From: Salpingoeca rosetta
Taxonomy: Eukaryota > Protista > Choanoflagellata
Length of the DNA stretch: 64,000 bases
Assembly: GCA_033442325.1 (NCBI GenBank)
Contig: JAWQFM010000017.1
Location: 1,140,036 to 1,204,035, forward strand
Direction of reading: 5' to 3'
In this document: positions 1-64,000 of the stretch, in pieces
Layout: each line of letters starts with the position of its first letter
Numbering within the stretch: the first letter of the stretch is position 1
Notes under the pieces: generated by a model
What the model was told of the DNA's origin: nothing
Seen by the model: the letters and a program-made list of their open reading frames with translations, nothing else
The model's database searches: none
Translations under genes and position numbers: made by a program

Positions 1-148
1 GGTGATGGTCTAGGGCATGAGATTGTATGGGATCGCATGGTATGTGGAGGTGGGGTGTGTCTTGTGTAGTGATGGCAGTGTCGACCTGCAGGACACGATC
101 GAGTTTTGCAAATTATCGCGTGAAGTGGTGACGTGCAGTGTGACTCAC

Positions 149-1322
149 TCAAAACCGTTGCACGCCGCAACGTGAAGCAGTGTGGCGTCCTGCAAAAGCA
201 CGCCAATGAAACATACGCACCCACACGTGAGGCAGTGGTGTCGCTTGCACCAAGCAAGCGTGAAGCAAGGTGGACGGCGAAGTGGTTGGATCAAACGTGC
301 TTATCACAACGCCCACACCAAACAACCAAGCACTATCATACCGCCGCCGCCGCCACCATCATCATCATCATCATCATCATCGTCATCATCGCCACCACCA
401 CCACCACCAGCGCCGAAATTACTGACGTTGTCGTTGATTGGAGCGTTGAGGTTGCGTCCTTTGCGGATCAAACGTTTCACATCCCGCAGCATCTTGCGCG
501 CCGTGCCATGACGCAACTCGTCCAGCTGACACACAACAAGATGGGTGCGGGGGATGGAGAGGGGGAGAGGAGAAGGACAGGGGGCAACAAAGATGATTAT
601 GGGGTGAGGGTATGGTGCGTGTATTGGAGCGTGGAGAACCGAAAACGTGATGGGGACTCGGAGCACATCCGCGCAAATACACACACACACGGGCGCACAC
701 ACGGGCGCACACACACACACGCACACAGTCACACACACACACGCACGCACACACACACACACACGCACGCACACACACACACAGTCACACACACACGCAC
801 ACAGTCACACACACACACACGCACGCACACACACACACACACACACACATACACACTCACACACGCACGCCGTACATTGTCCAGGAGCCCCTGGTCTTCG
901 AGGGCACGCTCGATGATGGCCTCTGTTCGCTCGTCGTCTGCCACGTCCAGTGCAAGATCGCCGTCTGCGTTTGCAAGCGTCACATCCGCTCCAGAGGCAA
1001 TCAGCTTCGAGCAGATGCGCGCACCACCTGATGAGAGAGCCGCCACGAAAGGCAGGAAGGCACGGGGTGGTGGGAATGGGAAGGTAAGGCATTGCGTGTT
1101 GGGCCAGGATGATGGGTGAACTGGAACACACACAGGCAAGCACACGTGCACACGCGTGCGAGCGCACACGCGCGAATCGTGCACGGCGACAGCGAGCATG
1201 GGTGGCGGTACCTGCTGCTGCGGCTGCGTGCAACGGCGTCCACCAGTCGTGATCGAGCGTATTGACATTTGCACCGGCATTTAGCAACAGTGTCACCGCT
1301 CGCAGCTGGCCTTCCACACACG

Positions 1323-1416
<94 letters not shown>

Positions 1417-1516
1417 NNNNNNNNNNNNNNNNNNNNNNNNNNNNNNNNNNNNNNNNNNNNNNNNNNNNNNNNNNNNNNNNNNNNNNNNNNNNNNNNNNNN
1501 NNNNNNNNNNNNNNNN

Positions 1517-1585
<69 letters not shown>

Positions 1586-2400
1586 GTATGCGTGTGTGTG
1601 TGTGTGTACGTTGTATGCGTGTGAGTGAGGAGGCGGACAGCGAATCAGATGCACTTTTTTCGCCACAACGCATGATAATGTGTTGAGCACAGTCGCACAC
1701 ACAGCCTTGCCTGTGGAGCGGGGTCATGCCGTCGCCGTCTGTGTCGTTGGGATTTGCGCCTTGCTCAAGGAGGGACTCGACGGTGGCCATGTCGCCCTCA
1801 ACGATGCAGTCCATGAGCAGGTCTGTGTCTGGAAACTTGACCATGCGTTTCCGGTTCTTCTTGGGCTTGGGCAGGTCTTTCTTCTTCAACCTGTAGCCTC
1901 GCGGCGCATTGTGTACCTTGAACTCCACCTCCTGCAACACCAACCAAGGCAGTAACGTGGTTTGTTGGTGAGCCCGATGCAAATCGAGAAAATCGGGTGA
2001 ACAGGGGAAGGGGGGGGGGGACACACAGGGCAACAGATGATTGAGGTGTGCACACATGTGTGTAAACACACAAGAACTTAGACAAGAACTCTCGGACACT
2101 CGCAGGCAACATATGACTGTGTACACACACATGTGCACATGTACACACACACACACACACATGTGCACATGTGCACATGTACACAGCACACACACAGACA
2201 CACACACACACAGACACACACACATATACATACAAACACACAAATACATACACAGATACACACACAAATAAACGCACACACAGACAAAACACACACACCT
2301 CGCCGGATTCGAATCGCGCCAGGGTTTGCAGCTGTTCTTGTCTCCCTTGCTCTGCTGCCTTCTTGGCCTCCATCATGGCCGCCATGCTGTTGCTGCTCAT
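149..2400 (-). CDS. Protein phosphatase 1 regulatory subunit, MYPT/PPP1R12-PPP1R16 family (RVxF motif + ankyrin repeats); 3' part continues beyond the left edge
   Basis: Exons read by hand: 2400-2299, 1931-1711, 1324-1212, 1027-876, 525-427, 189-149, all phase-consistent. Protein has an N-terminal RQEQL (MyPhoNE-like) motif, the PP1-docking motif KRMVKF, then ankyrin repeats (DGMTPLHRAC, DWWTPLHAAA, DGDLALDVA, DATLLHVAACNGF). Confidence 0.85.
1417..1516. other. Assembly gap (100 N) within a (TG)n intron
   Basis: Run of N flanked by TG repeats. Confidence 1.
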
Positions 2401-3074
2401 GGTTGCCGTTGCTTGCTGTATTGGTTGGTGTCACCAGACGTGTGGCCTTGTGGCGGGTGGGTGGGAGTGCCAATCGAATCCTCCTTCGCCAACAACAACT
2501 TCCTCGTCTGCTTCTTCCCGTTGCTGAGGATTGTTGAATGATTTCTGCAAATGTTCGCGCTTGCCTTCGTGCTTGTTTTGTTTGTTTGCATCCATGCTCG
2601 CAGGCAAACACAAGCATTCTTCTCCTTCCTGCCTGTTTGTGGTGTTTGTGCGTGGCGTGTGCTTGACCCAAGAAGCTGGGTTGTGCTGCTCCTGGCTCTC
2701 TCGCTTCCTCTTTTGACCCCCATAACCAACGACACTGAACACGAGAACCGTGAGTTCTCCTCTTGTCTTGTGGGTGGACCTGTTGAACGCGGCCCGCAAT
2801 TTAGCAAGCAAGGCAACTCCCTCAGCTCAAGAAGACTCTGTTCTCTTCTTCGACTCTGCGTTCTTCTTTCTTCAGCCAACACCACGTTCTCCCTCAATTT
2901 ACGCCTACAGTACAACCACCGCACAACAACGCTGCTGCTGTTGACCAGTGGCAGAAGCACTGCGCTGCGTGAGTGAGTGTGTATTTTGTGCTTGGTGGCC
3001 GTCAGCCAGCGGTGCATTGATATTGCCTGCAGGCAACACACCAAGCGGGCAAACCGTGACGAAACGGCGTCAGC

Positions 3075-3922
3075 ATGGCACCCGTTTCAGTACACCCACC
3101 ACAGCACAGCCATGCACTTCGATGGCTCTCCACATTGCTCCTTGTTCTTGGCGTTTTCTCTTCTCTTTTGACCACAGGTATGGTGTGTGGATGGTGTCAT
3201 GCAAACTGCGCAGCCGTTGCTTCTTCTTCCTTGTCTCGTGCTTGCTGTTGTGTGTTTTGGTTGTTTTCATCTCTACAACGCAGTCAATACACACATGCTT
3301 GTTTGCATTGCTACTTTCATCAACATGAGCCAACTGCTCTTGTCCCATGCACTGCACACCCCATGTATTGCTTACACACACACACACACACACGCACACT
3401 TGCACACACACACTTGCCCACGCACAGCGGCCGGTTCGGCCATTGTGCTCGCCAACAACTTTGGAACATGTGGCATTGAGCCTTCCCTCGCCATCGGCAA
3501 GTGCGGCGCCGTGCACGTGTCCTTGGACTCATGGGAGCTGCAGCTTCAGGCACCGGCCGACCTGGAATGCAAGTTCTACCACGACAGCGATTGCTCTCAA
3601 GTCGTTTCTTCGGGCCTCTCACCTGACATCTGGAGCACACCATCCTCCTCCATCCTTGCCAGAACAAACGTGCGCTTTTGTAAATGCTTAAATGGCCCTG
3701 ACTGTTGTGCTTTCGTTGGTCGCTTGCTCTGTTGAACTTGCCCGCACACCTTCACAAGCTCTTGACGGTTCGTCTTCTTCGCCTTGCGACACACACACAC
3801 ACACACACACTCACGCACAAACACTCACGCACAACACTCACGCACACACACACACACACACACACTCACGCACAACACTCACGCACACACACACACACAC
3901 TCACGCACAACACTCACGCACA

Positions 3923-3957
<35 letters not shown>

Positions 3958-6900
3958 TCACACACGCATAACGCACACCTTCTCTCCCTCTCTCCCCTCC
4001 CCCTCCAGGTTGGCAAAGGTCGCATGCCCGTGTACTTGCGGTGCGTGGGAACACAGACGGGAACAGAGGTGGTGCTCAAGAACACATGGAACGGGATCAG
4101 CACGATCAACGAGGAAGAGTCCCTGCTTGTTGTCGAGAACCACATTGCATGCGACCCAGATCGTGAGTTGTTCACGCAGTATGTGCTGCAAACCAACTTG
4201 AAACACACCTTGAAACACGGCCTGCTGCCCGCCCTTCTGTGATTCTTGCCCCTGCTCCACCGTTTGTCCCACACACACATACACACACACACACATTGCT
4301 TGTCTTGCTCCTCTTTCTCATCACCCCCCACCCAACAAACACACACATGCACACATTACATCACCCAACACAACACCACCGCCAACAGCTGACCGCGTCG
4401 TGTTCTCGTTGAGCGCGAGCGCAACAAGCGTTGTGGAGGAAGATACACCCTCCATCACCTTCAACGTCAGCAGAACAGGGCCCACCGACGATGACGTGAG
4501 CGTTCGCCTGGCCGCCGTTGATTTCCAGGCCTCGCGCAACGCGGACTACACGCGCGCATCCGCCTCCCGGCTCATCACGTTCGCTGCGGGCCAGACTTGG
4601 GCGCAGGAAACCATCCCCATCCTGGACGATGCCTTTCCGGAGCTTGCAGAGTCGTTTGCGCTTGCCCTGACGCAACCGACCTTGTTGACAGGCTCTGGCC
4701 GCGAGGTTGTGCTTGAGGATGGTGCTGCCGTCGTCCTCATCACCATCCAGCCATCCGATGACCCGCACGGTGTCATTGCTCTCCGCAACCCCAACACCAC
4801 CATCGCCCTGACTGAGCCCCTCTCTGGTGCCACCACCATCACCATCCCGCTCGTGCGCACGGGCGGGACCTTTGGCTCCGTCACTGTGGACTGGATCATT
4901 GACGGCGATGCACAGACCCACGACTTTGACGCGCTGCAAGGGTCTGTCACCTTTGGGTCTGCGGAGGCCGCCGCCAACATCACCCTGCAACTGCGCGCCG
5001 ACAACCAGCCTGAGCTGCTGGAACAAAGCGTGTTCCGGCTGCTCACCGCGAGCAACGGCGCGACCGTTGACGCCGCAAGCGCAGCCCTCACCCTCACGGT
5101 TGACCCAAACGACGACCCACACGGCGTCGTCTACGTGCAGGCAAGCGAGCAGCAGCTCATCATGCACCACACTGGTCAACGCGCGCTGCGCATCCTTGCC
5201 CAGCGGTCTGCGGGCACGCAAGGCGCTGTCAACGTCACGTTCTCCGTCACCTTTGGCACGAGCAACATCATCAGCAACAACCTCGCCTGTCTGCAGCAGT
5301 TTATCATCGCCGACAGTGTCACCATCGCCATCTCACATGGCGCCGCCAGTGCAGAGGCAGTTCTTCCCTTCAGCGACACCGTGTTGCTGGAGCAAGGCGC
5401 CGGGTTTTGCCTGCAGGCAACGGCAGTCGCACTGGCAGATGGCTCCCCTGTCCTCGTGGCGTCGGATTCTTTGTCGCCTCGCCTCAACACATCGCGTGTC
5501 GACGCCCGCGTGGTTGTCGCGCGTGCGTTTGCCAACGGCGTGGTTGGCTTTGCCGGCACAAGCATCAACCAGGCAGAGCCCGCCACCCAGCAGCAGGACA
5601 TCACCATCCTGCTTGTGCGCTCTGGCGGTGGTTATGGTACACTTGACGTGCAGCTTTCTCTCACTGGGAATTCAGAGTACGCCGTGCCTGGCCAGGACGT
5701 GACCCTGTCATCTAACGTCTCCCACTTTGATGCTGGCGACTCCCTCCACGAGCTCACCGTCTCCGTGCACCCCGACAACATCCCTGAGCTTGCCGAACAG
5801 TTCTTCGTCACCGTGGCGGACATTCCGTCCGGCCGCGCCGCCATCGACTCGGACTCCTCTGTTCTCACCGTCACTGTCCCGGTGCGCTGAGATGATGACA
5901 TGGGTTGTTTTTGGAAGTGAAATGGATGTCTCGTGCTCCAATAATTTCCATACACACACACACACACCCAATTTGCATGCATCCGCTTGCACACAAACGC
6001 ACACACACACACTCACATGCACACACACACGTATACATACACACTCTCACAAATGCACATGCACACACATACACACTCACATAAACACATGCACACACTG
6101 TACTGCACTGCAGAAAAATGACGACGCAAATGGCGTGCTTGGGTTTGAGGTGACGGGCTACCGTGTGTCGGAGACGGACCCGAGCGGACATGTGGTGCTC
6201 AACGTGACAAGGACACGCGGGGCGTTCCAGTCTGTGAGCGTGGCGTTTGCCACGAGCGACGGCACGGCGGTGGCCGGGACCAACTACGAGGCGCAGAGCG
6301 GGACGCTTGTGTTTGGGGAAGGGGAGCGGAGCAAGGAGATTGCGGTTGGGGTGCTGGATGCGGGGGCACCGCGGGCGCCTGTGCGAACGCTGACGGTGAC
6401 GCTGGGACAAGTGATTGGCGGGGCGCGGGTGGCGGCCGCATCTGCCACAGCCACCGTCAACATTCAGTCCTGCCACCACTGCAGCTTCAACATCATCGAC
6501 TCGCCGTCCCCGCTCGTGACAGCGGAGCCAGCAGGCACCAACACGGCCGACGTGACGGAGGTGGCTATCCCTGTGCGGCGAACCCCAGACACCTTTGGGC
6601 CCGCCACGCTCCACTGGACGGTGTTTGAGAATGACCCTGCCACTGGCGACATCACTGCCGTGCAGGCGAGCATGGACTTTGTTGACGCCACTGGCGCGGT
6701 GTCCTTCGTGCATGGCCAGCAGGATGCCGTGGTTGTGCTGCACATTCGCAACGACAACGAGCCTGAATTGACAGAGCGCTTCAGCCTGGTGCTCGTCTCA
6801 GTGGACGGTGATCCATCGCTTGGAATCAACGCAACCCTGCCCATCGACATTGTTGCCAACGACCTGTGCTTTGGCAGCTTCTCGTTCTCGGCATACCCTG

Positions 6901-9900
6901 CGGCAGTGACTGTGTATGAGCCCCAGGACCCGTCCAGTGGTGCTCGCGTGCACACCTTCAACATCACACGTGCGCGTGGCACATTCAACAGCGTTCGTGT
7001 CTCGCTGGAGCTGCAACTCCTAACGGCAGGCGACAGCGCTGCAACAAGCGACGACGCTGTTCTGCTCACACCATCTGTTGTCTTCGCCGAGGGCCAGACC
7101 TCTGCTCTTGCGCGCGTCTCCGTCACCAACGACAACATCCCCGAGATTGCAGAGAGCATCATTCTGCGCGCAGCAAGCGTGGCTGTGCTCAACACAAACG
7201 AGACGGTCACCTCAGACCTCGTCACCATCGACGACACGGACGACTACATTGAACTGGTGATTGCGGAGAACGACGACGCGCGGGGTGTTGTGTCCATCCG
7301 CCCGCTCGCCCTCACTGCCAGTGAAGGCGGTGCGCCCTCCGATGTACAGTTCACCCTCACCCGCACACGTGGTGTGTTTGGCGTCGTCACGGTGACGGCT
7401 GGCCTCGTGTCAGTTGCGAGTGGCACTGCTGGCGTGAACGCAAGCAACGTCGCCACTCTCTCGGGCCCGGAGCAAGACGCCTTCCTTCCCATGCCCACTG
7501 TCACGTTTGTCGAGGGCCAAACCGAGGCTATGCTCTCTGTTGGCGTTGTGGATGACGACCTGCCGGAAGTGGACGAACAACTGCGCGTTGTCCTCGTCAA
7601 CACGACCGGTGGCCTAGTCGTCGGTGCCAACGACACGGCTGTGCTCACCATTGCTGCCAGCGACGCAGCGTTTGGCGACCTGTCCATCACCAACGCCTCC
7701 ACCCTTGCTGTGCTGCACGAGTTGGAGGGTGAGGACGCCATGTACGAGCTGGAGGTTCTGCGTGGTGGCGGTGATTTTGGCACCATCACGGTGGAGTGGC
7801 ATCTGGAAGTGGTCACGCCTGGCGACGGTGGTACCACGTCCTCACCCCTCGTCCTTGGCAGTGACATCTCCCCATCGTCTGGGACGTTGACGTTTGCGCC
7901 CGGTCAGCGACGCGCTGTGGTTGCGCTCACCGTGTACGCCGACAACATGCCAGAGACGAACGAGGAGGCCTTGCTCGTGCTGAGCAGCCCGACAAACGGC
8001 GCGCAGCTGCAGGCCAACGCCACGTCACGCCGGGTTGTGATTGAGGCAAACCAGGAGCCGCACGGCGTGGTCTCGCTGGCAGACGCCACCATCATCGTGG
8101 ACGAGGGCGCCGGCACGGTGTCCGTGGCCGTGACGCGCGAGAGTGGCGCCATTGGCCAGATCAGCGTCGATGTCACCGTGCGTGGCGTGTCCGCTGCGGG
8201 CGGTGGTGTGGATTTTGCAGCCACCAACACCACGCTGGTGTTCGCGCCGGGTGTTCGCCAGCTGGCGCACCCCATCACCATCATCGACGATGATATCCCA
8301 GAGCTGGACGAGACGCTGGTTGTGTCGCTCAGCAACCCCACGGGCGGCGCGCTGCTTGGCGCCATCACTCAGACAGAGATCACCATCTTCAACAACGACG
8401 ATGCGTTTGGGCTGGTGCGCGTCGCCAACACCACGCCCGCAGATGTCGCGGCGTTTGACGAGAGCGCAGCAGACAGCAGCATTGTGTTTACAATTGTACG
8501 CGATGCGGGCGCCTTCACCTCCATCTCCGTGCCCTGGTCCCTGCAGCAGGTGGCCGGGTCATCTGCCGCCACGCCCGATTTCGATGTCACCGCTGGTGTC
8601 GTGCAGTTTGCAGAGGGCGAGCGTGTTGCCACCATCACCGTGCACGTGCTCGATGACGACGTGCCCGAGGACGACGAGACGTATCAGCTGGTGCTCAGCA
8701 GCGTCACTGGCAGTGCGCGCGCACATCCGCAGCTTGGTCGCCACAACGTCACCATCGCTTGGAACGACAACGCCTTTGGCATCATCAGCGTGCAGGCGGG
8801 CGCGCGCAGCCAGCGCGTTGCTGAGAGCGATGGCAGCGTCTCCATTCCTCTGCAGCGCACGCAGGGCACGTTCCGCCGTGTTGGTGTCAACTGGGTCATT
8901 GCCGTGGCCACGGTGAGCTCTGGTGACGTGAGCCCCACATCCGGCACCGCGTACTTCGAGCCCGGCAGCGACACCGCCGCCATTGTCATCTCCATCACAG
9001 ATGACGCAATACCAGAGGTTGACGAAGGGTTCACAGTGAGCCTGCAGAGCGTCACCGTTGCCGGTGCCCTGCTTGTGTCCGATTTGAATGCTCTGCGTGC
9101 AGATGTCACAATCGTTGCCAACGACGACCCGCACGGCGTGATCAGCCTGCGCAGCGGCAGCGGCACGCTTGCGCTGACCAGCGGTGGCCTGCGCTCACTC
9201 CGCGTGACACTCGACCGCAGCGGTGGCACCATCCTTCCCATCGACATCACCTTCTCCGTGCTCATGTCACTGCCGCCTGGTGGCGTACAAGCCAGCAGTG
9301 GCAGCGGCGGCGGTACAGCAGAGCGCTCTCCCTGCCAGGCCCAGACCATCGTGTCCAGCCCGCAGACGGTGACCATGGGCGACAAGCTCGCGTCACGCGT
9401 CGTGAGCCTGCTGATTGAGGAGACGGCCGTGCTGGTGCAGGACGCCGTGTTCTGCATTCAGCTCGACTCTGTCGTGCTCTCCCGCGATGGCTCGCACACC
9501 AACACAAGCACGGGCCCGTCACCAAGCTTGGCGGCGTCCATGGATGCCCGTGCACTCAACGTGTCTGTGAGCAGTGCGTATGCCAACGGCCTTGTGGCCT
9601 TTGGCGACACTGCGGGGACCGTGCACGTGACGGAGGCAGCAGACCTTGACGCACCCGAGACACAGCTTGTGCCTGTGGTGCGGAGCGACGGCAGCTTCGG
9701 CGATGTGGCACTGGCGTGGGAGATTGTGCCCTCACACACGGGTGACTTTGACGCTGTGAGTGGGACCGTGATGCTGCCGTCTGGGCAGTCGTTTGCGTCC
9801 ATTCCCATCACCGCCGTGAAGGAGCAAGTGCCAGAGCTTGACGAGCTGTTTCAGCTGCGCCTGACGGGCATCACCAGCGGTACAGCAACGCTGGGCGCCG

Positions 9901-12283
9901 GTGTCAACGACACACGCGTGCAGCTGCTCATCCCCGCCAACGATGATCCGTTTGGCGTGCTTGGGTTTGAGGTGACGGGCTACCGTGTCTCGGAGACAGA
10001 CCCGAGCGGACATGTGGTGCTCAACGTGACAAGGACACGCGGGGCGTTCCAGTCTGTGAGCGTGGCGTTTGCCACGAGCGACGGCACGGCGGTGGCCGGG
10101 ACCAACTACGAGGCGCAGAGCGGGACGCTTGTGTTTGGGGAAGGGGAGCGGAGCAAGGAGATTGCGGTTGGGGTGCTGGATGCGGGGGCACCACGGGCGC
10201 CTGTGCGAACGCTGACGGTGACGCTGGGACAAGTGATTGGCGGGGCGCGGGTGGCGGCCGCATCTGCCACAGTCACCGTCAACATTCAGTCCTGCCACCA
10301 CTGCAGCGTCTTCCTTGATCCTACGCAGGACCTGTTTGTTGGCGAGGAGCCTGCATCCCCTGATCCCGCCGATGCCACAGGCATTGACGTGCGTGTCCTG
10401 CGACAGCCAGACAGCTACGGCTCTGCGCTTGTTGGCTGGCGGGTGGTGCATGCAGGCACCAACACGCTTGCAAGCGACGACTTTGTGGATGCCAATGGCA
10501 CGGTGACGCTGGAGCACGGGGAGACCGAGACGACGCTCCGCCTGCTGCCGCGCGCTGACGCCACCCCAGAAACAGCGGAGGCATTTGAGGTTGAACTCAC
10601 CAGCGTGAGTGGGGACCCGTCTCTCGGCAGTGACGATGTGCTGGAGCCTGTCACGCGCAATGTGCAGCTTGAGCCCAGCGACCAGCCGTATGGGTTGTTT
10701 CGTATCGGCACCGCATATGTGCGCGACGGCAACAGTGGCGCGGTGAACTCTGTTGCCGGTACTGCCGATTCCGTGTCCACACAGGAAGGCGACACGGTGC
10801 AGGTGACCATTGATCGGCAGCACGGCACGCTCGGCGCTGTTGACGTGTACCTGATGCTGCTGTCCCTTGCGGGCGAGGTTCCTGCCGACAACGCTGCAAC
10901 CCCTGGCGATGACATTGCTATTCTGCACAGTGCTGGGATTGGTGCTGTTCGGTTCGCAGATGGGCAGACGCGTGCCAACGCAACGCTTGCCATCATCGAC
11001 GACGGCCTGCCTGAGCTGGACGAGCGTCTGGTGGTCGCCCTGTTGAATGCCACCATTGTCGGAGACACCCTAGCAGCGAGCATGGATGCGCGGCGTGTGC
11101 GTGTGTCCAACACGACGCGTGAATCTGGCCTCACCATTGCTGTCGAAGAGAACGACGACGCACATGGGGTGTTTGAGCTCTCTGCACCGTCCCTCGCCAA
11201 CGAAACGTTGAGCGAAGGTGCCGTGGCCACTGTGACTGTTGAGCGCAGGCGCGGCACGTTTGGCGCTGCTGGTGTCTCTCTCGTGCTTTCTTCAGTTGTT
11301 GATGACGACAACACGGCGACAACGGACGCTGTGCTCTCGCAAACAGACATCACATTTGTGGAAGGCGAGAGCTCTGTGCAGGTGACCCTGACCGTCCTGG
11401 ACGATGCTGTGCCCGAGGATACAGAGTCGTTTGTGCTGTCCTTGTCTGCGGGCAGCGTGACTGGCGGTGCGCGGCTGTCACCAAACGCGTGGGCCACACA
11501 GGCGGCGTTCTCAGTTGCGCCCAACGATGATCCCTTTGGCGTGTTCACGCTCGCGCAGCCGCTGTACAGTGTGGACGAGCCAGCCAACGTCACTGTCACG
11601 GTGCTGCGGTCTGCTGGACTGTATCGCACCGTGTCCATCCCGTGGCAGGTGAATCAGAATGCCACATCTCCAGATGTCGCACCAAGCAGCGGAGTGGTCG
11701 TGTTCGTGCCGGGCCAGACAGAGGCGTATGTGCAGCTCACTGTCATCGATGACAGTATTCCTGAGGACCGTGAGGACGTGGTATTCACGCTGCAAGCGCC
11801 CACGTCGCCCGTTGCACGCATCGAGCGCAACACCACCACCATCCGCATTGCCGCCAACGACTTTGTCAACGGCGTGCTTGAGTTTGAACCTGGTCTGAGT
11901 GTGCTACGTGTGGGCGAGGACGTGGGCTTGTTTTCCATCACCGTGCGCCGGCGTGGCGGTACGCAGGGCACCGTGTCTGCGGCGTACGAGACGCTTGACC
12001 TGACTGCAACGCGCAGCAGCAACGACTACGCGTATGCCCAGGGCAGGGTGGAGTTTGCGCCTGGCGAGACGGAGCAGACCATTTCCCTCATTGTGGTTGA
12101 CGATGACGTTCCAGAGGATGATGAGCGGTTTCTTCTCGTCCTCTCTGACGCCCAGGGCGGCGCCGTTCTTGGTCTCTCCTCCCAACGTAAGCACGCGCGC
12201 ATGTGCGTGTGTGTGTGTTTATGTTCGTGTTGGTGTGTGTGTGTGTGTTGTGCTTGTGTGTATATGTGTGTGGTTGTGCTTGT

Positions 12284-12314
<31 letters not shown>

Positions 12315-15300
12315 GTAGTGCGTGTGTGTGTATGTGGACACGCTCATGTGGACACGCTCATGCGTTATGCGTTCCTTGGTTGCATCATCTCACACTTACA
12401 TTCACACCATCACCTTCCCACCACCCCTACCCATCACTCCCCCCCCCAAACAAAACCAAACACAGTTGAAGCTGAGGTTGCTGCGTCGGAGCGGGCCAAT
12501 GCCGCTGCTGTTGCCGCAGCCGATCTGGTCACGCTGCGCGAGATGCAGGTGACAAACCTCTCGGCAAATATCACTGCGCTCGAAGCAAAGCTGGACCGCC
12601 TTGCTGATGCCATTGCCAGCAACGAGACAAGCGCTGATGCTGTTGCTGCAGACCTTGCTTCCGCACGTGCGCTCCTGGCAGAGGAGAACGCCAACCTGAC
12701 TGCGGCACAGACACTGGCGCAGCAGCGGCAGGCCAGCCTCCAGGCAGCCTCGTCCGTGCTGGACTCCGCGCTGGCCACACGCACGTCCATTGCAGAGCAG
12801 TTGGATGACGCCACGACGGCGCTGAACTCCGTGGTCCGACGCGTGGTGGACTTCACACAGGAGCCAGACACCATTGATCTGGCTGCACAGCTGCCGGCGC
12901 CGGAGAGCGAAATCGAGTACTATGCTGGCCTTGTTGTCACCGCCGTGTACTACACGCAGCCAGACAGCCCCACACCCCGCTCCATTGCTGTGCGCGAGGG
13001 GCTTGGCTTTGGTGTCGTTGGCTCCGCCTGTGGCGGCACGTGCTTCACGGGACTGCACGAGGTGCGACTGGCATTCAACACCACCGTCTCCAACGTCGTG
13101 TTTGAGAACAGCTTCACAGACTCGGAGGAGCCCCTCGGGCCTCTCGCTGTCACCATCTATAACCTGGATGGCACCGCCATCGACACCGCCATGATGCAGC
13201 GGGACGCCGTGTTCAACAACGCCTACAACATCTCTGCTGCGTTCCCCGGCGTTCGCATTGGCGGCTTTGCCGTGCAGGCAACCGACTCGATTGTGCGCTT
13301 TGCCTCTGTTTCCTTTGATCAGGTGGAGGGTGGCAGCTATGAGGATGCGCTTGCACGCGTCAACACGTATTCGTCACAGCTCTCCGCTGCCGATGTTGCC
13401 GTGTTTGACGCCCAGCAGCAGGCAGGGCTCGCCGCCCAGGCCTACGTGCAAGCGGCTGCAGCGTTGTCGCAGCAGTCTGCAGAGACAGCGGCAGCACAGC
13501 AGCAGGAGCAGACGCTCAGCCAACAGGCCAGCGCACTCAACGCCACGTTGCTCATGTTGCGCACGGACAGCCGGCAAACCCAGTCCCTGCTCAACTCGCA
13601 GCGCCAGCGCTACGCGGACCACACCTTGCTCCTGCAACAAGCCGAGAACGAGCTCATCCAAGCGCAGGAGCAGGCAGACCAGCTGGCCGCTGCCGTGACA
13701 GAGGCGCAGCAGGCGGCCGTGTGCCCTGACCTGCAGTGCGTGTCCAGCATCACCGTGGAGATTGCACACAACGATGATGCCTTTGGCGTCTTCTCCATCA
13801 ACGCGACTGCGGCTGTGGCCTCGGCCACCGCAGGCGAGGGCCAGGCCTTTGTTGTGCCCGTCGTGCGTGCTGCCGGCACCTTCCGCGCAGTCTCACTGCA
13901 GTGGCGCCTCAACTTTTCCTCCACAGCGTCACCAGCAGACATTGCTGCGCCCACCACGGGAGCACTCACGTTCTCGTCGCGTCAGACGAGTGCTGAGCTT
14001 GTGCTTCCCATTGTTGACGACGCAGTGACAGAGGAAGCAGAACACCTGAGCGTGATCTTGACAAATGTGTCCCTGGGCCGGGTTGAGGACCCCAGCTCGC
14101 TCACACTCACCATCGACGCCAGCGATGCCGTTGGCATCTGCACCCCAACATCGTGCGCCAACAACGCCACATGCGTGGATGGCGTGTTTGACGTCACGTG
14201 CCTGTGCCAGCCTGGTTTCGCCGGCGACCGCTGCGACATCAACATTAACGAGTGCGCAAACGTGACCTGTTTCAACGGCGGTACCTGCGCGGACCGGATT
14301 AACGACTTTGACTGCGCGTGCATCAATGGCTTCCAGGGCAAGCTGTGCGAAATCTCACCGCTGTGCGACCAGGGCGAAACCTGGTGCTTCCGCAGCAACG
14401 CGTGCGTGCACACCGCCATCTCGCAGCAAACATGCCAGGTGCCGTGCGACAGCGAGACGCACGTGTTCTGCTTTGCGTCCCAGACGTGCCGCCCCCGCGT
14501 CGTTGCTGACATGCCATGCCCCGTTCCTGGACCCGCGCCGCTCATCACAGCACCGTTCGCCATCAGCGTCGCCGAGGACACGGCTGTGCTCACGTCGCTG
14601 GCGAGCGTGTACGCCACCCCGCGGCACCGCTGGGGTGAGAACATCACCTACTTCATCGAAGATGTAGGCATGGGCGGCGGTGCTGCTGGCGACGTTGCCA
14701 ACACAACGGTTGCTGGCCCCTTTGCCATTGACACGCTGACCGGTGTGATCTCCCTCGTGGGGCTCTTGGATCGGGAGCAGGTGGACGCGTACACGCTCCT
14801 CGTGACTGCTGTCGACTCTGCACCAGACCACAAGACAAACAGCACCACCGTCACAGTGGTGGTGACCGACGTCAACGACAACAGCCCCACGTTCGCGCCC
14901 GCCACCCCAACCGCGGTATCCGTGCTGGAGAGCGCGTCTGTGGGCACACAAGTCGCGCAACTGGTGGCGAGTGACCCGGATGCAGGGGCCAACGGCAACG
15001 TGCGCTTCACACTTGACGCCGGCAACGCACTGGGGTCATTCCAGCTCGACTCGTCATCTGGTGTGCTCAGCGTTGCTGGCACGTTGGACGGCGATCAGCA
15101 GACGTCGTACACGCTCACCATCTCCGCACACGACCAAGGAACACCTCCGCTCACAACCACAACAACGCTGGAAGTGAACGTGGTCGTGTACCCACCACCC
15201 GCCTTTACAGACGGAGGCAGCTACACAGCAGGGTTCCCTGAGGAGGCAACAGGGCTGGTGGTGCGTGTTAGCGCTACAGTCCAGCACCCGTACAGCAACG

Positions 15301-18300
15301 ACGCCGTGATGTACGCCGTTGTGTCTGCGGAGACAAGCGAGGGTGATGACGTGACTTCACATGTTGGCGTCAACAGCACCGGGCACATCCACGCCACGCA
15401 GGCACTGGACCGCGAAAGTTACGCGTTTGTCGTTGTCACTGTTGCTGCCACAGATTTTGCACCGCTGCGCAAGACCTCGCTGGCTGTTGTGAACGTGACG
15501 GTGGTGGATGTGAACGACAATGCGCCCGTGTTCGACAGCAGCGTTGCAGATGGGGTGCTGGTGTTCGTGCGGGAGGAGGACGCGCCAGGCACCCTGGTCA
15601 CAGACGAGCTCACGGCACAGGACGCGGACCAGGGCGACAACGCCCGCATCACGTACAGCATCGTGAGTGGAAACACGGGCAATGCGTTCAGCATCGACGC
15701 AGACACGGGCGTGGTGACGCTTGCCGCACAGCTCAACGGCAGCGTTGTGGACGAGTACGTGCTTGGTGTTGAGGCGCGTGACAACGCGGCGCACGTGAGT
15801 GACCAGCTGTCTTCGGTTGTGAGCGTGAACGTGAGCGTGGTGTACTTTGGGGCGCCCGTGTTTGGGGCACCGTCGTACCGCGGGAACGTGAGCGAGGACG
15901 CAGGCGTGGGGACGGGTGTTGTGCGTGTGTGTGCGACGGCACAGCACGACGGAGCAGACCAAGGGATTGACTTTGCGATTGTGAGCGGGAACGTTGGGGG
16001 TGTGTTTGGGCTTCGCATGGGCAGCGACAACGTGAGCGCGGAGGTGTATGTGGCGGGGCCGCTGGACCGCGAGACGCGCGGGGTGTATGTGCTTGGGGTG
16101 GTTGGGCGGGACCGAGGCCCGCTGAGGAAGCGGAGCGGGGTGGGCGTGCGTGTTGATGTGCTTGATGTGAACGACCACGTACCGGTGGTTGTGGGTGCCG
16201 ATGGCGGGGAGAGCGGTGGGTGGCCCGAGCCTGTTGTGCGGATGGAGGTGCGCGAGGAGGCGAGCGTTGGGAGCGTTGTTGGGGTGATTGTGAGCGAGGA
16301 TGGTGATGCTGGAGCGTATGGGACGGTGACTGTGTCTGTTGGTGCGACGCGTGTTGGCGGCGGGGACTTTGGAGGGGTGTTTTCGCTTGACGGCGGGAGC
16401 GGGCGGGTGCTCGTTGCTGGCGTGCTTGATGGGGCTGAGACGCCCGAGTATGTGGTTGAAGTGATTGCGCGGGATGGCGGGGGCCTGACCTCCAACGCCA
16501 CCCTCATCATCACCGTCATCTACTTCAACGGGCCCCGGTTCAACGCCACTTCCTACGCTGCAACAGCAGCGGAAGACGTGGTTGTAGGTGCCACCATCGT
16601 CAACGTCTTTGCGGTTGCGCGTCACGACCAGCTAGATCGCACCATCGACTACAGTCTCGCAGACTCGCTTGGACTGTTCGACGTGACTGCTGATGGCCGC
16701 ATTGTTGCTGCTGCGCCACTTGACTACGAGACAGCCACATTGCACGAACTGACGGTCGTGGCGACTGATCACGGCCCATTGCGCAAGTCCAGCAACGTCA
16801 CTGTCGTGGTCACTGTGACTGATGTGAACGACAATGCACCCGAGTTTTCGCCGCCCTCCTACACATTTACCATTCGGGAAGACGCGAGCGAAGGCGTTGT
16901 TGTTGGCAGCGTGAATGCGTTTGACCTTGATTCTGGCGCCAACGCCGCTCTGCACTTTAGCACCGACTCGCCCGCATTTGCTGTTGCTTCGCCCTCAAGC
17001 AGCGGTGTCACGACCGTTGACGTTGTGGTGACGGCATATGGGGCTGTAACCCTGGACGGCCTGCAAGAGCCAACAATTACCTTGACAGTGACTGCCAGGG
17101 ACGGTGGCAGCCCTGCCCTCTCCTCCACGGCGACAGTGACCATCGATGTGACGCTTGTGCCGACGGTGCAAGCGCCATACTTGAAGCTGTACAACACGCT
17201 CAGCGCAGCGTCTGGGTTTATCCCAGCCGAGTTTAGCAGAGACGTGTCGTCGCTCGCGCTGGTGTCGGACTTTGACACGCGTCACGGCGTGTGGGACATC
17301 AGCGTGGATGACGGGTCCACGTGGACACGTGTCAACACTGGCGCGCGATGGCGTGACAACACGGCGCTCGTGCTGCGGACGGGGGAGAGCAGCAGCACTC
17401 TGTTGCGGTTTGTGCCCACGGAAGGATTTGCTGGCGTTGCCACGGTGCATGTGCGTGCGTACAACGGGGACAACGCCACCATCACTGGCGCTGCTGCAGG
17501 TGCTGCTGCCGATGCACTCGTTGACGTGGGCGCAAGCCCCGATACCTTGCATGATGTCAGCGGCAATACCGCCCTGGGCGTTGTGTTCGTCGCCGCCCCG
17601 CTCAGCAGCGTGCAAGTTGCAGAGAGCACGAACGTGACCGTGGACCTGCCAAACCTGCTTGAAGACACATCGCTGCTGCAGAATGTCGGCGTGCAGCTGA
17701 CATCACTCCTGCAAGGTCACCTGCAATTTGCCACGGTGAGCGGCCCCGCGACGGGCATGGCTGCGCTCACCACTGGCGGCTGCGATGGTACCGGTACATG
17801 GTGTAACAGCACGGCCGTTGCTGTGATGTTCCCAGACGATGTCGACACGCTCGTGCAGCCGCGCGATCACGGCATCGTCGTTGAGAGCGTATCGGAGAGC
17901 GCCGGTGTGTGGCAGAGCCGAGCAGCGTCCGTGACTGGGTTTGAGGAGACACTTGTAGGCGATGTGGTGCCGCTGCAGTCGCTGCTGCGGTTTGTGCCGG
18001 CGGCAGAAGAGAATGGTCTGTTTGAGATGGTGGTGCGCGGGTGGCATGGAAAGCTGCATGCGCTCGCACGGCAAGCGAGCACGACAGCCCACACCATCAC
18101 CATTCGCCAGAGTGTGGTCGCAGTTGCAGATGCCCCACGTGCGCTGACTGCGAACGTGACGCTGGCGCCCGTGCCATACGAAGTGACAGCGCAGACGGCG
18201 AACGGATCGCGCGTTGACGAGAGCATTGCTGGGCATGCGGTGGATGCAGATGGGCAGGCCATTGGCCTTGCTGTTGTTGGCGTCGCAAACTGTATCACAA

Positions 18301-21300
18301 CAACAGCCACAGCAACAAGCAGCAGTAACGGTGACAGATGCCGCGGATCGTGGCAGTATCTGCTTGATTCGACGCAGGAGTGGCGTGCGTTCCCACTGGA
18401 TGCCAGCGACCAGAAGGCGGTGCTGCTGGCGCCCCACTCGCGTGTGCGCTTCGTCCCACTGCCCAACTACTTCTGGCCACGCGGCAATGCCTCGGTGTGG
18501 CTGCGTGTGCGCTACTGGGATATGAGCGTGGGCCGAGCCGGTGACACGGCTATGCTTGCAGACGCCTCGGCACCGCAGCAGCTGCTGTTCCCAACAGCCT
18601 TCAGCAGCCGCGTTGTGAGCGTGTTTGTGGACCGCCTTGGCTGTGACGGTGAGGTTGGCAGCCAGCTGTCCGTCGATGCGTGCGGGGTGTGCGGCGGAAA
18701 CGGCAGCGCGTGCGCTGGGTGCGATGGCGTGCTTGCGTCCAATGTGCAGGAGGATGCGTGTGGGGAGTGCGGTGGTGATGGCTCGTCCTGCATGGGGTGC
18801 GACCTTGTTCCGCTGTCCAATGCGCAGGTGGACGAGTGCGGCATCTGTGGCGGTCAGAACCTGAACAAGGACTGCGCTGGCGTGTGTTTTGGGGTGGCGT
18901 CGCGAGACGACTGTGGCGCCTGCTTTGGCGGAGACGCAGAGCGCCAAACACCCGACCTCGACAAGGATTGCGATGGCGTGTGCTTTGGCGCTGCGTTTGT
19001 GGACGACTGTGGCGCGTGTGTTGAAGGCGCAACGGGCCTGAGTGCCAACTACAACAAGGACTGTGCTGGCGTGTGTTTTGGTGGCGCGCAGATCAGCGAC
19101 GTGTGTGCGCTGCAAGGCGTGTCGTATTGCGGTGAGCCCGTGCTCGACTGCAGTGGTGAGTGCTTTGGTTCCCGTATCGTGTCGAGCTGCGGTGATTGCG
19201 TGCAGCCGGACAACGCGACGCTCCTTGACTGCGCCGGCGTGAGTGGCGTGACACCTCGTGTCGTGCCCGTATCCTCTGCCTCTGTGCGCTTCACAATCGC
19301 TGGGAGCGGTTTCCCGCCAGATGTCGGCGCACGCGACGTGACCTGCCGTGCCGTCAGCAGCAGTGGCCGTGGCAGCGTCACTGGATATGGGTGGGTGGCG
19401 TCTTCGACCACGATCACGTGCGTGTTCTCGACGCTGACCGTCGGTGATTATGACCTTGAGGTGGAGCTGCACGGGTCTGCCCTGTCATCGTCACCATCAT
19501 CATCATCATCATCGTCACTTGCCGTTGCTGTGGTGAGTGATGCTGCATCTGTTGGCGCCCCGCCCACGACCAACGTCAATGCGTTCCCTTACGACACGCA
19601 GACGTTCAACCTCTTTGCCGTGACGCCGTCCTCTGCCCCACTTGCCAATTTGAGCGAGGCCGTGGACGCTATTCGCGTGTCCGGCGCGCTGTCGTCGTTT
19701 GGCCCTGCAGACGAGACCACAGGGTGCCTGTTTGTGACGAGTGACACGGGCCTGCTCGGTGTGGTCTCTGGGCAGTGGTTTGCGCGGCGTATCAACTGCG
19801 TCGCTGGGCCGCTGCAGTTTGCGCGACAGATTGAGATTGACATTGAGGATGACGAGCAGCAAGCGTTCACCACGCTGGATGCTGTGGAGAGCCACCTGCG
19901 CCAGGCCCGCCCCGACATTGCCAGCGTCACCTTCACTGTGAGTGGTGATGGCGACGCGGCCTCGGGCAAGCCGCTGCCCACCGGCAGCAGCGTGCTGGTG
20001 GAGTTCTCAGCGGACCTGAACCAGATTGCGTGCTTGGAGGCATCGATGGCCACCATCAACGCCCTGTTTGGCCTCTTCCCACGCGTCTCCAGTGGAAGTG
20101 CTGGAAGTGCTGCTGATGCTGATGCAAATGCGGTCCCCACGCTTGTTGGCAGTGACGTCCTGTCACTGTCATCTTCCGAGGTCGTGTGTGCCGTGCCTTC
20201 AGTGCAGCGCTCAGCGACCATGGAGGTGATGCTGGTGCACCAGGGTGTGGTGGCGGCTGCTTCAGGCACCACGCCCACTGTCACGTTTGTGCACCGCGCT
20301 GCACAGGCCAGTGCCCGCTTCTCTGCCTCTGGCCGCCACCTTGTGGTTACGTTTGACGTTGGCGTGCTGCCTGTGGAGCCGTGTGCCGCAGTGTTCACGG
20401 CGGCATCACGGAGCGCGCTGGATGCAACCGCGTGCACGTGGACGACGCACACACTGACCGTTTCCCTGGGCCGCAACGCAACCCTGCTGCCTGGCGACCG
20501 CGTGTGGTTTGCACCTGTGGACACCAGCGGTGATGTGGCAGCGGACACCCTCAGCACAGGCGCAGGCATTCACGTGGCCGGTGAGCTGCACAGCTACGCC
20601 GTGTCTGGGTCTGTCGTCGTTGGCCTGCCTGATGACTACCAGCCCTCCATCCCCCGCTTCACGCTGCCGCAACAAGTACGGGCGTGCGCAGGGCTGCTGC
20701 TGGATGCCAGCGCATCACACGTGGCAGCCGGGCGTCCAGCCACGTTCCACTGGAGTGCACTGGCCCACGGAGGCGAAGATACGACCGCGCTTGAAGCGCA
20801 CCTTGCCAGCGTGTCTGGTAGCAGCGATGGCCCTGAAGGCGTCGTGGTGGAGGTTGCAAGTTCCCTCCTGCGTGCGGGCACAACATACACGTTTGGCTTG
20901 GCCATTGAAGACGCGCTGGGCGTGCGCAGCAGCGTCGTTACGGTGGACACGACGGTGATGGTACAGGGCAGCGTTGGCGGTGGTGCACAACAGGTCGCGT
21001 CGCTTGAGATCCTTGGTATTCCGCCTGTCCTGCATGCGTCGTCAGATCTCACCGTCCGTGTGCGCCCCGTTGCGCCGCTGCACGGGAACACGTGTGCGGG
21101 CGAAAGCCTTGGCACAGCGATTGCTGCTGCTCTTGGTGCTGCGAGCGGCACCAGCGCAGATGTGCAGTACTGCTGGCAACTCTCGCCGGCCCGCGCGTCC
21201 AATGGCGGAGCGCCGCTGGCTGTTGCTTCTGCATGTGCGCCAACACCGTGGTTTACAGTTTCGGGCACACTGCTGCTGCCCCATCAGCAGCACACGCTGA

Positions 21301-22888
21301 CGGTGACGGTGCGAGTGACATCGGAGGATGCCGAGGCACCCGTGCTTGCGTCCACCAGCACCGTGTTTGACGTCGTGCCAACGCCGCTTGAGGCGAGCGT
21401 GCTTGGCGGTGACTTGCTGGGCGGGCGGCGCACGGTGCCATTGGACGCCACCATCAGCTTGGATGCGTCTGTGTCCTCTGATCCCGACGCCACGGACGAG
21501 CTGGAGCTGTTTGGCTGGCGGTGCGAAGACATTGCCCTGAGCCAGCCATGCAGCACGACAGCAAACGGCAATGTGCCCAGCGTGCTGCTCTTCCCTGCCA
21601 CGCCGCAGCTGTCGCAGGCTGCGGCAGACTTTGGTGCCGGCAGCTACCGCTTCACGGCCACGTATCGCAAGGGCGGCCGCTTTGTGGACGCACGCGCCGT
21701 GGTGGAGGTGGTGGAAGCGCCAGTCGCACCCCAGCTGCGCGTGTTTGGGGTGGCGCAAGGGTATGTGCCCACGCCCACAGAGCACGTGTTCCTGCCCCAC
21801 GCCGTGGTCAACCCGTCCCTGCCCGTGACGGTTGTCGTGGAAGTGACACACGCGTCCGCGCTCGCATCTGCGACATGGTCCGTGGTCGCCGACAGCAGCA
21901 GCGGCAGCGGTGGGAATGAAGATGAGGAGCCGTTGGCGTGGCTTGACTTGGAGGCAACCGCTCTGACGCCACTCACGTACACGCAGGCAGAATTGGCTGC
22001 ACTGGTGACGTTGGACGACGGCACCCAGCGCACGTTCCTGCAGCTCACCCTGCCCCCAGATGCTGTCGTGTCTGGCGCAACGTACCGCTTTAGGTGCACG
22101 GCAGCGACGGCCGCTGAGCACGGGTTTGCCGAGGCGACGGTGGTGGGCAACCACGTGCCGTCTGGTGGCGCCCTGGATGTGGTGTCGTGGACAATGACGA
22201 ACAATGGCATGGGCGTGACACGCGCTCGCCTGACTGCTCAGGGCTGGGGTGACGCTGACCTGCACTATCCGCTGATGTATCGCTTTGGCGTTGGCGCTGA
22301 CCCAGCCACGCGCGTGTGGCTGACGACGTTTGATTACAGCAGTCGCCTCTCTGGTGTGGTGCTGCCTGCTCCCGCAAGCAACACCACCACGCACGTGTCT
22401 GTTGTGCTGCAGGTGCGCGACAGGCTTGGGGCCACCGCGGAGTCGACGGTGGAGGTGGCGACCAGCACAGCAACAACAGCCGGCACAGGAACAACCCCAT
22501 CGGTGGATGCGGCTGCGTTGGCAGCCAACGTGAGTGCTGCGTTGGACGCCGGCAACTGGCCGCTGGCGGTGCGTGTTGGCGTTGAAGCTCTGTGGATGAC
22601 AGGCGACTCCACAAACGCTGCAGTGGTGGTGGACACGGTCGCCGGCGTTGTCTTGGACAGCGTGCGCGCTGCCCTGTCGCTTCAGTCTGGCTCCTCATCG
22701 TCTTCCTCCTCTGCCTCTTTGACAGACGGGGAAGCAGACTTGTTGCTGTCAGCAGTGGCTGTCGTTGCAAACAGGCGTGCGTTCCTGTCCGAAACAACAC
22801 GCGGTCGTGTGGGTGAGTTGACGGAACACATTGGCGCCATCCTCATTCCGGCTGCGGAGGAGGAAGGCCTGCTCAACAGCAACAACAA

Positions 22889-22919
<31 letters not shown>

Positions 22920-25415
22920 CGGAGGAGGGCGAGCGGCGCTGTGGATGGCGGGTACGGCAGCAGCAGCAGCGTCACGCCCCAGCAGGGCCTTGCGATGACT
23001 GACATTTATTCGAGCGCCATTGCGCTTGACTCGTTCACGGCCACCAACGCCGCCCTCAAGGCGCGGCTGAACACACTGCTGCAAGTGATTGCGCGCGTGG
23101 AATGTCGTCGCCTGTCCTTCAAGGCACGGCCGTACCAGCTGGAGAATGACCTGTTCCACTTGGAGGTTGCCGTGCTCTCTGGCGCCAGCGTGCAGACTGT
23201 CGACACGACGCAACTCGACTACGGCAGCGACTTTGAAGCGCGCTTCGAGCGGTGGGCGTGCGATGACCCCGCCCCTGCAAGCCGGTGCGCTGGCGTGTGC
23301 AGTGCCGCTGTTCTCTTCAACGCGGACATGACAACGGCGTTTCAGGACGAGCCTGCGTTCCGTCGCGCGAGCCCGCTGCTTGACATGCGCTTCTACGACC
23401 AGACCTCCTTGCACACGGTGCAGGTTGCGTCGCTTGACCCGGCGCTGTCGCTGTTCCTGCCCATCACCGAGGCAGCGCCAGCTGGCACGACAGACAGTTC
23501 ACCTCAGCGTCGCAGAAGGAGCAGCAGTAGCAGCAGCAGCAGCGATGACGTGGCTGCGCACGACCGCGTGAACACACCACATGTCGTCACCAGCAGCAAC
23601 GTTGACAGCAACAGCAGTAGCAATGGCGCGAGCAGGGATGGGAGCGATGCTGTGCGCGTGCGTCGGGAAGGCCCCTCTGTGTCAGCACCGGAGTTTGAGT
23701 GTCTTGTGTATGACGCGTCGCAGCATCTGTGGTTGGCGGATTCCCGCTGCAGCTACTTTGCGCCCAACACGGGGGAGCAAGGCGTGGACCAGCTTGAGTG
23801 CCGCTGCACAGCTGGTAACCTACAGGTGGCCGGGTACTACTACGCTTCCTCAACGACGGGCGAGGTGAATGTCACGGTGCCAGCAGCACCTTCAGGTGAC
23901 GTGCTTGCCTACCACCTTCGCGCGTACACATACGAAACGGAGACGAATGCCGAGTCTGCGGCGTGGCTGACGGGCTTTGTGGGCACATTCTACCAGTCCA
24001 TGGTGCAGTTGCTCTCCCTGCAGGACAGTCAGGTGGCAGGCGTCGAGGTTGTGTCTGTCATCAACGGCACGGGCAACCGGCAGACGCTGGTGGTGGACTT
24101 TTATCTCGTTGAGCCTGACGGCAACGGCGGCAATGCGACGGTGCTGGACGGGTATGTTGAGGACCTCAACACCTTGATTGACACGCGCCAGGCACGGTTC
24201 GTGTACGACTCCACGACGTTTGAGCTGTACAACGTGACCATGGTGTCTGGTGGCGGAAACACAGGCGGAAGTGGCAGCAGCGGCTCGCTCGGTTCTGGCT
24301 TCTGGGTGGGCATTGCGTTTGCCATTGCCGCCGCCCTGGCCATGCTCGTGGCGCTCGTGCTGCTGCTGCAGGGGCGAATTGGCGGACGCGAAGGAAAGGC
24401 GAAACTCGGCGGCAAGAGCGTGGACGACGAGAGCACGCTGGAGATGGTTGATCTTGGACGGCGGTCGCTTGCCGCGTCGTCCAACACCAGCAGAAGGTCC
24501 TCTGTTGCGCAGCTGCTGCCGCGGTTCATGCGACGCACCAGCAGCGTGGTCATGCCGGAGCAGCTGGTGGAGGTGGACGAGGAAGGCGAGGAGGACGAGG
24601 GCGCGCAACTCACTGGCGACGACGCACGTGATCAGGTGGCCCAAACCGCCTCCACGCGCCTTGCATGGACACGGCGCTCATCCTTGTCGACAATGGCCAC
24701 GGCTACAACAGCAGCAACAGGCGCTGGTGACGGTGACGGCGAGCATCAAGTGAGCGGGGGTGCTGCTTCCACTCCTGCAACTACACCTGCGCGCCGGCTC
24801 TCCGTTGCATCTGCGACGTCACCGCAAGTGGACGAGACTGAATTCAGCAAGGGCGGCAGCAGCGATCGCACTGGTGGTGGTGATGATGATGATGATGGCG
24901 CCAGCGGCACGCACGGGGCCGCACTGCCTTTCTCTCCGCGAAGCAGCGCGTCTTTGGGTGGCGATGGCCAACAACAACAACAACAACAACAACAACAACG
25001 ACAGCGGCAAGACCCGCTGGCACCACTGACATCCACGACAACACCACCTCGGGGCATGCCTCCACGTGTGCCGCGACTGCCGTCGTCGTCATCATCATCC
25101 TCGTCGTTGTCGGCTGCGCCTGGTGGAACTGTGCCCGCACCGTCTGCTCTGACACTGCGACCAGCCCTTCGCGTGCCGTCGCTGCGATCGCGACAAGGCC
25201 CCGGTGGTTCTGAGCCGAGCACGCCTGGTACGCTGCCGCAGTTGCGCCCAGGCATCCGCGCACCACAGAGCTTGCCACGGCTGCAGCCACGTGCGCTCCC
25301 TCGCGTCAACCGTCCACCGCCGCCGCGTCGGCCATCCCAACAGCAGCAGCAGCGAACAGTGGTGGCACCGATTCCGGAGGAGAGCGATGCTGATGCCAAC
25401 GAATCCCAGGCATGA
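3075..25415 (+). CDS. Giant (~7,000 aa) type I membrane protein: Calx-beta repeats, EGF, cadherin repeats, Cys-rich repeats, IPT, REJ/GAIN-GPS-like region, single TM
   Basis: Proposed exons 3075-3177, 3428-3669, 4009-4162, 4389-5881, 6114-12186, 12466-25415 (all GT-AG, 21,015 nt = 7,004 aa + stop). Signal-peptide-like start (WLSTLLLVLGVFSSLLTTA). About 21 DDxxPExxE / NDDxxG Calx-beta repeats; 2 EGF (CANNATCVDG..., DINECANVTC...); DxNDN/LDRE cadherin motifs; REJ motifs (LDASVSSDPD, YPLMYRFG); TM FWVGIAFAIAAALAMLVALVLLL at ~24300-24370. The three small 5' exons are less certain than the rest. Confidence 0.85.
6131..6485 (+). repeat. Intragenic direct repeat, copy 1 (355 bp, one Calx-beta domain)
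   Basis: Near-identical to 9953-10307; about 4 substitutions seen by eye. Confidence 0.95.
9953..10307 (+). repeat. Intragenic direct repeat, copy 2 (355 bp)
   Basis: Near-identical to 6131-6485; offset 3,822 nt. Confidence 0.95.
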
Positions 25416-25976
25416 TACCGAGGAAGATGGCAGTGCTGGCTGGTGTGTTTGTCATGGTGCTGTTGTTGCAACTGTTGCTGTGAGAGAGGGAGAGGATGTG
25501 TGTGTGTGTGTGTGTGAGCGTGTGTGTTGTGCATGAACGAGAGGATGTGTTGAGTGAGAGAGTGAGAGAGTGAGAGAGAGAGAGGACCAGTGTGTTGTGT
25601 GTGTGTTTGGAATTGAACTGACTTTCAGACCTTGCCGCGGTTGGGGCAATACGCGTGTGCTTCATTTCAAACCTTCAAACAGTGTTTTCTTTCTTCTTTA
25701 CACCTCATTTCCTTTTGTATGTTGCATGGAGGGTTGTGCTTTGTGTGTTCTTGTTGGTCGTCAGATGTTGGGCATCTGAGCAGATACAAACACAGAAGAT
25801 ACAATCTTCTTCCTGTGTCACACAGCAGGAGTTTCCATGAGAAGTCAAGCAAGCGGACAGTGGTTGGTGCGCATCAAAAACAACACAAACCACGATTTCA
25901 CGCATCGGCAAAGTTGACCACGCCCCACAAACCCACACTCACACACACACAAACACACACGCGCGCGCACCCAAGC

Positions 25977-26379
25977 ATGATGGCTGATGACAGTGAGCAC
26001 CGCCTGACAGACGGCGTGTCTGTGGATGCGGTCAAGACCTTCCTCGCAGACCTGAAGAGCGAGTTCCCCGACACTTACACTGAGATGACAACGGAGGATG
26101 CCTGCAAGCAGCTTGTGGTGCCACGCACGCGCCAGGACAACTGCGCGTACGTCGATCTTTTGCGCAAGCAGTCATCACATGAACATGTGGGCAAGGCCAC
26201 CGTGTTTGTGTCGCACGCGTGGCGATACAAGATCGCAGACGTGCTCAACGTGCTGCTGGAGTTTGCGGAGGAACAAAGAGTACGGAAGGAAGACAGCCAG
26301 CCCGTGTTCTTCTGGTTTGACCTCTTCATGAACAACCAAAACGCCAACATCACCGCCAACCTCCCACAAGAGTGGTGCG

Positions 26380-26461
<82 letters not shown>

Positions 26462-26467
26462 AGCTGT

Positions 26468-26531
<64 letters not shown>

Positions 26532-28709
26532 CTGTGTGTGCGCCTGCGTGCTATACCTCCCCGTTTCTTGCACACTCCAACTTCCTCACACACTGGCCCT
26601 CTCCTCTCCCCCCACCACACCCGCAGGTGGAGCACCACGTTCAAGGAGTCGATTGCCAACATTGGGCGCGTGCTGCTGGTGTTGATGCCGTGGCGTGACC
26701 CCGTGCCACTGACCCGTGCGTGGTGCCTGTGGGAGATCTTCTGCGGCATCAGCAACGAGGGCACAGAGGTCAACATCCGCCTGCCCAACAGCGAGGAGAA
26801 GGCGCTGGAGGAGGCCATCCGCGGCGACTTTGAAGCCGTCACGGATACGCTGGTGCGCGTGCAGGCAGAACGGGCAGAGGCCTTCAATCCACACGACAAG
26901 GATATGATCTTCGAGGCCATCCAGAACGGCGTGGGCTTTGCGGCTCTCAACCAGGCCGTGAAGGACCAGCTGCGCGCGTGGTGCCTGCACAAGATGGTCG
27001 CTGCGGTGGAGGCCATGCGGGCAAGAGGCGAAGACGAGACAGCGGCATTTGCAGCACTATGCACTCAAGTTGGGAGTGTAATGCACGAGTTTGGCGAGCA
27101 CGGCAAGGCAATTGCATACTACGAGACCGCACTGCCAATTGCGCTTCGCACTGAAGGAGAAGATGGAAGGAACGTGGCCGGCTTGTACGATAGTCTCGGC
27201 ATCGCATACACCAAGACGGGCGAGTACGACAAGGCAATTGAGCACTTTGAGAAGGCCCTCGCCATCAAAGTGGAGGTGCTGGGAGAGAAACACCCGAGCA
27301 CAGCGCACACGTACGGCAACTTCGGCCTCCCCTACTTGCAGAAGGGCGAGAATGATCAGGCCATCAAATACTTTGAGAGGAGCCTGGCCATCAAGGCCGA
27401 GACGCTGGGCGAGAGGCACCCAGACACAGCCTTGGTCTACAACAACATTGGTGGCGCATACGAGAACAAAGCCGAGTACGGCAAGGCCATCGAGCAATTT
27501 CAGAAGGCGCTCGCTGTCAAGGTGGAGACCCTCGGAGAGAAGCACCCAAGCACAGCACAGACGTACGGAAATCTCGGCAACGCCTACTACAAGCAGGGCA
27601 AACACGACATGGCCATTGAGCACGCCGAGAAAGCGCTGCAGGTGTTTGTGGAGACGCTGGGCGAGAACCACCCCAACACAGCGCAGACCTACAAGTCCAT
27701 GGGCCGCGCATATGTCGGCAAGAGCGATTACATCAAGGCAATGCAGTGCTACAAGAAGGCGCTCGCCATTACAGCTAGGACGCTGGGCGAGAAACACCCT
27801 GACACAGCAACCGCTTACCTCAAAGTCGGCATACTGCAATTCCAAAGCGGCGACGTGGAGCAGGCACGTACCTACATCCAGCGGGCCCACAGCATTTACA
27901 TGGCCACGCTCGGGCCAGACCACCCCAACACACGCAGGGCTGCGCAGAGCTTGCAGCTCATTCAAGCTGGTGCGGTGAGCCGCGAGCAGAGCGCGCCGAC
28001 GGAACATCAGCCTGCCTCACCCACCTCTTCACCTCAGCAACAAGAAACGACCGCCAATCGCAATCTGCTTCTTCGGTTCATCTCATCTGCTGTTGTGCAC
28101 CGCTCGTCCACTGCACGGCGCAATCTGCTGTTGAGGTTTCTCGGCGCTGCCGCGCATGTTCACTCTGGAGTACGTGACCCAGCAACCACAGGCAGCGACA
28201 GTGAGGAGGAGGAGGAGGAGGAGGAGGAGGAGGAGGAGGAGGAGGAGGAGGAGGAGGAGGAGGAGGAGGAGGAGGAGGAGGAGGAGGAGGAGGAGGAGGA
28301 GGAGGAGGAGGGGCAGACAGGAAAAGCTCCTGTTTCATCTTCTCGTCAAACCGACGTCGGCGGCGGCAATGTTGCATCGACAACAGCGCTGCACGATGAT
28401 GCTTGCAAGCATTCCACCCAGCCCTTGGCCGGTTGGTTGCAGAAGCGCGGGCGATGGAACACCGCTTTTCGCACCCGGTGGTGCATGCTTGACGGTGGTC
28501 ACCTGCTGTACAGCACAGCGCCTGAGCGAGCAGCTCGCAGACACATCCCGCTTTCAACCGTGCAGTCAGCTGAGCTTACTCAGGATCGTGAGGAGCTGCA
28601 TGTTGCCGTGCCTGGGCGAACCTTTGTCTTCCGCCTGGACGCCCGTTCGGAGCTGACGCTTGCCGACTGGCGCAACGCCATTGAGATGGGGGCGAGTGGC
28701 GCGAAGTGA
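25977..28709 (+). CDS. HET/TIR-like domain + seven 42-aa TPR repeats + polyE + C-terminal PH domain protein (~826 aa)
   Basis: Exons 25977-26374 and 26627-28709. N-terminal domain motifs ATVFVSHAW, FFWFDLF, LTRAWCLWE. Kinesin-light-chain-type TPRs (LGExHPxTAxxYxNxG). PH signature GWLQKRG...RTRWCML...GRTFVF...WRNAI. Confidence 0.85.
28203..28310 (+). repeat. Pure (GAG)n coding repeat, ~36 Glu
   Basis: Uninterrupted GAG codons in frame between the TPR and PH domains. Confidence 0.95.
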
Positions 28710-28753
28710 AAAGAGACAGGGAGGAGAGGGTTGTGGATGCGAGGGTGCGAGTT

Positions 28754-28823
<70 letters not shown>

Positions 28824-29077
28824 GCATATCAGGTTATCAGTATGCGTCCGTGATCGCCTTTTCTCTTTGCTGCCCTGTATGTCTTCGCCACCACATGCTT
28901 GATACGTTCCCAGCTCAGTGACATTAACCTCACTTGAAGTGACACCAGGCTTGTGTATTTGCACTCACTAACAGACCGAAGAAAAAATTACAGCAAGCAC
29001 GACAAGCACGCTCAAGCGACAAAGCAACGCCTTACGAGCCTTCTACGCCCAGCCAAAGCACGTGGCGTGGGAACAGG

Positions 29078-29079
29078 GG

Positions 29080-29172
<93 letters not shown>
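29078..29172. repeat. (GTT)n trinucleotide microsatellite between convergent 3' ends
   Basis: Perfect gtt repeats just past the NUS1 stop codon. Confidence 0.95.
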
Positions 29173-29173
<1 letters not shown>

Positions 29174-29196
29174 CACAGCCGATCACCCTCCATTCA

Positions 29197-29382
29197 TCAC
29201 CTGCCAAAGCGCTGCTCACACCTAGAAAACGAGTTCATGGCGCGAATAAACGTGCGGGCAGTTACGTGGCGATGAGGCCCACAGAACCTGAGAAGGCGGG
29301 AGGACGTAGGCGGGAGATGAGCAGTGAGGGTAGGTGAGAGATCATGTGAGAGCGTGCGCGTGCAGTGCGGGTATGCTTGTGT

Positions 29383-29461
<79 letters not shown>

Positions 29462-30096
29462 TGTGCAGAGCACTCGAACAGACAAACAACCAAACTACAC
29501 AAGCATCAGACGCGCTTACAAGATCTCAGCAACGCGCATGTGCCAGGGCAGGAGGCCGTGAAGGACGGGTTCCCGCGAAAACATCAGCACAAGATCAAGT
29601 TCAGGCACAGTCGCTGCAAGGCGCGGATGTGATTGCATGTGCATGTGTGCATGTATACGTGTTTGCAGGTGAGTGTGGTGCCTTTCCTTTGACAGGTGGG
29701 GACGAAACGAGCCAAACTACACACATACATACACACAAGCACATACACACACACACACACAAGCACATACACACACACACACACAAGCACATACACACAC
29801 ATACACACACACCATCCCTCCCTGCCGACCTGTGAGCTTTGCGTCGAGCCACGCAACATCAACATTCCTCTGCAGGCGCGCCGCCTCTTGTACCGCCTGG
29901 ATAGGACGAGAGCAGACGAGAATGTAAGATGTTATTGTGTGTAGGACAGCGTGGCCGTGAATTGGGCATCTCTTGTGCAGTTCACAAGGATACACGAGTT
30001 GCAGCAGGCAGCAACAGCAAGACGTGGTTGAGACACACGCAGAAGCACACACACACACACACACACATGCGCGCGTAAGAGCATGCACGCACACAG

Positions 30097-30152
<56 letters not shown>

Positions 30153-30498
30153 GCACGCGCGCGCACACACACACACACACAGGCACGCACACGCACACAC
30201 ACACGCACACACACACGCACACACACAGGCACACGTACTTTGACGATGGCCGGTCTGCCTTCGTCGTCGTCGCAAAAGTGTATGCGAGTGCCAGTTCCCG
30301 ACTGCACATCTGCTCCCTTGCACCCTTCTTCTTCGGGAGTTGTGGAAGCACACGGCCGCTTTTGCGATGCAGCCAGTATTGCTTCGTCAAACACAAGCGG
30401 GTGGCTTGCACACGAGCTCCCAAAGTACGCCACATGCGCCTTTTGCAAATATTGACGCAGCAGGCTCGACGATCCCTTGCACAGCCCTGCAAAATGTG

Positions 30499-30584
<86 letters not shown>

Positions 30585-30983
30585 CAAATGTGAATGGTGA
30601 CAATGATGATGTGCACGACAAACACGGTGAACAGTTTGCTGACACAAAGTGCACACACACACACAGACAAATGCCACGCACACACACGTTCTATACGCAC
30701 CTTGGTTGTCCCATATGGTGATGTGTTTGACGCCTGATGCCATGCACCACATGACGAGGCGGGCCAGCGGTTCGTAGGTGACAGGGCCATCCGTCACTGC
30801 CAAGCAGATGTGGGCAGGTATTTTCTGCCATCTGCGCGCCCGCTGCTGTATTTGCCTAACTGAGAGTCCCGAGAAGGCGAGTGGTAGCATGTACAGCTCA
30901 CGCACGCTCCTCCATAGCCCTTGCAGCGTCGTGGACAGCCACAACACAAAGCACAGCACAGCATGCAGCATGCCATACAACAT
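29197..30983 (-). CDS. NUS1: Dehydrodolichyl diphosphate synthase subunit NUS1 / Nogo-B receptor
   Basis: Exons 30983-30701, 30486-30239, 29896-29830, 29613-29520, 29287-29197. Motifs: KIPAHI, LVMWCMASGVKHITIWDNQG, PELDLVLMF...GLLPWHMRVAEI, and C-terminal CEQRFGR* (RxG motif). Confidence 0.92.
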
Positions 30984-31427
30984 GATGGCACGTGTCTCCT
31001 GGAACACAGATGTGGTTTCTGGTTGGCACAGCGAGCTAAGAAGGCGTGTGCGTCACCTGCGCACAAGGCACTGCTAACACGCAGGAGGGGAGCGAAGAAG
31101 GGTGGTGGGAAGGGTTGCTTATGTTGTGCGATGTGCAGTTGGTTGGTGAAGCGTGCGTCGGCGGTCTGTGCTCTGTCAGACACAAAGCACAACAGCGGCA
31201 GAGAGAGAACGTGGCTTTTCTTTCTGCCCTGCCTGTTTGTTGGTTTGGCCGTGATTGTAGAAATTTGGCGAAAATGTAAACAATTTTCGGTCCAACAAGC
31301 AAGCAGAGAAGACAGACAGACGGGGTGTTGTTGGTGCTCGCTTCTTTGCCTTGTTTGTTGGAGCGGAGTGTTGTTGTGCTGTTGATGTGTGTGAAGCGGT
31401 GCTGTTCTGTGTGGATCGGACATCGCC

Positions 31428-31502
31428 ATGACGTCGACGCCAAAGTCATTTGGAGGCGGGTTTTGGAAGAAGAGAGCAGACGGCTCCCCATCCAAGTAAG
31501 TA

Positions 31503-31565
<63 letters not shown>

Positions 31566-31929
31566 GTGGGTGTGTGTGTGGGTGAGAGTGAGGCTGTATG
31601 TGTGCGAGTGTGCGAGTGTGCGAGTATGAGTGTGTGTGTGTGTGCAAGAGTGTGTGAGAGTGAGTGTATGAGAGTGAGGGTGTATGTGTGTGAGTGTATG
31701 TGTGTATGTGTGTGAGTGTGTGAGTGAGTATGCACATATGCCAAAGAGTACGTATGCGTGTACATATGTATGTGTTGAGAAATCTTTTGCTGTTGCTTTG
31801 TCATTGCAATGCGCTCACACCGTTGGCCCAACCTTTCTTCTTCCATGTCTTTCAAGGATCCGTGCCGTCACCACATCGTCCAAACGGTACTCGAGCGAGC
31901 TTGCCTTGTTTTGATGGCCCGTTTGTGTG

Positions 31930-32020
<91 letters not shown>

Positions 32021-33022
32021 CTTGTCTCTCTAGCTGCGAGTGAGGGCCCTCCTCCCCCGCGGCCTCCAGTCACACCCCACTCACGCATTTGGCGTTGTGT
32101 TGTGTTGATGATTCAGAAATGGGTTCCAGGACTTTGATGATGACATGAGCGAGGCCTGGAGCGTGGTTGAAGACGACCTTATCCTCTCCCACACACCAAC
32201 AACCGGGCCATCTGCGTCATCGTCCACTGGAGTGCCGCCGCCATCACGCCCACACGGTGCATCGTCGGCATCGCCGCCGGCTCCCCACTCGTCGTCATCG
32301 CTGTCGTCGTCCTCACCCCCACATCCATCAGCAGCGACACAGCGGCAGCCGCAGACGTCTTCATCAGTTAAACAAACACAGGTGCAGCCGCAGCAGCAGC
32401 AGCAGCAGCAGCAGCAACCAGCAGCGTCTTCGTCAAGTACAGCCCCACATGCGGCAGGGCATCAGACATCTCAGCAGCAGCAACAACAGCAACAAGAAGC
32501 ACCACAGTCTGTGCTGCAGACGGGTCTGCTGTCACCGTCACTGATGCCAGCACCACCGGCAGACACACCCGATCTGCCGCAGACACCAGCCACGCGTGGC
32601 ACATCAGCAAGAACAACAGGAGCAGAACAACAACACAAAGACAGAAGGGAGGGTAAAGAAGACGGGAGTGAAGAACAAGAGAAGAAGAAGCAGCAGCAGC
32701 AGCAAGAGCAGGACGAAGGGCGGTTGAAGAGGCAGTCTAGCAATTCACGTGTCGGTGTGGTGCCCGGGAGCGTGATGCCTGTGACCAGATTTACGCTCCC
32801 AGGCGAGGTCAAGTCACGCGCAGAGATGAAGATTGGCCAGTTTGAAAAGGCTCTGAATAGTGGCAACATCGACATTGGTACGCACATGGTCGAGGGGCGG
32901 GGGATGATTGTCATTGGGTGTATGTGTGTATGTCGTGTGCGTGTTGATGTCCCTGTACGTGGACGTCATTGTCACTACGACCGACAGCTCTGACACACGC
33001 ACGCACACACACACACACACAC

Positions 33023-33069
<47 letters not shown>

Positions 33070-34814
33070 ATGCAGAGAGGTTGAAGCGGTTGAGCTGGTC
33101 CGGTGTTCCGTCACAGATCCGCCCGATGGTCTGGCGCCTACTCTGCGTACGTTCATCGCAATAGTGGTGATGTTGTTGATGGTGATGGTGATGGTGGGGA
33201 AGGGTTGAGTTCTGTTGGTGGTGACGATGTGTGAGGCTGGTGCATGCCCTGTTACACAACCATCTCGGCGTGCATGGCGTCTGACACACACACACACACA
33301 CACATATGCACATGCACACGCACTCACACACACACACATATGCGCATGCACACACACATGCACACGCACACACACACACATGCACACGCACACACACACA
33401 TGCACACATACACACACACATGCACACATACACACACTAACCCTCGTGCTGTGGCCGTGCAGGGGTATCTGCCTGCGAATCTTGAGCGGCGACAGGCGAC
33501 GCTGGAGCGAAAGCGAGAGGAGTACAAGGCGCTCGTTCACCGCTACTACGACACCAGACACGACGCAGAGAACAAGAAAACTTTCCACCAAGTGCGTGTG
33601 CACATGTGTGTGAGTGGGAGGGTCTTTGCTGTGGCTTATTACTTGCAGGTGTTCGCAGTTGCCGCACGCTGTCACCTCTGTGCTTTGGCATCACCGTCTC
33701 ACAACATCTCACGACCAAGCCTCACACGAATGTGTGCCTGTTCGTGCGCGTGGTTTTGTGCCGCCAGATTCAAATTGATGTTCCACGCACAAGTCCTGAT
33801 GTCGCCACATTCCAGCAGCCCGTCGTGCAAGAGGTACAGACGAGTCATGAGCGAAGATGCCTCATGTGCTGCAGTGTACTTGATACTTGGTTGTTATGTC
33901 TCTGCTTTTGTCTGTGCATCTTCAAACTCTCACCTCATCCATCTTCCCCTCCTTCCACCACCACCACTCATCAACACCACCACCACCCAATCGCCAGATG
34001 CTTGAGCGCATCCTGTACATCTGGGCCATCCGCCACCCCGGCAGCGGATATGTGCAGGGCATGAACGACCTTGTCACGCCATTCATCGCCGTCTTCATTG
34101 ACGACGTCCTCGATTGCGACTTTGCCGTGTGCGACGTGACCACTGTCCCACCGGTGCTGCTGGCGGATGTGGAGGCAGACAGCTTCTGGTGCCTCTCACG
34201 TCTGCTGGACGGTATTCAGGACAACTACACGACTGCACAGCCGGGCATCCACCACAAGATTGCCCGTTTGCAGGACGTCATCAAACGCATCGACCGTACG
34301 CGCTCGTGGCGGCGAGGAAGCAGGGGGGGGGTGGGCAAGGGAAGAAGGGAGATGCGTTGGGTTCCGTTGTGAATTGGGTTGTGTGGGTATGTCTGTCTCA
34401 GTGTGTGCATGTGTTTGTGTTCGTGCATCAAAGGGGTGCGTGGCTGTGGGATTCACCTCACTCGTTATCAGCACTCATGTCAGCTCTGTGCACACCTGTC
34501 ACCGCCACCACCCCTGACACCACCATAAGGCGATCTGTTTGACCATCTTGAGTCGACGGGTGTGCTGTTTGTGCAGTTCGCCTTTCGATGGATCAACTGC
34601 CTTCTCATGCGCGAACTCCCTCTTCACTGCACCATCAGACTCGTGCGTTGTGGGGGTGGGGGGGGTGGCCGCGTTGTCTGAGTGATGGCGGCGTGATTTG
34701 GAAATTGTGTTGCTGAGTTGGTTTTGGCCTTGCTTGTTCGTTTCGTTGTGGCGGTGGTTGTTCGTGCTGGCTGCTCTTGCCTTCATCCATGGTCTGTGGC
34801 GCAGCTCGTACTTC

Positions 34815-34845
<31 letters not shown>

Positions 34846-35070
34846 CCACCACCACCACCACTCCACTTCCTCTTCTTCTCATCCACGTTCCACACCACCA
34901 CCTCAATTTGTATTCGGGGCAGTGGGACACGTGTTTGTCGGAAAAGGATGGCTTTGCGTCGTTCCACGTGTATGTGTGCGCGGCGTTTCTGAAGATGTTT
35001 TCAAAACAGCTCCAGGCCAGGGATGACTTCCAGGTCAGCCGTGCTGTGTGTGTGTGTGTGTGTGCATGCG

Positions 35071-35101
<31 letters not shown>

Positions 35102-35187
35102 TGTGTGTGTGTGTGCATGGGTGCACGCGTGTGTGTGTGTGTGTTGTGCGAGTGTGTGTGTTGTGTTGTGTGTGTGTGTGTGTGGTG

Positions 35188-35282
<95 letters not shown>

Positions 35283-35290
35283 CATGCGTG

Positions 35291-35347
<57 letters not shown>

Positions 35348-35559
35348 TGCGTCACTCTGCAACTCAACACCCTTCTCCCCTCCGCGCCACAACCACTGCC
35401 GCGACCACCATCGTGCCGTTGCAGTCGCTGTTGTATGGACTGCAGAATCTGCCCACGTCGACGTGGGGCTTTGATGAGATTGAGTTGGTGTTGGCTGAGG
35501 CGTTCACGCTCCAGTCTGTCTTTGACGACTCAAGGGCTCACCTCACCGCCAAACAATGA
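31428..35559 (+). CDS. TBC1D22: Rab GTPase-activating protein, TBC1D22/Gyp1 family
   Basis: Multi-exon gene. N-terminal GFWKKR and [15 protein letters not shown] motifs: SWSGVP...[81 protein letters not shown]. Confidence 0.93.
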
Positions 35560-35662
35560 CACTTTCATGGTGGTGGCGTGAAGTTGCGTTTGAGAACAGG
35601 AGAGAGATGGGTAGTGTTGGGTATTGTAGGGGTTGTTTGTGGTGTGTGTGTGTGTGTGTGTG

Positions 35663-35726
<64 letters not shown>

Positions 35727-36557
35727 GTGTGTGTGTGTGCGTGTGTGTGTGTGATTGATGTGTGTATTGCGCTCTTGTTGCCTGCTATGCATGTGCTCAT
35801 GATGTGCATTTCTTTTTCAACGTGAACCACTGTCAGCACCACTGAATAAACGAAACCAATGACACGACCAGACAGCAGCCAAGAAGCGGGCGAGCAAGGG
35901 AGACGTGGGTGGACACATGTGGCTTGGATGGCATGGAGGTGGCGATTGTCGTAAATGCAAGTCGATCATGTTTCTGCAGCTGCAGTCGTGTGGGTGGTGC
36001 GGTTGTGGTCGTGTGGCTACAGGCTGTGATCATGTAGACGCGTGTGGGAGCACGAAGAGTCGTGCATCGGCGTCCCAGTGGAACGGGAGACTGTGCTCAG
36101 GGCCACTGCAGACGGAAGCCGGTGTTGATGATGGTGAAGGGAGGTGGAAGGAGATGTATTGTCAAGGCACTCGCAGTGATGCAAGGTTGCAACAACAGCT
36201 ATTGTAACATGTAACAAGCTGCAACCTGTAGGAAGCGACAACCAAACAACCAAACAACCAAACAACCAAACAACCAACCAACTAAACAACCAAACAACTA
36301 AACAACCAAACAACCAAGCAACCGAAAGCAAACTGACTTGTAGATTGCTTTGCACCACTGGCTCGGTTGGTCCTTGCGAATGCTGTCCTGCAACTCAGCG
36401 ACCAAGTCAAGACACATCTGCAGCCACAAAGACAGAGAGATGGAAATGAGTGCGCACGTCAGAGGTAACGAAACATGAATGATGGAATATGGACAGCGTG
36501 AGCACTTGCCAAAAGCAAACACAACAAATGAGACAGACCTTCATCGAAGGAACGTAA

Positions 36558-36636
<79 letters not shown>

Positions 36637-37553
36637 NNNNNNNNNNNNNNNNNNNNNNNNNNNNNNNNNNNNNNNNNNNNNNNNNNNNNNNNNNNNNNNN
36701 NNNNNNNNNNNNNNNNNNNNNNNNNNNNNNNNNNNNNNNNNNNNNNNNNNNNNNNNNNNNNNNNNNNNNNNNNNNNNNNNNNNNNNNNNNNNNNNNNNNN
36801 NNNNNNNNNNNNNNNNNNNNNNNNNNNNNNNNNNNNNNNNNNNNNNNNNNNNNNNNNNNNNNNNNNNNNNNNNNNNNNNNNNNNNNNNNNNNNNNNNNNN
36901 NNNNNNNNNNNNNNNNNNNNNNNNNNNNNNNNNNNNNNNNNNNNNNNNNNNNNNNNNNNNNNNNNNNNNNNNNNNNNNNNNNNNNNNNNNNNNNNNNNNN
37001 NNNNNNNNNNNNNNNNNNNNNNNNNNNNNNNNNNNNNNNNNNNNNNNNNNNNNNNNNNNNNNNNNNNNNNNNNNNNNNNNNNNNNNNNNNNNNNNNNNNN
37101 NNNNNNNNNNNNNNNNNNNNNNNNNNNNNNNNNNNNNNNNNNNNNNNNNNNNNNNNNNNNNNNNNNNNNNNNNNNNNNNNNNNNNNNNNNNNNNNNNNNN
37201 NNNNNNNNNNNNNNNNNNNNNNNNNNNNNNNNNNNNNNNNNNNNNNNNNNNNNNNNNNNNNNNNNNNNNNNNNNNNNNNNNNNNNNNNNNNNNNNNNNNN
37301 NNNNNNNNNNNNNNNNNNNNNNNNNNNNNNNNNNNNNNNNNNNNNNNNNNNNNNNNNNNNNNNNNNNNNNNNNNNNNNNNNNNNNNNNNNNNNNNNNNNN
37401 NNNNNNNNNNNNNNNNNNNNNNNNNNNNNNNNNNNNNNNNNNNNNNNNNNNNNNNNNNNNNNNNNNNNNNNNNNNNNNNNNNNNNNNNNNNNNNNNNNNN
37501 NNNNNNNNNNNNNNNNNNNNNNNNNNNNNNNNNNNNNNNNNNNNNNNNNNNNN
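36637..37553. other. Assembly gap (~917 N)
   Basis: Run of N flanked by CA repeats; probably hides THOC5 3' exon(s). Confidence 1.
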
Positions 37554-37559
37554 AACAAC

Positions 37560-37626
<67 letters not shown>

Positions 37627-37753
37627 TGTCGCTTCAAGCCCCACCCTTCACTGTCGACCACCGCCCTCAACCAATTCTCTCACCACCACCACCACCACCA
37701 CCACCACCACCAATACCACTAATGCCACCAATGCCATGGGCGTGTTTTGCGAC

Positions 37754-37980
37754 CTGCGTCTGTGAGTCCCGCGATGTCCTGGACGGCGGGCACGATGGTG
37801 CCGGTCAGGCGAGGGCGGTAATCCTCCACGCTGACGAATGGGGGAGAGGTGGAGGGAAGGTGGATGAGATAGTGAGATGGTGAGTGGCGTCTTGGATCAC
37901 AACAAGGCGAGTACACGCGCCAACACACACACACACACATACAGACGCACATAGATACATACAGACACACATACACGCAC

Positions 37981-38053
<73 letters not shown>

Positions 38054-39173
38054 GACAAGCAGACAGACGCACCCGAGTCTGTCGAGCATGAACATGACGG
38101 GCGGTGGTGGCGATGCCGGCGACGATGGAGACGAAGGGGTCTTGCCGCTGTCTGCCGGAGCAACGTGCTGCAGCACAGGCACTGGCGATGATGGCGGTGG
38201 TGGTGAGGAATGGATGGATAGACGTGGCCGGTGTGCGGTGTGCGATGGGATGTTGGTCAATCGCAAACAGCAACACACACACACACACATGCACATATAC
38301 ACATGTACACAGACACATACATACACACACACACACATACACACATGCACCCAGACGCATACACACACATGTACACAGACACATACACACGTTCGCCCAC
38401 ACGAACGTACGCTGTGTCTTTGGGCTCTGCTCCGTGGTGGTGACGATGTGGAGGAGCGGGTAATGGCGGAACACGAGACGAAGCGATTTCGCTGGTGGTG
38501 GGGATGAAGGCAGCGGTGGATACGAAAAGGTGGAGAGAGGACAGAGGAGCCGCGGTGAGGCACAAGTGGTCACGAAGCGAGCCTGTTCCATACAACGTAC
38601 AGACATACGCATACACACACATACACACGCATACACACATACGCACATATACACACATACACACATACACACATACACACACGCGCACCTGCATCTGGCG
38701 TTGACTTGAGCTCGAGGGAGAGCGGGTGCGGCGTGAACAGCAGCTGGTGGAGGTTGGCTGGCGCCGTCTGGTGGCGATGGTGATGACATGAAGGTGATGA
38801 CATGTTGTGGGTGGTTGCAAAACGCGCATACGCAAGTCAACACGTATGCATGAACATGCGTGCACGTGCACGTACACACACGCGCGCGAACACATATGCA
38901 CGTACACACACACACACGTCTTCACACACATACACGACAACATGCTCACCGCTGTCTTTGACTGTCCAGTTTGGCTCTTGTGTGCATCCTTGCTTCGCTT
39001 GCCACCTTCCTCCTCGTCTTCATCATCCTCATCTCTTTCATCTTCGACGTCGTCGTTGTCGCCCTGCTCCTTGCGCGCCAATGCGTACATGTATGTTTCG
39101 CACGCGTCCACCTCTGCCTCGAACTTATCCACCGCAGCGGCGTCGCCGGCGATGTGAACACTCCATGATCGCG

Positions 39174-39263
<90 letters not shown>

Positions 39264-40963
39264 TGAAGAGAATGGGCGTGGATGAGACTTGGTGTGAGGT
39301 GAAGGCGCACGTGCAAGTCGGTGGCACAAGATCACAGACACACACACATAAGCACAAGATCGCACGTATACACAGACACACACACAAGCACACACACAAG
39401 CACAAGCACAAGCACAAGCACAAGCACAAGCACAAGATCGCACGCACGTATACACACACATACAAGCACAAGATCGCATGTATACACACACACACACACA
39501 CTTACCTTCGTATGCGATGTTGTAGCCTGCGACAGTCATGAGCAAAGCGTGGAGCGGGGCAGGTAGGCGATCAGCCAGTGGGTGGGACGCCCTGAACTTG
39601 GCCAACAGCTCATCGTGGGGCATGCTGGCTGGGCCAAACACGTCTGAGCACTTGTTGCACGCGTCAAGCAGGTGCGTGACTGCATCTGGCGCGGCCTTGA
39701 TCATGGCGCGCTTCTTCTCGTTGATATTGGAGATGGCGGTCTTGCGGTACTGCCGCTCCTCAAGATCACTCCGCAGCCTTGAAGGGGATGAAAGGGTGAA
39801 GGGAAGAGGGGAGGGGGGAGTTGGTTGGTGTGGGTGAGAGGCGACGGTCAGGGAGGTGAATGGACAGTCAATGTATGAGTGGCAGTCAGGTAAAGCACGG
39901 TGACACAGAGACGCACAGAGTGTGTGTGGGGGGGGGGAGGGCAGTGACAGAGACACGCACGTAAACACATCACACGGACACACAGACACATAGACACACA
40001 CAGAGCACAGATGCACAGACACACACACACACACATAACACCTTGCGCGCTCCTCGGCCTCGAACTGGAGGCGGCCGAGCATCTCGTGGTGCTCGTCTTT
40101 GTCTTCGCCACTCGCTGCATCCGACGCAAGATATTCGTCCCGCGTGACAAGCTCCAGGTCCTCTGCTCGCGACCTGATGCACGCCACAGTGAGTGTGTCA
40201 GTTGATGGCGCGATGATGTGAGGAGTGGATGTTTGTGGAAGCGTGTTTGTGCACATGTGGAGGCGACCGCACGTGCACAACAACTCCGTGAACATGCCCG
40301 CAACATACCGGTAGCTTTGACAGGTCTTGATTTCGTTGAGCACGTGGAGGTGTTCGTACAACACGTTCTGCAGCTGCAGGTGCGTCGCCTCCATGCCTTG
40401 TTTGGCCTATGATCATACATACAGTGCCACATTGGTGTGCGTGCACGTGAGCCATTGGGTTAGTGGATGCAGAAAAACATGTTCATGTCACGCGAATGTA
40501 CGTTTCGCTCACACATATGCACACACAAAGCATACGTACACACGCACACATTCACGCGCGAATAAACGCACGCACACTCATACACATACATACATACAAA
40601 CGCACACGTACATACGCACACGTGCAAACGCACACACGCACACACCTGCTTGACGCGCTCTGTGGAATCGACGACACGCACAGCCAGTTGACGTGCAAGG
40701 ATCTTGATGGCGGTGACCTTGGCGGCAAACGTCTTCAAACGAGCGTTCAGCTCATCCGTGGTTGCGGTATCTTCTTCGTCGGCATTCGCCAAGGCAGCAG
40801 TCTTGATGGCCTCCAGGTCCTGCTTCACGGTGTCAACAAGCCCCGTAATGCCCTCCGCGCTCACTCTACCAGCAGCACTACCAGCACCACCACCACCACT
40901 GCCATTGTCAGTGGTCTTGGCCTTCTTGGCCACAGAAGCATCGCTTGCCTTGCGCTTGCCCAT
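37754..40963 (-). CDS. THOC5: THO complex subunit 5 (FMIP); 3' end runs into the assembly gap
   Basis: ATG at 40963 (MGKRKAS). Spliced exons give EATHLQLQNVLYEHLHVLNEIKTC, HHEMLGRLQFEAEERARL, LPAPLHALL, HPLSLEL, LVFRHYPLLHIVT, matching FimP/THOC5 motifs. The last visible exon ends at a GT donor at 37754. Confidence 0.85.
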
Positions 40964-41040
40964 CTTGTCGACACGACAGTCAAAAATATAGTGCACATAA
41001 ATGAGCGTGAGTGAGCCGGAGTGAGTGGAGGACACTTGTG

Positions 41041-41074
<34 letters not shown>

Positions 41075-41089
41075 ACACACACACACACA

Positions 41090-41161
<72 letters not shown>

Positions 41162-41227
41162 AGCCAACGGCACACACACACACACACACACACACACAGC
41201 ACACGTACATACATACACACGGACGGT

Positions 41228-49625
<8,398 letters not shown>

Positions 49626-49967
49626 TCCTGGTCTTGCGCGCCGAGTTTCTCTGGTGTTCCCTTCGCATTCGAATTGAACTGTTTGCTACATTGCCCTTTG
49701 TTACCACCACGACCATCCCCCGCCCCCATCTCTCTCCCTGCAGCTTGGTGCTGCTGTGCTGTTGTACCTCGCGTGTTCTCATTCGCATTTACAGGGTCCT
49801 TCCTCTTTCTGCAGATGTAAAGTAAACTACCAAAACAATGAATGAACGGCAAAGAGTCCAAAAGCTGATGGTCCTCCCAACACAAAACGCTTCCTCCATG
49901 CCCCACACCAAATAGCAGGCTCTCCCTTTCTCTCAACAAGCAAACACACACACACACACACACGCAC

Positions 49968-50167
<200 letters not shown>

Positions 50168-50236
50168 TGGCTCTCTCTTGTTCACGCACCCTGGCTCGCT
50201 CTCGATTATGCTCGCTGCTCAGCAATCCGCATGTCA

Positions 50237-53200
50237 TCAAGACTGCCCCTGCCGCGTGTAACCGCTAGCGGGCGCTGTGCTGTACGGTGCACCAGGCTGT
50301 TGTTGTTGTTGTAGCTGCTGCTGCTGCTGCTGTGGTTGTGTTTGTTGTTGTGGTTGCTGTTGCTGCATTGTCGGTGGGCCGCCGGGCTGTGTTTGCGGCA
50401 TGGGCCGTGATGTGGAGGACACACTCGCCGATCGCGACATGACGTGGGGCGACGATGAAGACGCGCCCATGGATGACGTGCGGGCACGCGCGGGGGAGCG
50501 TGTCTGCGCAGTCTGCAGCCACCGCTGTATCTCCGTCACCTAACGCCGACGCAACATCGCAAACCGCACGGGCAGGGACAAGGTGTAATGAGAATGGTGT
50601 TCGACAATCAAAAGGAAACACTCCACAGATACACACACACACACATCGACGCACACGCACACACACACACACACACATTCGCACATTGACGCACACGCAC
50701 ACACACACACACACATTCGCACATTGACACAAATGAACACATTCACACGTCCACACATCGGCACACGTCCACACATCGACACACCTCGACACTCCCATAC
50801 ACGCATACACAAACGTACACACAGGGTACATACCTTTGCTTCCTCCGACATGGTTTTGTCGTTGTACACGTTCACGACGTAGGTAAAGTTTGGATCAGCG
50901 CTGTAGTGTTGCCGTACATATGCCAGCAGCGAGGCAGAGTTGTACTGCACACCACTACCACCAGCACCAGCACCAGCAGTACCGGTTGGCCCCGCGGTAC
51001 TGCTCGTCGCGTATGCGCTCCCGGGTACAGCGTGCGTGCTCATTGACGTGCGGCGTGACATCTGTTTTGGCGTGTGCGCCTTGGACGAACCCGCCGACTG
51101 CGGTGCGTATGCATATGTGCCGGGCTGCTGCGGCTGCTGGGCGTATGCCCGGCCGGGGACTGTGGAGGTGGTGCTGCTGCCGTAGGGCAGGCTCGTTGGC
51201 ACCGTGGCCCCGCTGACACCGGCACCGACTGATGTGATCATGGTTGTTGGCACGGTCGACGCCATGCTTCCAGTCGCCCCTGCAGTGCCCATCATCGGCC
51301 TCACCCCACCGGGCCGTATTGTGCCTGTGCTGCTCGCCATGGGGCTGCCCATGTGCGGGTGTGGCGCCGTGGATGCTGTCGAATACACACTCGTTGATGC
51401 CGGCACACGCGACATGGGTGCCGTCGCATAGCGCGTGCCGGCCTGGTGCGGTGATGCCGTGCCAATACCCTGACCAGCAACAGCGGGGCGGGCATACTGC
51501 GGCGCTGGCTGACCCGCGCCAACCGTGCTGCGAGCACTCGGCATGTAGGCACCCGTGGTCGGCGCAGTTGTGCTGCCACCAGGGCCCGGCATGGCTGGCT
51601 GCGTCATCACCTGGGGTGACGACGACGGTGGGGCCTGACCCATTGCCCGTGACACGGGAACACCGCCACGCGGCTGTTGTTGTTGTTGTTGCTGCTGGTG
51701 CTGGTGCTGGTGCTGGCCAGACATTCCCGCCACACCACCGCGGGCACCCGCTGCTCCGGAGGTGTGGGTCAACGGTTGCTGCTGACGTGGGGCCGTACCA
51801 GCGCCACGCACGGGTGTGGTCTGCTGAGACGACGAGGAGGGACCACCCTGCACCATGCCGGTTGGCCCGCGAGGCACGTTGCCCACAGGCGCCGTGGTCG
51901 CGCCACCACGTGGCTGCTGCTGTTGTGGCTGCTGCTGCTGCTGCTGCTGCCCAACGGGCATCTGCCCTTGCACTCGCGATGCTGGCGCCTGTGAGTAGAT
52001 TTGCGCCTGTTGCTGGGGCATGCGCGCAGGCACATTGCGCAGCTGGCCCTGCTGGGTGTGCGCCGGCCCCTGAGACGGCATGTTGCGGGCTTGGGCCGGG
52101 TTGCTCGTCATGGGCATTGGCCGCTGCTGTTGCATTGTTGATGTCGGCACTTGTTGCGGGTGCTGTTGCAGAGGGCGGCCCTGCTGTTGTGCAACGCTGC
52201 CACCACCAGCTGCTCTCCCTACCGGCATGGCACGCGACTGCGCATATGCACCGCTGCCATTCGTGCCACCGGGCGCCTGGCCCTGAGGTCGGACGCCAGG
52301 TATGGAAGCGCGCTGGCCAGAGATGGCACCGTGGCGACCCGTGTTGACCCCAGCTTGCTGTTGTGGATGCTGTGTGTGCTGTGGGTGCTGCTGTGGCTGT
52401 TGTTGTGGCTGTAGCTGTTGATTTTGTACGCCCACCACTTGCTGCATTCCTGCCGGTGGTTGTCCTGGTCGCCCTTGCTGTTGCTGTTGCTGTTGTTGTT
52501 GTGACGGAACGCCCCGCAGCTGTTGTTGTTGTTGTTGTTGTTGTTGCTGCTGCTGTTGCTGTTGTTGATGTTGCTGCTGCATGGCCACCCGTCCCGGCAT
52601 GTTTTGCGCCTGGGCCTGCTTCATCGCCTGTATGTGCGCCTGGCGCCGCTGCATCAGGGCTGCAGATCGCGCCTTCAGGTAATCGTCGTTCAGCTTCTGC
52701 GTCAACTCCACCACAGACTCCGTGCCCACGCGTGCTTGGTCGAGAATGGCCTGCTGGGACTTCCGCGCCTCCTCAGAAGCGGCCGGAGGGGGTGGCGCTG
52801 GCGCGCGCGAGGAATGCGCCTTAACAATGGCCGTGAACACGTTGCGGTGGAAGTCAATCACAGACTGCCGGTTGTCCTTCTCGTGCAGCTGCTGCGTCGT
52901 CAGCACCTGCAATTGCAGCAGTATGACGCCAAGTTGTGAGCCATAGCCCACCAAGCAGTCAGACAAGCAAGCACAGGAGCACAATTGCAAGTGCAGGAGC
53001 AAAAGTAAGCACGGGTGCTACAGCAAGCAAGCAAGGGTGCAATAAAAAACGACAATTCCACAACGAGAACACACACACACACACATACGCACGCGCACAC
53101 ACACATACGCGCGCGCACACACACGCACACACACGCACACACACACACTCTCTCTCTCTCGCTTGCTGTCTCTCTCGCTCTCTGTCACACACACACACAC

Positions 53201-54334
53201 GCACACACACACACACACAAGCGCGCATACGCACACACACACACACGTGCGCGCGCATACGCACACACGCACCGGCTGTCCCTTTGCTGGCTCTTCCTTC
53301 TTTGCCTTCTTCTTTGTCTTCTTCTTGCCATCGTCCTTCTTCTTAGAGGGCGGGCGCCCGTCCTCACGGTTCACCAGCACGTTGAAGTAGCGGTCACGGC
53401 ACTGCAGCCGCGTGCGCGGGCGCCCTGTAAACGACGTGCACACATTCATCGTGTCAGCAACCAGCTGCCAGTTGACAGTGCTGTTTGCGCACATGTGCCG
53501 GCGCACGGCTGCCAGCAGCGTCCAGTCCTCCTCCACAGTCCACGGCGCCGCTTCCCTGTTGGTGTCCACGTCCCGCTTATCCTTGGAGGCGCCCGAGGAC
53601 TTGACGGGCCGCTTCGGGTGCCGGTGCATCTTGATGCCATACCGCCCACCCTTGTCGTCGCGCCGCCGGAAGATGGACGCGGAGATGCCGCGCCCGTGGT
53701 GCAGCGCCTTCTCGCCAAGCTCGCGCGCACGCTTCTCCGAGATGTCCCGCACGCCCAGGTCCATCGTGCGCTGCCACATGAAGTTGGTGCCCTTGCGGCT
53801 CGCCCGACGCTGCAGGTCCTTGTACTTCTTGCGGAACCGCTTGCGCCGCTTGGTCAGGTCGGGCGCAGCGGGCACAAAGTGCATAAACGCCACGCGGTAT
53901 TGCGCCCAGTGCGCCGTCTCCACATGCGGGGCCATGGCCTCGCTGCTGCCGTGCGCCGGCGGCTGCGGTGGGCCGTACAGCGGGCTGGCGGCCTCCTCAG
54001 ACTGCGCCGTCGCCTCCATGTACGCCCGCAGCGCCTCCTGCATCTTCTCCTCGCTGTAGAAGAGTTCCTCCTCCTCTTCCGTCGACAGGCCATCGTCGTT
54101 GCCTGCACGCATCCTATTCTCCAAGTTGCACAGCGCGCGATGCTTCTCGTCCATGGCGCGGCGGGCATCGGCCAGCTTGCGCTCGTGCTGCGACGACAGG
54201 TACCGCTCCAGCACGTTGAGGGCGTGGTGCTCCACCCCACGCAGCCGCTTCATCTGCTCCTCCAGCAGCTTGGCCGGGTCAATCTCTTCCTCGTCCGTCT
54301 CCACATCGCTCCGCGCCGCGCCACCCGCACGCCC

Positions 54335-54365
<31 letters not shown>

Positions 54366-56698
54366 TCATGCTCTGGGGACGTAAACGCGGCGCCCGCCTC
54401 TTGCTCTGCCATGTCACCCTCGGCAGTTTGTTGTGTGGGCGCGCTTGCTTTGGCGCGCTTGCTGCCTCGCGTTGGTGTGGCTGCTGCCGACGATGTCGCT
54501 GCTGCTGCTGCCGCTGCCGCTGCGGGGTGTTTGCGCTTTGGCGTGTCGCTGGTTGAGCCGACGGGCGTACCGTCCTCGTCAAACTCGGCCAGCTCCTGCG
54601 ACAACTCCTGCCGCGCCGTCTGCAACGCCTGGCGATCTGTCTCGTCCTCCGCCGCCAATAGCGCCTGCTCGAAACCTTCCTCGCCCTCACCAGCCGTGGC
54701 AGCGCCATCGTCAGTCGCAGCACCAGCCTCTGCTGTTGTTGCTGCCTTAGCCTTCTTGTCCTCGCCTGTGACGGGGCCAAGGTCCTCCACGTTGGAGTCG
54801 CCCTCAAACAGCTCCATCAGCTTGACGCTCTTCAGGCCCTCTGTCGTGAACGCACCGCCCTCAATGGCAATGTCGCCAAGCTGCCGCTTCTGCTGCGCCT
54901 TCTTGAGAATGTTCTCCTCCACCGTCTTGGCGCACACCAGCCTGTAGATGTGCACGTCCCTTGTCTGGCCCAGGCGGTGGGCGCGGTCCTGCGCCTGCGC
55001 GTCCATGGTCGGGTTCCAGTCGCTGTCGTAAAACACGACCGTGTCTGCGCCCGTGAGGTTGACGCCAAGCCCGCCAGAGCGCGTGGAGAGGATGAAGCAG
55101 AAGAGGCGCGAGTCTCGGTTGAACCTCTCCGTCATCTGCTGCCGCCGCACCACGGGGGTGGACCCGTCCAGCCGCAGATACGTAAACGCGTGGAACGCAA
55201 GAAACTGCTCCAGGATGTCCAGCATCTTGGCCATCTGCGTGAAGATGAGCACACGGTGGCCGCCAGCCTTCTTCTCCCTGAGCAGCTTCTCCAGCACCTG
55301 CAGTTTCGAGCAGTGGTACTGAATCAGCGCCCTGTCCGGCAGCACGAGCGCGCGGTCCTCCTCTGCTGCGTCCCGCACAAGCGCTTGGAAAGTGGTGGTG
55401 GGGCGAGCGGCCCGGTTGCGCAGGGGCTGCGACCACATGCACTTCTGCACGGCGCGCACGCCGCCGACGGTGGTGGGGGCGACATCAAGCGCCGGGCAGC
55501 GGGCAGGCTCCACGGCCATGGAGAATCGCCGCACAACAGCAGCCAGCCCTGCTCGCCGATCAGCCACACTCTGCACAAGCGGCAAAATGTCCGGGTCCGC
55601 GGCATTGTTGCTGGTGTTGTTGGGGGTGTCAGTGGTAGCGGTGTTGTCACTGCTGGTGGTGGTTGTGGTGGTTGCGGTTGGAGGGGCGAGGTACGAGCTG
55701 AGCGCCGTGGTTGAGATGGAGGCGACCGGGCGAGGCGGCATGGTCACGGCCGAGCGCAGGGCGTCACCGTACACGGCACTGCGGTCGCACATGAGCGTGT
55801 TGATGTGCGCGCGGTGGTTGAGCAGGGCGCGCTGCTGCTTGCGCCGGCGCATGAGCAAATCCAGGTAGTTTTCGCCGCCGCTGTTCTTCTCCTCCTCTGT
55901 CGGTGGCTCGCGCTCAATCTCAAACCCAACCGGGAGCCCGAGCGAGCGAATGGCGTCTGCGTCCGCGTGCAGGGACACGTCGCCGCGCAGTTCGCAGTGC
56001 AGCAGCGCCAGTCCAAACAGGTCCAAGTTGACGCGTGCCGGGTTCGGGGCGGCAGCAAACCAGTCGCGGTCGTCAAGGGCACCGATGACGAGGGAAGGCA
56101 CCTCATACCGCAGAGGCCGCAGCACAAGCGGACTGACCACACGCGGCTCCGCAAACAGATTCGGGTGGTTGCACACCTTGCGCAGCTGCATCAGAATGTT
56201 GATCACACTCAGATAGTTGCCTGCATGCGCACGTGGATGTGTGTGTGTGTGCGTGAGTGAGTGAAGCAGAGTGAGTGAGTGAGGCAGCGAGTCAGTGGTG
56301 AGTGAGTGAGGCAGTGAGTGAGTGAGTGAGGGGCAGCAGCGTGTCAACAACGCAGTTGATATGTAGAATTCAAAATGGAGCGCTAACACGGACGTGCAAC
56401 GTCAGAAAACATACCTGCTGCGATGGTTTCCTTTGTCTTTGTGCGGGACATAAACTCGTCATAGAGCTCACGCTGCCGCCGCGAGAGGTCGCACGTGATC
56501 ACATGCTCGTACTTCTTCGGCATCTGCACACATGTACACACATGTGCACACATGTGCGAGTGGAGGGAGAGGGGAAGGTGGTGAGGCACTCGTTGAGGCA
56601 GGGACGGGTGCCAAGGTGGAAGCACTCAACCCGAACACATGGGTCGATGAAGTGCACTCCAAACACACAACGCACAACACAGTCACACGAACGAAACA

Positions 56699-56764
<66 letters not shown>

Positions 56765-59700
56765 ACCATGTAGTCGCGCGCACCTGGAGCTCGACGTCTG
56801 CCTTGAGCCGGCGGAGGATAAAGGGCCGCAGGAGCTTGTGCAGGCGGGAAACACGCTCCTTGTCACGCTGCTTGGCTGCACGCGTGCTCTCAACCATCTC
56901 CCGCACGGGGTTGCCAAACCACTCGCGAAACTGCTGGTGCGACTGGAACACGCGCGGCATGAGAAAGTGGAGGAGGGACCACAGCTCCATGAGGTCGTTC
57001 TGCAGCGGCGTGCCCGTGAGCAGGAGGCGGCGGCGAGAGGTGAAGCGAAGCAACGTCTGCCACCGCTTCGACTCAAAGTTCTTAATGTGGTGCGCCTCGT
57101 CAAGAATCAGGTACTTCCACTTCTTGCGCTTGAAGATGTGCGCGTCCTGCACGGCAAGCTTGTAGCTGGTGATGCACACGTGAAACTGGTCGGGCTTCGT
57201 CCAGCCAACGCGCTTCTCACGACGCTCCTTGATGGTCCCGTGGTAGTTGAGGACCTTGAACGCCGGGCACCACTTCTTCAGCTCCATCTCCCAGTTCACC
57301 ATCACGCTGGTGGGCACCACAATGAGGTGCGGCCCCCAGTTGTTGCGCGTGACGGCGAGGTGGGCCAGCAGCGCAATGGTCTGGATGGTCTTGCCAAGGC
57401 CCATCTCGTCAGCAAGGATGCCGTTGAGGTTCTTCGCGTGCATGGTGGCCAGCCAGTCCAGCCCAATGTGCTGATACGGCCGCAGCTTGCACTTGAGCAG
57501 AAACGGCACGGGCGTGTTGATGTTGCTTGTGTCCGTGTTGGTGGCGTCCACCGCCTGCGCCGTCTCCAGCTCCCGCCCAACGGCTTCCACCTCGTCTCGG
57601 GTGCTGGGGCCATCAGCGTCCTGTCGTTTGCCTGCCAGCAGCAGTAGATCCTGCCGCGTCTCCCTGTCCGCTGTCTCTGCATCTGTTCCACTCTCTTCCT
57701 CAGCGTCACCAGCACCATCACCCTCGGCCTCAGACTTTGCGCCGTCATGCTGCCCTCCCTCTTCTCCTCCTGCTGTTTCCCCCTCTTCCTCTTCCTCCTC
57801 CTCCTCCTCCTCCTGCTTGACGGCGGCGCCTCTGCGACGGGAGCTGCGGCGGCGGCCACGGCCCCGCCCGCGCGCTGCTGTTGCCGCTGTTGCTGCTGTG
57901 CGACTCGACCGACTCCGCCGCGACCGACGCGTGCGCGGTGTCCTCGGTTCTTCTTCCTCCTCATCCTCTTTTTCGTCCTCTTCTGCTTCTTCTTCTTCTT
58001 CTTCTTCTTCCTCCTCATCCTCTCCTTTGTCGTTTTGGCCAGCATCCTCCTCTTGTTCCTCCTCATCCCCGCCTTCCTTGGCGTCTTGCTTCTTCTTCCT
58101 TCTCCCTCCCTTCCCCTTCTTCCCTGCTGCCTTCTTGGCCTTCTTTCCCTGACGTTCGGCTTCTTCCTCTTCACCCTCTTCATCCTCCTCACCACCATCA
58201 TCATCCTCCTCGTCCTCCTCGCCACCCTCCTCGTTGCTCTCTCCTTCGTCCCCCTCCTCCTGCTCTGCCATGCGCTGGTACATGGCCAGCAGTTCCTCAA
58301 TCGGCATCTCCCCGCCCTTGGCAAGGTCAGCAAGCTCACCCTCCGCATCCTCGGGCTCATCCGCTGAATCTACAGAGCTCTCGTCATCATCATCCTCCCC
58401 ACTGCCTGCTCCCTCCTCGTCTTCGCCGTCACCACCACGGCTAGCAGATGCCTTGCCCTCTGCATCAGACGGCACATACTCTTCGTCCTCCTCTTCTTTC
58501 TTCACTGCGTCTCTCTTGCTGCGCTGCTTCTTTGCAGCCTTGCCCTTTGCCTTGTTGGCACCGTCGTCACCACTTGCGCCCGCAGCTGCTGTCGTCGAAT
58601 CGGCCACCTGTGTGGGTGCGCCCTGTTGCTGCTGCTGTTGCTGTTGTTGTGACGGCGCCGGCGGGAGCGTGATCTGTTGGCCTGTTGCTTGCTGTAGTGC
58701 AGCTGCGTGCTTGGCGGCTGCGCGGCGCGCGTGTGCGGCCATGGCCGTTTTGCCGTACTCTGCATACTTGCCCTGCAGCCCGCGCGTGAGATCCTCTGTA
58801 AACGACTGCGTCTGTCCAACCAGGTAGTCCAGGTGTTTGTTCATGGCATCTGTCTTGACAGCGTCCAGCTCCAGCTTGTGCTTGTAGTCGACGACCTTGA
58901 GCATCTGTTTCCAAAACACCTGCACGTCGCGCGCCACGTTTGCAGCCACCTTCCTCTTCCGGTTGAGCTCCTGCCGCATGCGTCGCCGGCCCTCCTGCGC
59001 CCGCGCCTCATGCCAGCGCACCACAGCGCGCGCAAGCTTCCGTGCCACCGCAATCTTCCACTTGCGCTCCATGCGGAAGTCGTCGCTGAGCCACGCCATC
59101 TCCTCCAGCAGGTAGTCCTGGTGCACCTTTGGGCGGGCCGGCTCGGCAACCTTGGGCAGGCGCTTGTCAACCCACACCCCTTGCTGCCTCTTCTCGCTGA
59201 TGCGCTGCTGCAGCTCTTTCTCCGCGTGCAGCAGCCGTGCTGCCTCGTCCAGCGACACCTTCAGCTTCATCTTCTTCGGTGCTGCTGATGTGGCTGTTGG
59301 TGCCGCCCCGCCTGTCGTGGTGATCGCCTGCGTGCCAGCCTTCCCCGCTGCCACCGCCGCTGTTTCCTGCTCGGGCTGCTTTTCCGCATCAACAGCAACA
59401 GAGGCGGCTTTGCTGCGGGTTCGTGGTGTGCGCTGGGCAGCAAGGCTCGTGCCGGGTGTTGGAGTGGTTGTCGTTGCTGCTGCTGTTGCTGCTGCTGCCT
59501 TTGCACGGCGTGCCTTTGGTGTGGCCACGCCTGTCGCAGGCACGGCCGCTGTCGGCGTTGCTTCTGGCAGCGCGTCCTCCTCGGCAAGCGCGCTGCCAGC
59601 CCGGCTGCTCTTGCCTGCCTTCCCTGCCGACCGCGGTGTCTTGCCACGTGCGCGGCTCTTGCCCTTGCCACGGCCCTTCCCGCGCCCGCCACCACCGGTT

Positions 59701-60647
59701 ACGGGCGACCCGGGTCGTGGCGACGCGCCGCCGCCGGGCGAGGCAGAGCGCGAGCCAACGGTGGCCCGCTTTGGGGTGGGCTGCCCGCTGTCTGCGCTGC
59801 TCTTGCGCTTCCCCGCAGTGGTGCGGGCGGTGGTGACGCCGTCAACGCGGTTTCGCGCCACAAACTCCTCCATCGCAGGGCTGCCGCTGGTGCGGGCGTG
59901 TAGCAGGTCGGCCAGGCTGTTGTTTGTGCTTACAAGGAACAGCTCCCGTAGCCGTAACTCGTGCGCTTCCAAGAACACCTTCAGCTTGAGGTTCAGCAGC
60001 TCCTTCACACGCGCGCGCACGGACACCGGGCCAGCCTCGCCCTCACCACCTTCCTGCTTCGGTGCCTGCGAGGCATTGCCTTGTCTCGCAGACTCTGCGT
60101 CATCCCCAGGCTGTGTGGCGGCAGTTGGTGTGGCAGGTACTGTGGGTGTGGCAGTCGCCGTTGTCTCTGACGCTGTGGCGGCTGTTGCCGTTGTTGCTGT
60201 GGGTGTAGGCGTGTTTGAAGTGGCGGGTGCATTTCCTGCTTGTACTGGATGCACAGGGGCAGATGTGTGCTGCTGATTGTCCGCGGGTGCAGATGCAGGT
60301 GGAGCAGGCGTGCTGGTTGACGGCTGGGCCACAGCGGTGGTGTTTGCTTGTGCTGTGTGTTGCGGAAGGGTTGTTGTCATTGCTGTTGCTGCTGGTGCTG
60401 CTGTTGCTGCTGGTGCTGCTGTTGCTGCTGGTGGTGTTGTTGTTGTTATTGATGGAGTGGTCGCGGAGGATGGTGGTGTTGGTGCTGCGGTTGTTGACGC
60501 TGCCGTTGTTGTTGGTCCAGTAGCCGTGGTGGGTTGGTCGACCGGCACCGTCGTCGCTGCTTGTGCGCCAGTCTGCTGCGCCACCGCTGGCGTTGTTGTG
60601 GCGGCAGTCGATGGCGCCGACGCTGGTTTGCTTGTGTCGTCCGCCAT
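50237..60647 (-). CDS. SWR1: SWR1/SRCAP/p400 (domino)-type SNF2 chromatin remodeller: HSA, split ATPase, SANT/Myb, Q-rich tail (~3,100 aa)
   Basis: Exons 60647-56784, 56523-56415, 56220-53273, 52906-50834, 50539-50237 (9,297 nt, in frame). HSA: [30 protein letters not shown]. ATPase: [67 protein letters not shown]: [11 protein letters not shown]...NWQLVAD...QCRDRY. Confidence 0.95.
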
Positions 60648-61214
60648 CCTGACATAGTTAAAAAGGGAAGAACGAGAGGATCATCATCGGGTGAATAGCA
60701 GTTGAGGACAAGCGAAACGAGCAGGTAGGAACGAGTGGGTGAGTTCATGCATGCACGCACAGTGGACGCTGTGTTGTGTGTTGTGTGTTGTGCATTGTGT
60801 TGTGTGTGTTGTGTTTGTTTGCTGAATCAGGTTGCCTCAACCACGACCGCGTAACACACACGTTCGAAGCCCAGCACGCGGTGGATCGACAACAAAGGTC
60901 ACACACAGCAGGATACAAACGGACCAACACACATGAACACACACACACACACACGTCCACTGTCACGTTCACACCACCACCACACACGCATCCACCAACC
61001 TGCCTGCCTTTCTTCTTTGCGGCTTGTGTCGACTGGTTGGCGCTCGAAGGGAAATGTTGCGAATAATTTCGCAGTAATTTCGGCAACAGCAGCAGCACCA
61101 CAGGCGACAACGACGAAGCGAACGTTGCCGTTTGTGTGGTTGAAGGCGAGCGAGGAGAAGGGCAAGTAGGGGAACAATACAGGCGCACGTGAGTGTGGTT
61201 GTGCGTGAGTGAGG

Positions 61215-63082
61215 ATGAGCGACCGGATAGAGGGCACAGGAGATGCTGGGCTGTCGAAGGCGCGGCTGGCAAGGCTGCCATCCCACTTGAGGTCAAGATT
61301 GGGTGAACCCGGTGCGAAAGGGGACAGCAGCAATGGGAAAGGACGACGATACCGTGACGATGGAAGCGGCGGCAACACCAGCACCAGCACAAGCAGTGGT
61401 GGTGGCAGTAGTCGGGGCAGGGGTGGCTCTGACGGTCGCACACGATTGCACGAGGGTGGCAGTGGCGGCTCTCGAAGGCGAGGCGCACGAGGGCAGTTCA
61501 GAGACACGCTGGGGGACGATGATGAGGATGATACGACGACGGCGGCGCTGCTGGCATCTGCAGAGCGGCAACGGCAACAGCGCAGACGCCAAGACAAGAC
61601 TGGTCGTCGGGGCACCAGCTCCTCATCCCGCTCATCTCGCACCACCACTGCAACAGCGGCCGGTGAAAGCGGCAGCAGCAGAAGCAAGCGAGACTCGCGC
61701 GACCGGCGCGCTGAGGCCAGCAGAGACGACCGCAGCCACCGCAGGGAACGAGCACCAGCGGCCAGCAGCACGAGTGGCAGCGGCAGCACGAGTGGTAGCG
61801 ACACCAAGCCAGCGCCAAGTAAGAGCAAGGACAGTAGCAGCGATGATGCGGCTGCGCGGCTGGTGGCCATGCTGGTCAAGCGATCCTCTGCCAAGCCATC
61901 GCCCACACCCACCCCTGGGGTGCTCAGCGGGAAACAGAGCACCAAGCAGAGCGCAAGGCAAAGCGCGAAACAGAGCGCGCGACAGAGCGCGCGACAGAGT
62001 GCGACGTCGTCGCCAACACCGGCTGCAACAGACAAGCTGGCGGCCAAGCTGACTGAGCGCGGTGCCACCACACCCCCTGCAGCCGACGACAGGGCACACG
62101 CGCGAAAGCAGGCAACACCAGAACACGCCGCCCGACACGCAAGGGAGGCAACACCTGAAGGCGTGCCTGGCGACACGACAGCACCAGCAACAACAACAAC
62201 AACAACAGCAACAACAGCAGCAGCAGCCACCGCTGTGACAACACCACCAACGGAAGTATTGTCAGCGGCCATGGACGTGAGCGCAGATAGTGCACGTGCC
62301 AGCACACCGACCGACACAAACGCAACGCCGCCCGGCACACCACCATCAGGGCCGCAGACGACAGCAGGGGATGCAGAGAGGGGAGGAGGAGCCAAGCGAC
62401 GCGTCCCACCGGGCGGTGCAGTGGAGGAGGGCGACGGTACCCCGGATATGAAGCGCGCTGCGACGACTGCTGACGACGAGGATGACACGCCGACGCGGAG
62501 GGAGCGGCAGTACATGGACGAAAAGGTGGAGAAGGAGGTGGAAAGGAAGGAGGGGAGGCAGCGAGGCAAAGAACTAGATGGAGGGGGGCGCAGTGGTGAC
62601 GGCGGGGCAGCAGTGACAAGGGAACAGCACAGCGACGCGACGGTAACCACTGCAGCTGCTGCTGTGAGTGAGGAGGTGATGGTGCATGATCCACTGGATG
62701 CGTTTGACAGCGATATGCATGAGGAAGCACCCGAAATCTATTTTCCAGCAGAGAAGGGATGCAGGTCGGTTTCATGGTGGTGGTGGTGCCTGGCGCATGT
62801 GTATGTGTATGTGTGTGTGTGTGTGTGTGTATGCGTGCGTGTGTGTGTGTGTGTGTGTGTCGATGCTGGCATGCGCCTGTGTTGTTCTATGTTGCATTGT
62901 GCCAGGGATGCCTGCGCACAGCAACTCACATCGCGTTAACGTTTTGTGACTTCAGGAGCATTGATGTGTACGAGCGACTGAACATGATTGACGAAGGAAC
63001 ATATGGTGTTGTCTTTCGTGTTAAAGACACCAGCACAGGGTAAGCATCCGCACACATGCGTGCGTGTGTGCATGTGCGCATG

Positions 63083-63136
<54 letters not shown>

Positions 63137-63314
63137 TTGGGCTTTATGAGCCATGGCCGGGCTGTCGTTCACCTCGCAGTGCCGTGCGAATGTGTGCGGA
63201 GCAGTGAAGTGCTGGCTGTGAAGAGACTGAAGATGGAAGCAGAGCGAGAGGGGTTTCCAATCACATCTCTCCGCGAAATCAACACGCTCCTCAAGGTGCG
63301 TACGGGTGCACATG

Positions 63315-63384
<70 letters not shown>

Positions 63385-63639
63385 ACATGTGGGGGTGGGT
63401 GTCTTCCTGCGTGCTCGTCTGTGTATTGAACTTGATGACACGGTAGTACGCGCTGTTGTGCAGTCACCTCACACACGTACTCGTGCATCTCACACACACG
63501 TACTCATGCATCACACACTTACACACACATATGTGCGCAGGCGAAGCACGAGAATGTGGTGAATGTGAAGGAGATTGTAACGGGCCACACCATGAACGAC
63601 ATCTTCATCTGCATGGAGTTTGTCGAACACGACCTCAAG
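61215..63639 (+). CDS. CDK11: Cyclin-dependent kinase 11 (PITSLRE), 5' part only
   Basis: Exons 61215-62764, 62956-63039, 63205-63295, 63541-63639. Motifs [56 protein letters not shown], after a long R/S/D/E-rich N-terminus. Confidence 0.95.
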
Positions 63640-63642
63640 GTT

Positions 63643-63707
<65 letters not shown>

Positions 63708-64000
63708 TGAAACTCTACATCTAAGGGTATGGGTTATATCAATAGGGCAGCAAGGGGATGACTATTCGTAGACGGGCAATGAAGGTGTCACCGTACACTA
63801 GCTACCTGCTGGTTACCATATTGGAATGGTTACCTCGTCGGCTACAGTTGGATGTGTTAGTGAGTTCCTATCTTGCGACTTGTCAAGATTTAATAAGTTC
63901 TAGCAAGGTAAGGTAAAACTGGAGTCCTGTGCGTCGGCTTGAATGCTTGACTGGACTGTCTCCGTTAGGCTTCAATTGAGTTTTGCATGAACGTCTAGAG
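63708..64000. other. Compositionally atypical non-coding segment inside a CDK11 intron
   Basis: About 45% GC, ~24 TpA in 290 bp, no microsatellite, no long ORF; starts abruptly after a (TG)n tract. Confidence 0.6.

What the first reader, a model, noticed from the sequence alone, without database searches (positions are those of the whole stretch)
3075..25415. Giant mosaic surface receptor combining ADGRV1-like Calx-beta array, cadherin repeats and a polycystin-1-like REJ/GAIN module on a single TM
Seen: one ~7,000-aa reading frame, in order: signal peptide, Cys-containing N-domain, ~21 Calx-beta, 2 EGF, 8 cadherin, 3 adhesin-like repeats, DxCGxCGG repeats, IPT, REJ, GAIN/GPS-like, SEA-like, one TM, cytoplasmic tail. 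Known: in animals these modules are divided among separate Ca2+-dependent adhesion or mechanosensory proteins (ADGRV1/VLGR1 Calx-beta, CDH23/PCDH15 cadherins, PKD1 REJ-GAIN). It does not match the choanoflagellate cadherin families I know (lefftyrin, coherin, hedgling). Inference: a long Ca2+-stiffened tether or mechanosensor, e.g. an inter-microvillar collar link, prey-capture or substrate adhesin.
Basis: partly seen in the sequence, partly recalled or inferred. Interest (0 to 1): 0.85.

Follow-up and report, generated by a model that had tools for sequence, protein, structure and literature searches.

The report
Giant Calx-beta/cadherin/REJ-GAIN surface protein
This is a real, already annotated 7,004-residue single-pass surface protein of the choanoflagellate Salpingoeca rosetta; its membrane-proximal half matches giant sponge cadherins, while its N-terminal array of 21 Calx-beta domains was found in no relative.

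Summary
Window 3075-25415 (+) is one six-exon gene of Salpingoeca rosetta, annotated as EGD75586.1/XP_004992043.1 'NOTCH2 protein', 7,004 aa, and inferred to be PTSG_06655.

Confirmed by tools:
- 21 Calx-beta, 2 EGF and 8 cadherin repeats
- DxCGxC repeats, TIG and REJ
- a GAIN fold (VIA Z 18.4 to CELSR1; the family GPS profile also finds ADGRV1 GPS motifs)
- a SEA-like juxtamembrane domain
- one TM helix and a Cys-free tail

The GPS lacks the His-Leu|Thr cleavage triad. The protein's only three Rx[KR]R sites lie in disordered GAIN loops.

The interpretation needs correcting. Cadherin and REJ/GAIN are not always in separate proteins in animals. Sycon, Oscarella and (per Zhu 2013) Amphimedon 'Fat4/Dachsous-like' cadherins carry the same collinear cassette: three repeats, Cys-rich repeats, TIG, REJ, GAIN, TM.

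No other hit in the searches made combines Calx-beta with cadherin.

Published RNA-seq shows expression in thecate and swimming cells and 5-70 fold lower expression in colonies.

Most likely this is a long Ca2+-dependent tether or adhesin of solitary cells, not a polycystin- or GPCR-type signaller. Function is inferred. I could not lay reads. This stretch was also noted a second time in this scan (s1-440419).

The parts
3075..3435 (+). Exon 1 and start of exon 2: signal peptide (aa 1-37; hydrophobic core aa 18-36). Includes intron 1 (3178-3427).
   Evidence: Kyte-Doolittle scan. Exon joins reproduce P0001.
3436..4393 (+). Cys-containing N-terminal domain (aa 38-168) of unknown fold, spread over exons 2-4. 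Includes introns 2 and 3.
   Evidence: No Pfam hit at E<=1. No homologue among fetched relatives.
4394..12173 (+). Calx-beta repeats 1-20 (aa 169-2684).
   Evidence: Self-built HMM finds 21 repeats. Pfam PF03160 at 5.6e-23 and 1.9e-133. 14 of 21 repeats keep the acidic DDxxPExxE motif.
12187..12465 (+). Intron 5: a TG-microsatellite-rich stretch that is open in frame, with GTAAGC...ACACAG boundaries.
12468..13772 (+). Roughly 435-aa insert (aa 2690-3124): two Pro-free Ala/Gln/Leu-rich helical arms flanking a roughly 150-aa globular middle. Likely a coiled-coil hairpin.
   Evidence: No Pfam hit. Composition and heptad scan. The fold itself was not tested.
13773..14090 (+). Calx-beta repeat 21 (aa 3125-3230), in the same exon as the cadherins, REJ and TM.
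   Evidence: 6.2e-31.
14139..14633 (+). Two EGF domains (aa 3247-3320) followed by a Cys-rich spacer (to aa 3411).
   Evidence: Pfam EGF/hEGF, 2 stretches each.
14634..17144 (+). Eight cadherin repeats (aa 3412-4248). The DxNDN linker motif is present only after EC1, 3, 5 and 7.
17154..18635 (+). Three 'G.W...W...LRFVP...WD' repeats (aa 4252-4745) belonging to no described family.
   Evidence: HMM finds two here, and three in sponge and S. helianthica relatives. 40% identity to Sycon across the last repeat and the Cys-rich repeats. No Pfam or PDB match.
18636..19235 (+). Cys-rich DxCGxCGG / CxGVCFG repeats (aa 4746-4945).
   Evidence: Motif scan. Direct repeats. Weak ADAMTS_CR_3 hit at 0.013. 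Corresponds to the 'VSP' box of Zhu 2013 (inference).
19239..21242 (+). TIG/IPT domain (aa 4947-5035) and further beta-rich region before REJ.
   Evidence: Pfam TIG 2.9e-4, 2 stretches.
21243..22481 (+). REJ domain (aa 5615-6027).
   Evidence: Pfam PF02010 at 1.2e-32.
22509..23846 (+). GAIN domain (aa 6037-6482): a helical subdomain A and a beta-sandwich subdomain B ending in a GPS-like motif, ...ECRCTAGN-LQVAGYYY (aa 6431-6482). It has two long disordered loops that carry RRRR (6173), RRRR (6370) and RVRR (6419).
   Evidence: AF2 model. Foldseek top 8 hits are all GAIN. VIA Z 18.4-14.2 to six GAIN structures. Profile hit to ADGRG3 GPS at 2e-4. The family GPS HMM finds ADGRV1 GPS. Basic sites.
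23901..24251 (+). SEA-like beta-alpha-beta-beta-alpha-beta domain (aa 6501-6617), with no G|SVVV motif.
   Evidence: AF2 model with pLDDT 78. VIA top hits: Gpr126 SEA Z 9.2, TMPRSS6 SEA 8.5, SorCS2 membrane-proximal region 7.8, MUC16 SEA 7.7.
24300..24368 (+). Single transmembrane helix (aa 6634-6656).
   Evidence: Helix 604-630 in the model.
24369..25415 (+). 348-aa cytoplasmic tail and stop codon. The tail is Cys-free, rich in Ser/Pro/Gln, with a polyQ run and PxxP-type stretches. It has no MYND finger.

Best explanation
The locus encodes one type I membrane protein of 7,004 aa.

Its membrane-proximal 2,750 aa form a conserved choanoflagellate/animal cassette: three W..LRFVP repeats, Cys-rich CG repeats, TIG, REJ, GAIN, single TM. 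Sponges carry this cassette at the base of giant 'Fat4/Dachsous-like' cadherins. Salpingoeca helianthica, Nematostella and amphioxus carry it on shorter REJ proteins.

In S. rosetta the cassette bears 8 cadherin repeats. Beyond them, uniquely so far, it bears 2 EGF, 21 Calx-beta domains, a coiled-coil side arm and an unknown tip domain.

Shown: the gene structure, the domains, the GAIN and SEA-like folds, the homology of the cassette, and expression in solitary cells.

Inferred:
- The ectodomain is an extended filament of the order of 200 nm. It would be Ca2+-rigidified at most Calx-beta junctions and at every second cadherin linker, and flexible at the Ca2+-free linkers.
- It projects from thecate and swimming cells to bind substrate or theca material, neighbouring microvilli or prey through its distal domains.
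- The REJ-GAIN-SEA stack is a sturdy, non-autoproteolytic stalk.
- The three Rx[KR]R sites in exposed GAIN loops may be cut by a furin/kexin-type convertase. The halves would then stay together non-covalently and could be shed under load.
For: One gene:
- Exon joins reproduce the annotated protein, with GT..AG at all five introns.
- No stop codon between 5727 and 25415.
- Calx-beta 21, the cadherins, REJ, GAIN and TM lie in a single exon.

Domains.

GAIN.

SEA-like.

Topology.

Cassette homology:
- Sycon, 40% identity over about 390 aa and collinear hits.
- Oscarella.
- Nematostella, S. helianthica and an environmental cadherin+TIG+REJ+MYND protein.
- Three-repeat unit conserved.
- Literature: PMC3620549.

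Ca2+ motifs: 14 of 21 Calx-beta repeats have an acidic DDxxPExxE motif, which I recall as resembling the Ca2+-site loop of the Na+/Ca2+-exchanger CBD1 (recalled, not aligned here). DxNDN follows EC1, 3, 5 and 7 only.

Expression, from PMC4054682 Additional file 7: PTSG_06655 has FPKM 3.2-6.2 in three thecate samples and one swimmer sample, against 0.09-1.1 in chain and rosette colonies. [quoted passage not shown]

Basic sites: the only three Rx[KR]R in 7,004 aa fall in low-pLDDT GAIN loops. A polybasic run sits at the same loop in four relatives that also lack HL|T.
Against: - No binding partner, localisation or phenotype is known, so the function is inference from parts.
- Ca2+ binding was not tested. 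Seven Calx-beta repeats and four cadherin linkers lack the motifs.
- The link between P0001 and PTSG_06655 is inferred. It rests on the InterPro domain list, on the neighbouring gene PTSG_06656 (TPR+PH) matching window 25632-28706, and on a read/FPKM ratio implying a transcript about 8.5 times longer than that neighbour.
- Convertase cleavage is a motif-level guess.
- A 355-nt tract that is 98.9% identical within the array could mean the assembly, and so the Calx-beta count, is slightly off.
Confidence: 0.62

Rival explanations
1. It is a polycystin-1 / adhesion-GPCR-style mechanosensor. Force on the long ectodomain would expose or release the last GAIN strand as a tethered agonist, or trigger regulated proteolysis that signals through the tail.
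For: - Genuine REJ followed by GAIN, as in PKD1.
- Sponge relatives keep a canonical C-x-H-N-HL|T-QFAV site.
- The non-canonical strand motif N[VL]xVAG[FY] is conserved among several relatives, so it is under constraint.
- Polybasic sites in GAIN loops.
- A long tail with PxxP-type stretches.
Against: - There is no 7TM, 11TM or PLAT domain to receive an agonist; only one TM.
- The His at -2 and the Thr/Ser/Cys at +1 are absent.
- A 115-aa SEA-like domain separates GAIN from the membrane.
- The tail has no recognisable signalling domain and has lost the MYND finger of its relatives.
Confidence: 0.15
2. It is mainly a structural coat, matrix or theca-building component. A giant glycoprotein would be shed from the surface after cleavage at the basic sites, analogous to the Calx-beta arms of the sponge aggregation factor, rather than acting as a cell-anchored adhesin.
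For: - Highest expression is in thecate (substrate-attached, theca-secreting) cells.
- Extracellular Calx-beta arrays form the MAFp4 arms of the sponge aggregation factor (PMC11670116).
- Rx[KR]R sites lie close to the membrane.
- There are many N-x-S/T sequons.
Against: - Swimming cells, which have no theca, express it equally (SwM 5.0 FPKM).
- A conserved TM and a 348-aa tail argue for a membrane-anchored role.
- There is no evidence of shedding.
Confidence: 0.15
3. The architecture is partly an artefact: a fused gene model or an assembly error that inflates or joins the arrays.
For: - A 355-nt tract with only 4 mismatches is shared by Calx-beta 5 and 15, with abrupt borders.
- The window contains a 1,017-N gap elsewhere.
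- I have no read-level check.
Against: - A 19.7-kb ORF without a stop cannot arise by chance.
- Calx-beta 21, cadherins, REJ, GAIN and TM share one exon.
- The cadherin-to-REJ order is reproduced in independently assembled sponge genomes.
- The read/FPKM ratio in PMC4054682 fits a transcript model of about 21-23 kb.
- The near-identical tract is in frame (spacing 3,822 nt), as expected for gene conversion.
Confidence: 0.05

Closest known systems
Sponge giant cadherins with a TIG-REJ-(GAIN)-TM-MYND end: Sycon ciliatum LOC135823227; Oscarella lobularis 'protocadherin Fat 4-like' XP_065844796; Amphimedon 'dachsous' XP_003386184 of Zhu et al. 2013
   Same: The cassette is collinear and homologous: cadherin array, three W..LRFVP repeats, Cys-rich CG repeats, TIG, REJ, GAIN with GPS, single TM. 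Identity to Sycon is 40% over about 390 aa.
   Different: The sponge proteins have 36 or more cadherin repeats and no Calx-beta, EGF or coiled-coil insert. They have a Pro/Thr-rich linker in place of the SEA-like domain. Sycon has a canonical HL|T GPS. They carry a cytoplasmic MYND finger. S. rosetta has 8 cadherins, 21 Calx-beta, a degenerate GPS and no MYND.
Polycystin-1 family (PKD1, PKD1L1-3, PKDREJ, sea-urchin suREJ proteins)
   Same: A REJ domain immediately followed by a GAIN/GPS domain next to the membrane. As I recall, not checked here, sea-urchin suREJ1 is also described with a single TM.
   Different: No PLAT domain, no 11-TM or channel-like region, no HL|T cleavage triad, and a SEA-like domain inserted before the TM.
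ADGRV1/VLGR1 (Usher 2C adhesion GPCR)
   Same: A very long extracellular Calx-beta array ending in a GAIN domain. The best-scoring Calx-beta relatives are vertebrate ADGRV1 (E about 1e-137), and the family GPS HMM recovers ADGRV1 GPS motifs.
   Different: No 7TM, no pentraxin/LamG or EAR repeats. It has cadherins and REJ, which ADGRV1 lacks. S. rosetta separately encodes a Calx-beta + GPS protein, PTSG_07638.
CELSR/Flamingo and the tip-link cadherins CDH23/PCDH15
   Same: CELSR joins cadherins, EGF and a GAIN domain; mCELSR1 CADH9-GAIN is the top structural match (Z 18.4). PCDH15's membrane-proximal EL region (6c10, EC11-EL) also appears in the SEA-like search (Z 6.1). As I recall, PCDH15 and CDH23 place a SEA-like membrane-adjacent domain before a single TM and have some Ca2+-free linkers.
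   Different: CELSR is 7TM with HormR and LamG. The tip-link cadherins have no REJ, GAIN or Calx-beta.
Sponge aggregation factor MAFp3/p4
   Same: An extracellular array of many Calx-beta domains (29 in MAFp4) used in Ca2+-dependent adhesion and allorecognition (PMC11670116).
   Different: The aggregation factor is secreted, has a wreath domain, and has no cadherin, REJ, GAIN or TM.

Membership tests
Cadherin superfamily | Tandem extracellular cadherin repeats | tested here: met
   8 repeats; Pfam PF00028 at 1.3e-100; own HMM.
Cadherin superfamily | Ca2+-binding DxNDN linker motif between successive repeats | tested here: inconclusive
   Present after EC1, 3, 5 and 7; absent after EC2, 4, 6 and 8.
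Sponge/choanoflagellate cadherin-TIG-REJ-GAIN cassette family | Collinear W..LRFVP repeats, CG repeats, TIG, REJ, GAIN and single TM, C-terminal to cadherins | tested here: met
Sponge/choanoflagellate cadherin-TIG-REJ-GAIN cassette family | Cytoplasmic zf-MYND finger | tested here: not met
   No Pfam hit, and the tail has no cysteine. Present in Sycon, Oscarella, S. helianthica and P0191.
Polycystin-1 family | REJ domain | tested here: met
   PF02010 at 1.2e-32, 113 bits against a cut-off of 25.
Polycystin-1 family | GAIN fold with GPS motif after REJ | tested here: met
   VIA Z 18.4-14.2 to six GAIN structures. Foldseek 6.8e-7. Profile at 2e-4.
Polycystin-1 family | HL|T/S autoproteolytic triad | tested here: not met
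   The sequence is CRCTAGN-LQVAGYYY, with no His or Thr/Ser/Cys at the turn.
Polycystin-1 family | PLAT domain and 11 TM segments | tested here: not met
   Only one TM. No PLAT or PKD_channel in Pfam.
Adhesion GPCR (ADGRV1-like) | 7TM domain directly after GAIN | tested here: not met
   One TM, with a SEA-like domain in between.
Adhesion GPCR (ADGRV1-like) | Calx-beta array in the ectodomain | tested here: met
   21 repeats.
SEA domain | Juxtamembrane beta-alpha-beta-beta-alpha-beta sandwich | tested here: met
   Model with pLDDT 78. The top VIA hits are SEA domains of Gpr126, TMPRSS6 and MUC16, with Z 9.2-7.2, which is a middling range.
SEA domain | G|S[VI]VV autoproteolysis motif; sequence-level membership | tested here: not met
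   The beta2-beta3 turn reads NGTGNRQ. No Pfam SEA hit.
Lefftyrin / coherin / hedgling cadherins | PTP+FN3+LamG, cohesin, or Hh-N+vWA domains respectively | tested here: not met
   None reported by Pfam on any piece.

The most novel reading that the evidence does not exclude
The conserved cadherin-TIG-REJ-GAIN single-pass cassette may be an ancient choanozoan force-gated proteolytic module. It would be autoproteolytic (HL|T) in sponges and replaced in the S. rosetta lineage by convertase sites in GAIN loops plus a SEA-like domain. The S. rosetta protein would then be a premetazoan tether that unites, in one molecule, the parts later split among CELSR, PKD1, ADGRV1 and the Usher tip-link and ankle-link cadherins. 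For example, it could link collar microvilli or anchor thecate cells.
Probability: 0.15. Interest if true: 0.75.

Novelty: new variant of a known kind. Interest (0 to 1): 0.5.

Why it matters
Choanoflagellate cadherins are a central case for how animal adhesion proteins arose, yet almost none has a known function.

Three points come out of this analysis.

First, a whole juxtamembrane cassette (repeats, TIG, REJ, GAIN, TM) is shared between choanoflagellates, three sponge classes, a cnidarian and amphioxus. It therefore predates animals as a unit. Its GAIN domain had not been named in the one paper I found that draws the cassette (PMC3620549).

Second, within the family the GPS site is canonical in some members and degenerate in others. 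Those lacking HL|T more often carry a polybasic loop site and, in several, a SEA-like domain. This gives a natural experiment on what GAIN cleavage is for outside GPCRs.

Third, S. rosetta has fused to the cassette a Calx-beta array of the kind used by ADGRV1 and by the sponge aggregation factor, and it switches the gene down in colonies.

As far as I know S. rosetta is genetically tractable, so tagging and knockout should be feasible. If the protein proves to be a collar or substrate tether, it would give a functional anchor for premetazoan Ca2+-dependent adhesion.

Tried and rejected
No junction or coverage evidence was obtained. From then on no letters of 5986-6047 were sent to any search tool; later calls used P0001 or coordinates from 6114 onward.
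- **Accession search** in papers for EGD75586, XP_004992043 and F2UFL8: nothing.
- **Nichols et al. 2012** (the cadherin catalogue) is not held, so I could not see how that paper classed this gene.
- **The protein-atlas search** was busy or errored on every try.
- **Pfam on single pieces** found nothing for the N-domain, the coiled-coil insert, the GAIN region or the tail.
- **W..LRFVP repeats**: a profile against PDB and per-member Pfam scans gave only noise-level hints: Big_9, Cadherin_5, CshA_repeat at E of 0.007 or weaker. 'Adhesin-like' is therefore a resemblance, not a membership. Their presence in sponge, cnidarian and other choanoflagellate relatives speaks against a recent bacterial acquisition.
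- **Foldseek on the SEA-like model alone** gave no hit at E<=0.001; VIA was needed.
- **Monosiga orthologue**: none surfaced in my three protein searches. The Monosiga link rests on Zhu 2013 alone.
- **'NOTCH2' as a description**: rejected. The name comes from the two EGF domains only.
Full report
**What is there**

The window is Salpingoeca rosetta DNA. A protein search with the C-terminal third of the long ORF returned a 100% identical 7,004-aa entry, 'NOTCH2 protein [Salpingoeca rosetta]' (P0001). Its accessions are EGD75586.1, XP_004992043.1 and UniRef F2UFL8.

tblastn placed P0001 on the window in six pieces. A search over candidate splice sites found one solution that translates exactly to P0001. 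The exons are 3075-3177, 3428-3669, 4009-4162, 4389-5881, 6114-12186 and 12466-25415, and all five introns are GT..AG.

'One reading frame' is really six exons, the last two of 6.1 and 13 kb. The ORF from 5727 to 25415 has no stop, because intron 5 is open in frame.

**Domain map (P0001 numbering)**

- An HMM grown from one repeat finds 21 Calx-beta domains: 20 from aa 169 to 2684 and one at 3125-3230. Pfam agrees.
- Between repeats 20 and 21 lies a 435-aa insert with no Pfam match. It has two Pro-free helical arms around a globular middle.
- Then come two EGF domains and a Cys-rich spacer, and eight cadherin repeats.
- Next are three repeats with a G.W...W...LRFVP...WD signature, then five strict DxCGxC motifs with further CxGVCFG units.
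- A TIG domain follows. It is marginal here, at 21.2 bits against a cut-off of 20.9, but strong at the same place in relatives.
- REJ scores 1.2e-32.
- A hydropathy scan finds only two hydrophobic segments, aa 18-36 and 6638-6656. The protein is therefore type I with a 348-aa Cys-free tail.

**The GAIN call**

Pfam sees no GPS or GAIN, so I tested this claim three ways.

1. A full-library HMMER search with aa 5600-6660 gave 46 relatives. Nine of them, aligned over the post-REJ region (A1), share invariant Cys and Trp positions and end in a C..W...W..C....CxC block. The A1 profile hits the GPS region of solved adhesion GPCRs: ADGRG3 7qu8 at E 2e-4, and ADGRF1.
2. An AlphaFold2 model of aa 6030-6660 built with A1 has mean pLDDT 65, with structured parts at 70-90. 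It shows eight helices, then a beta-sandwich. Foldseek's top eight PDB hits are all GAIN domains, with CELSR1 8vy2 at 6.8e-7 and BAI3, BAI2, latrophilin-1, GPR110, latrophilin-3 and Gpr126 behind it. An independent all-against-all VIA search gives CELSR1 Z 18.4 (270 aligned, rmsd 4.0), Gpr126 17.2, BAI3 16.7, GPR110 16.3, latrophilin-3 14.9 and CD97 14.2. These hits cover both subdomains.
3. An HMM of only the family's GPS block recovers two further groups among the fetched proteins: the GPS of vertebrate ADGRV1, and canonical CxCxHL(T/S)xFA motifs in other REJ proteins.

The GAIN call is therefore supported.

The cleavage chemistry is not. The turn before the last strand (LQVAGYYY in the model) reads CRCTAGN-L-Q, with no His at -2 and no Thr/Ser/Cys at +1. 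Sycon has CQHNHL|TQFAV. A subgroup shares the non-canonical N[VL]xVAG[FY] strand with S. rosetta: P0017, P0191, and P0015 in part.

**The SEA-like call**

Modelled alone with three relatives, aa 6496-6622 gives pLDDT 78 and a beta-alpha-beta-beta-alpha-beta topology.

Foldseek finds nothing below 1e-3. VIA's top list, however, is dominated by extracellular SEA or SEA-like membrane-proximal domains:

| Match | Z |
|---|---|
| Gpr126 residues 375-510 | 9.2 |
| TMPRSS6 82-210 | 8.5 |
| SorCS2 952-1066 | 7.8 |
| MUC16 SEA | 7.7 and 7.2 |
| dystroglycan complex chain (8yt8_O 595-710) | 7.4 |
| IA-2 | 7.1 |
| HAT SEA | 6.7 |
| PCDH15 EC11-EL | 6.1 |

The Z values are middling, so this is fold-level support only. 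There is no G|SVVV motif.

This domain is present in S. rosetta, two environmental relatives and amphioxus. In the sponges a Pro/Thr-rich linker takes its place.

**Relatives and literature**

- The Sycon ciliatum protein LOC135823227 (7,311 aa) has 36 or more cadherin repeats, then TIG, REJ and a MYND finger. It aligns at 40% identity with S. rosetta over the last W..LRFVP repeat and the Cys-rich repeats.
- An Oscarella lobularis 'protocadherin Fat 4-like' protein has the same end.
- The three-repeat unit occurs three times in both sponges and in Salpingoeca helianthica P0188. That protein is 2,895 aa, carries REJ and MYND, and has no cadherin by Pfam. The unit occurs two or three times in Nematostella LOC5506859 (TIG and REJ) and in environmental cadherin+TIG+REJ+MYND proteins.
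- Branchiostoma has a 2,398-aa member.
- Zhu et al. 2013 (PMC3620549) drew 'VSP, IPT, REJ, MYND' boxes on the Amphimedon 'dachsous' XP_003386184. They reported that region in two Monosiga EC-rich proteins and in a Branchiostoma floridae protein.

The cadherin-plus-REJ combination is therefore neither unique to S. rosetta nor absent from animals.

What I did not find elsewhere is the Calx-beta fusion. Among 96 giant proteins hit with aa 2580-4760, none but P0001 lists both PF03160 and PF00028. This negative is limited by the tool's length window, its word filter, and fragmentary transcriptomes.

The N-domain, the coiled-coil insert, the spacer and the tail have no match among the fetched relatives.

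**Expression**

In the supplementary tables of Fairclough et al. 2013 (PMC4054682), one gene, PTSG_06655, lists cadherin, Calx-beta (IPR003644), EGF and Ig E-set. The next gene, PTSG_06656, lists TPR and PH. The gene just downstream in the window (25632-28706) is TPR and PH.

The reads-per-FPKM ratio of the two genes in sample ThA1 is 8.5. That fits a model of about 21-23 kb next to one of about 2.7 kb (my arithmetic). I therefore take PTSG_06655 to be this gene, as an inference.

Its FPKM values are:

| Sample | Cell type | FPKM |
|---|---|---|
| ThA1 | thecate | 6.1 |
| ThM | thecate | 3.2 |
| ThAM | thecate | 6.2 |
| SwM | swimmer | 5.0 |
| CCM | chain colonies | 0.09 |
| RCA1 | rosette colonies | 0.17 |
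| RCA2 | rosette colonies | 1.1 |
| RCAM | rosette colonies | 0.75 |

**Mechanism**

The shown facts are the architecture and topology above. The rest is inference.

Fourteen of the 21 Calx-beta repeats keep an acidic DDxxPExxE block. I recall this as resembling the Ca2+-site loop of the Na+/Ca2+-exchanger CBD1 domain; I did not align the two here. The cadherin DxNDN linker motif is present after EC1, 3, 5 and 7 only, which confirms another first-stage note.

With about 35 beta-sandwich modules of 4-4.5 nm each, the ectodomain could span roughly 200 nm (my estimate). It would be stiff where Ca2+ sites are kept and hinged where they are lost.

The REJ-GAIN-SEA stack would then be a stalk rather than a switch. 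There is no cleavage triad, no polytopic membrane domain, and a domain sits between GAIN and the TM.

One unplanned observation may matter. The only three Rx[KR]R motifs in 7,004 residues (RRRR 6173, RRRR 6370, RVRR 6419) all sit in the two long low-confidence loops of the GAIN domain. A polybasic run stands at the same alignment position in P0015, P0030, P0016 and amphioxus P0026. All of these lack HL|T, whereas the two sponge proteins lack the polybasic run. Convertase cleavage in a loop of an intact fold would leave the two halves associated non-covalently, as I recall for Notch S1. This is a hypothesis from motifs only.

**Verdict**

- The novelty claim must be lowered. The gene is annotated. 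It falls within the set of 29 cadherin-domain proteins cited in PMC4054682. It has been profiled by RNA-seq, and its cadherin-REJ core has sponge counterparts already figured in a paper.
- What remains new to my knowledge:
  - the demonstration of a GAIN domain in this cadherin family, with canonical and degenerate GPS variants;
  - the SEA-like insertion;
  - the clustered basic sites;
  - the lineage-specific fusion to a 21-domain Calx-beta array with a coiled-coil side arm.
- Function is unknown and testable.

Noticed in passing
window 6131-6485 vs 9953-10307: A 355-nt tract shared by Calx-beta repeats 5 and 15 has only 4 mismatches and abrupt borders. The copies are 3,822 nt apart, in frame, and the first copy begins 17 nt into exon 5. 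It looks like recent gene conversion within the array, or a local assembly error.
   Followed up: partly
window 22915-22926, 23506-23517, 23653-23664 (aa 6173, 6370, 6419): The only three Rx[KR]R motifs of the 7,004-aa protein cluster in disordered loops of the GAIN domain. A polybasic run is conserved at the first loop in four relatives that also lack the HL|T site.
   Followed up: partly
window 14634-17144: The cadherin DxNDN Ca2+-linker motif strictly alternates: present after EC1, 3, 5 and 7, and absent after EC2, 4, 6 and 8.
   Followed up: yes
window 12468-13772: A 435-aa Ala/Gln/Leu-rich insert with a roughly 150-aa globular middle sits between Calx-beta 20 and 21. The HMM shows repeat 20 ending and repeat 21 starting complete, so the insert lies between repeats, not inside one. 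It has no homologue in the fetched relatives.
   Followed up: partly
window 25632-28706 (+): The downstream gene has a kinesin-light-chain-type TPR array plus a C-terminal PH domain. It matches PTSG_06656, which in PMC4054682 is also high in thecate samples and near zero in colonies.
   Followed up: partly
introns at window 3178-3427, 3670-4008, 4163-4388, 5882-6113, 12187-12465: At least four of the five introns (not checked for intron 1) are built largely of CA/TG microsatellite, which reads as THTH... or CVCV... when translated. One of them (5986-6047) tripped the reads-tool filter.
   Followed up: no
PMC4054682 supplementary tables (not in this window): S. rosetta separately encodes PTSG_07638, annotated with a GPS domain plus Calx-beta. 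An ADGRV1-like combination therefore exists elsewhere in the same genome.
   Followed up: no
window ~36000-38000: A run of 1,017 N (assembly gap) lies in a 2-kb bin that reads 28% GC. Long GC-rich minus-strand ORFs at 50.5-62.6 kb suggest another very large gene.
   Followed up: no

What the first reader, a model, noticed from the sequence alone, without database searches (positions are those of the whole stretch)
12466..13750. ~420-aa coiled-coil hairpin with a globular tip inserted inside a Calx-beta repeat: a lateral side-arm
Seen: Calx-beta repeat ~20 breaks after LSDAQGGAVLG, and its missing last strand (SITVEIAHNDDAFGVF) appears only ~420 aa later. Between them lie an ~125-aa A/Q/L/E heptad helix (12466-~12830), an ~165-aa beta-rich domain with a CGGTC pair (~12830-13330), and a second helix of matching length (~13335-13720). 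An intron sits at the start of the insert. Inference: the two helices form an antiparallel stalk (~18 nm at 0.15 nm per residue) that holds a jelly-roll/lectin-like domain sideways off the filament. I know of no such arm in Calx-beta or cadherin proteins.
Basis: partly seen in the sequence, partly recalled or inferred. Interest (0 to 1): 0.8.

Follow-up and report, generated by a model that had tools for sequence, protein, structure and literature searches.

The report
Coiled-coil side arm splitting Calx-beta repeat
A giant surface adhesion protein of the choanoflagellate Salpingoeca rosetta has one Calx-beta repeat split open by a 424-residue insert, two equal-length helices carrying a sugar-binding-like domain, and four uncultured relatives keep the helix lengths unchanged, so it is probably a fixed-length lateral binding arm.

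Summary
The window is Salpingoeca rosetta. The gene is an annotated 7004-aa type I membrane protein (auto-named "NOTCH2 protein") with 21 Calx-beta repeats, EGF, cadherins and REJ.

- **Split repeat.** Repeat 20 stops after its F strand (window 12186). A 279-nt GT-AG intron follows, then a 424-aa insert. The missing G strand comes at 13740-13769. Fourteen paralogous repeats align across one single gap.
- **Insert layout.** Helix of about 130 aa, a 160-aa beta domain, then a second helix of about 130 aa and a CxxxxC motif.
- **Helices.** Both have one unbroken heptad register, with a large hydrophobic residue at a, an Ala-rich d position and almost no Pro or Gly.
- **Conservation.** Four metagenomic orthologs keep the module. 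Helix lengths are identical (131 and 129 aa) at only 17-27% identity. The tip is 41-77% identical.

Not shown: helix pairing in coordinates, splicing by RNA reads (only two read pairs), or ligand binding. The scan had not noted this elsewhere. It is a new eukaryotic variant of the split-domain principle.

The parts
11856..12186 (+). Calx-beta repeat 20, strands A-F (P0001 2579-2688 plus the first base of codon 2689). It ends ...LSDAQGGAVLGLSSQ.
   Evidence: Pfam PF03160 matches up to profile position 100/119. HMM domain 20. Alignment A2. AF2 pLDDT 85-96.
12187..12465 (+). Phase-1 GT..AG intron of 279 nt, mostly a TG microsatellite. It is in frame and has no stop. It sits exactly at the junction between repeat 20 and the insert.
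   Evidence: Sequence. TRF. The annotated protein skips it. The TARA ortholog L005 has an intron at the same place, while L001 and L004 read straight through.
12466..12854 (+). Ascending helix CC1 (P0001 2689-2818, about 130 aa). Constant heptad register, large hydrophobic residue at a, Ala-rich d, 0 Pro, 0 Gly, four N-x-S/T sequons (three at non-core heptad positions).
   Evidence: AF2 helix 109-240 with one short break, pLDDT about 70-84. Length is 131 aa between anchors in S. rosetta, L004 and L001. The equivalent segment is 129 aa in both S. rosetta and L005.
12855..13334 (+). Tip domain (P0001 2819-2978, 160 aa): a beta-sandwich of CBM / galactose-binding-like type.
13005..13043 (+). Most conserved tip motif, GFGVVGSxCxGTC, with the C-x3-C pair (C2877, C2881).
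   Evidence: Seen in all five lineages in alignments A3 and A5.
13335..13721 (+). Descending helix CC2 (P0001 2979-3107, 129 aa). Constant heptad register, large hydrophobic residue at a, Ala-rich d.
   Evidence: AF2 helix 402-528, pLDDT about 77-87. Length is 129 aa in S. rosetta, L004 and L001. L005 and L009 have the same length with the best splice choice.
13722..13739 (+). CxxxxC motif (CPDLQC, P0001 3108-3113) at the foot of CC2.
   Evidence: Conserved as CPDIVC (L004), CPDFQC (L005) and CSDGSC (L009). In L001 an intron separates the two Cys.
13740..13787 (+). Closing G strand of repeat 20 and the linker into repeat 21 (VSSITVEIAHNDDAFG, P0001 3114-3129).
   Evidence: It aligns with the last strand of 14 paralogous repeats. 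AF2 strand 537-543. Calx-beta structural matches span model residues 2..548.
13770..14129 (+). Calx-beta repeat 21 (P0001 3124-3243), followed by EGF and cadherin repeats.
   Evidence: Pfam. HMM domain 21.

Best explanation
Calx-beta repeat 20 of a giant S. rosetta type I membrane protein is a split domain. After strand F the chain leaves the beta-sandwich and runs up a helix of about 130 residues. It then folds into a 160-residue CBM-like beta-sandwich and returns down a second helix of about 130 residues. It passes a CxxxxC turn and supplies strand G, which closes the sandwich before repeat 21.

The two Ala-rich heptad helices most likely pack on each other as an antiparallel two-stranded coiled coil about 19 nm long. 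That would hold the tip domain well off the axis of the Calx-beta/cadherin rod, at the junction between the distal Calx-beta array and the EGF-cadherin-REJ part nearer the membrane.

The tip is most likely a ligand-binding module, probably for a glycan. The stalk acts as a rigid spacer whose length, not its sequence, is under selection.

Shown here: the split, the closure of the fold in the model, the helical heptad flanks, the invariant lengths, the conservation and the CBM-like fold. Inferred: the antiparallel pairing, the lateral projection and ligand binding.
For: - **Helices.** AF2 predicts H109-161, H167-240, H402-413 and H418-528 at pLDDT about 70-87. Each helix keeps a single heptad register. 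No shuffle in 2000 reached the observed core hydrophobicity for either S. rosetta helix. Position a is mostly L/I/V and d is Ala-rich in both helices of three orthologs.
- **Length invariance.** CC1 is 131 aa and CC2 is 129 aa in S. rosetta, L004 and L001, at 17-27% ungapped identity. The spliced L005 insert is 424 aa and aligns without a gap to the 424 aa of S. rosetta. L009 CC2 has the same length.
- **Coding constraint.** For S. rosetta versus L005, amino-acid differences are 0.22 in the tip and 0.50-0.55 in the helices. Third codon positions diverge most.
- **Junctions confirmed without introns.** In L001 and L004 the junction from Calx-beta into CC1 lies in one continuous ORF.
- **Extracellular setting.** P0001 has an N-terminal signal-like segment and a single C-terminal TM segment. 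N-x-S/T sequons fall mostly at non-core heptad positions.
- **Precedents.** RTX adhesin split domains project ligand-binding domains away from the axis (PMC12077191; bioRxiv 10.1101/2025.09.30.679566). The F-G loop is the insertion-tolerant site of NCX CBD2, where it carries a helix and the splice cassette (PMC9820601).
Against: - No coordinates or PAE were available, so helix-helix contact was not observed. The whole-model pTM is only 0.35.
- Whole-model fold searches returned Calx-beta hits or single-helix hits, not a clean hairpin.
- The tip model has only medium confidence (pLDDT 64), built from 5 lineages. It has no sequence-level link to any CBM family.
- RNA support is two read pairs inside the insert and no splice joints.
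- The L001 CC1 heptad signal is weak because the helix is 38% Ala (307 of 2000 shuffles reached it).
- Some splice choices in L005 and L009 were picked among alternatives partly because they preserve length.
- No ligand is known.
Confidence: 0.65

Rival explanations
1. The helices are an oligomerisation device rather than an intramolecular hairpin spacer. Hairpins from two molecules would pack into a four-helix bundle, or CC1 of one chain would pair with CC2 of another by domain swap. This would zip neighbouring filaments together laterally, and the tip domain would be secondary.
For: Ala-rich a/d cores are compatible with higher-order helical bundles (general knowledge of coiled coils). Helix pairing was not resolved here, and the model's pTM is 0.35. 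Exact length conservation would be needed for this arrangement as well.
Against: The tip is the best conserved part of the insert, at 0.22 amino-acid divergence against 0.50-0.55 in the helices. That argues that the tip is the business end. The helix surfaces diverge freely (17-27% identity) and carry N-glycosylation sequons at exposed positions. Both features are unfavourable for a conserved helix-helix interface between molecules.
Confidence: 0.15
2. The insert is an optional cassette. The main mRNA would skip most of 12466-13700, giving an ordinary repeat 20, and the arm would exist only in a minor or condition-specific isoform.
For: An intron sits exactly at the start of the insert. An in-frame AG (13700-13701, exon start 13702) could join to the 12186 donor and give ...GLSSQ-QAQQAAVC.... 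In NCX the same F-G loop is the site of alternative splice cassettes (PMC9820601). RNA reads were too sparse to see any joint.
Against: The annotated gene model keeps the insert. The only RNA reads that mapped lie inside the insert. The candidate acceptor has a poor pyrimidine tract (0.55). L001 and L004 have no intron at the start of the insert, so skipping is not possible there in the same way. The insert is under clear protein-level selection in five lineages.
Confidence: 0.1
3. The arm is real, but the tip does not bind sugar. It could be a protein-protein module, like DOC/APC10 or the muskelin discoidin domain. It could also be a small-molecule scavenger, like the cobalamin-binding DUF4465/BtuJ proteins.
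Confidence: 0.25

Closest known systems
Split domains with projecting ligand-binding domains in bacterial RTX (Lap-type) adhesins, such as Aeromonas hydrophila AhLap, A. salmonicida (PDB 9q5u) and Vibrio cholerae FrhA
   Different: This is a eukaryotic type I membrane protein, not a T1SS-secreted RTX protein. The host domain is Calx-beta, not BIg. Two helices of about 130 residues (about 19 nm) lie between the split domain and the module. The word 'coiled' does not occur in the RTX survey preprint, and a search for 'RTX adhesin' with 'split domain' and 'coiled-coil' found no paper. There is no detectable sequence similarity (16% identity in the structural alignment).
SMC/Rad50 arms and the dynein stalk
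   Same: The topology is the same. A globular domain is split by a long antiparallel coiled coil that carries a small functional domain at its far end: a hinge, a zinc hook or a microtubule-binding domain (general knowledge).
   Different: Those are intracellular ATPases and their coiled coils transmit conformational change. This is an extracellular beta-sandwich host with a CBM-like tip. It has no ATPase motif and no Pfam hit. The resemblance is one of design only.
F-G loop of the Na+/Ca2+ exchanger Calx-beta domain CBD2
   Same: The insertion point in the Calx-beta fold is the same, between strands F and G. In NCX and CALX this loop is long, carries one or two short helices standing off the sheet, and houses the splice cassette (PMC9820601).
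   Different: The NCX loop has tens of residues, is cytosolic and regulatory, and is mostly disordered. This insert has 424 residues, is extracellular, and contains a folded domain on a long stalk.
Streptococcal antigen I/II adhesins (A region, V domain, P region)
   Same: A long two-stranded stalk is made by the two flanks of one chain. It presents a lectin-like beta-sandwich domain at its tip on a surface adhesin (general knowledge, not tested here).
   Different: The AgI/II stalk pairs an alpha helix with a polyproline II helix, and it is the main axis of the protein. Here both strands are alpha-helical and the stalk is a side branch of a Calx-beta/cadherin rod.
ADGRV1 (VLGR1), FRAS/FREM and other multi-Calx-beta extracellular proteins
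   Same: They have long arrays of extracellular Calx-beta repeats with other modules interspersed. ADGRV1 was retrieved by the flanking repeats.
   Different: As I recall the architecture of ADGRV1 (not checked here), its extra modules sit between repeats, not inside one. None of the retrieved long proteins matched the insert.

Membership tests
Calx-beta domain (Pfam PF03160) | Sequence match to the family profile above the gathering score | tested here: met
   The 262-aa query ending at repeat 20's F strand scores 105.8 bits against a cut-off of 27 (two matched stretches). Its best stretch matches profile positions 14-100 of 119 and ends at the break. The self-built HMM finds 21 repeats.
Calx-beta domain (Pfam PF03160) | Complete seven-strand beta-sandwich including the terminal G strand | tested here: met
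Calx-beta domain (Pfam PF03160) | Ca2+ binding by the acidic loops | not testable with these tools
   The acidic motif VVDDDVPEDDERF is present in repeat 20. Binding itself needs an experiment.
Antiparallel two-stranded (Ala-rich) coiled coil | Sustained heptad periodicity with hydrophobic a/d positions and no helix breakers | tested here: met
   One register runs through each helix. No shuffle in 2000 reached the observed value in 4 of 6 helices; 8 of 2000 did for L001 CC2 and 307 of 2000 for L001 CC1. Position a is L/I/V-rich and d is Ala-rich. Pro is 0-1 and Gly 0-3 per helix.
Antiparallel two-stranded (Ala-rich) coiled coil | Two arms of matched length joined at both ends | tested here: met
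   The arms are 131 and 129 aa in three lineages. Two more lineages have the same lengths with the best splice choice. The heptad phases allow a-d' layers with a 2-residue offset from the base anchors (my inference).
Antiparallel two-stranded (Ala-rich) coiled coil | Observed helix-helix packing in three dimensions | tested here: inconclusive
   AF2 gives two long helices, but no coordinates or PAE are returned, and pTM is 0.35. Fold searches matched single helices, or SMC arms only at rmsd of 10 A or more.
Carbohydrate-binding module / galactose-binding-like beta-sandwich | Jelly-roll beta-sandwich fold similar to solved CBMs | tested here: met
Carbohydrate-binding module / galactose-binding-like beta-sandwich | Sequence membership in a described CBM or lectin family | tested here: not met
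   None of the 6 members has a Pfam hit at E up to 10. No PDB sequence hit passes E 0.2. Among 1.84 billion representatives only orthologs were found, plus two marginal hits.
Carbohydrate-binding module / galactose-binding-like beta-sandwich | Binds a carbohydrate | not testable with these tools
   This needs a glycan array, ITC or a cell-binding assay.
RTX (Lap-type) adhesin with split domain | Ligand-binding domain budding from an interrupted beta-sandwich extender | tested here: met
   The definition comes from PMC12077191 and the bioRxiv survey.
RTX (Lap-type) adhesin with split domain | N-terminal retention module, RTX beta-roll and C-terminal T1SS signal; bacterial origin | tested here: not met
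   Pfam shows Calx-beta, EGF, cadherin and REJ only. The gene has spliceosomal introns and lies in the S. rosetta genome. It works like this family but is not a member.

The most novel reading that the evidence does not exclude
The arm is a fixed-length molecular ruler of about 19 nm. A clade of choanoflagellates would use it to place a glycan-binding head at a set lateral distance from a giant Calx-beta/cadherin filament. It could cross-link neighbouring collar microvilli or the cell coat, or capture bacterial prey. That would make it an independent eukaryotic invention of the bacterial split-domain adhesin design, or an acquisition of it, with a coiled-coil spacer that has no described counterpart in Calx-beta or cadherin proteins.
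Probability: 0.2. Interest if true: 0.8.

Novelty: new variant of a known kind. Interest (0 to 1): 0.6.

Why it matters
Choanoflagellate cadherin-family giants are used to reason about the origin of animal cell adhesion, yet their functions are unknown (PMC4054682). This is a discrete and conserved module that can be expressed on its own, and it makes a clear prediction: a rigid 19-nm stalk with a ligand-binding head branching from the rod. That gives a concrete handle on function. One can find the tip's ligand, delete the arm, and locate the protein.

It also shows that the split-domain way of presenting ligand-binding modules, described so far in bacterial RTX adhesins, occurs in a eukaryote. 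Here it has an added element, a length-invariant coiled-coil spacer. The helices evolve about twice as fast as the tip, yet none of the five lineages shows an indel (in L005 and L009 this rests on the splice choice). That makes it a clean natural example of selection on length rather than on sequence.

Tried and rejected
- **Alignment A1.** Overlapping triple repeats produced a staircase alignment that was useless for folding. I replaced it with single repeats in A2.
- **Metagenome locus search.** With A4 it returned only the contig I already had.
- **RNA reads.** One run gave 4 reads and another gave none. The two contig runs break at the TG microsatellite and are probably DNA. No splice joints were seen.
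- **Sequence family searches.** The insert and tip have no hit in Pfam or in PDB sequences.
- **Weak bacterial hits to the tip.**
  - P0006 is a Gram-positive FctA-type pilin repeat (E 6e-7 summed over 6 repeats).
  - P0007 is an Enterovibrio Calx-beta protein (E 4e-4; 29-32% identity over about 70 aa, repeated five times).
  - I judged both too weak and too partial to call homology.
- **Whole-model fold searches.** These cannot show helix pairing, because hits are Calx-beta domains or single helices.
- **Search for insert-free orthologs.** Among long proteins I found only generic FAT-like cadherins and ADGRV1. No Monosiga brevicollis protein has the same architecture, so I could not tell when the insert arose.
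- **Nichols et al. 2012** (the S. rosetta cadherin catalogue) is not held in the library.
- **Whole insert as an intron: rejected.** Five lineages keep it open, at constant length, with third-codon-position divergence highest.
Full report
**1. Where we are**

The window carries one enormous + strand reading frame, 5727-25415. A word search with the insert as the scored region returned a single protein, P0001. It is 7004 aa, from Salpingoeca rosetta, auto-named "NOTCH2 protein", and 100% identical over the whole insert.

P0001 maps exactly to window 6114-12185 and 12468-25412. The 279 nt between these blocks (12187-12465) begin with GTAAGC and end with CAG. They consist mostly of a TG microsatellite and contain no stop, which is why the raw ORF reads through them. 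The intron is phase 1, and the spliced protein reads ...GGAVLGLSSQ-L-EAEVAAS....

Pfam finds Calx-beta repeats upstream. Downstream it finds one more Calx-beta, then EGF, eight cadherin stretches and a REJ domain. The protein starts with a signal-like hydrophobic segment and has one TM segment near the C terminus. The region of interest is therefore extracellular.

**2.

- An HMM built from clean repeats finds 21 Calx-beta repeats.
- The query ending at repeat 20's F strand matches the Pfam profile only to position 100 of 119. The next 427 aa have no Pfam hit at E up to 1.
- I aligned P0001 2579-3130 with 14 paralogous repeats. All of them open one single gap of about 425 columns after ...GGAVLGLSSQ. 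They resume with their last strand on ITVEIAHNDDAFG.
- The insert therefore lies in the F-G loop. Its parts are:
  - CC1: 2689-2818
  - tip: 2819-2978
  - CC2: 2979-3107
  - CPDLQC: 3108-3113
  - strand G: from 3114

**3. Structure**

*Repeat 20 plus insert.* AlphaFold2 on this segment, with the paralog alignment, gave the following:
- a confident Calx-beta sandwich (pLDDT 85-96)
- helices 109-161, 167-240, 402-413 and 418-528 (pLDDT about 70-87)
- a strand at 537-543
- an unresolved tip, which had no alignment depth in that run

I could not obtain coordinates or PAE. Whether the two helices touch was therefore not observed. Whole-model searches gave only single-helix hits, or very loose SMC-arm hits.

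*Tip alone.* The tip was folded with a five-lineage alignment (A5). The result was a beta-sandwich with pLDDT 64 and pTM 0.67.
- Foldseek hits were weak but uniform: CBM32, CBM29, CBM47, lectinolysin and APC10.
- There is no sequence-level link to any family.

**4. The helices**

- Each helix keeps one heptad register from end to end.
- In S. rosetta and in the two orthologs that have no intron here, one core position is mostly L/I/V/F/Y. The position three residues later is Ala-rich. The register falls at the same ungapped positions in all three.
- Core hydrophobicity exceeded all 2000 shuffles in four of six helices. Eight of 2000 reached it for L001 CC2. L001 CC1 is not significant, because that helix is 38% Ala.
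- A large residue at a with Ala at d is the pattern known for tightly packed antiparallel pairs ("Alacoil"; my knowledge, not tested here).
- I counted residues from the two base anchors. The phases of the two helices allow a-d' layers with an offset of two residues, running flush from base to tip. This is my inference. By itself it has only about a one-in-seven chance value.
- At about 0.148 nm per residue, 129-131 residues give about 19 nm.

**5. Relatives**

An exhaustive HMMER pass of the tip against 1.84 billion cluster representatives found four real relatives and two marginal bacterial hits. All four relatives come from metagenome assemblies:
- TARA Oceans (L005-L007)
- a JGI sample (L001-L003)
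- the SOLA coastal station (L004)
- an activated-sludge sample (L009)

Their contigs show the same gene order: Calx-beta repeats, the insert, one Calx-beta, EGF, then cadherins. They have eukaryote-type introns and 55-61% GC. They are presumably uncultured choanoflagellates, but I did not test that.

In L001 and L004 the junction from the Calx-beta F strand into CC1 lies in one continuous ORF. The architecture therefore does not depend on the S. rosetta intron or on its microsatellite.

The lengths are the most telling result.
- CC1 is 131 aa and CC2 is 129 aa between conserved anchors in S. rosetta, L004 and L001. Ungapped identity is only 17-27%.
- L005 was spliced at its GTGAGT donors. Its insert is 424 aa and aligns to the 424 aa of S. 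rosetta without a gap.
- L009 CC2 also has the same length, using the splice that restores the conserved ...AVC ending.
- In L005 CC1 and in L009 the splice choice was made among alternatives, so those data points are less independent.

For S. rosetta versus L005, the proportion of differing positions is:

| Part | Amino acids | Codon position 1 | Codon position 2 | Codon position 3 |
|---|---|---|---|---|
| Tip | 0.22 | 0.17 | 0.13 | 0.44 |
| CC1 | 0.55 | 0.45 | 0.37 | 0.71 |
| CC2 | 0.50 | 0.41 | 0.36 | 0.64 |

The segment is therefore coding sequence under purifying selection. The tip is constrained in sequence, and the helices are constrained in length and heptad pattern.

The GFGVVGSxCxGTC motif of the tip is conserved in all five lineages, and the CxxxxC foot in the four where it is read directly; in L001 an intron separates the two Cys.

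No protein of 3850-12250 aa other than P0001 matched the insert. A search with the flanks found FAT-like cadherins and ADGRV1, but no Monosiga or animal protein with this architecture.

**6. Expression**

RNA evidence is thin. Of two RNA-seq runs sampled at about a quarter depth, one gave two read pairs, both inside the insert (12483-12743 and 12918-13178). The other gave none. No joints were seen. The contig runs are probably DNA and break at the microsatellite.

An in-frame cryptic acceptor (exon start 13702) could in principle skip most of the insert. I cannot exclude a cassette isoform. The annotated model keeps the insert, and conservation shows that it is translated.

**7. Interpretation**

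The best-supported reading is a split Calx-beta domain. It projects a CBM-like head on a stalk of about 19 nm made by the two flanking helices.

The pairing itself is inferred, from four points:
- The chain leaves and re-enters the sandwich at one loop.
- The tip is a single compact domain.
- The two amphipathic helices have equal and invariant length.
- Their heptad phases fit an antiparallel arrangement.

Functionally, the closest documented system is the split domain of bacterial RTX adhesins. [quoted passage not shown] The break there comes after the first strand or just before the last strand(s) (bioRxiv 10.1101/2025.09.30.679566). The tip's best structural match is one of those adhesin CBMs.

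Within the Calx-beta family, the F-G loop is the known insertion-tolerant site. In NCX and CALX CBD2 it carries short helices and the splice cassette (PMC9820601).

The topology, a split globular domain, an antiparallel coiled coil and a distal domain, is that of SMC/Rad50 arms and the dynein stalk (my knowledge). The present module is a member of none of these families. It has no RTX or T1SS parts, no ATPase and no CBM family signature.

**8. Verdict**

- The feature is real, conserved and well delimited.
- I found no description of it in the literature searches. The scan's own notes hold nothing like it.
- I rate it a new variant of a known kind: split-domain presentation of a binding module, now in a eukaryote and with a length-invariant coiled-coil spacer.
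- Interest is moderate to high.

Noticed in passing
window 6131-6430 and 9953-10252: Two copies of at least 300 nt at 99% DNA identity, 3822 nt apart, inside the same gene. They fall in Calx-beta repeats 5 and 15 (P0001 about 666-786 and 1940-2060), and the protein text is nearly identical. This could be a recent internal duplication, gene conversion or an assembly artefact.
   Followed up: partly
window 5990-6099 and 12202-12336: Two introns made largely of CA/TG microsatellite are in frame and stop-free. The raw sequence therefore shows one 6562-codon ORF running straight through them. ORF-based gene calls on such genomes will contain runs like THTHTH or VCVCVC.
   Followed up: partly
L005 579-705, L009 before 240, L004 6788-6889, L001 about 12672-12880: Intron positions in the insert differ between lineages. 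S. rosetta and L005 have one at the start of the insert. L005 and L009 share one just before the RTVDF strand. L004 has one inside the tip. L001 has one between the two Cys of the CxxxxC foot. L005 has one more late in CC2.
   Followed up: partly
L009 (ENA ERZ937805, activated-sludge metagenome): One ortholog of this otherwise marine-looking gene family comes from an activated-sludge assembly. Relatives carrying the arm may therefore also live in fresh or waste water.
   Followed up: no
P0007 (Enterovibrio norvegicus WP_283130576.1) 1184-2060; P0006: Tip residues 85-151 show 29-32% identity to a module repeated five times in a 2763-aa bacterial Calx-beta protein (E 4e-4 overall). They also show a weaker repeated match to FctA-type pilin repeats. 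Both are too weak to call homology, but they are the only non-orthologous sequence hits.
   Followed up: partly
window 13700-13702: An in-frame AG acceptor would allow the 12186 donor to skip nearly the whole insert and still close repeat 20. There is no read evidence for or against this.
   Followed up: partly
window 1417-1516 and 36637-37553: These are runs of N (assembly gaps). The second explains the apparent low-GC block at 36-38 kb in the composition profile.
   Followed up: yes
window 12618-12632 (P0001 2740-2744, SNETS): AF2 breaks CC1 for five residues at an N-glycosylation sequon about 55 residues above the base. My window scan shows a local register wobble there. It could be a stutter or a hinge in the stalk.
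   Followed up: no

What the first reader, a model, noticed from the sequence alone, without database searches (positions are those of the whole stretch)
14545..17160. Eight cadherin repeats with strictly alternating Ca2+-binding and Ca2+-free linkers
Seen: odd repeats carry LDRE/LDYE and end in DVND(N/H), and the following even repeats carry AxDxD-type motifs (ASDPD, AQDAD, SEDGD, AFDLD), giving a full canonical linker. Even repeats have LDG/LNG and end in YPPP, YFGAP or YFNGP with no DxNDN. Odd repeats replace AxDxD with a His motif (ATPRH, ATVQH, ATAQH, AVARH). Known: Ca2+-free linkers bend Drosophila N-cadherin, Fat/Dachsous and PCDH15. Inference: four rigid two-domain units joined by hinges, a zig-zag or extensible spring, possibly modulated by pH or metal through the conserved His.
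Basis: partly seen in the sequence, partly recalled or inferred. Interest (0 to 1): 0.72.

Follow-up and report, generated by a model that had tools for sequence, protein, structure and literature searches.

The report
Cadherin doublets with alternating calcium-free joints
A giant surface protein of the choanoflagellate Salpingoeca rosetta has eight cadherin repeats arranged as four calcium-clamped pairs joined by three calcium-free joints, and two relatives keep the same pairing with more pairs, so this looks like a natural modular stalk with regularly spaced special joints.

Summary
Window 14535-17180 (+) encodes eight Pfam cadherin repeats inside one exon of a 7004-aa S. rosetta protein (Calx-beta array, EGF, 8 EC, REJ, one TM). 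Scoring ten canonical Ca2+ ligand positions per linker gives 10,4,10,3,10,4,10.

The pattern is inherited as a two-repeat unit. Odd repeats form one clade, and the odd/even split is the most extreme of all 35 possible partitions. The Monosiga brevicollis orthologue has 16 repeats with 15 strictly alternating linkers. A third relative, on a contig from a public run, has at least 14 alternating repeats.

The Ca-free joints carry their own conserved signature. The linker is aromatic and proline-rich and two residues shorter than a canonical one. An invariant His replaces the second Asp of DXD, usually followed by Asp, and there is an invariant Lys in a GPLRK-type loop.

AlphaFold models place this joint with high confidence in a non-canonical orientation. 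The fit to canonical crystal pairs is 6.5-8 Å, against 1.6-2.9 Å for this protein's own canonical pairs. The joint is not L-shaped like PCDH15 EC9-10.

Hinge, spring and pH or metal roles are untested. Weaker period-2 linker patterns also occur in other giant cadherins. Verdict: new variant of a known kind, moderately interesting.

The parts
12465..25412 (+). Annotated exon of the S. rosetta gene that holds the whole cadherin segment (context)
   Evidence: P0001 aligns at 99.98-100% to ORF residues 2247-6562 without a break. P0001 is 100% identical over 100% of the cadherin region.
14535..14894 (+). EC1, odd type (His motif ATPRH, LDRE, DVNDN)
   Evidence: Pfam; boundaries; motifs
14895..15206 (+). 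EC2, even type (ASDPD, LDG, ends in the Ca-free linker VYPPPAF)
15207..15533 (+). EC3, odd type (ATVQH, LDRE, APLRK, DVNDN)
15534..15863 (+). EC4, even type (AQDAD, LNG, ends in VYFGAPVF)
15864..16190 (+). EC5, odd type (ATAQH-D, LDRE, GPLRK, DVNDH)
16191..16541 (+). EC6, even type (SEDGD, LDG, ends in IYFNGPRF)
16542..16847 (+). EC7, odd type (AVARH-D, LDYE, GPLRK, DVNDN)
16848..17180 (+). EC8, even type and last repeat (AFDLD, LDG, no DXNDN at its end)
14868..14882 (+). Canonical DXNDN linker EC1-EC2 (ligand score 10/10)
15507..15521 (+). Canonical DXNDN linker EC3-EC4 (10/10)
16164..16178 (+). Canonical linker EC5-EC6 (DVNDH, 10/10)
16821..16835 (+). Canonical DXNDN linker EC7-EC8 (10/10)
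15186..15206 (+). Ca-free linker EC2-EC3 (score 4/10)
15840..15863 (+). Ca-free linker EC4-EC5 (score 3/10); modelled by AlphaFold with pLDDT 94-97
16518..16541 (+). Ca-free linker EC6-EC7 (score 4/10)
15273..15287 (+). His motif of EC3: His at the position of the second Asp of DXD. The equivalent motifs are at 14613-14627 (EC1), 15933-15947 (EC5) and 16611-16625 (EC7).
   Evidence: invariant in alignment A2
16113..16130 (+). GPLRK-type F-G loop of EC5 with the odd-type invariant Lys. The equivalent loops are at 14817-14834 (EC1 variant), 15456-15473 (EC3) and 16770-16787 (EC7).

Best explanation
The segment is a periodic stalk built from a two-repeat module.

Within each module (odd EC to even EC) the linker has the full canonical ligand set. 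In sea water it should therefore hold three Ca2+ and be a stiff rod about 9 nm long.

Between modules (even EC to odd EC) the Ca2+ ligands are replaced by a protein-only joint with three parts:
- A linker two residues shorter than canonical, of the form hydrophobic-x-[Y/W/F]-F-x-x-P-x-F.
- An invariant His, usually followed by Asp, where DXD would be.
- An invariant Lys in a GPLRK-type loop, next to the retained Asp of XDX and the retained Glu of XEX.

This joint is ordered and sets a fixed orientation different from a canonical cadherin pair. The array is therefore a kinked or twisted (zig-zag or superhelical) rod rather than the usual smooth arc.

The module is the unit of evolution and of length: 4 modules in S. 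rosetta, 8 in M. brevicollis, at least 7 in a third relative.

Shown: the repeats, the motif alternation, the parity clades and the conservation across lineages. Inferred from sequence: the absence of Ca2+ at the joints. Inferred from AlphaFold models only: an ordered, non-canonical joint geometry. Not addressed: the ligand or cellular role of the whole protein.
For: - Eight cadherin repeats by Pfam.
- Ligand scores are 10,4,10,3,10,4,10 in S. rosetta and 10,3,10,2,10,2,10,2,9,1,10,2,10,3,10 in the M. brevicollis orthologue P0122.
- A third relative (P0171 on contig L031) has at least 14 alternating repeats. Its downstream ORF is collinear with S. rosetta residues 3850-5069 (27% identity, E 4e-58).
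- Odd repeats form one group (support 87/90), and the odd/even split appears in 100% of bootstrap trees. The permutation test agrees.
- Junction-specific invariant residues in ten even-odd pairs are F105 (nearly invariant), P108, H138, D139 (nearly invariant) and K199.
- His and Lys at these two positions co-occur in only 1 of 4,834 background repeats. In the second set of 1,384 repeats they co-occur only in the relative P0171.
- The AlphaFold model of the EC4-EC5 pair has pLDDT 89.7 and pTM 0.75, with 94-97 across the linker.
- Internal control: the canonical pairs of the EC1-4 model fit crystal pairs at 1.6-2.9 Å (2wcp, 5wj8, 6bwn, 5wjm). The Ca-free pair fits the same crystals at 6.8-8.1 Å.
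- A toy rigid-body calculation puts 6.5-8 Å at about 50-60 degrees of bend or about 95-120 degrees of twist.
- Within the S. rosetta genome, the three own junction pairs score 234-248 bits. The next-best pairs score at most 150 bits, and those I inspected have canonical linkers.
Against: - No structure, Ca2+-binding or mechanical data exist.
- The AlphaFold alignments had only 10 sequences, coordinates and PAE were not available to me, and the model lacks ions. The geometry is therefore a prediction of unknown accuracy.
- Solved Ca-free linkers are bent or mobile (PMC8427231, PMC5120219), so order here is not guaranteed.
- Three or four acidic ligands survive at the S. rosetta joints, so a partial or non-canonical cation site is not excluded.
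- The tree of modules is unresolved except for the last module.
- No RNA evidence could be obtained.
Confidence: 0.6

Rival explanations
1. Flexible hinges or an extensible spring. The three Ca-free joints are mobile or force-openable elbows, so the array is a chain of four stiff rods that can fold and extend, as proposed for PCDH15 EC9-10.
For: Known Ca-free linkers bend or are mobile. LI-cadherin EC2-3 is more flexible than canonical linkers in MD (PMC8427231). PCDH15 EC9-10 is bent and unbends under force in simulation (PMC5120219). DN- and DE-cadherin bend at such linkers (PMC8325961). The predicted joint geometry here is non-canonical.
Against: The joint is predicted with very high local confidence and pTM 0.75. 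The linker is shorter than canonical and rich in Pro and aromatic residues, and its residues are invariant over three lineages, which suggests a packed interface. The model is far from the PCDH15 elbow (14.5 Å) and from the DN-cadherin jack-knife (37 Å). A packed joint that opens under load would reconcile this reading with the main one.
Confidence: 0.22
2. Neutral legacy of duplication. A two-repeat ancestor with one degenerate end was copied in tandem. The alternation is only inherited and has no mechanical meaning.
For: Parity clades and module-wise copy-number differences show growth by two-repeat duplication. Weaker period-2 patterns occur in other giant cadherins.
Against: Modules have diverged to 30-40% identity with no DNA-level repeat left. 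Even so, every one of the 3 + 7 + at least 5 junctions keeps the same junction residues, and every intra-module linker keeps 9-10 of 10 ligands. That points to purifying selection on both linker types.
Confidence: 0.1
3. A different ion or a proton sits at the joint. His, the following Asp, the retained XDX Asp and the XEX Glu form a non-canonical metal site or a pH-sensitive latch in place of the three Ca2+.
For: The His is invariant and the neighbouring Asp nearly so. The XEX Glu and XDX Asp are retained at joints that have lost the other ligands.
Against: There is no direct evidence. An invariant Lys in the same region could instead neutralise the remaining acids without any ion. His would be mostly neutral at sea-water pH (general knowledge). 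I had no coordinates to check whether these residues are even near each other.
Confidence: 0.08

Closest known systems
LI-cadherin (CDH17) EC1-4, PDB 7CYM
   Same: Two canonical Ca2+-bound doublets (EC1-2 and EC3-4) are joined by a Ca2+-free EC2-3 linker. The doublet arrangement is attributed to an extra EC1-2 added to a five-repeat precursor (PMC8427231).
   Different: LI-cadherin has one such joint, not a periodic series. There is no His, Lys or aromatic-Pro signature. The EC1-4 model here fits 7CYM only at 13-15 Å. LI-cadherin's joint is reported as mobile unless locked by dimerisation.
Protocadherin-15 EC9-10, PDB 4XHZ / 5KJ4
   Same: A conserved Ca2+-free linker with a packed protein-protein interface that fixes a non-straight geometry (PMC5120219).
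   Different: PCDH15 uses a 3-10 helix and an FG-alpha loop and is bent about 90 degrees. The model here fits it at 14-14.5 Å. It is a single joint in the chain.
Drosophila N-cadherin EC2-3, PDB 3UBH (the class of Jin et al. 2012)
   Same: Canonical ligands are replaced by uncharged residues at a complete Ca2+-free linker (as cited in PMC5120219 and PMC8325961).
   Different: DN-cadherin jack-knifes at about 80 degrees. The EC1-4 model here fits 3UBH at 37 Å. The original paper was not available to me, so I could not check whether its survey noted periodic cases.
Cadherin-23 EC12-13, PDB 5VH2
   Same: It is the best geometric match to the modelled Ca-free pair among solved structures (5.4 Å over 196 residues, Z 16.3).
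   Different: It is still far from a true match, since canonical pairs fit each other at about 2 Å. It is one irregular linker in a 27-repeat chain.
Period-2 arrays in other giant cadherins (Branchiostoma Fat4-like P0043, P0070, P0074; unnamed P0004, P0073, P0132, P0133)
   Same: Two repeat types alternate, and so do the linker scores: 10,7,10,7... or locally 10,0,10,5,10,3,10.
   Different: In most of these the weaker linker keeps DXD and a VNE-type motif, so it is probably still Ca2+-binding. The pattern covers only part of the array, and there is no His/Lys signature.

Membership tests
Cadherin superfamily (EC repeat) | Match to Pfam PF00028 above the gathering score | tested here: met
   341 bits against a cut-off of 28.8, in 8 stretches
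Cadherin superfamily (EC repeat) | EC beta-sandwich fold | tested here: met
   AlphaFold models match cadherin crystal structures at Z 16-24. Canonical pairs fit at 1.6-2.9 Å. These are predicted models, not solved structures.
Cadherin superfamily (EC repeat) | Canonical inter-repeat Ca2+ site set (XEX, DRE, DXNDN, DXD, XDX) | tested here: met
   10 of 10 ligand positions at EC1-2, EC3-4, EC5-6 and EC7-8. The other three linkers score 3-4 of 10.
Ca2+-free interdomain linker class (DN-cadherin EC2-3, PCDH15 EC9-10, LI-cadherin EC2-3) | Loss of DXNDN, DXD and DRE ligands at a linker between two intact EC repeats | tested here: met
   EC2-3, EC4-5 and EC6-7 lack DXNDN and both DXD Asp residues. 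DRE is reduced to LDG or LNG. The same holds at 7 of 7 such linkers in P0122.
Ca2+-free interdomain linker class | No Ca2+ bound in an experimental structure | not testable with these tools
   Needs crystallography, ITC or native mass spectrometry
Ca2+-free interdomain linker class | Bent or flexible interdomain geometry | tested here: inconclusive
   The predicted orientation is non-canonical (6.5-8 Å against 1.6-2.9 Å for the controls). It is confidently ordered and unlike the known elbows (14.5 and 37 Å).
Classical cadherins | Catenin-binding cytoplasmic domain (Pfam PF01049) | tested here: not met
   Pfam finds no such domain in the C-terminal 1,344 residues; only REJ is found.
Fat / Dachsous giant cadherins | 27-34 EC repeats followed (in Fat) by EGF and laminin-G domains | tested here: not met
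   Only 8 EC repeats, preceded by Calx-beta and EGF and followed by REJ, with no laminin-G. Identity to Fat-like proteins is about 30%, the generic level for EC repeats.
7D (LI/Ksp) cadherins | Seven EC repeats with an extra N-terminal EC1-2 doublet and a short cytoplasmic tail | tested here: not met
   Different repeat number and surrounding domains. The resemblance is in the principle only.
REJ/GPS-containing surface receptors (context of the whole protein) | REJ domain before the membrane span | tested here: met
   PF02010, E 7e-23. A single hydrophobic span is visible near the C-terminus in the translation. A GPS motif was not tested here.

The most novel reading that the evidence does not exclude
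The His-Asp, Lys, Glu and Asp cluster that replaces the three Ca2+ at each even-to-odd joint is a switchable latch gated by protons or a transition metal. The array would then be a periodic, tunable spring whose length and compliance are set by the number of doublets (4, 8, at least 7). That would be a mechanical design principle for cadherin stalks that predates animals.
Probability: 0.1. Interest if true: 0.8.

Novelty: new variant of a known kind. Interest (0 to 1): 0.55.

Why it matters
Ca2+-free cadherin linkers are known as isolated irregularities that bend or soften a chain. Here they recur with strict period two along a whole array. They carry their own conserved sequence signature, and the two-repeat module is the unit by which the array grows in different choanoflagellates.

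If the predicted fixed, non-collinear joint is real, it shows that cadherin rods of defined shape can be built without Ca2+ at every joint. It also gives a simple natural system of 4, 8 or more identical joints for measuring what one Ca2+-free joint contributes to stiffness and extension.

It shows too that this kind of linker diversification existed in the unicellular relatives of animals.

The weaker period-2 patterns seen in amphioxus and unnamed giant cadherins suggest that doublet organisation may be more general than is appreciated.

Tried and rejected
Expression and the exon structure rest on the public annotation only.
- Jin et al. 2012 (PMC3271863) and Nichols et al. 2012 (PMC3420208) are not held. 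I could not check whether either mentions periodic Ca-free linkers or this protein family. Full-text searches found no paper on alternating Ca/Ca-free linkers.
- A search with the 882-aa segment alone returned only generic cadherins at 32% identity or less. The exception was the fragment P0171, which I found by motif scan, not by rank.
- The tree of two-repeat modules is unresolved apart from Sr_U4 + Mb_U8 (91/87). The order of duplications cannot be given.
- Foldseek TM-scores alone were uninformative until the VIA comparison gave an internal control. The ESM Atlas shape search found no two-domain match above TM 0.56.
- There is no DNA-level repeat beyond the DVNDN codons, so recent duplication or an assembly artefact is rejected.
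I redid it by reference.
- I did not use the large representative-protein search, because no claim here rests on the absence of relatives.
- I considered and rejected that the junction type is common in S. rosetta cadherins.
- I considered and rejected membership in the classical, Fat/Dachsous or 7D cadherin families.


Full report
**What is there**

The window carries a 19.7-kb open frame, 5727..25415 on the plus strand. Its product is 100% identical over the region of interest to a 7004-aa protein of Salpingoeca rosetta. That protein is annotated, misleadingly, as 'NOTCH2 protein' (P0001).

Pfam gives this order of domains: about eleven Calx-beta repeats, EGF, eight cadherin repeats (E 6.2e-104), a weak TIG match, and REJ. 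One hydrophobic span lies near the C-terminus.

The annotated protein aligns without a break from window 12465 to 25412, so the cadherin segment lies in a single exon. No spliced model had to be searched. The whole-frame reference used contains one unspliced, stop-free intron (12186-12464). The residues scored in those calls lie wholly inside the exon.

**Checking the observation**

- EC1 14535-14894
- EC2 14895-15206
- EC3 15207-15533
- EC4 15534-15863
- EC5 15864-16190
- EC6 16191-16541
- EC7 16542-16847
- EC8 16848-17180

All quoted motifs are present at the stated repeats. I scored ten canonical ligand positions per linker, using an HMM alignment of the repeats: XEX Glu, DRE Asp and Glu, the four DXNDN positions, both DXD Asp residues and the XDX Asp. 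The seven linkers score 10, 4, 10, 3, 10, 4, 10.

**Is it more than chance?**

- Repeats of the same parity are 36% identical on average, against 28% across parity. Of the 35 ways to split eight repeats four and four, odd/even is the most extreme. It remains so when all Ca-motif and linker columns are removed.
- In a tree of the 24 repeats of S. rosetta and its M. brevicollis orthologue plus six generic repeats, the 12 odd repeats form one group (87/90). The odd/even split is recovered in all bootstrap trees. Even repeats sit with most of the generic cadherin repeats.
- There is no DNA-level repetition beyond the DVNDN codons. The copies are old and are not an assembly artefact.

**Relatives**

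I searched with the non-repetitive region just downstream of the cadherins. This found M. brevicollis MONBRDRAFT_11395 (P0122, 7041 aa), which has 35% identity over 99% of that region and the same Calx-beta, EGF, cadherin and REJ content.

P0122 has 16 cadherin repeats. Its 15 linkers score 10,3,10,2,10,2,10,2,9,1,10,2,10,3,10.

A motif scan of further hits picked out P0171, a fragment on an 11.5-kb contig from a public run of unknown organism (L031). Reading the contig in three frames shows at least 14 repeats alternating in the same way. They are followed by an ORF collinear with S. rosetta residues 3850-5069 (27% identity over 1,343 columns, E 4e-58).

So the two-repeat module is conserved in three lineages, with 4, 8 and at least 7 modules. 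Only the last module shows supported one-to-one orthology between the two named species.

Sponge and unnamed proteins that share the downstream region (P0042, P0123, P0039, P0081) have 33-39 almost entirely canonical repeats.

**How unusual is it?**

I scored 249 other cadherin-rich proteins (about 6,200 repeats and 5,700 linkers) in the same way:
- At most about 10% of linkers are Ca-free. This is an upper bound, because truncated alignments also score low.
- The longest strict alternation is 6 linkers.
- No other protein reaches the score separation seen here across seven successive linkers.

Weaker period-2 patterns do exist, however. Branchiostoma Fat4-like proteins alternate 10,7,10,7 between a Cys-bearing repeat type with VNE-type linkers and a standard type. 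Some unnamed proteins have local runs such as 10,0,10,5,10,3,10. Doublet organisation is therefore not unique to this family. Complete Ca-bound/Ca-free alternation over the whole array is.

Within the S. rosetta genome, the three own junction pairs score 234-248 bits against a profile of even-odd pairs. The next-best pairs score at most 150 bits, and those I inspected have canonical linkers.

**The joint itself**

Across ten even-odd pairs, the junction-specific conserved residues are:
- A Phe (nearly invariant) and a Pro (invariant) in a linker of the form hydrophobic-x-[Y/W/F]-F-x-x-P-x-F. This linker is two residues shorter than DXNDNxPxF in most even repeats.
- A His (invariant) where the second DXD Asp would be, followed by Asp (9 of 12 odd repeats).
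- A Lys (invariant) in a GPLRK-type F-G loop.

The XEX Glu of the even repeat and the XDX Asp of the odd repeat are retained. The His and the Lys are also present in every readable odd repeat of the third lineage. The two residues co-occur in only 1 of 4,834 background repeats. In the second set they co-occur only in P0171.

By established knowledge of cadherin Ca2+ sites, these loop residues lie at the membrane-distal end of the odd repeat, facing the linker.

**Predicted structure**

The EC4-EC5 pair was folded with the ten-pair alignment. It gave pLDDT 89.7 and pTM 0.75, with 94-97 across the linker. EC1-EC4 gave pLDDT 85.3 and pTM 0.55.

The four-repeat model supplies an internal control.

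| Modelled pair or segment | Compared with | Fit |
|---|---|---|
| Canonical pairs of the EC1-4 model | Two-repeat crystals 2wcp, 5wj8, 6bwn, 5wjm | 1.7, 2.0, 1.9 and 2.9 Å over about 200 residues |
| Ca-free EC4-EC5 pair | The same crystals | 6.8, 8.1, 7.1 and 7.3 Å |
| Ca-free EC4-EC5 pair | CDH23 EC12-13 (best match) | 5.4 Å |
| Ca-free EC4-EC5 pair | PCDH15 EC9-10 elbow | 14.5 Å |
| EC1-4 model | Straight four-repeat crystals | About 9-11 Å |
| EC1-4 model | LI-cadherin EC1-4 | 13 Å |
| EC1-4 model | DN-cadherin EC1-4 | 37 Å |

Three-repeat spans of the EC1-4 model that cross the EC2-EC3 joint fit crystals at 7.6-9.0 Å.

A toy rigid-body calculation equates 6.5-8 Å with roughly 50-60 degrees of bend or 95-120 degrees of twist.

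Two independent models therefore predict an ordered joint that is neither canonical nor a sharp elbow. This is a prediction from shallow alignments without ions, not a measurement.

**Interpretation**

The best-supported reading is a modular stalk. Ca2+-clamped doublets are linked by Ca2+-independent, sequence-specific joints that set a fixed non-collinear orientation. Module number sets the length.

Three Ca2+ per canonical linker (stated in PMC8427231) implies about 12 ions per eight repeats rather than 21.

PCDH15 EC9-10 is a packed joint that still unbends under load in simulation (PMC5120219). But the short Pro/aromatic linker, the invariance of the junction residues and the confident prediction favour order over looseness.

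A neutral-legacy explanation fits the origin by duplication. It does not fit the retention of both linker types in every module after divergence to 30-40% identity.

A metal- or pH-gated role for the His is untested. The invariant Lys offers an ion-free way to balance the remaining acids.

**Known comparators and novelty**

Complete and partial Ca2+-free linkers are established in DN- and DE-cadherin, Fat/Dachsous, PCDH15 and LI-cadherin (PMC8325961, PMC5120219, PMC8427231). LI-cadherin is the nearest in principle: two canonical doublets with a Ca-free joint between them.

I found no paper describing a strictly periodic arrangement, this junction signature or this choanoflagellate family.

I rate this a new variant of a known kind. 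It is of moderate interest, and directly testable by structure, SAXS or AFM and force spectroscopy.

**Limits**

There is no expression data, no coordinates or PAE, only three lineages, and the organism behind the third is unknown.

Noticed in passing
window 12186-12464: A stop-free, in-frame intron made largely of TG/CA microsatellite reads as a Cys-Val run. This is why the raw frame stays open from 5727 to 25415. The annotated protein P0001 skips it, and its alignment to the frame starts at 6114.
   Followed up: partly
window 6131-6485 and 9953-10307: A 355-bp direct repeat at 98.9% identity lies inside the Calx-beta array of the same gene. It is either a recent internal duplication or an assembly collapse or expansion.
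   Followed up: no
window 1417-1516 and 36637-37553: Runs of N (assembly gaps). The second explains the GC dip at 36-38 kb in the composition profile.
   Followed up: yes
P0043, P0070, P0074 (Branchiostoma Fat4-like); P0004, P0073, P0132, P0133 (unnamed): Other giant cadherins show a different two-repeat periodicity. A Cys-bearing repeat type with VNE[F/H/Y]-type linkers (score about 7 of 10) alternates with standard repeats (10 of 10). Some unnamed proteins have local Ca-free/canonical alternation over up to 7 linkers. Doublet organisation may be a general theme.
   Followed up: partly
window 17181 to about 19200 (residues 3819-4500 of the frame): The region just after the cadherins matches bacterial-type giant adhesins (P0121, P0124; 38-39% identity over repeated parts; Pfam Big_9, Cadherin_5 and T9SS sorting tail). 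It also matches sponge cadherin-TIG-REJ proteins (Sycon P0042). This agrees with another first-stage note on this window.
   Followed up: partly
L031:2439-6317 (P0171): The third-lineage relative has an insert of about 140 aa, containing several Cys, between two repeats. It has a second insert of about 70 aa inside an odd repeat. These are either read-through introns or inserted domains.
   Followed up: no
window 14535-14894 (EC1) and P0122 EC1: The first repeat has no cadherin repeat before it. Even so, it keeps the odd-type His, followed by Arg-Trp instead of Asp, in both species. The His may therefore also serve a contact with the preceding Cys-rich region.
   Followed up: no
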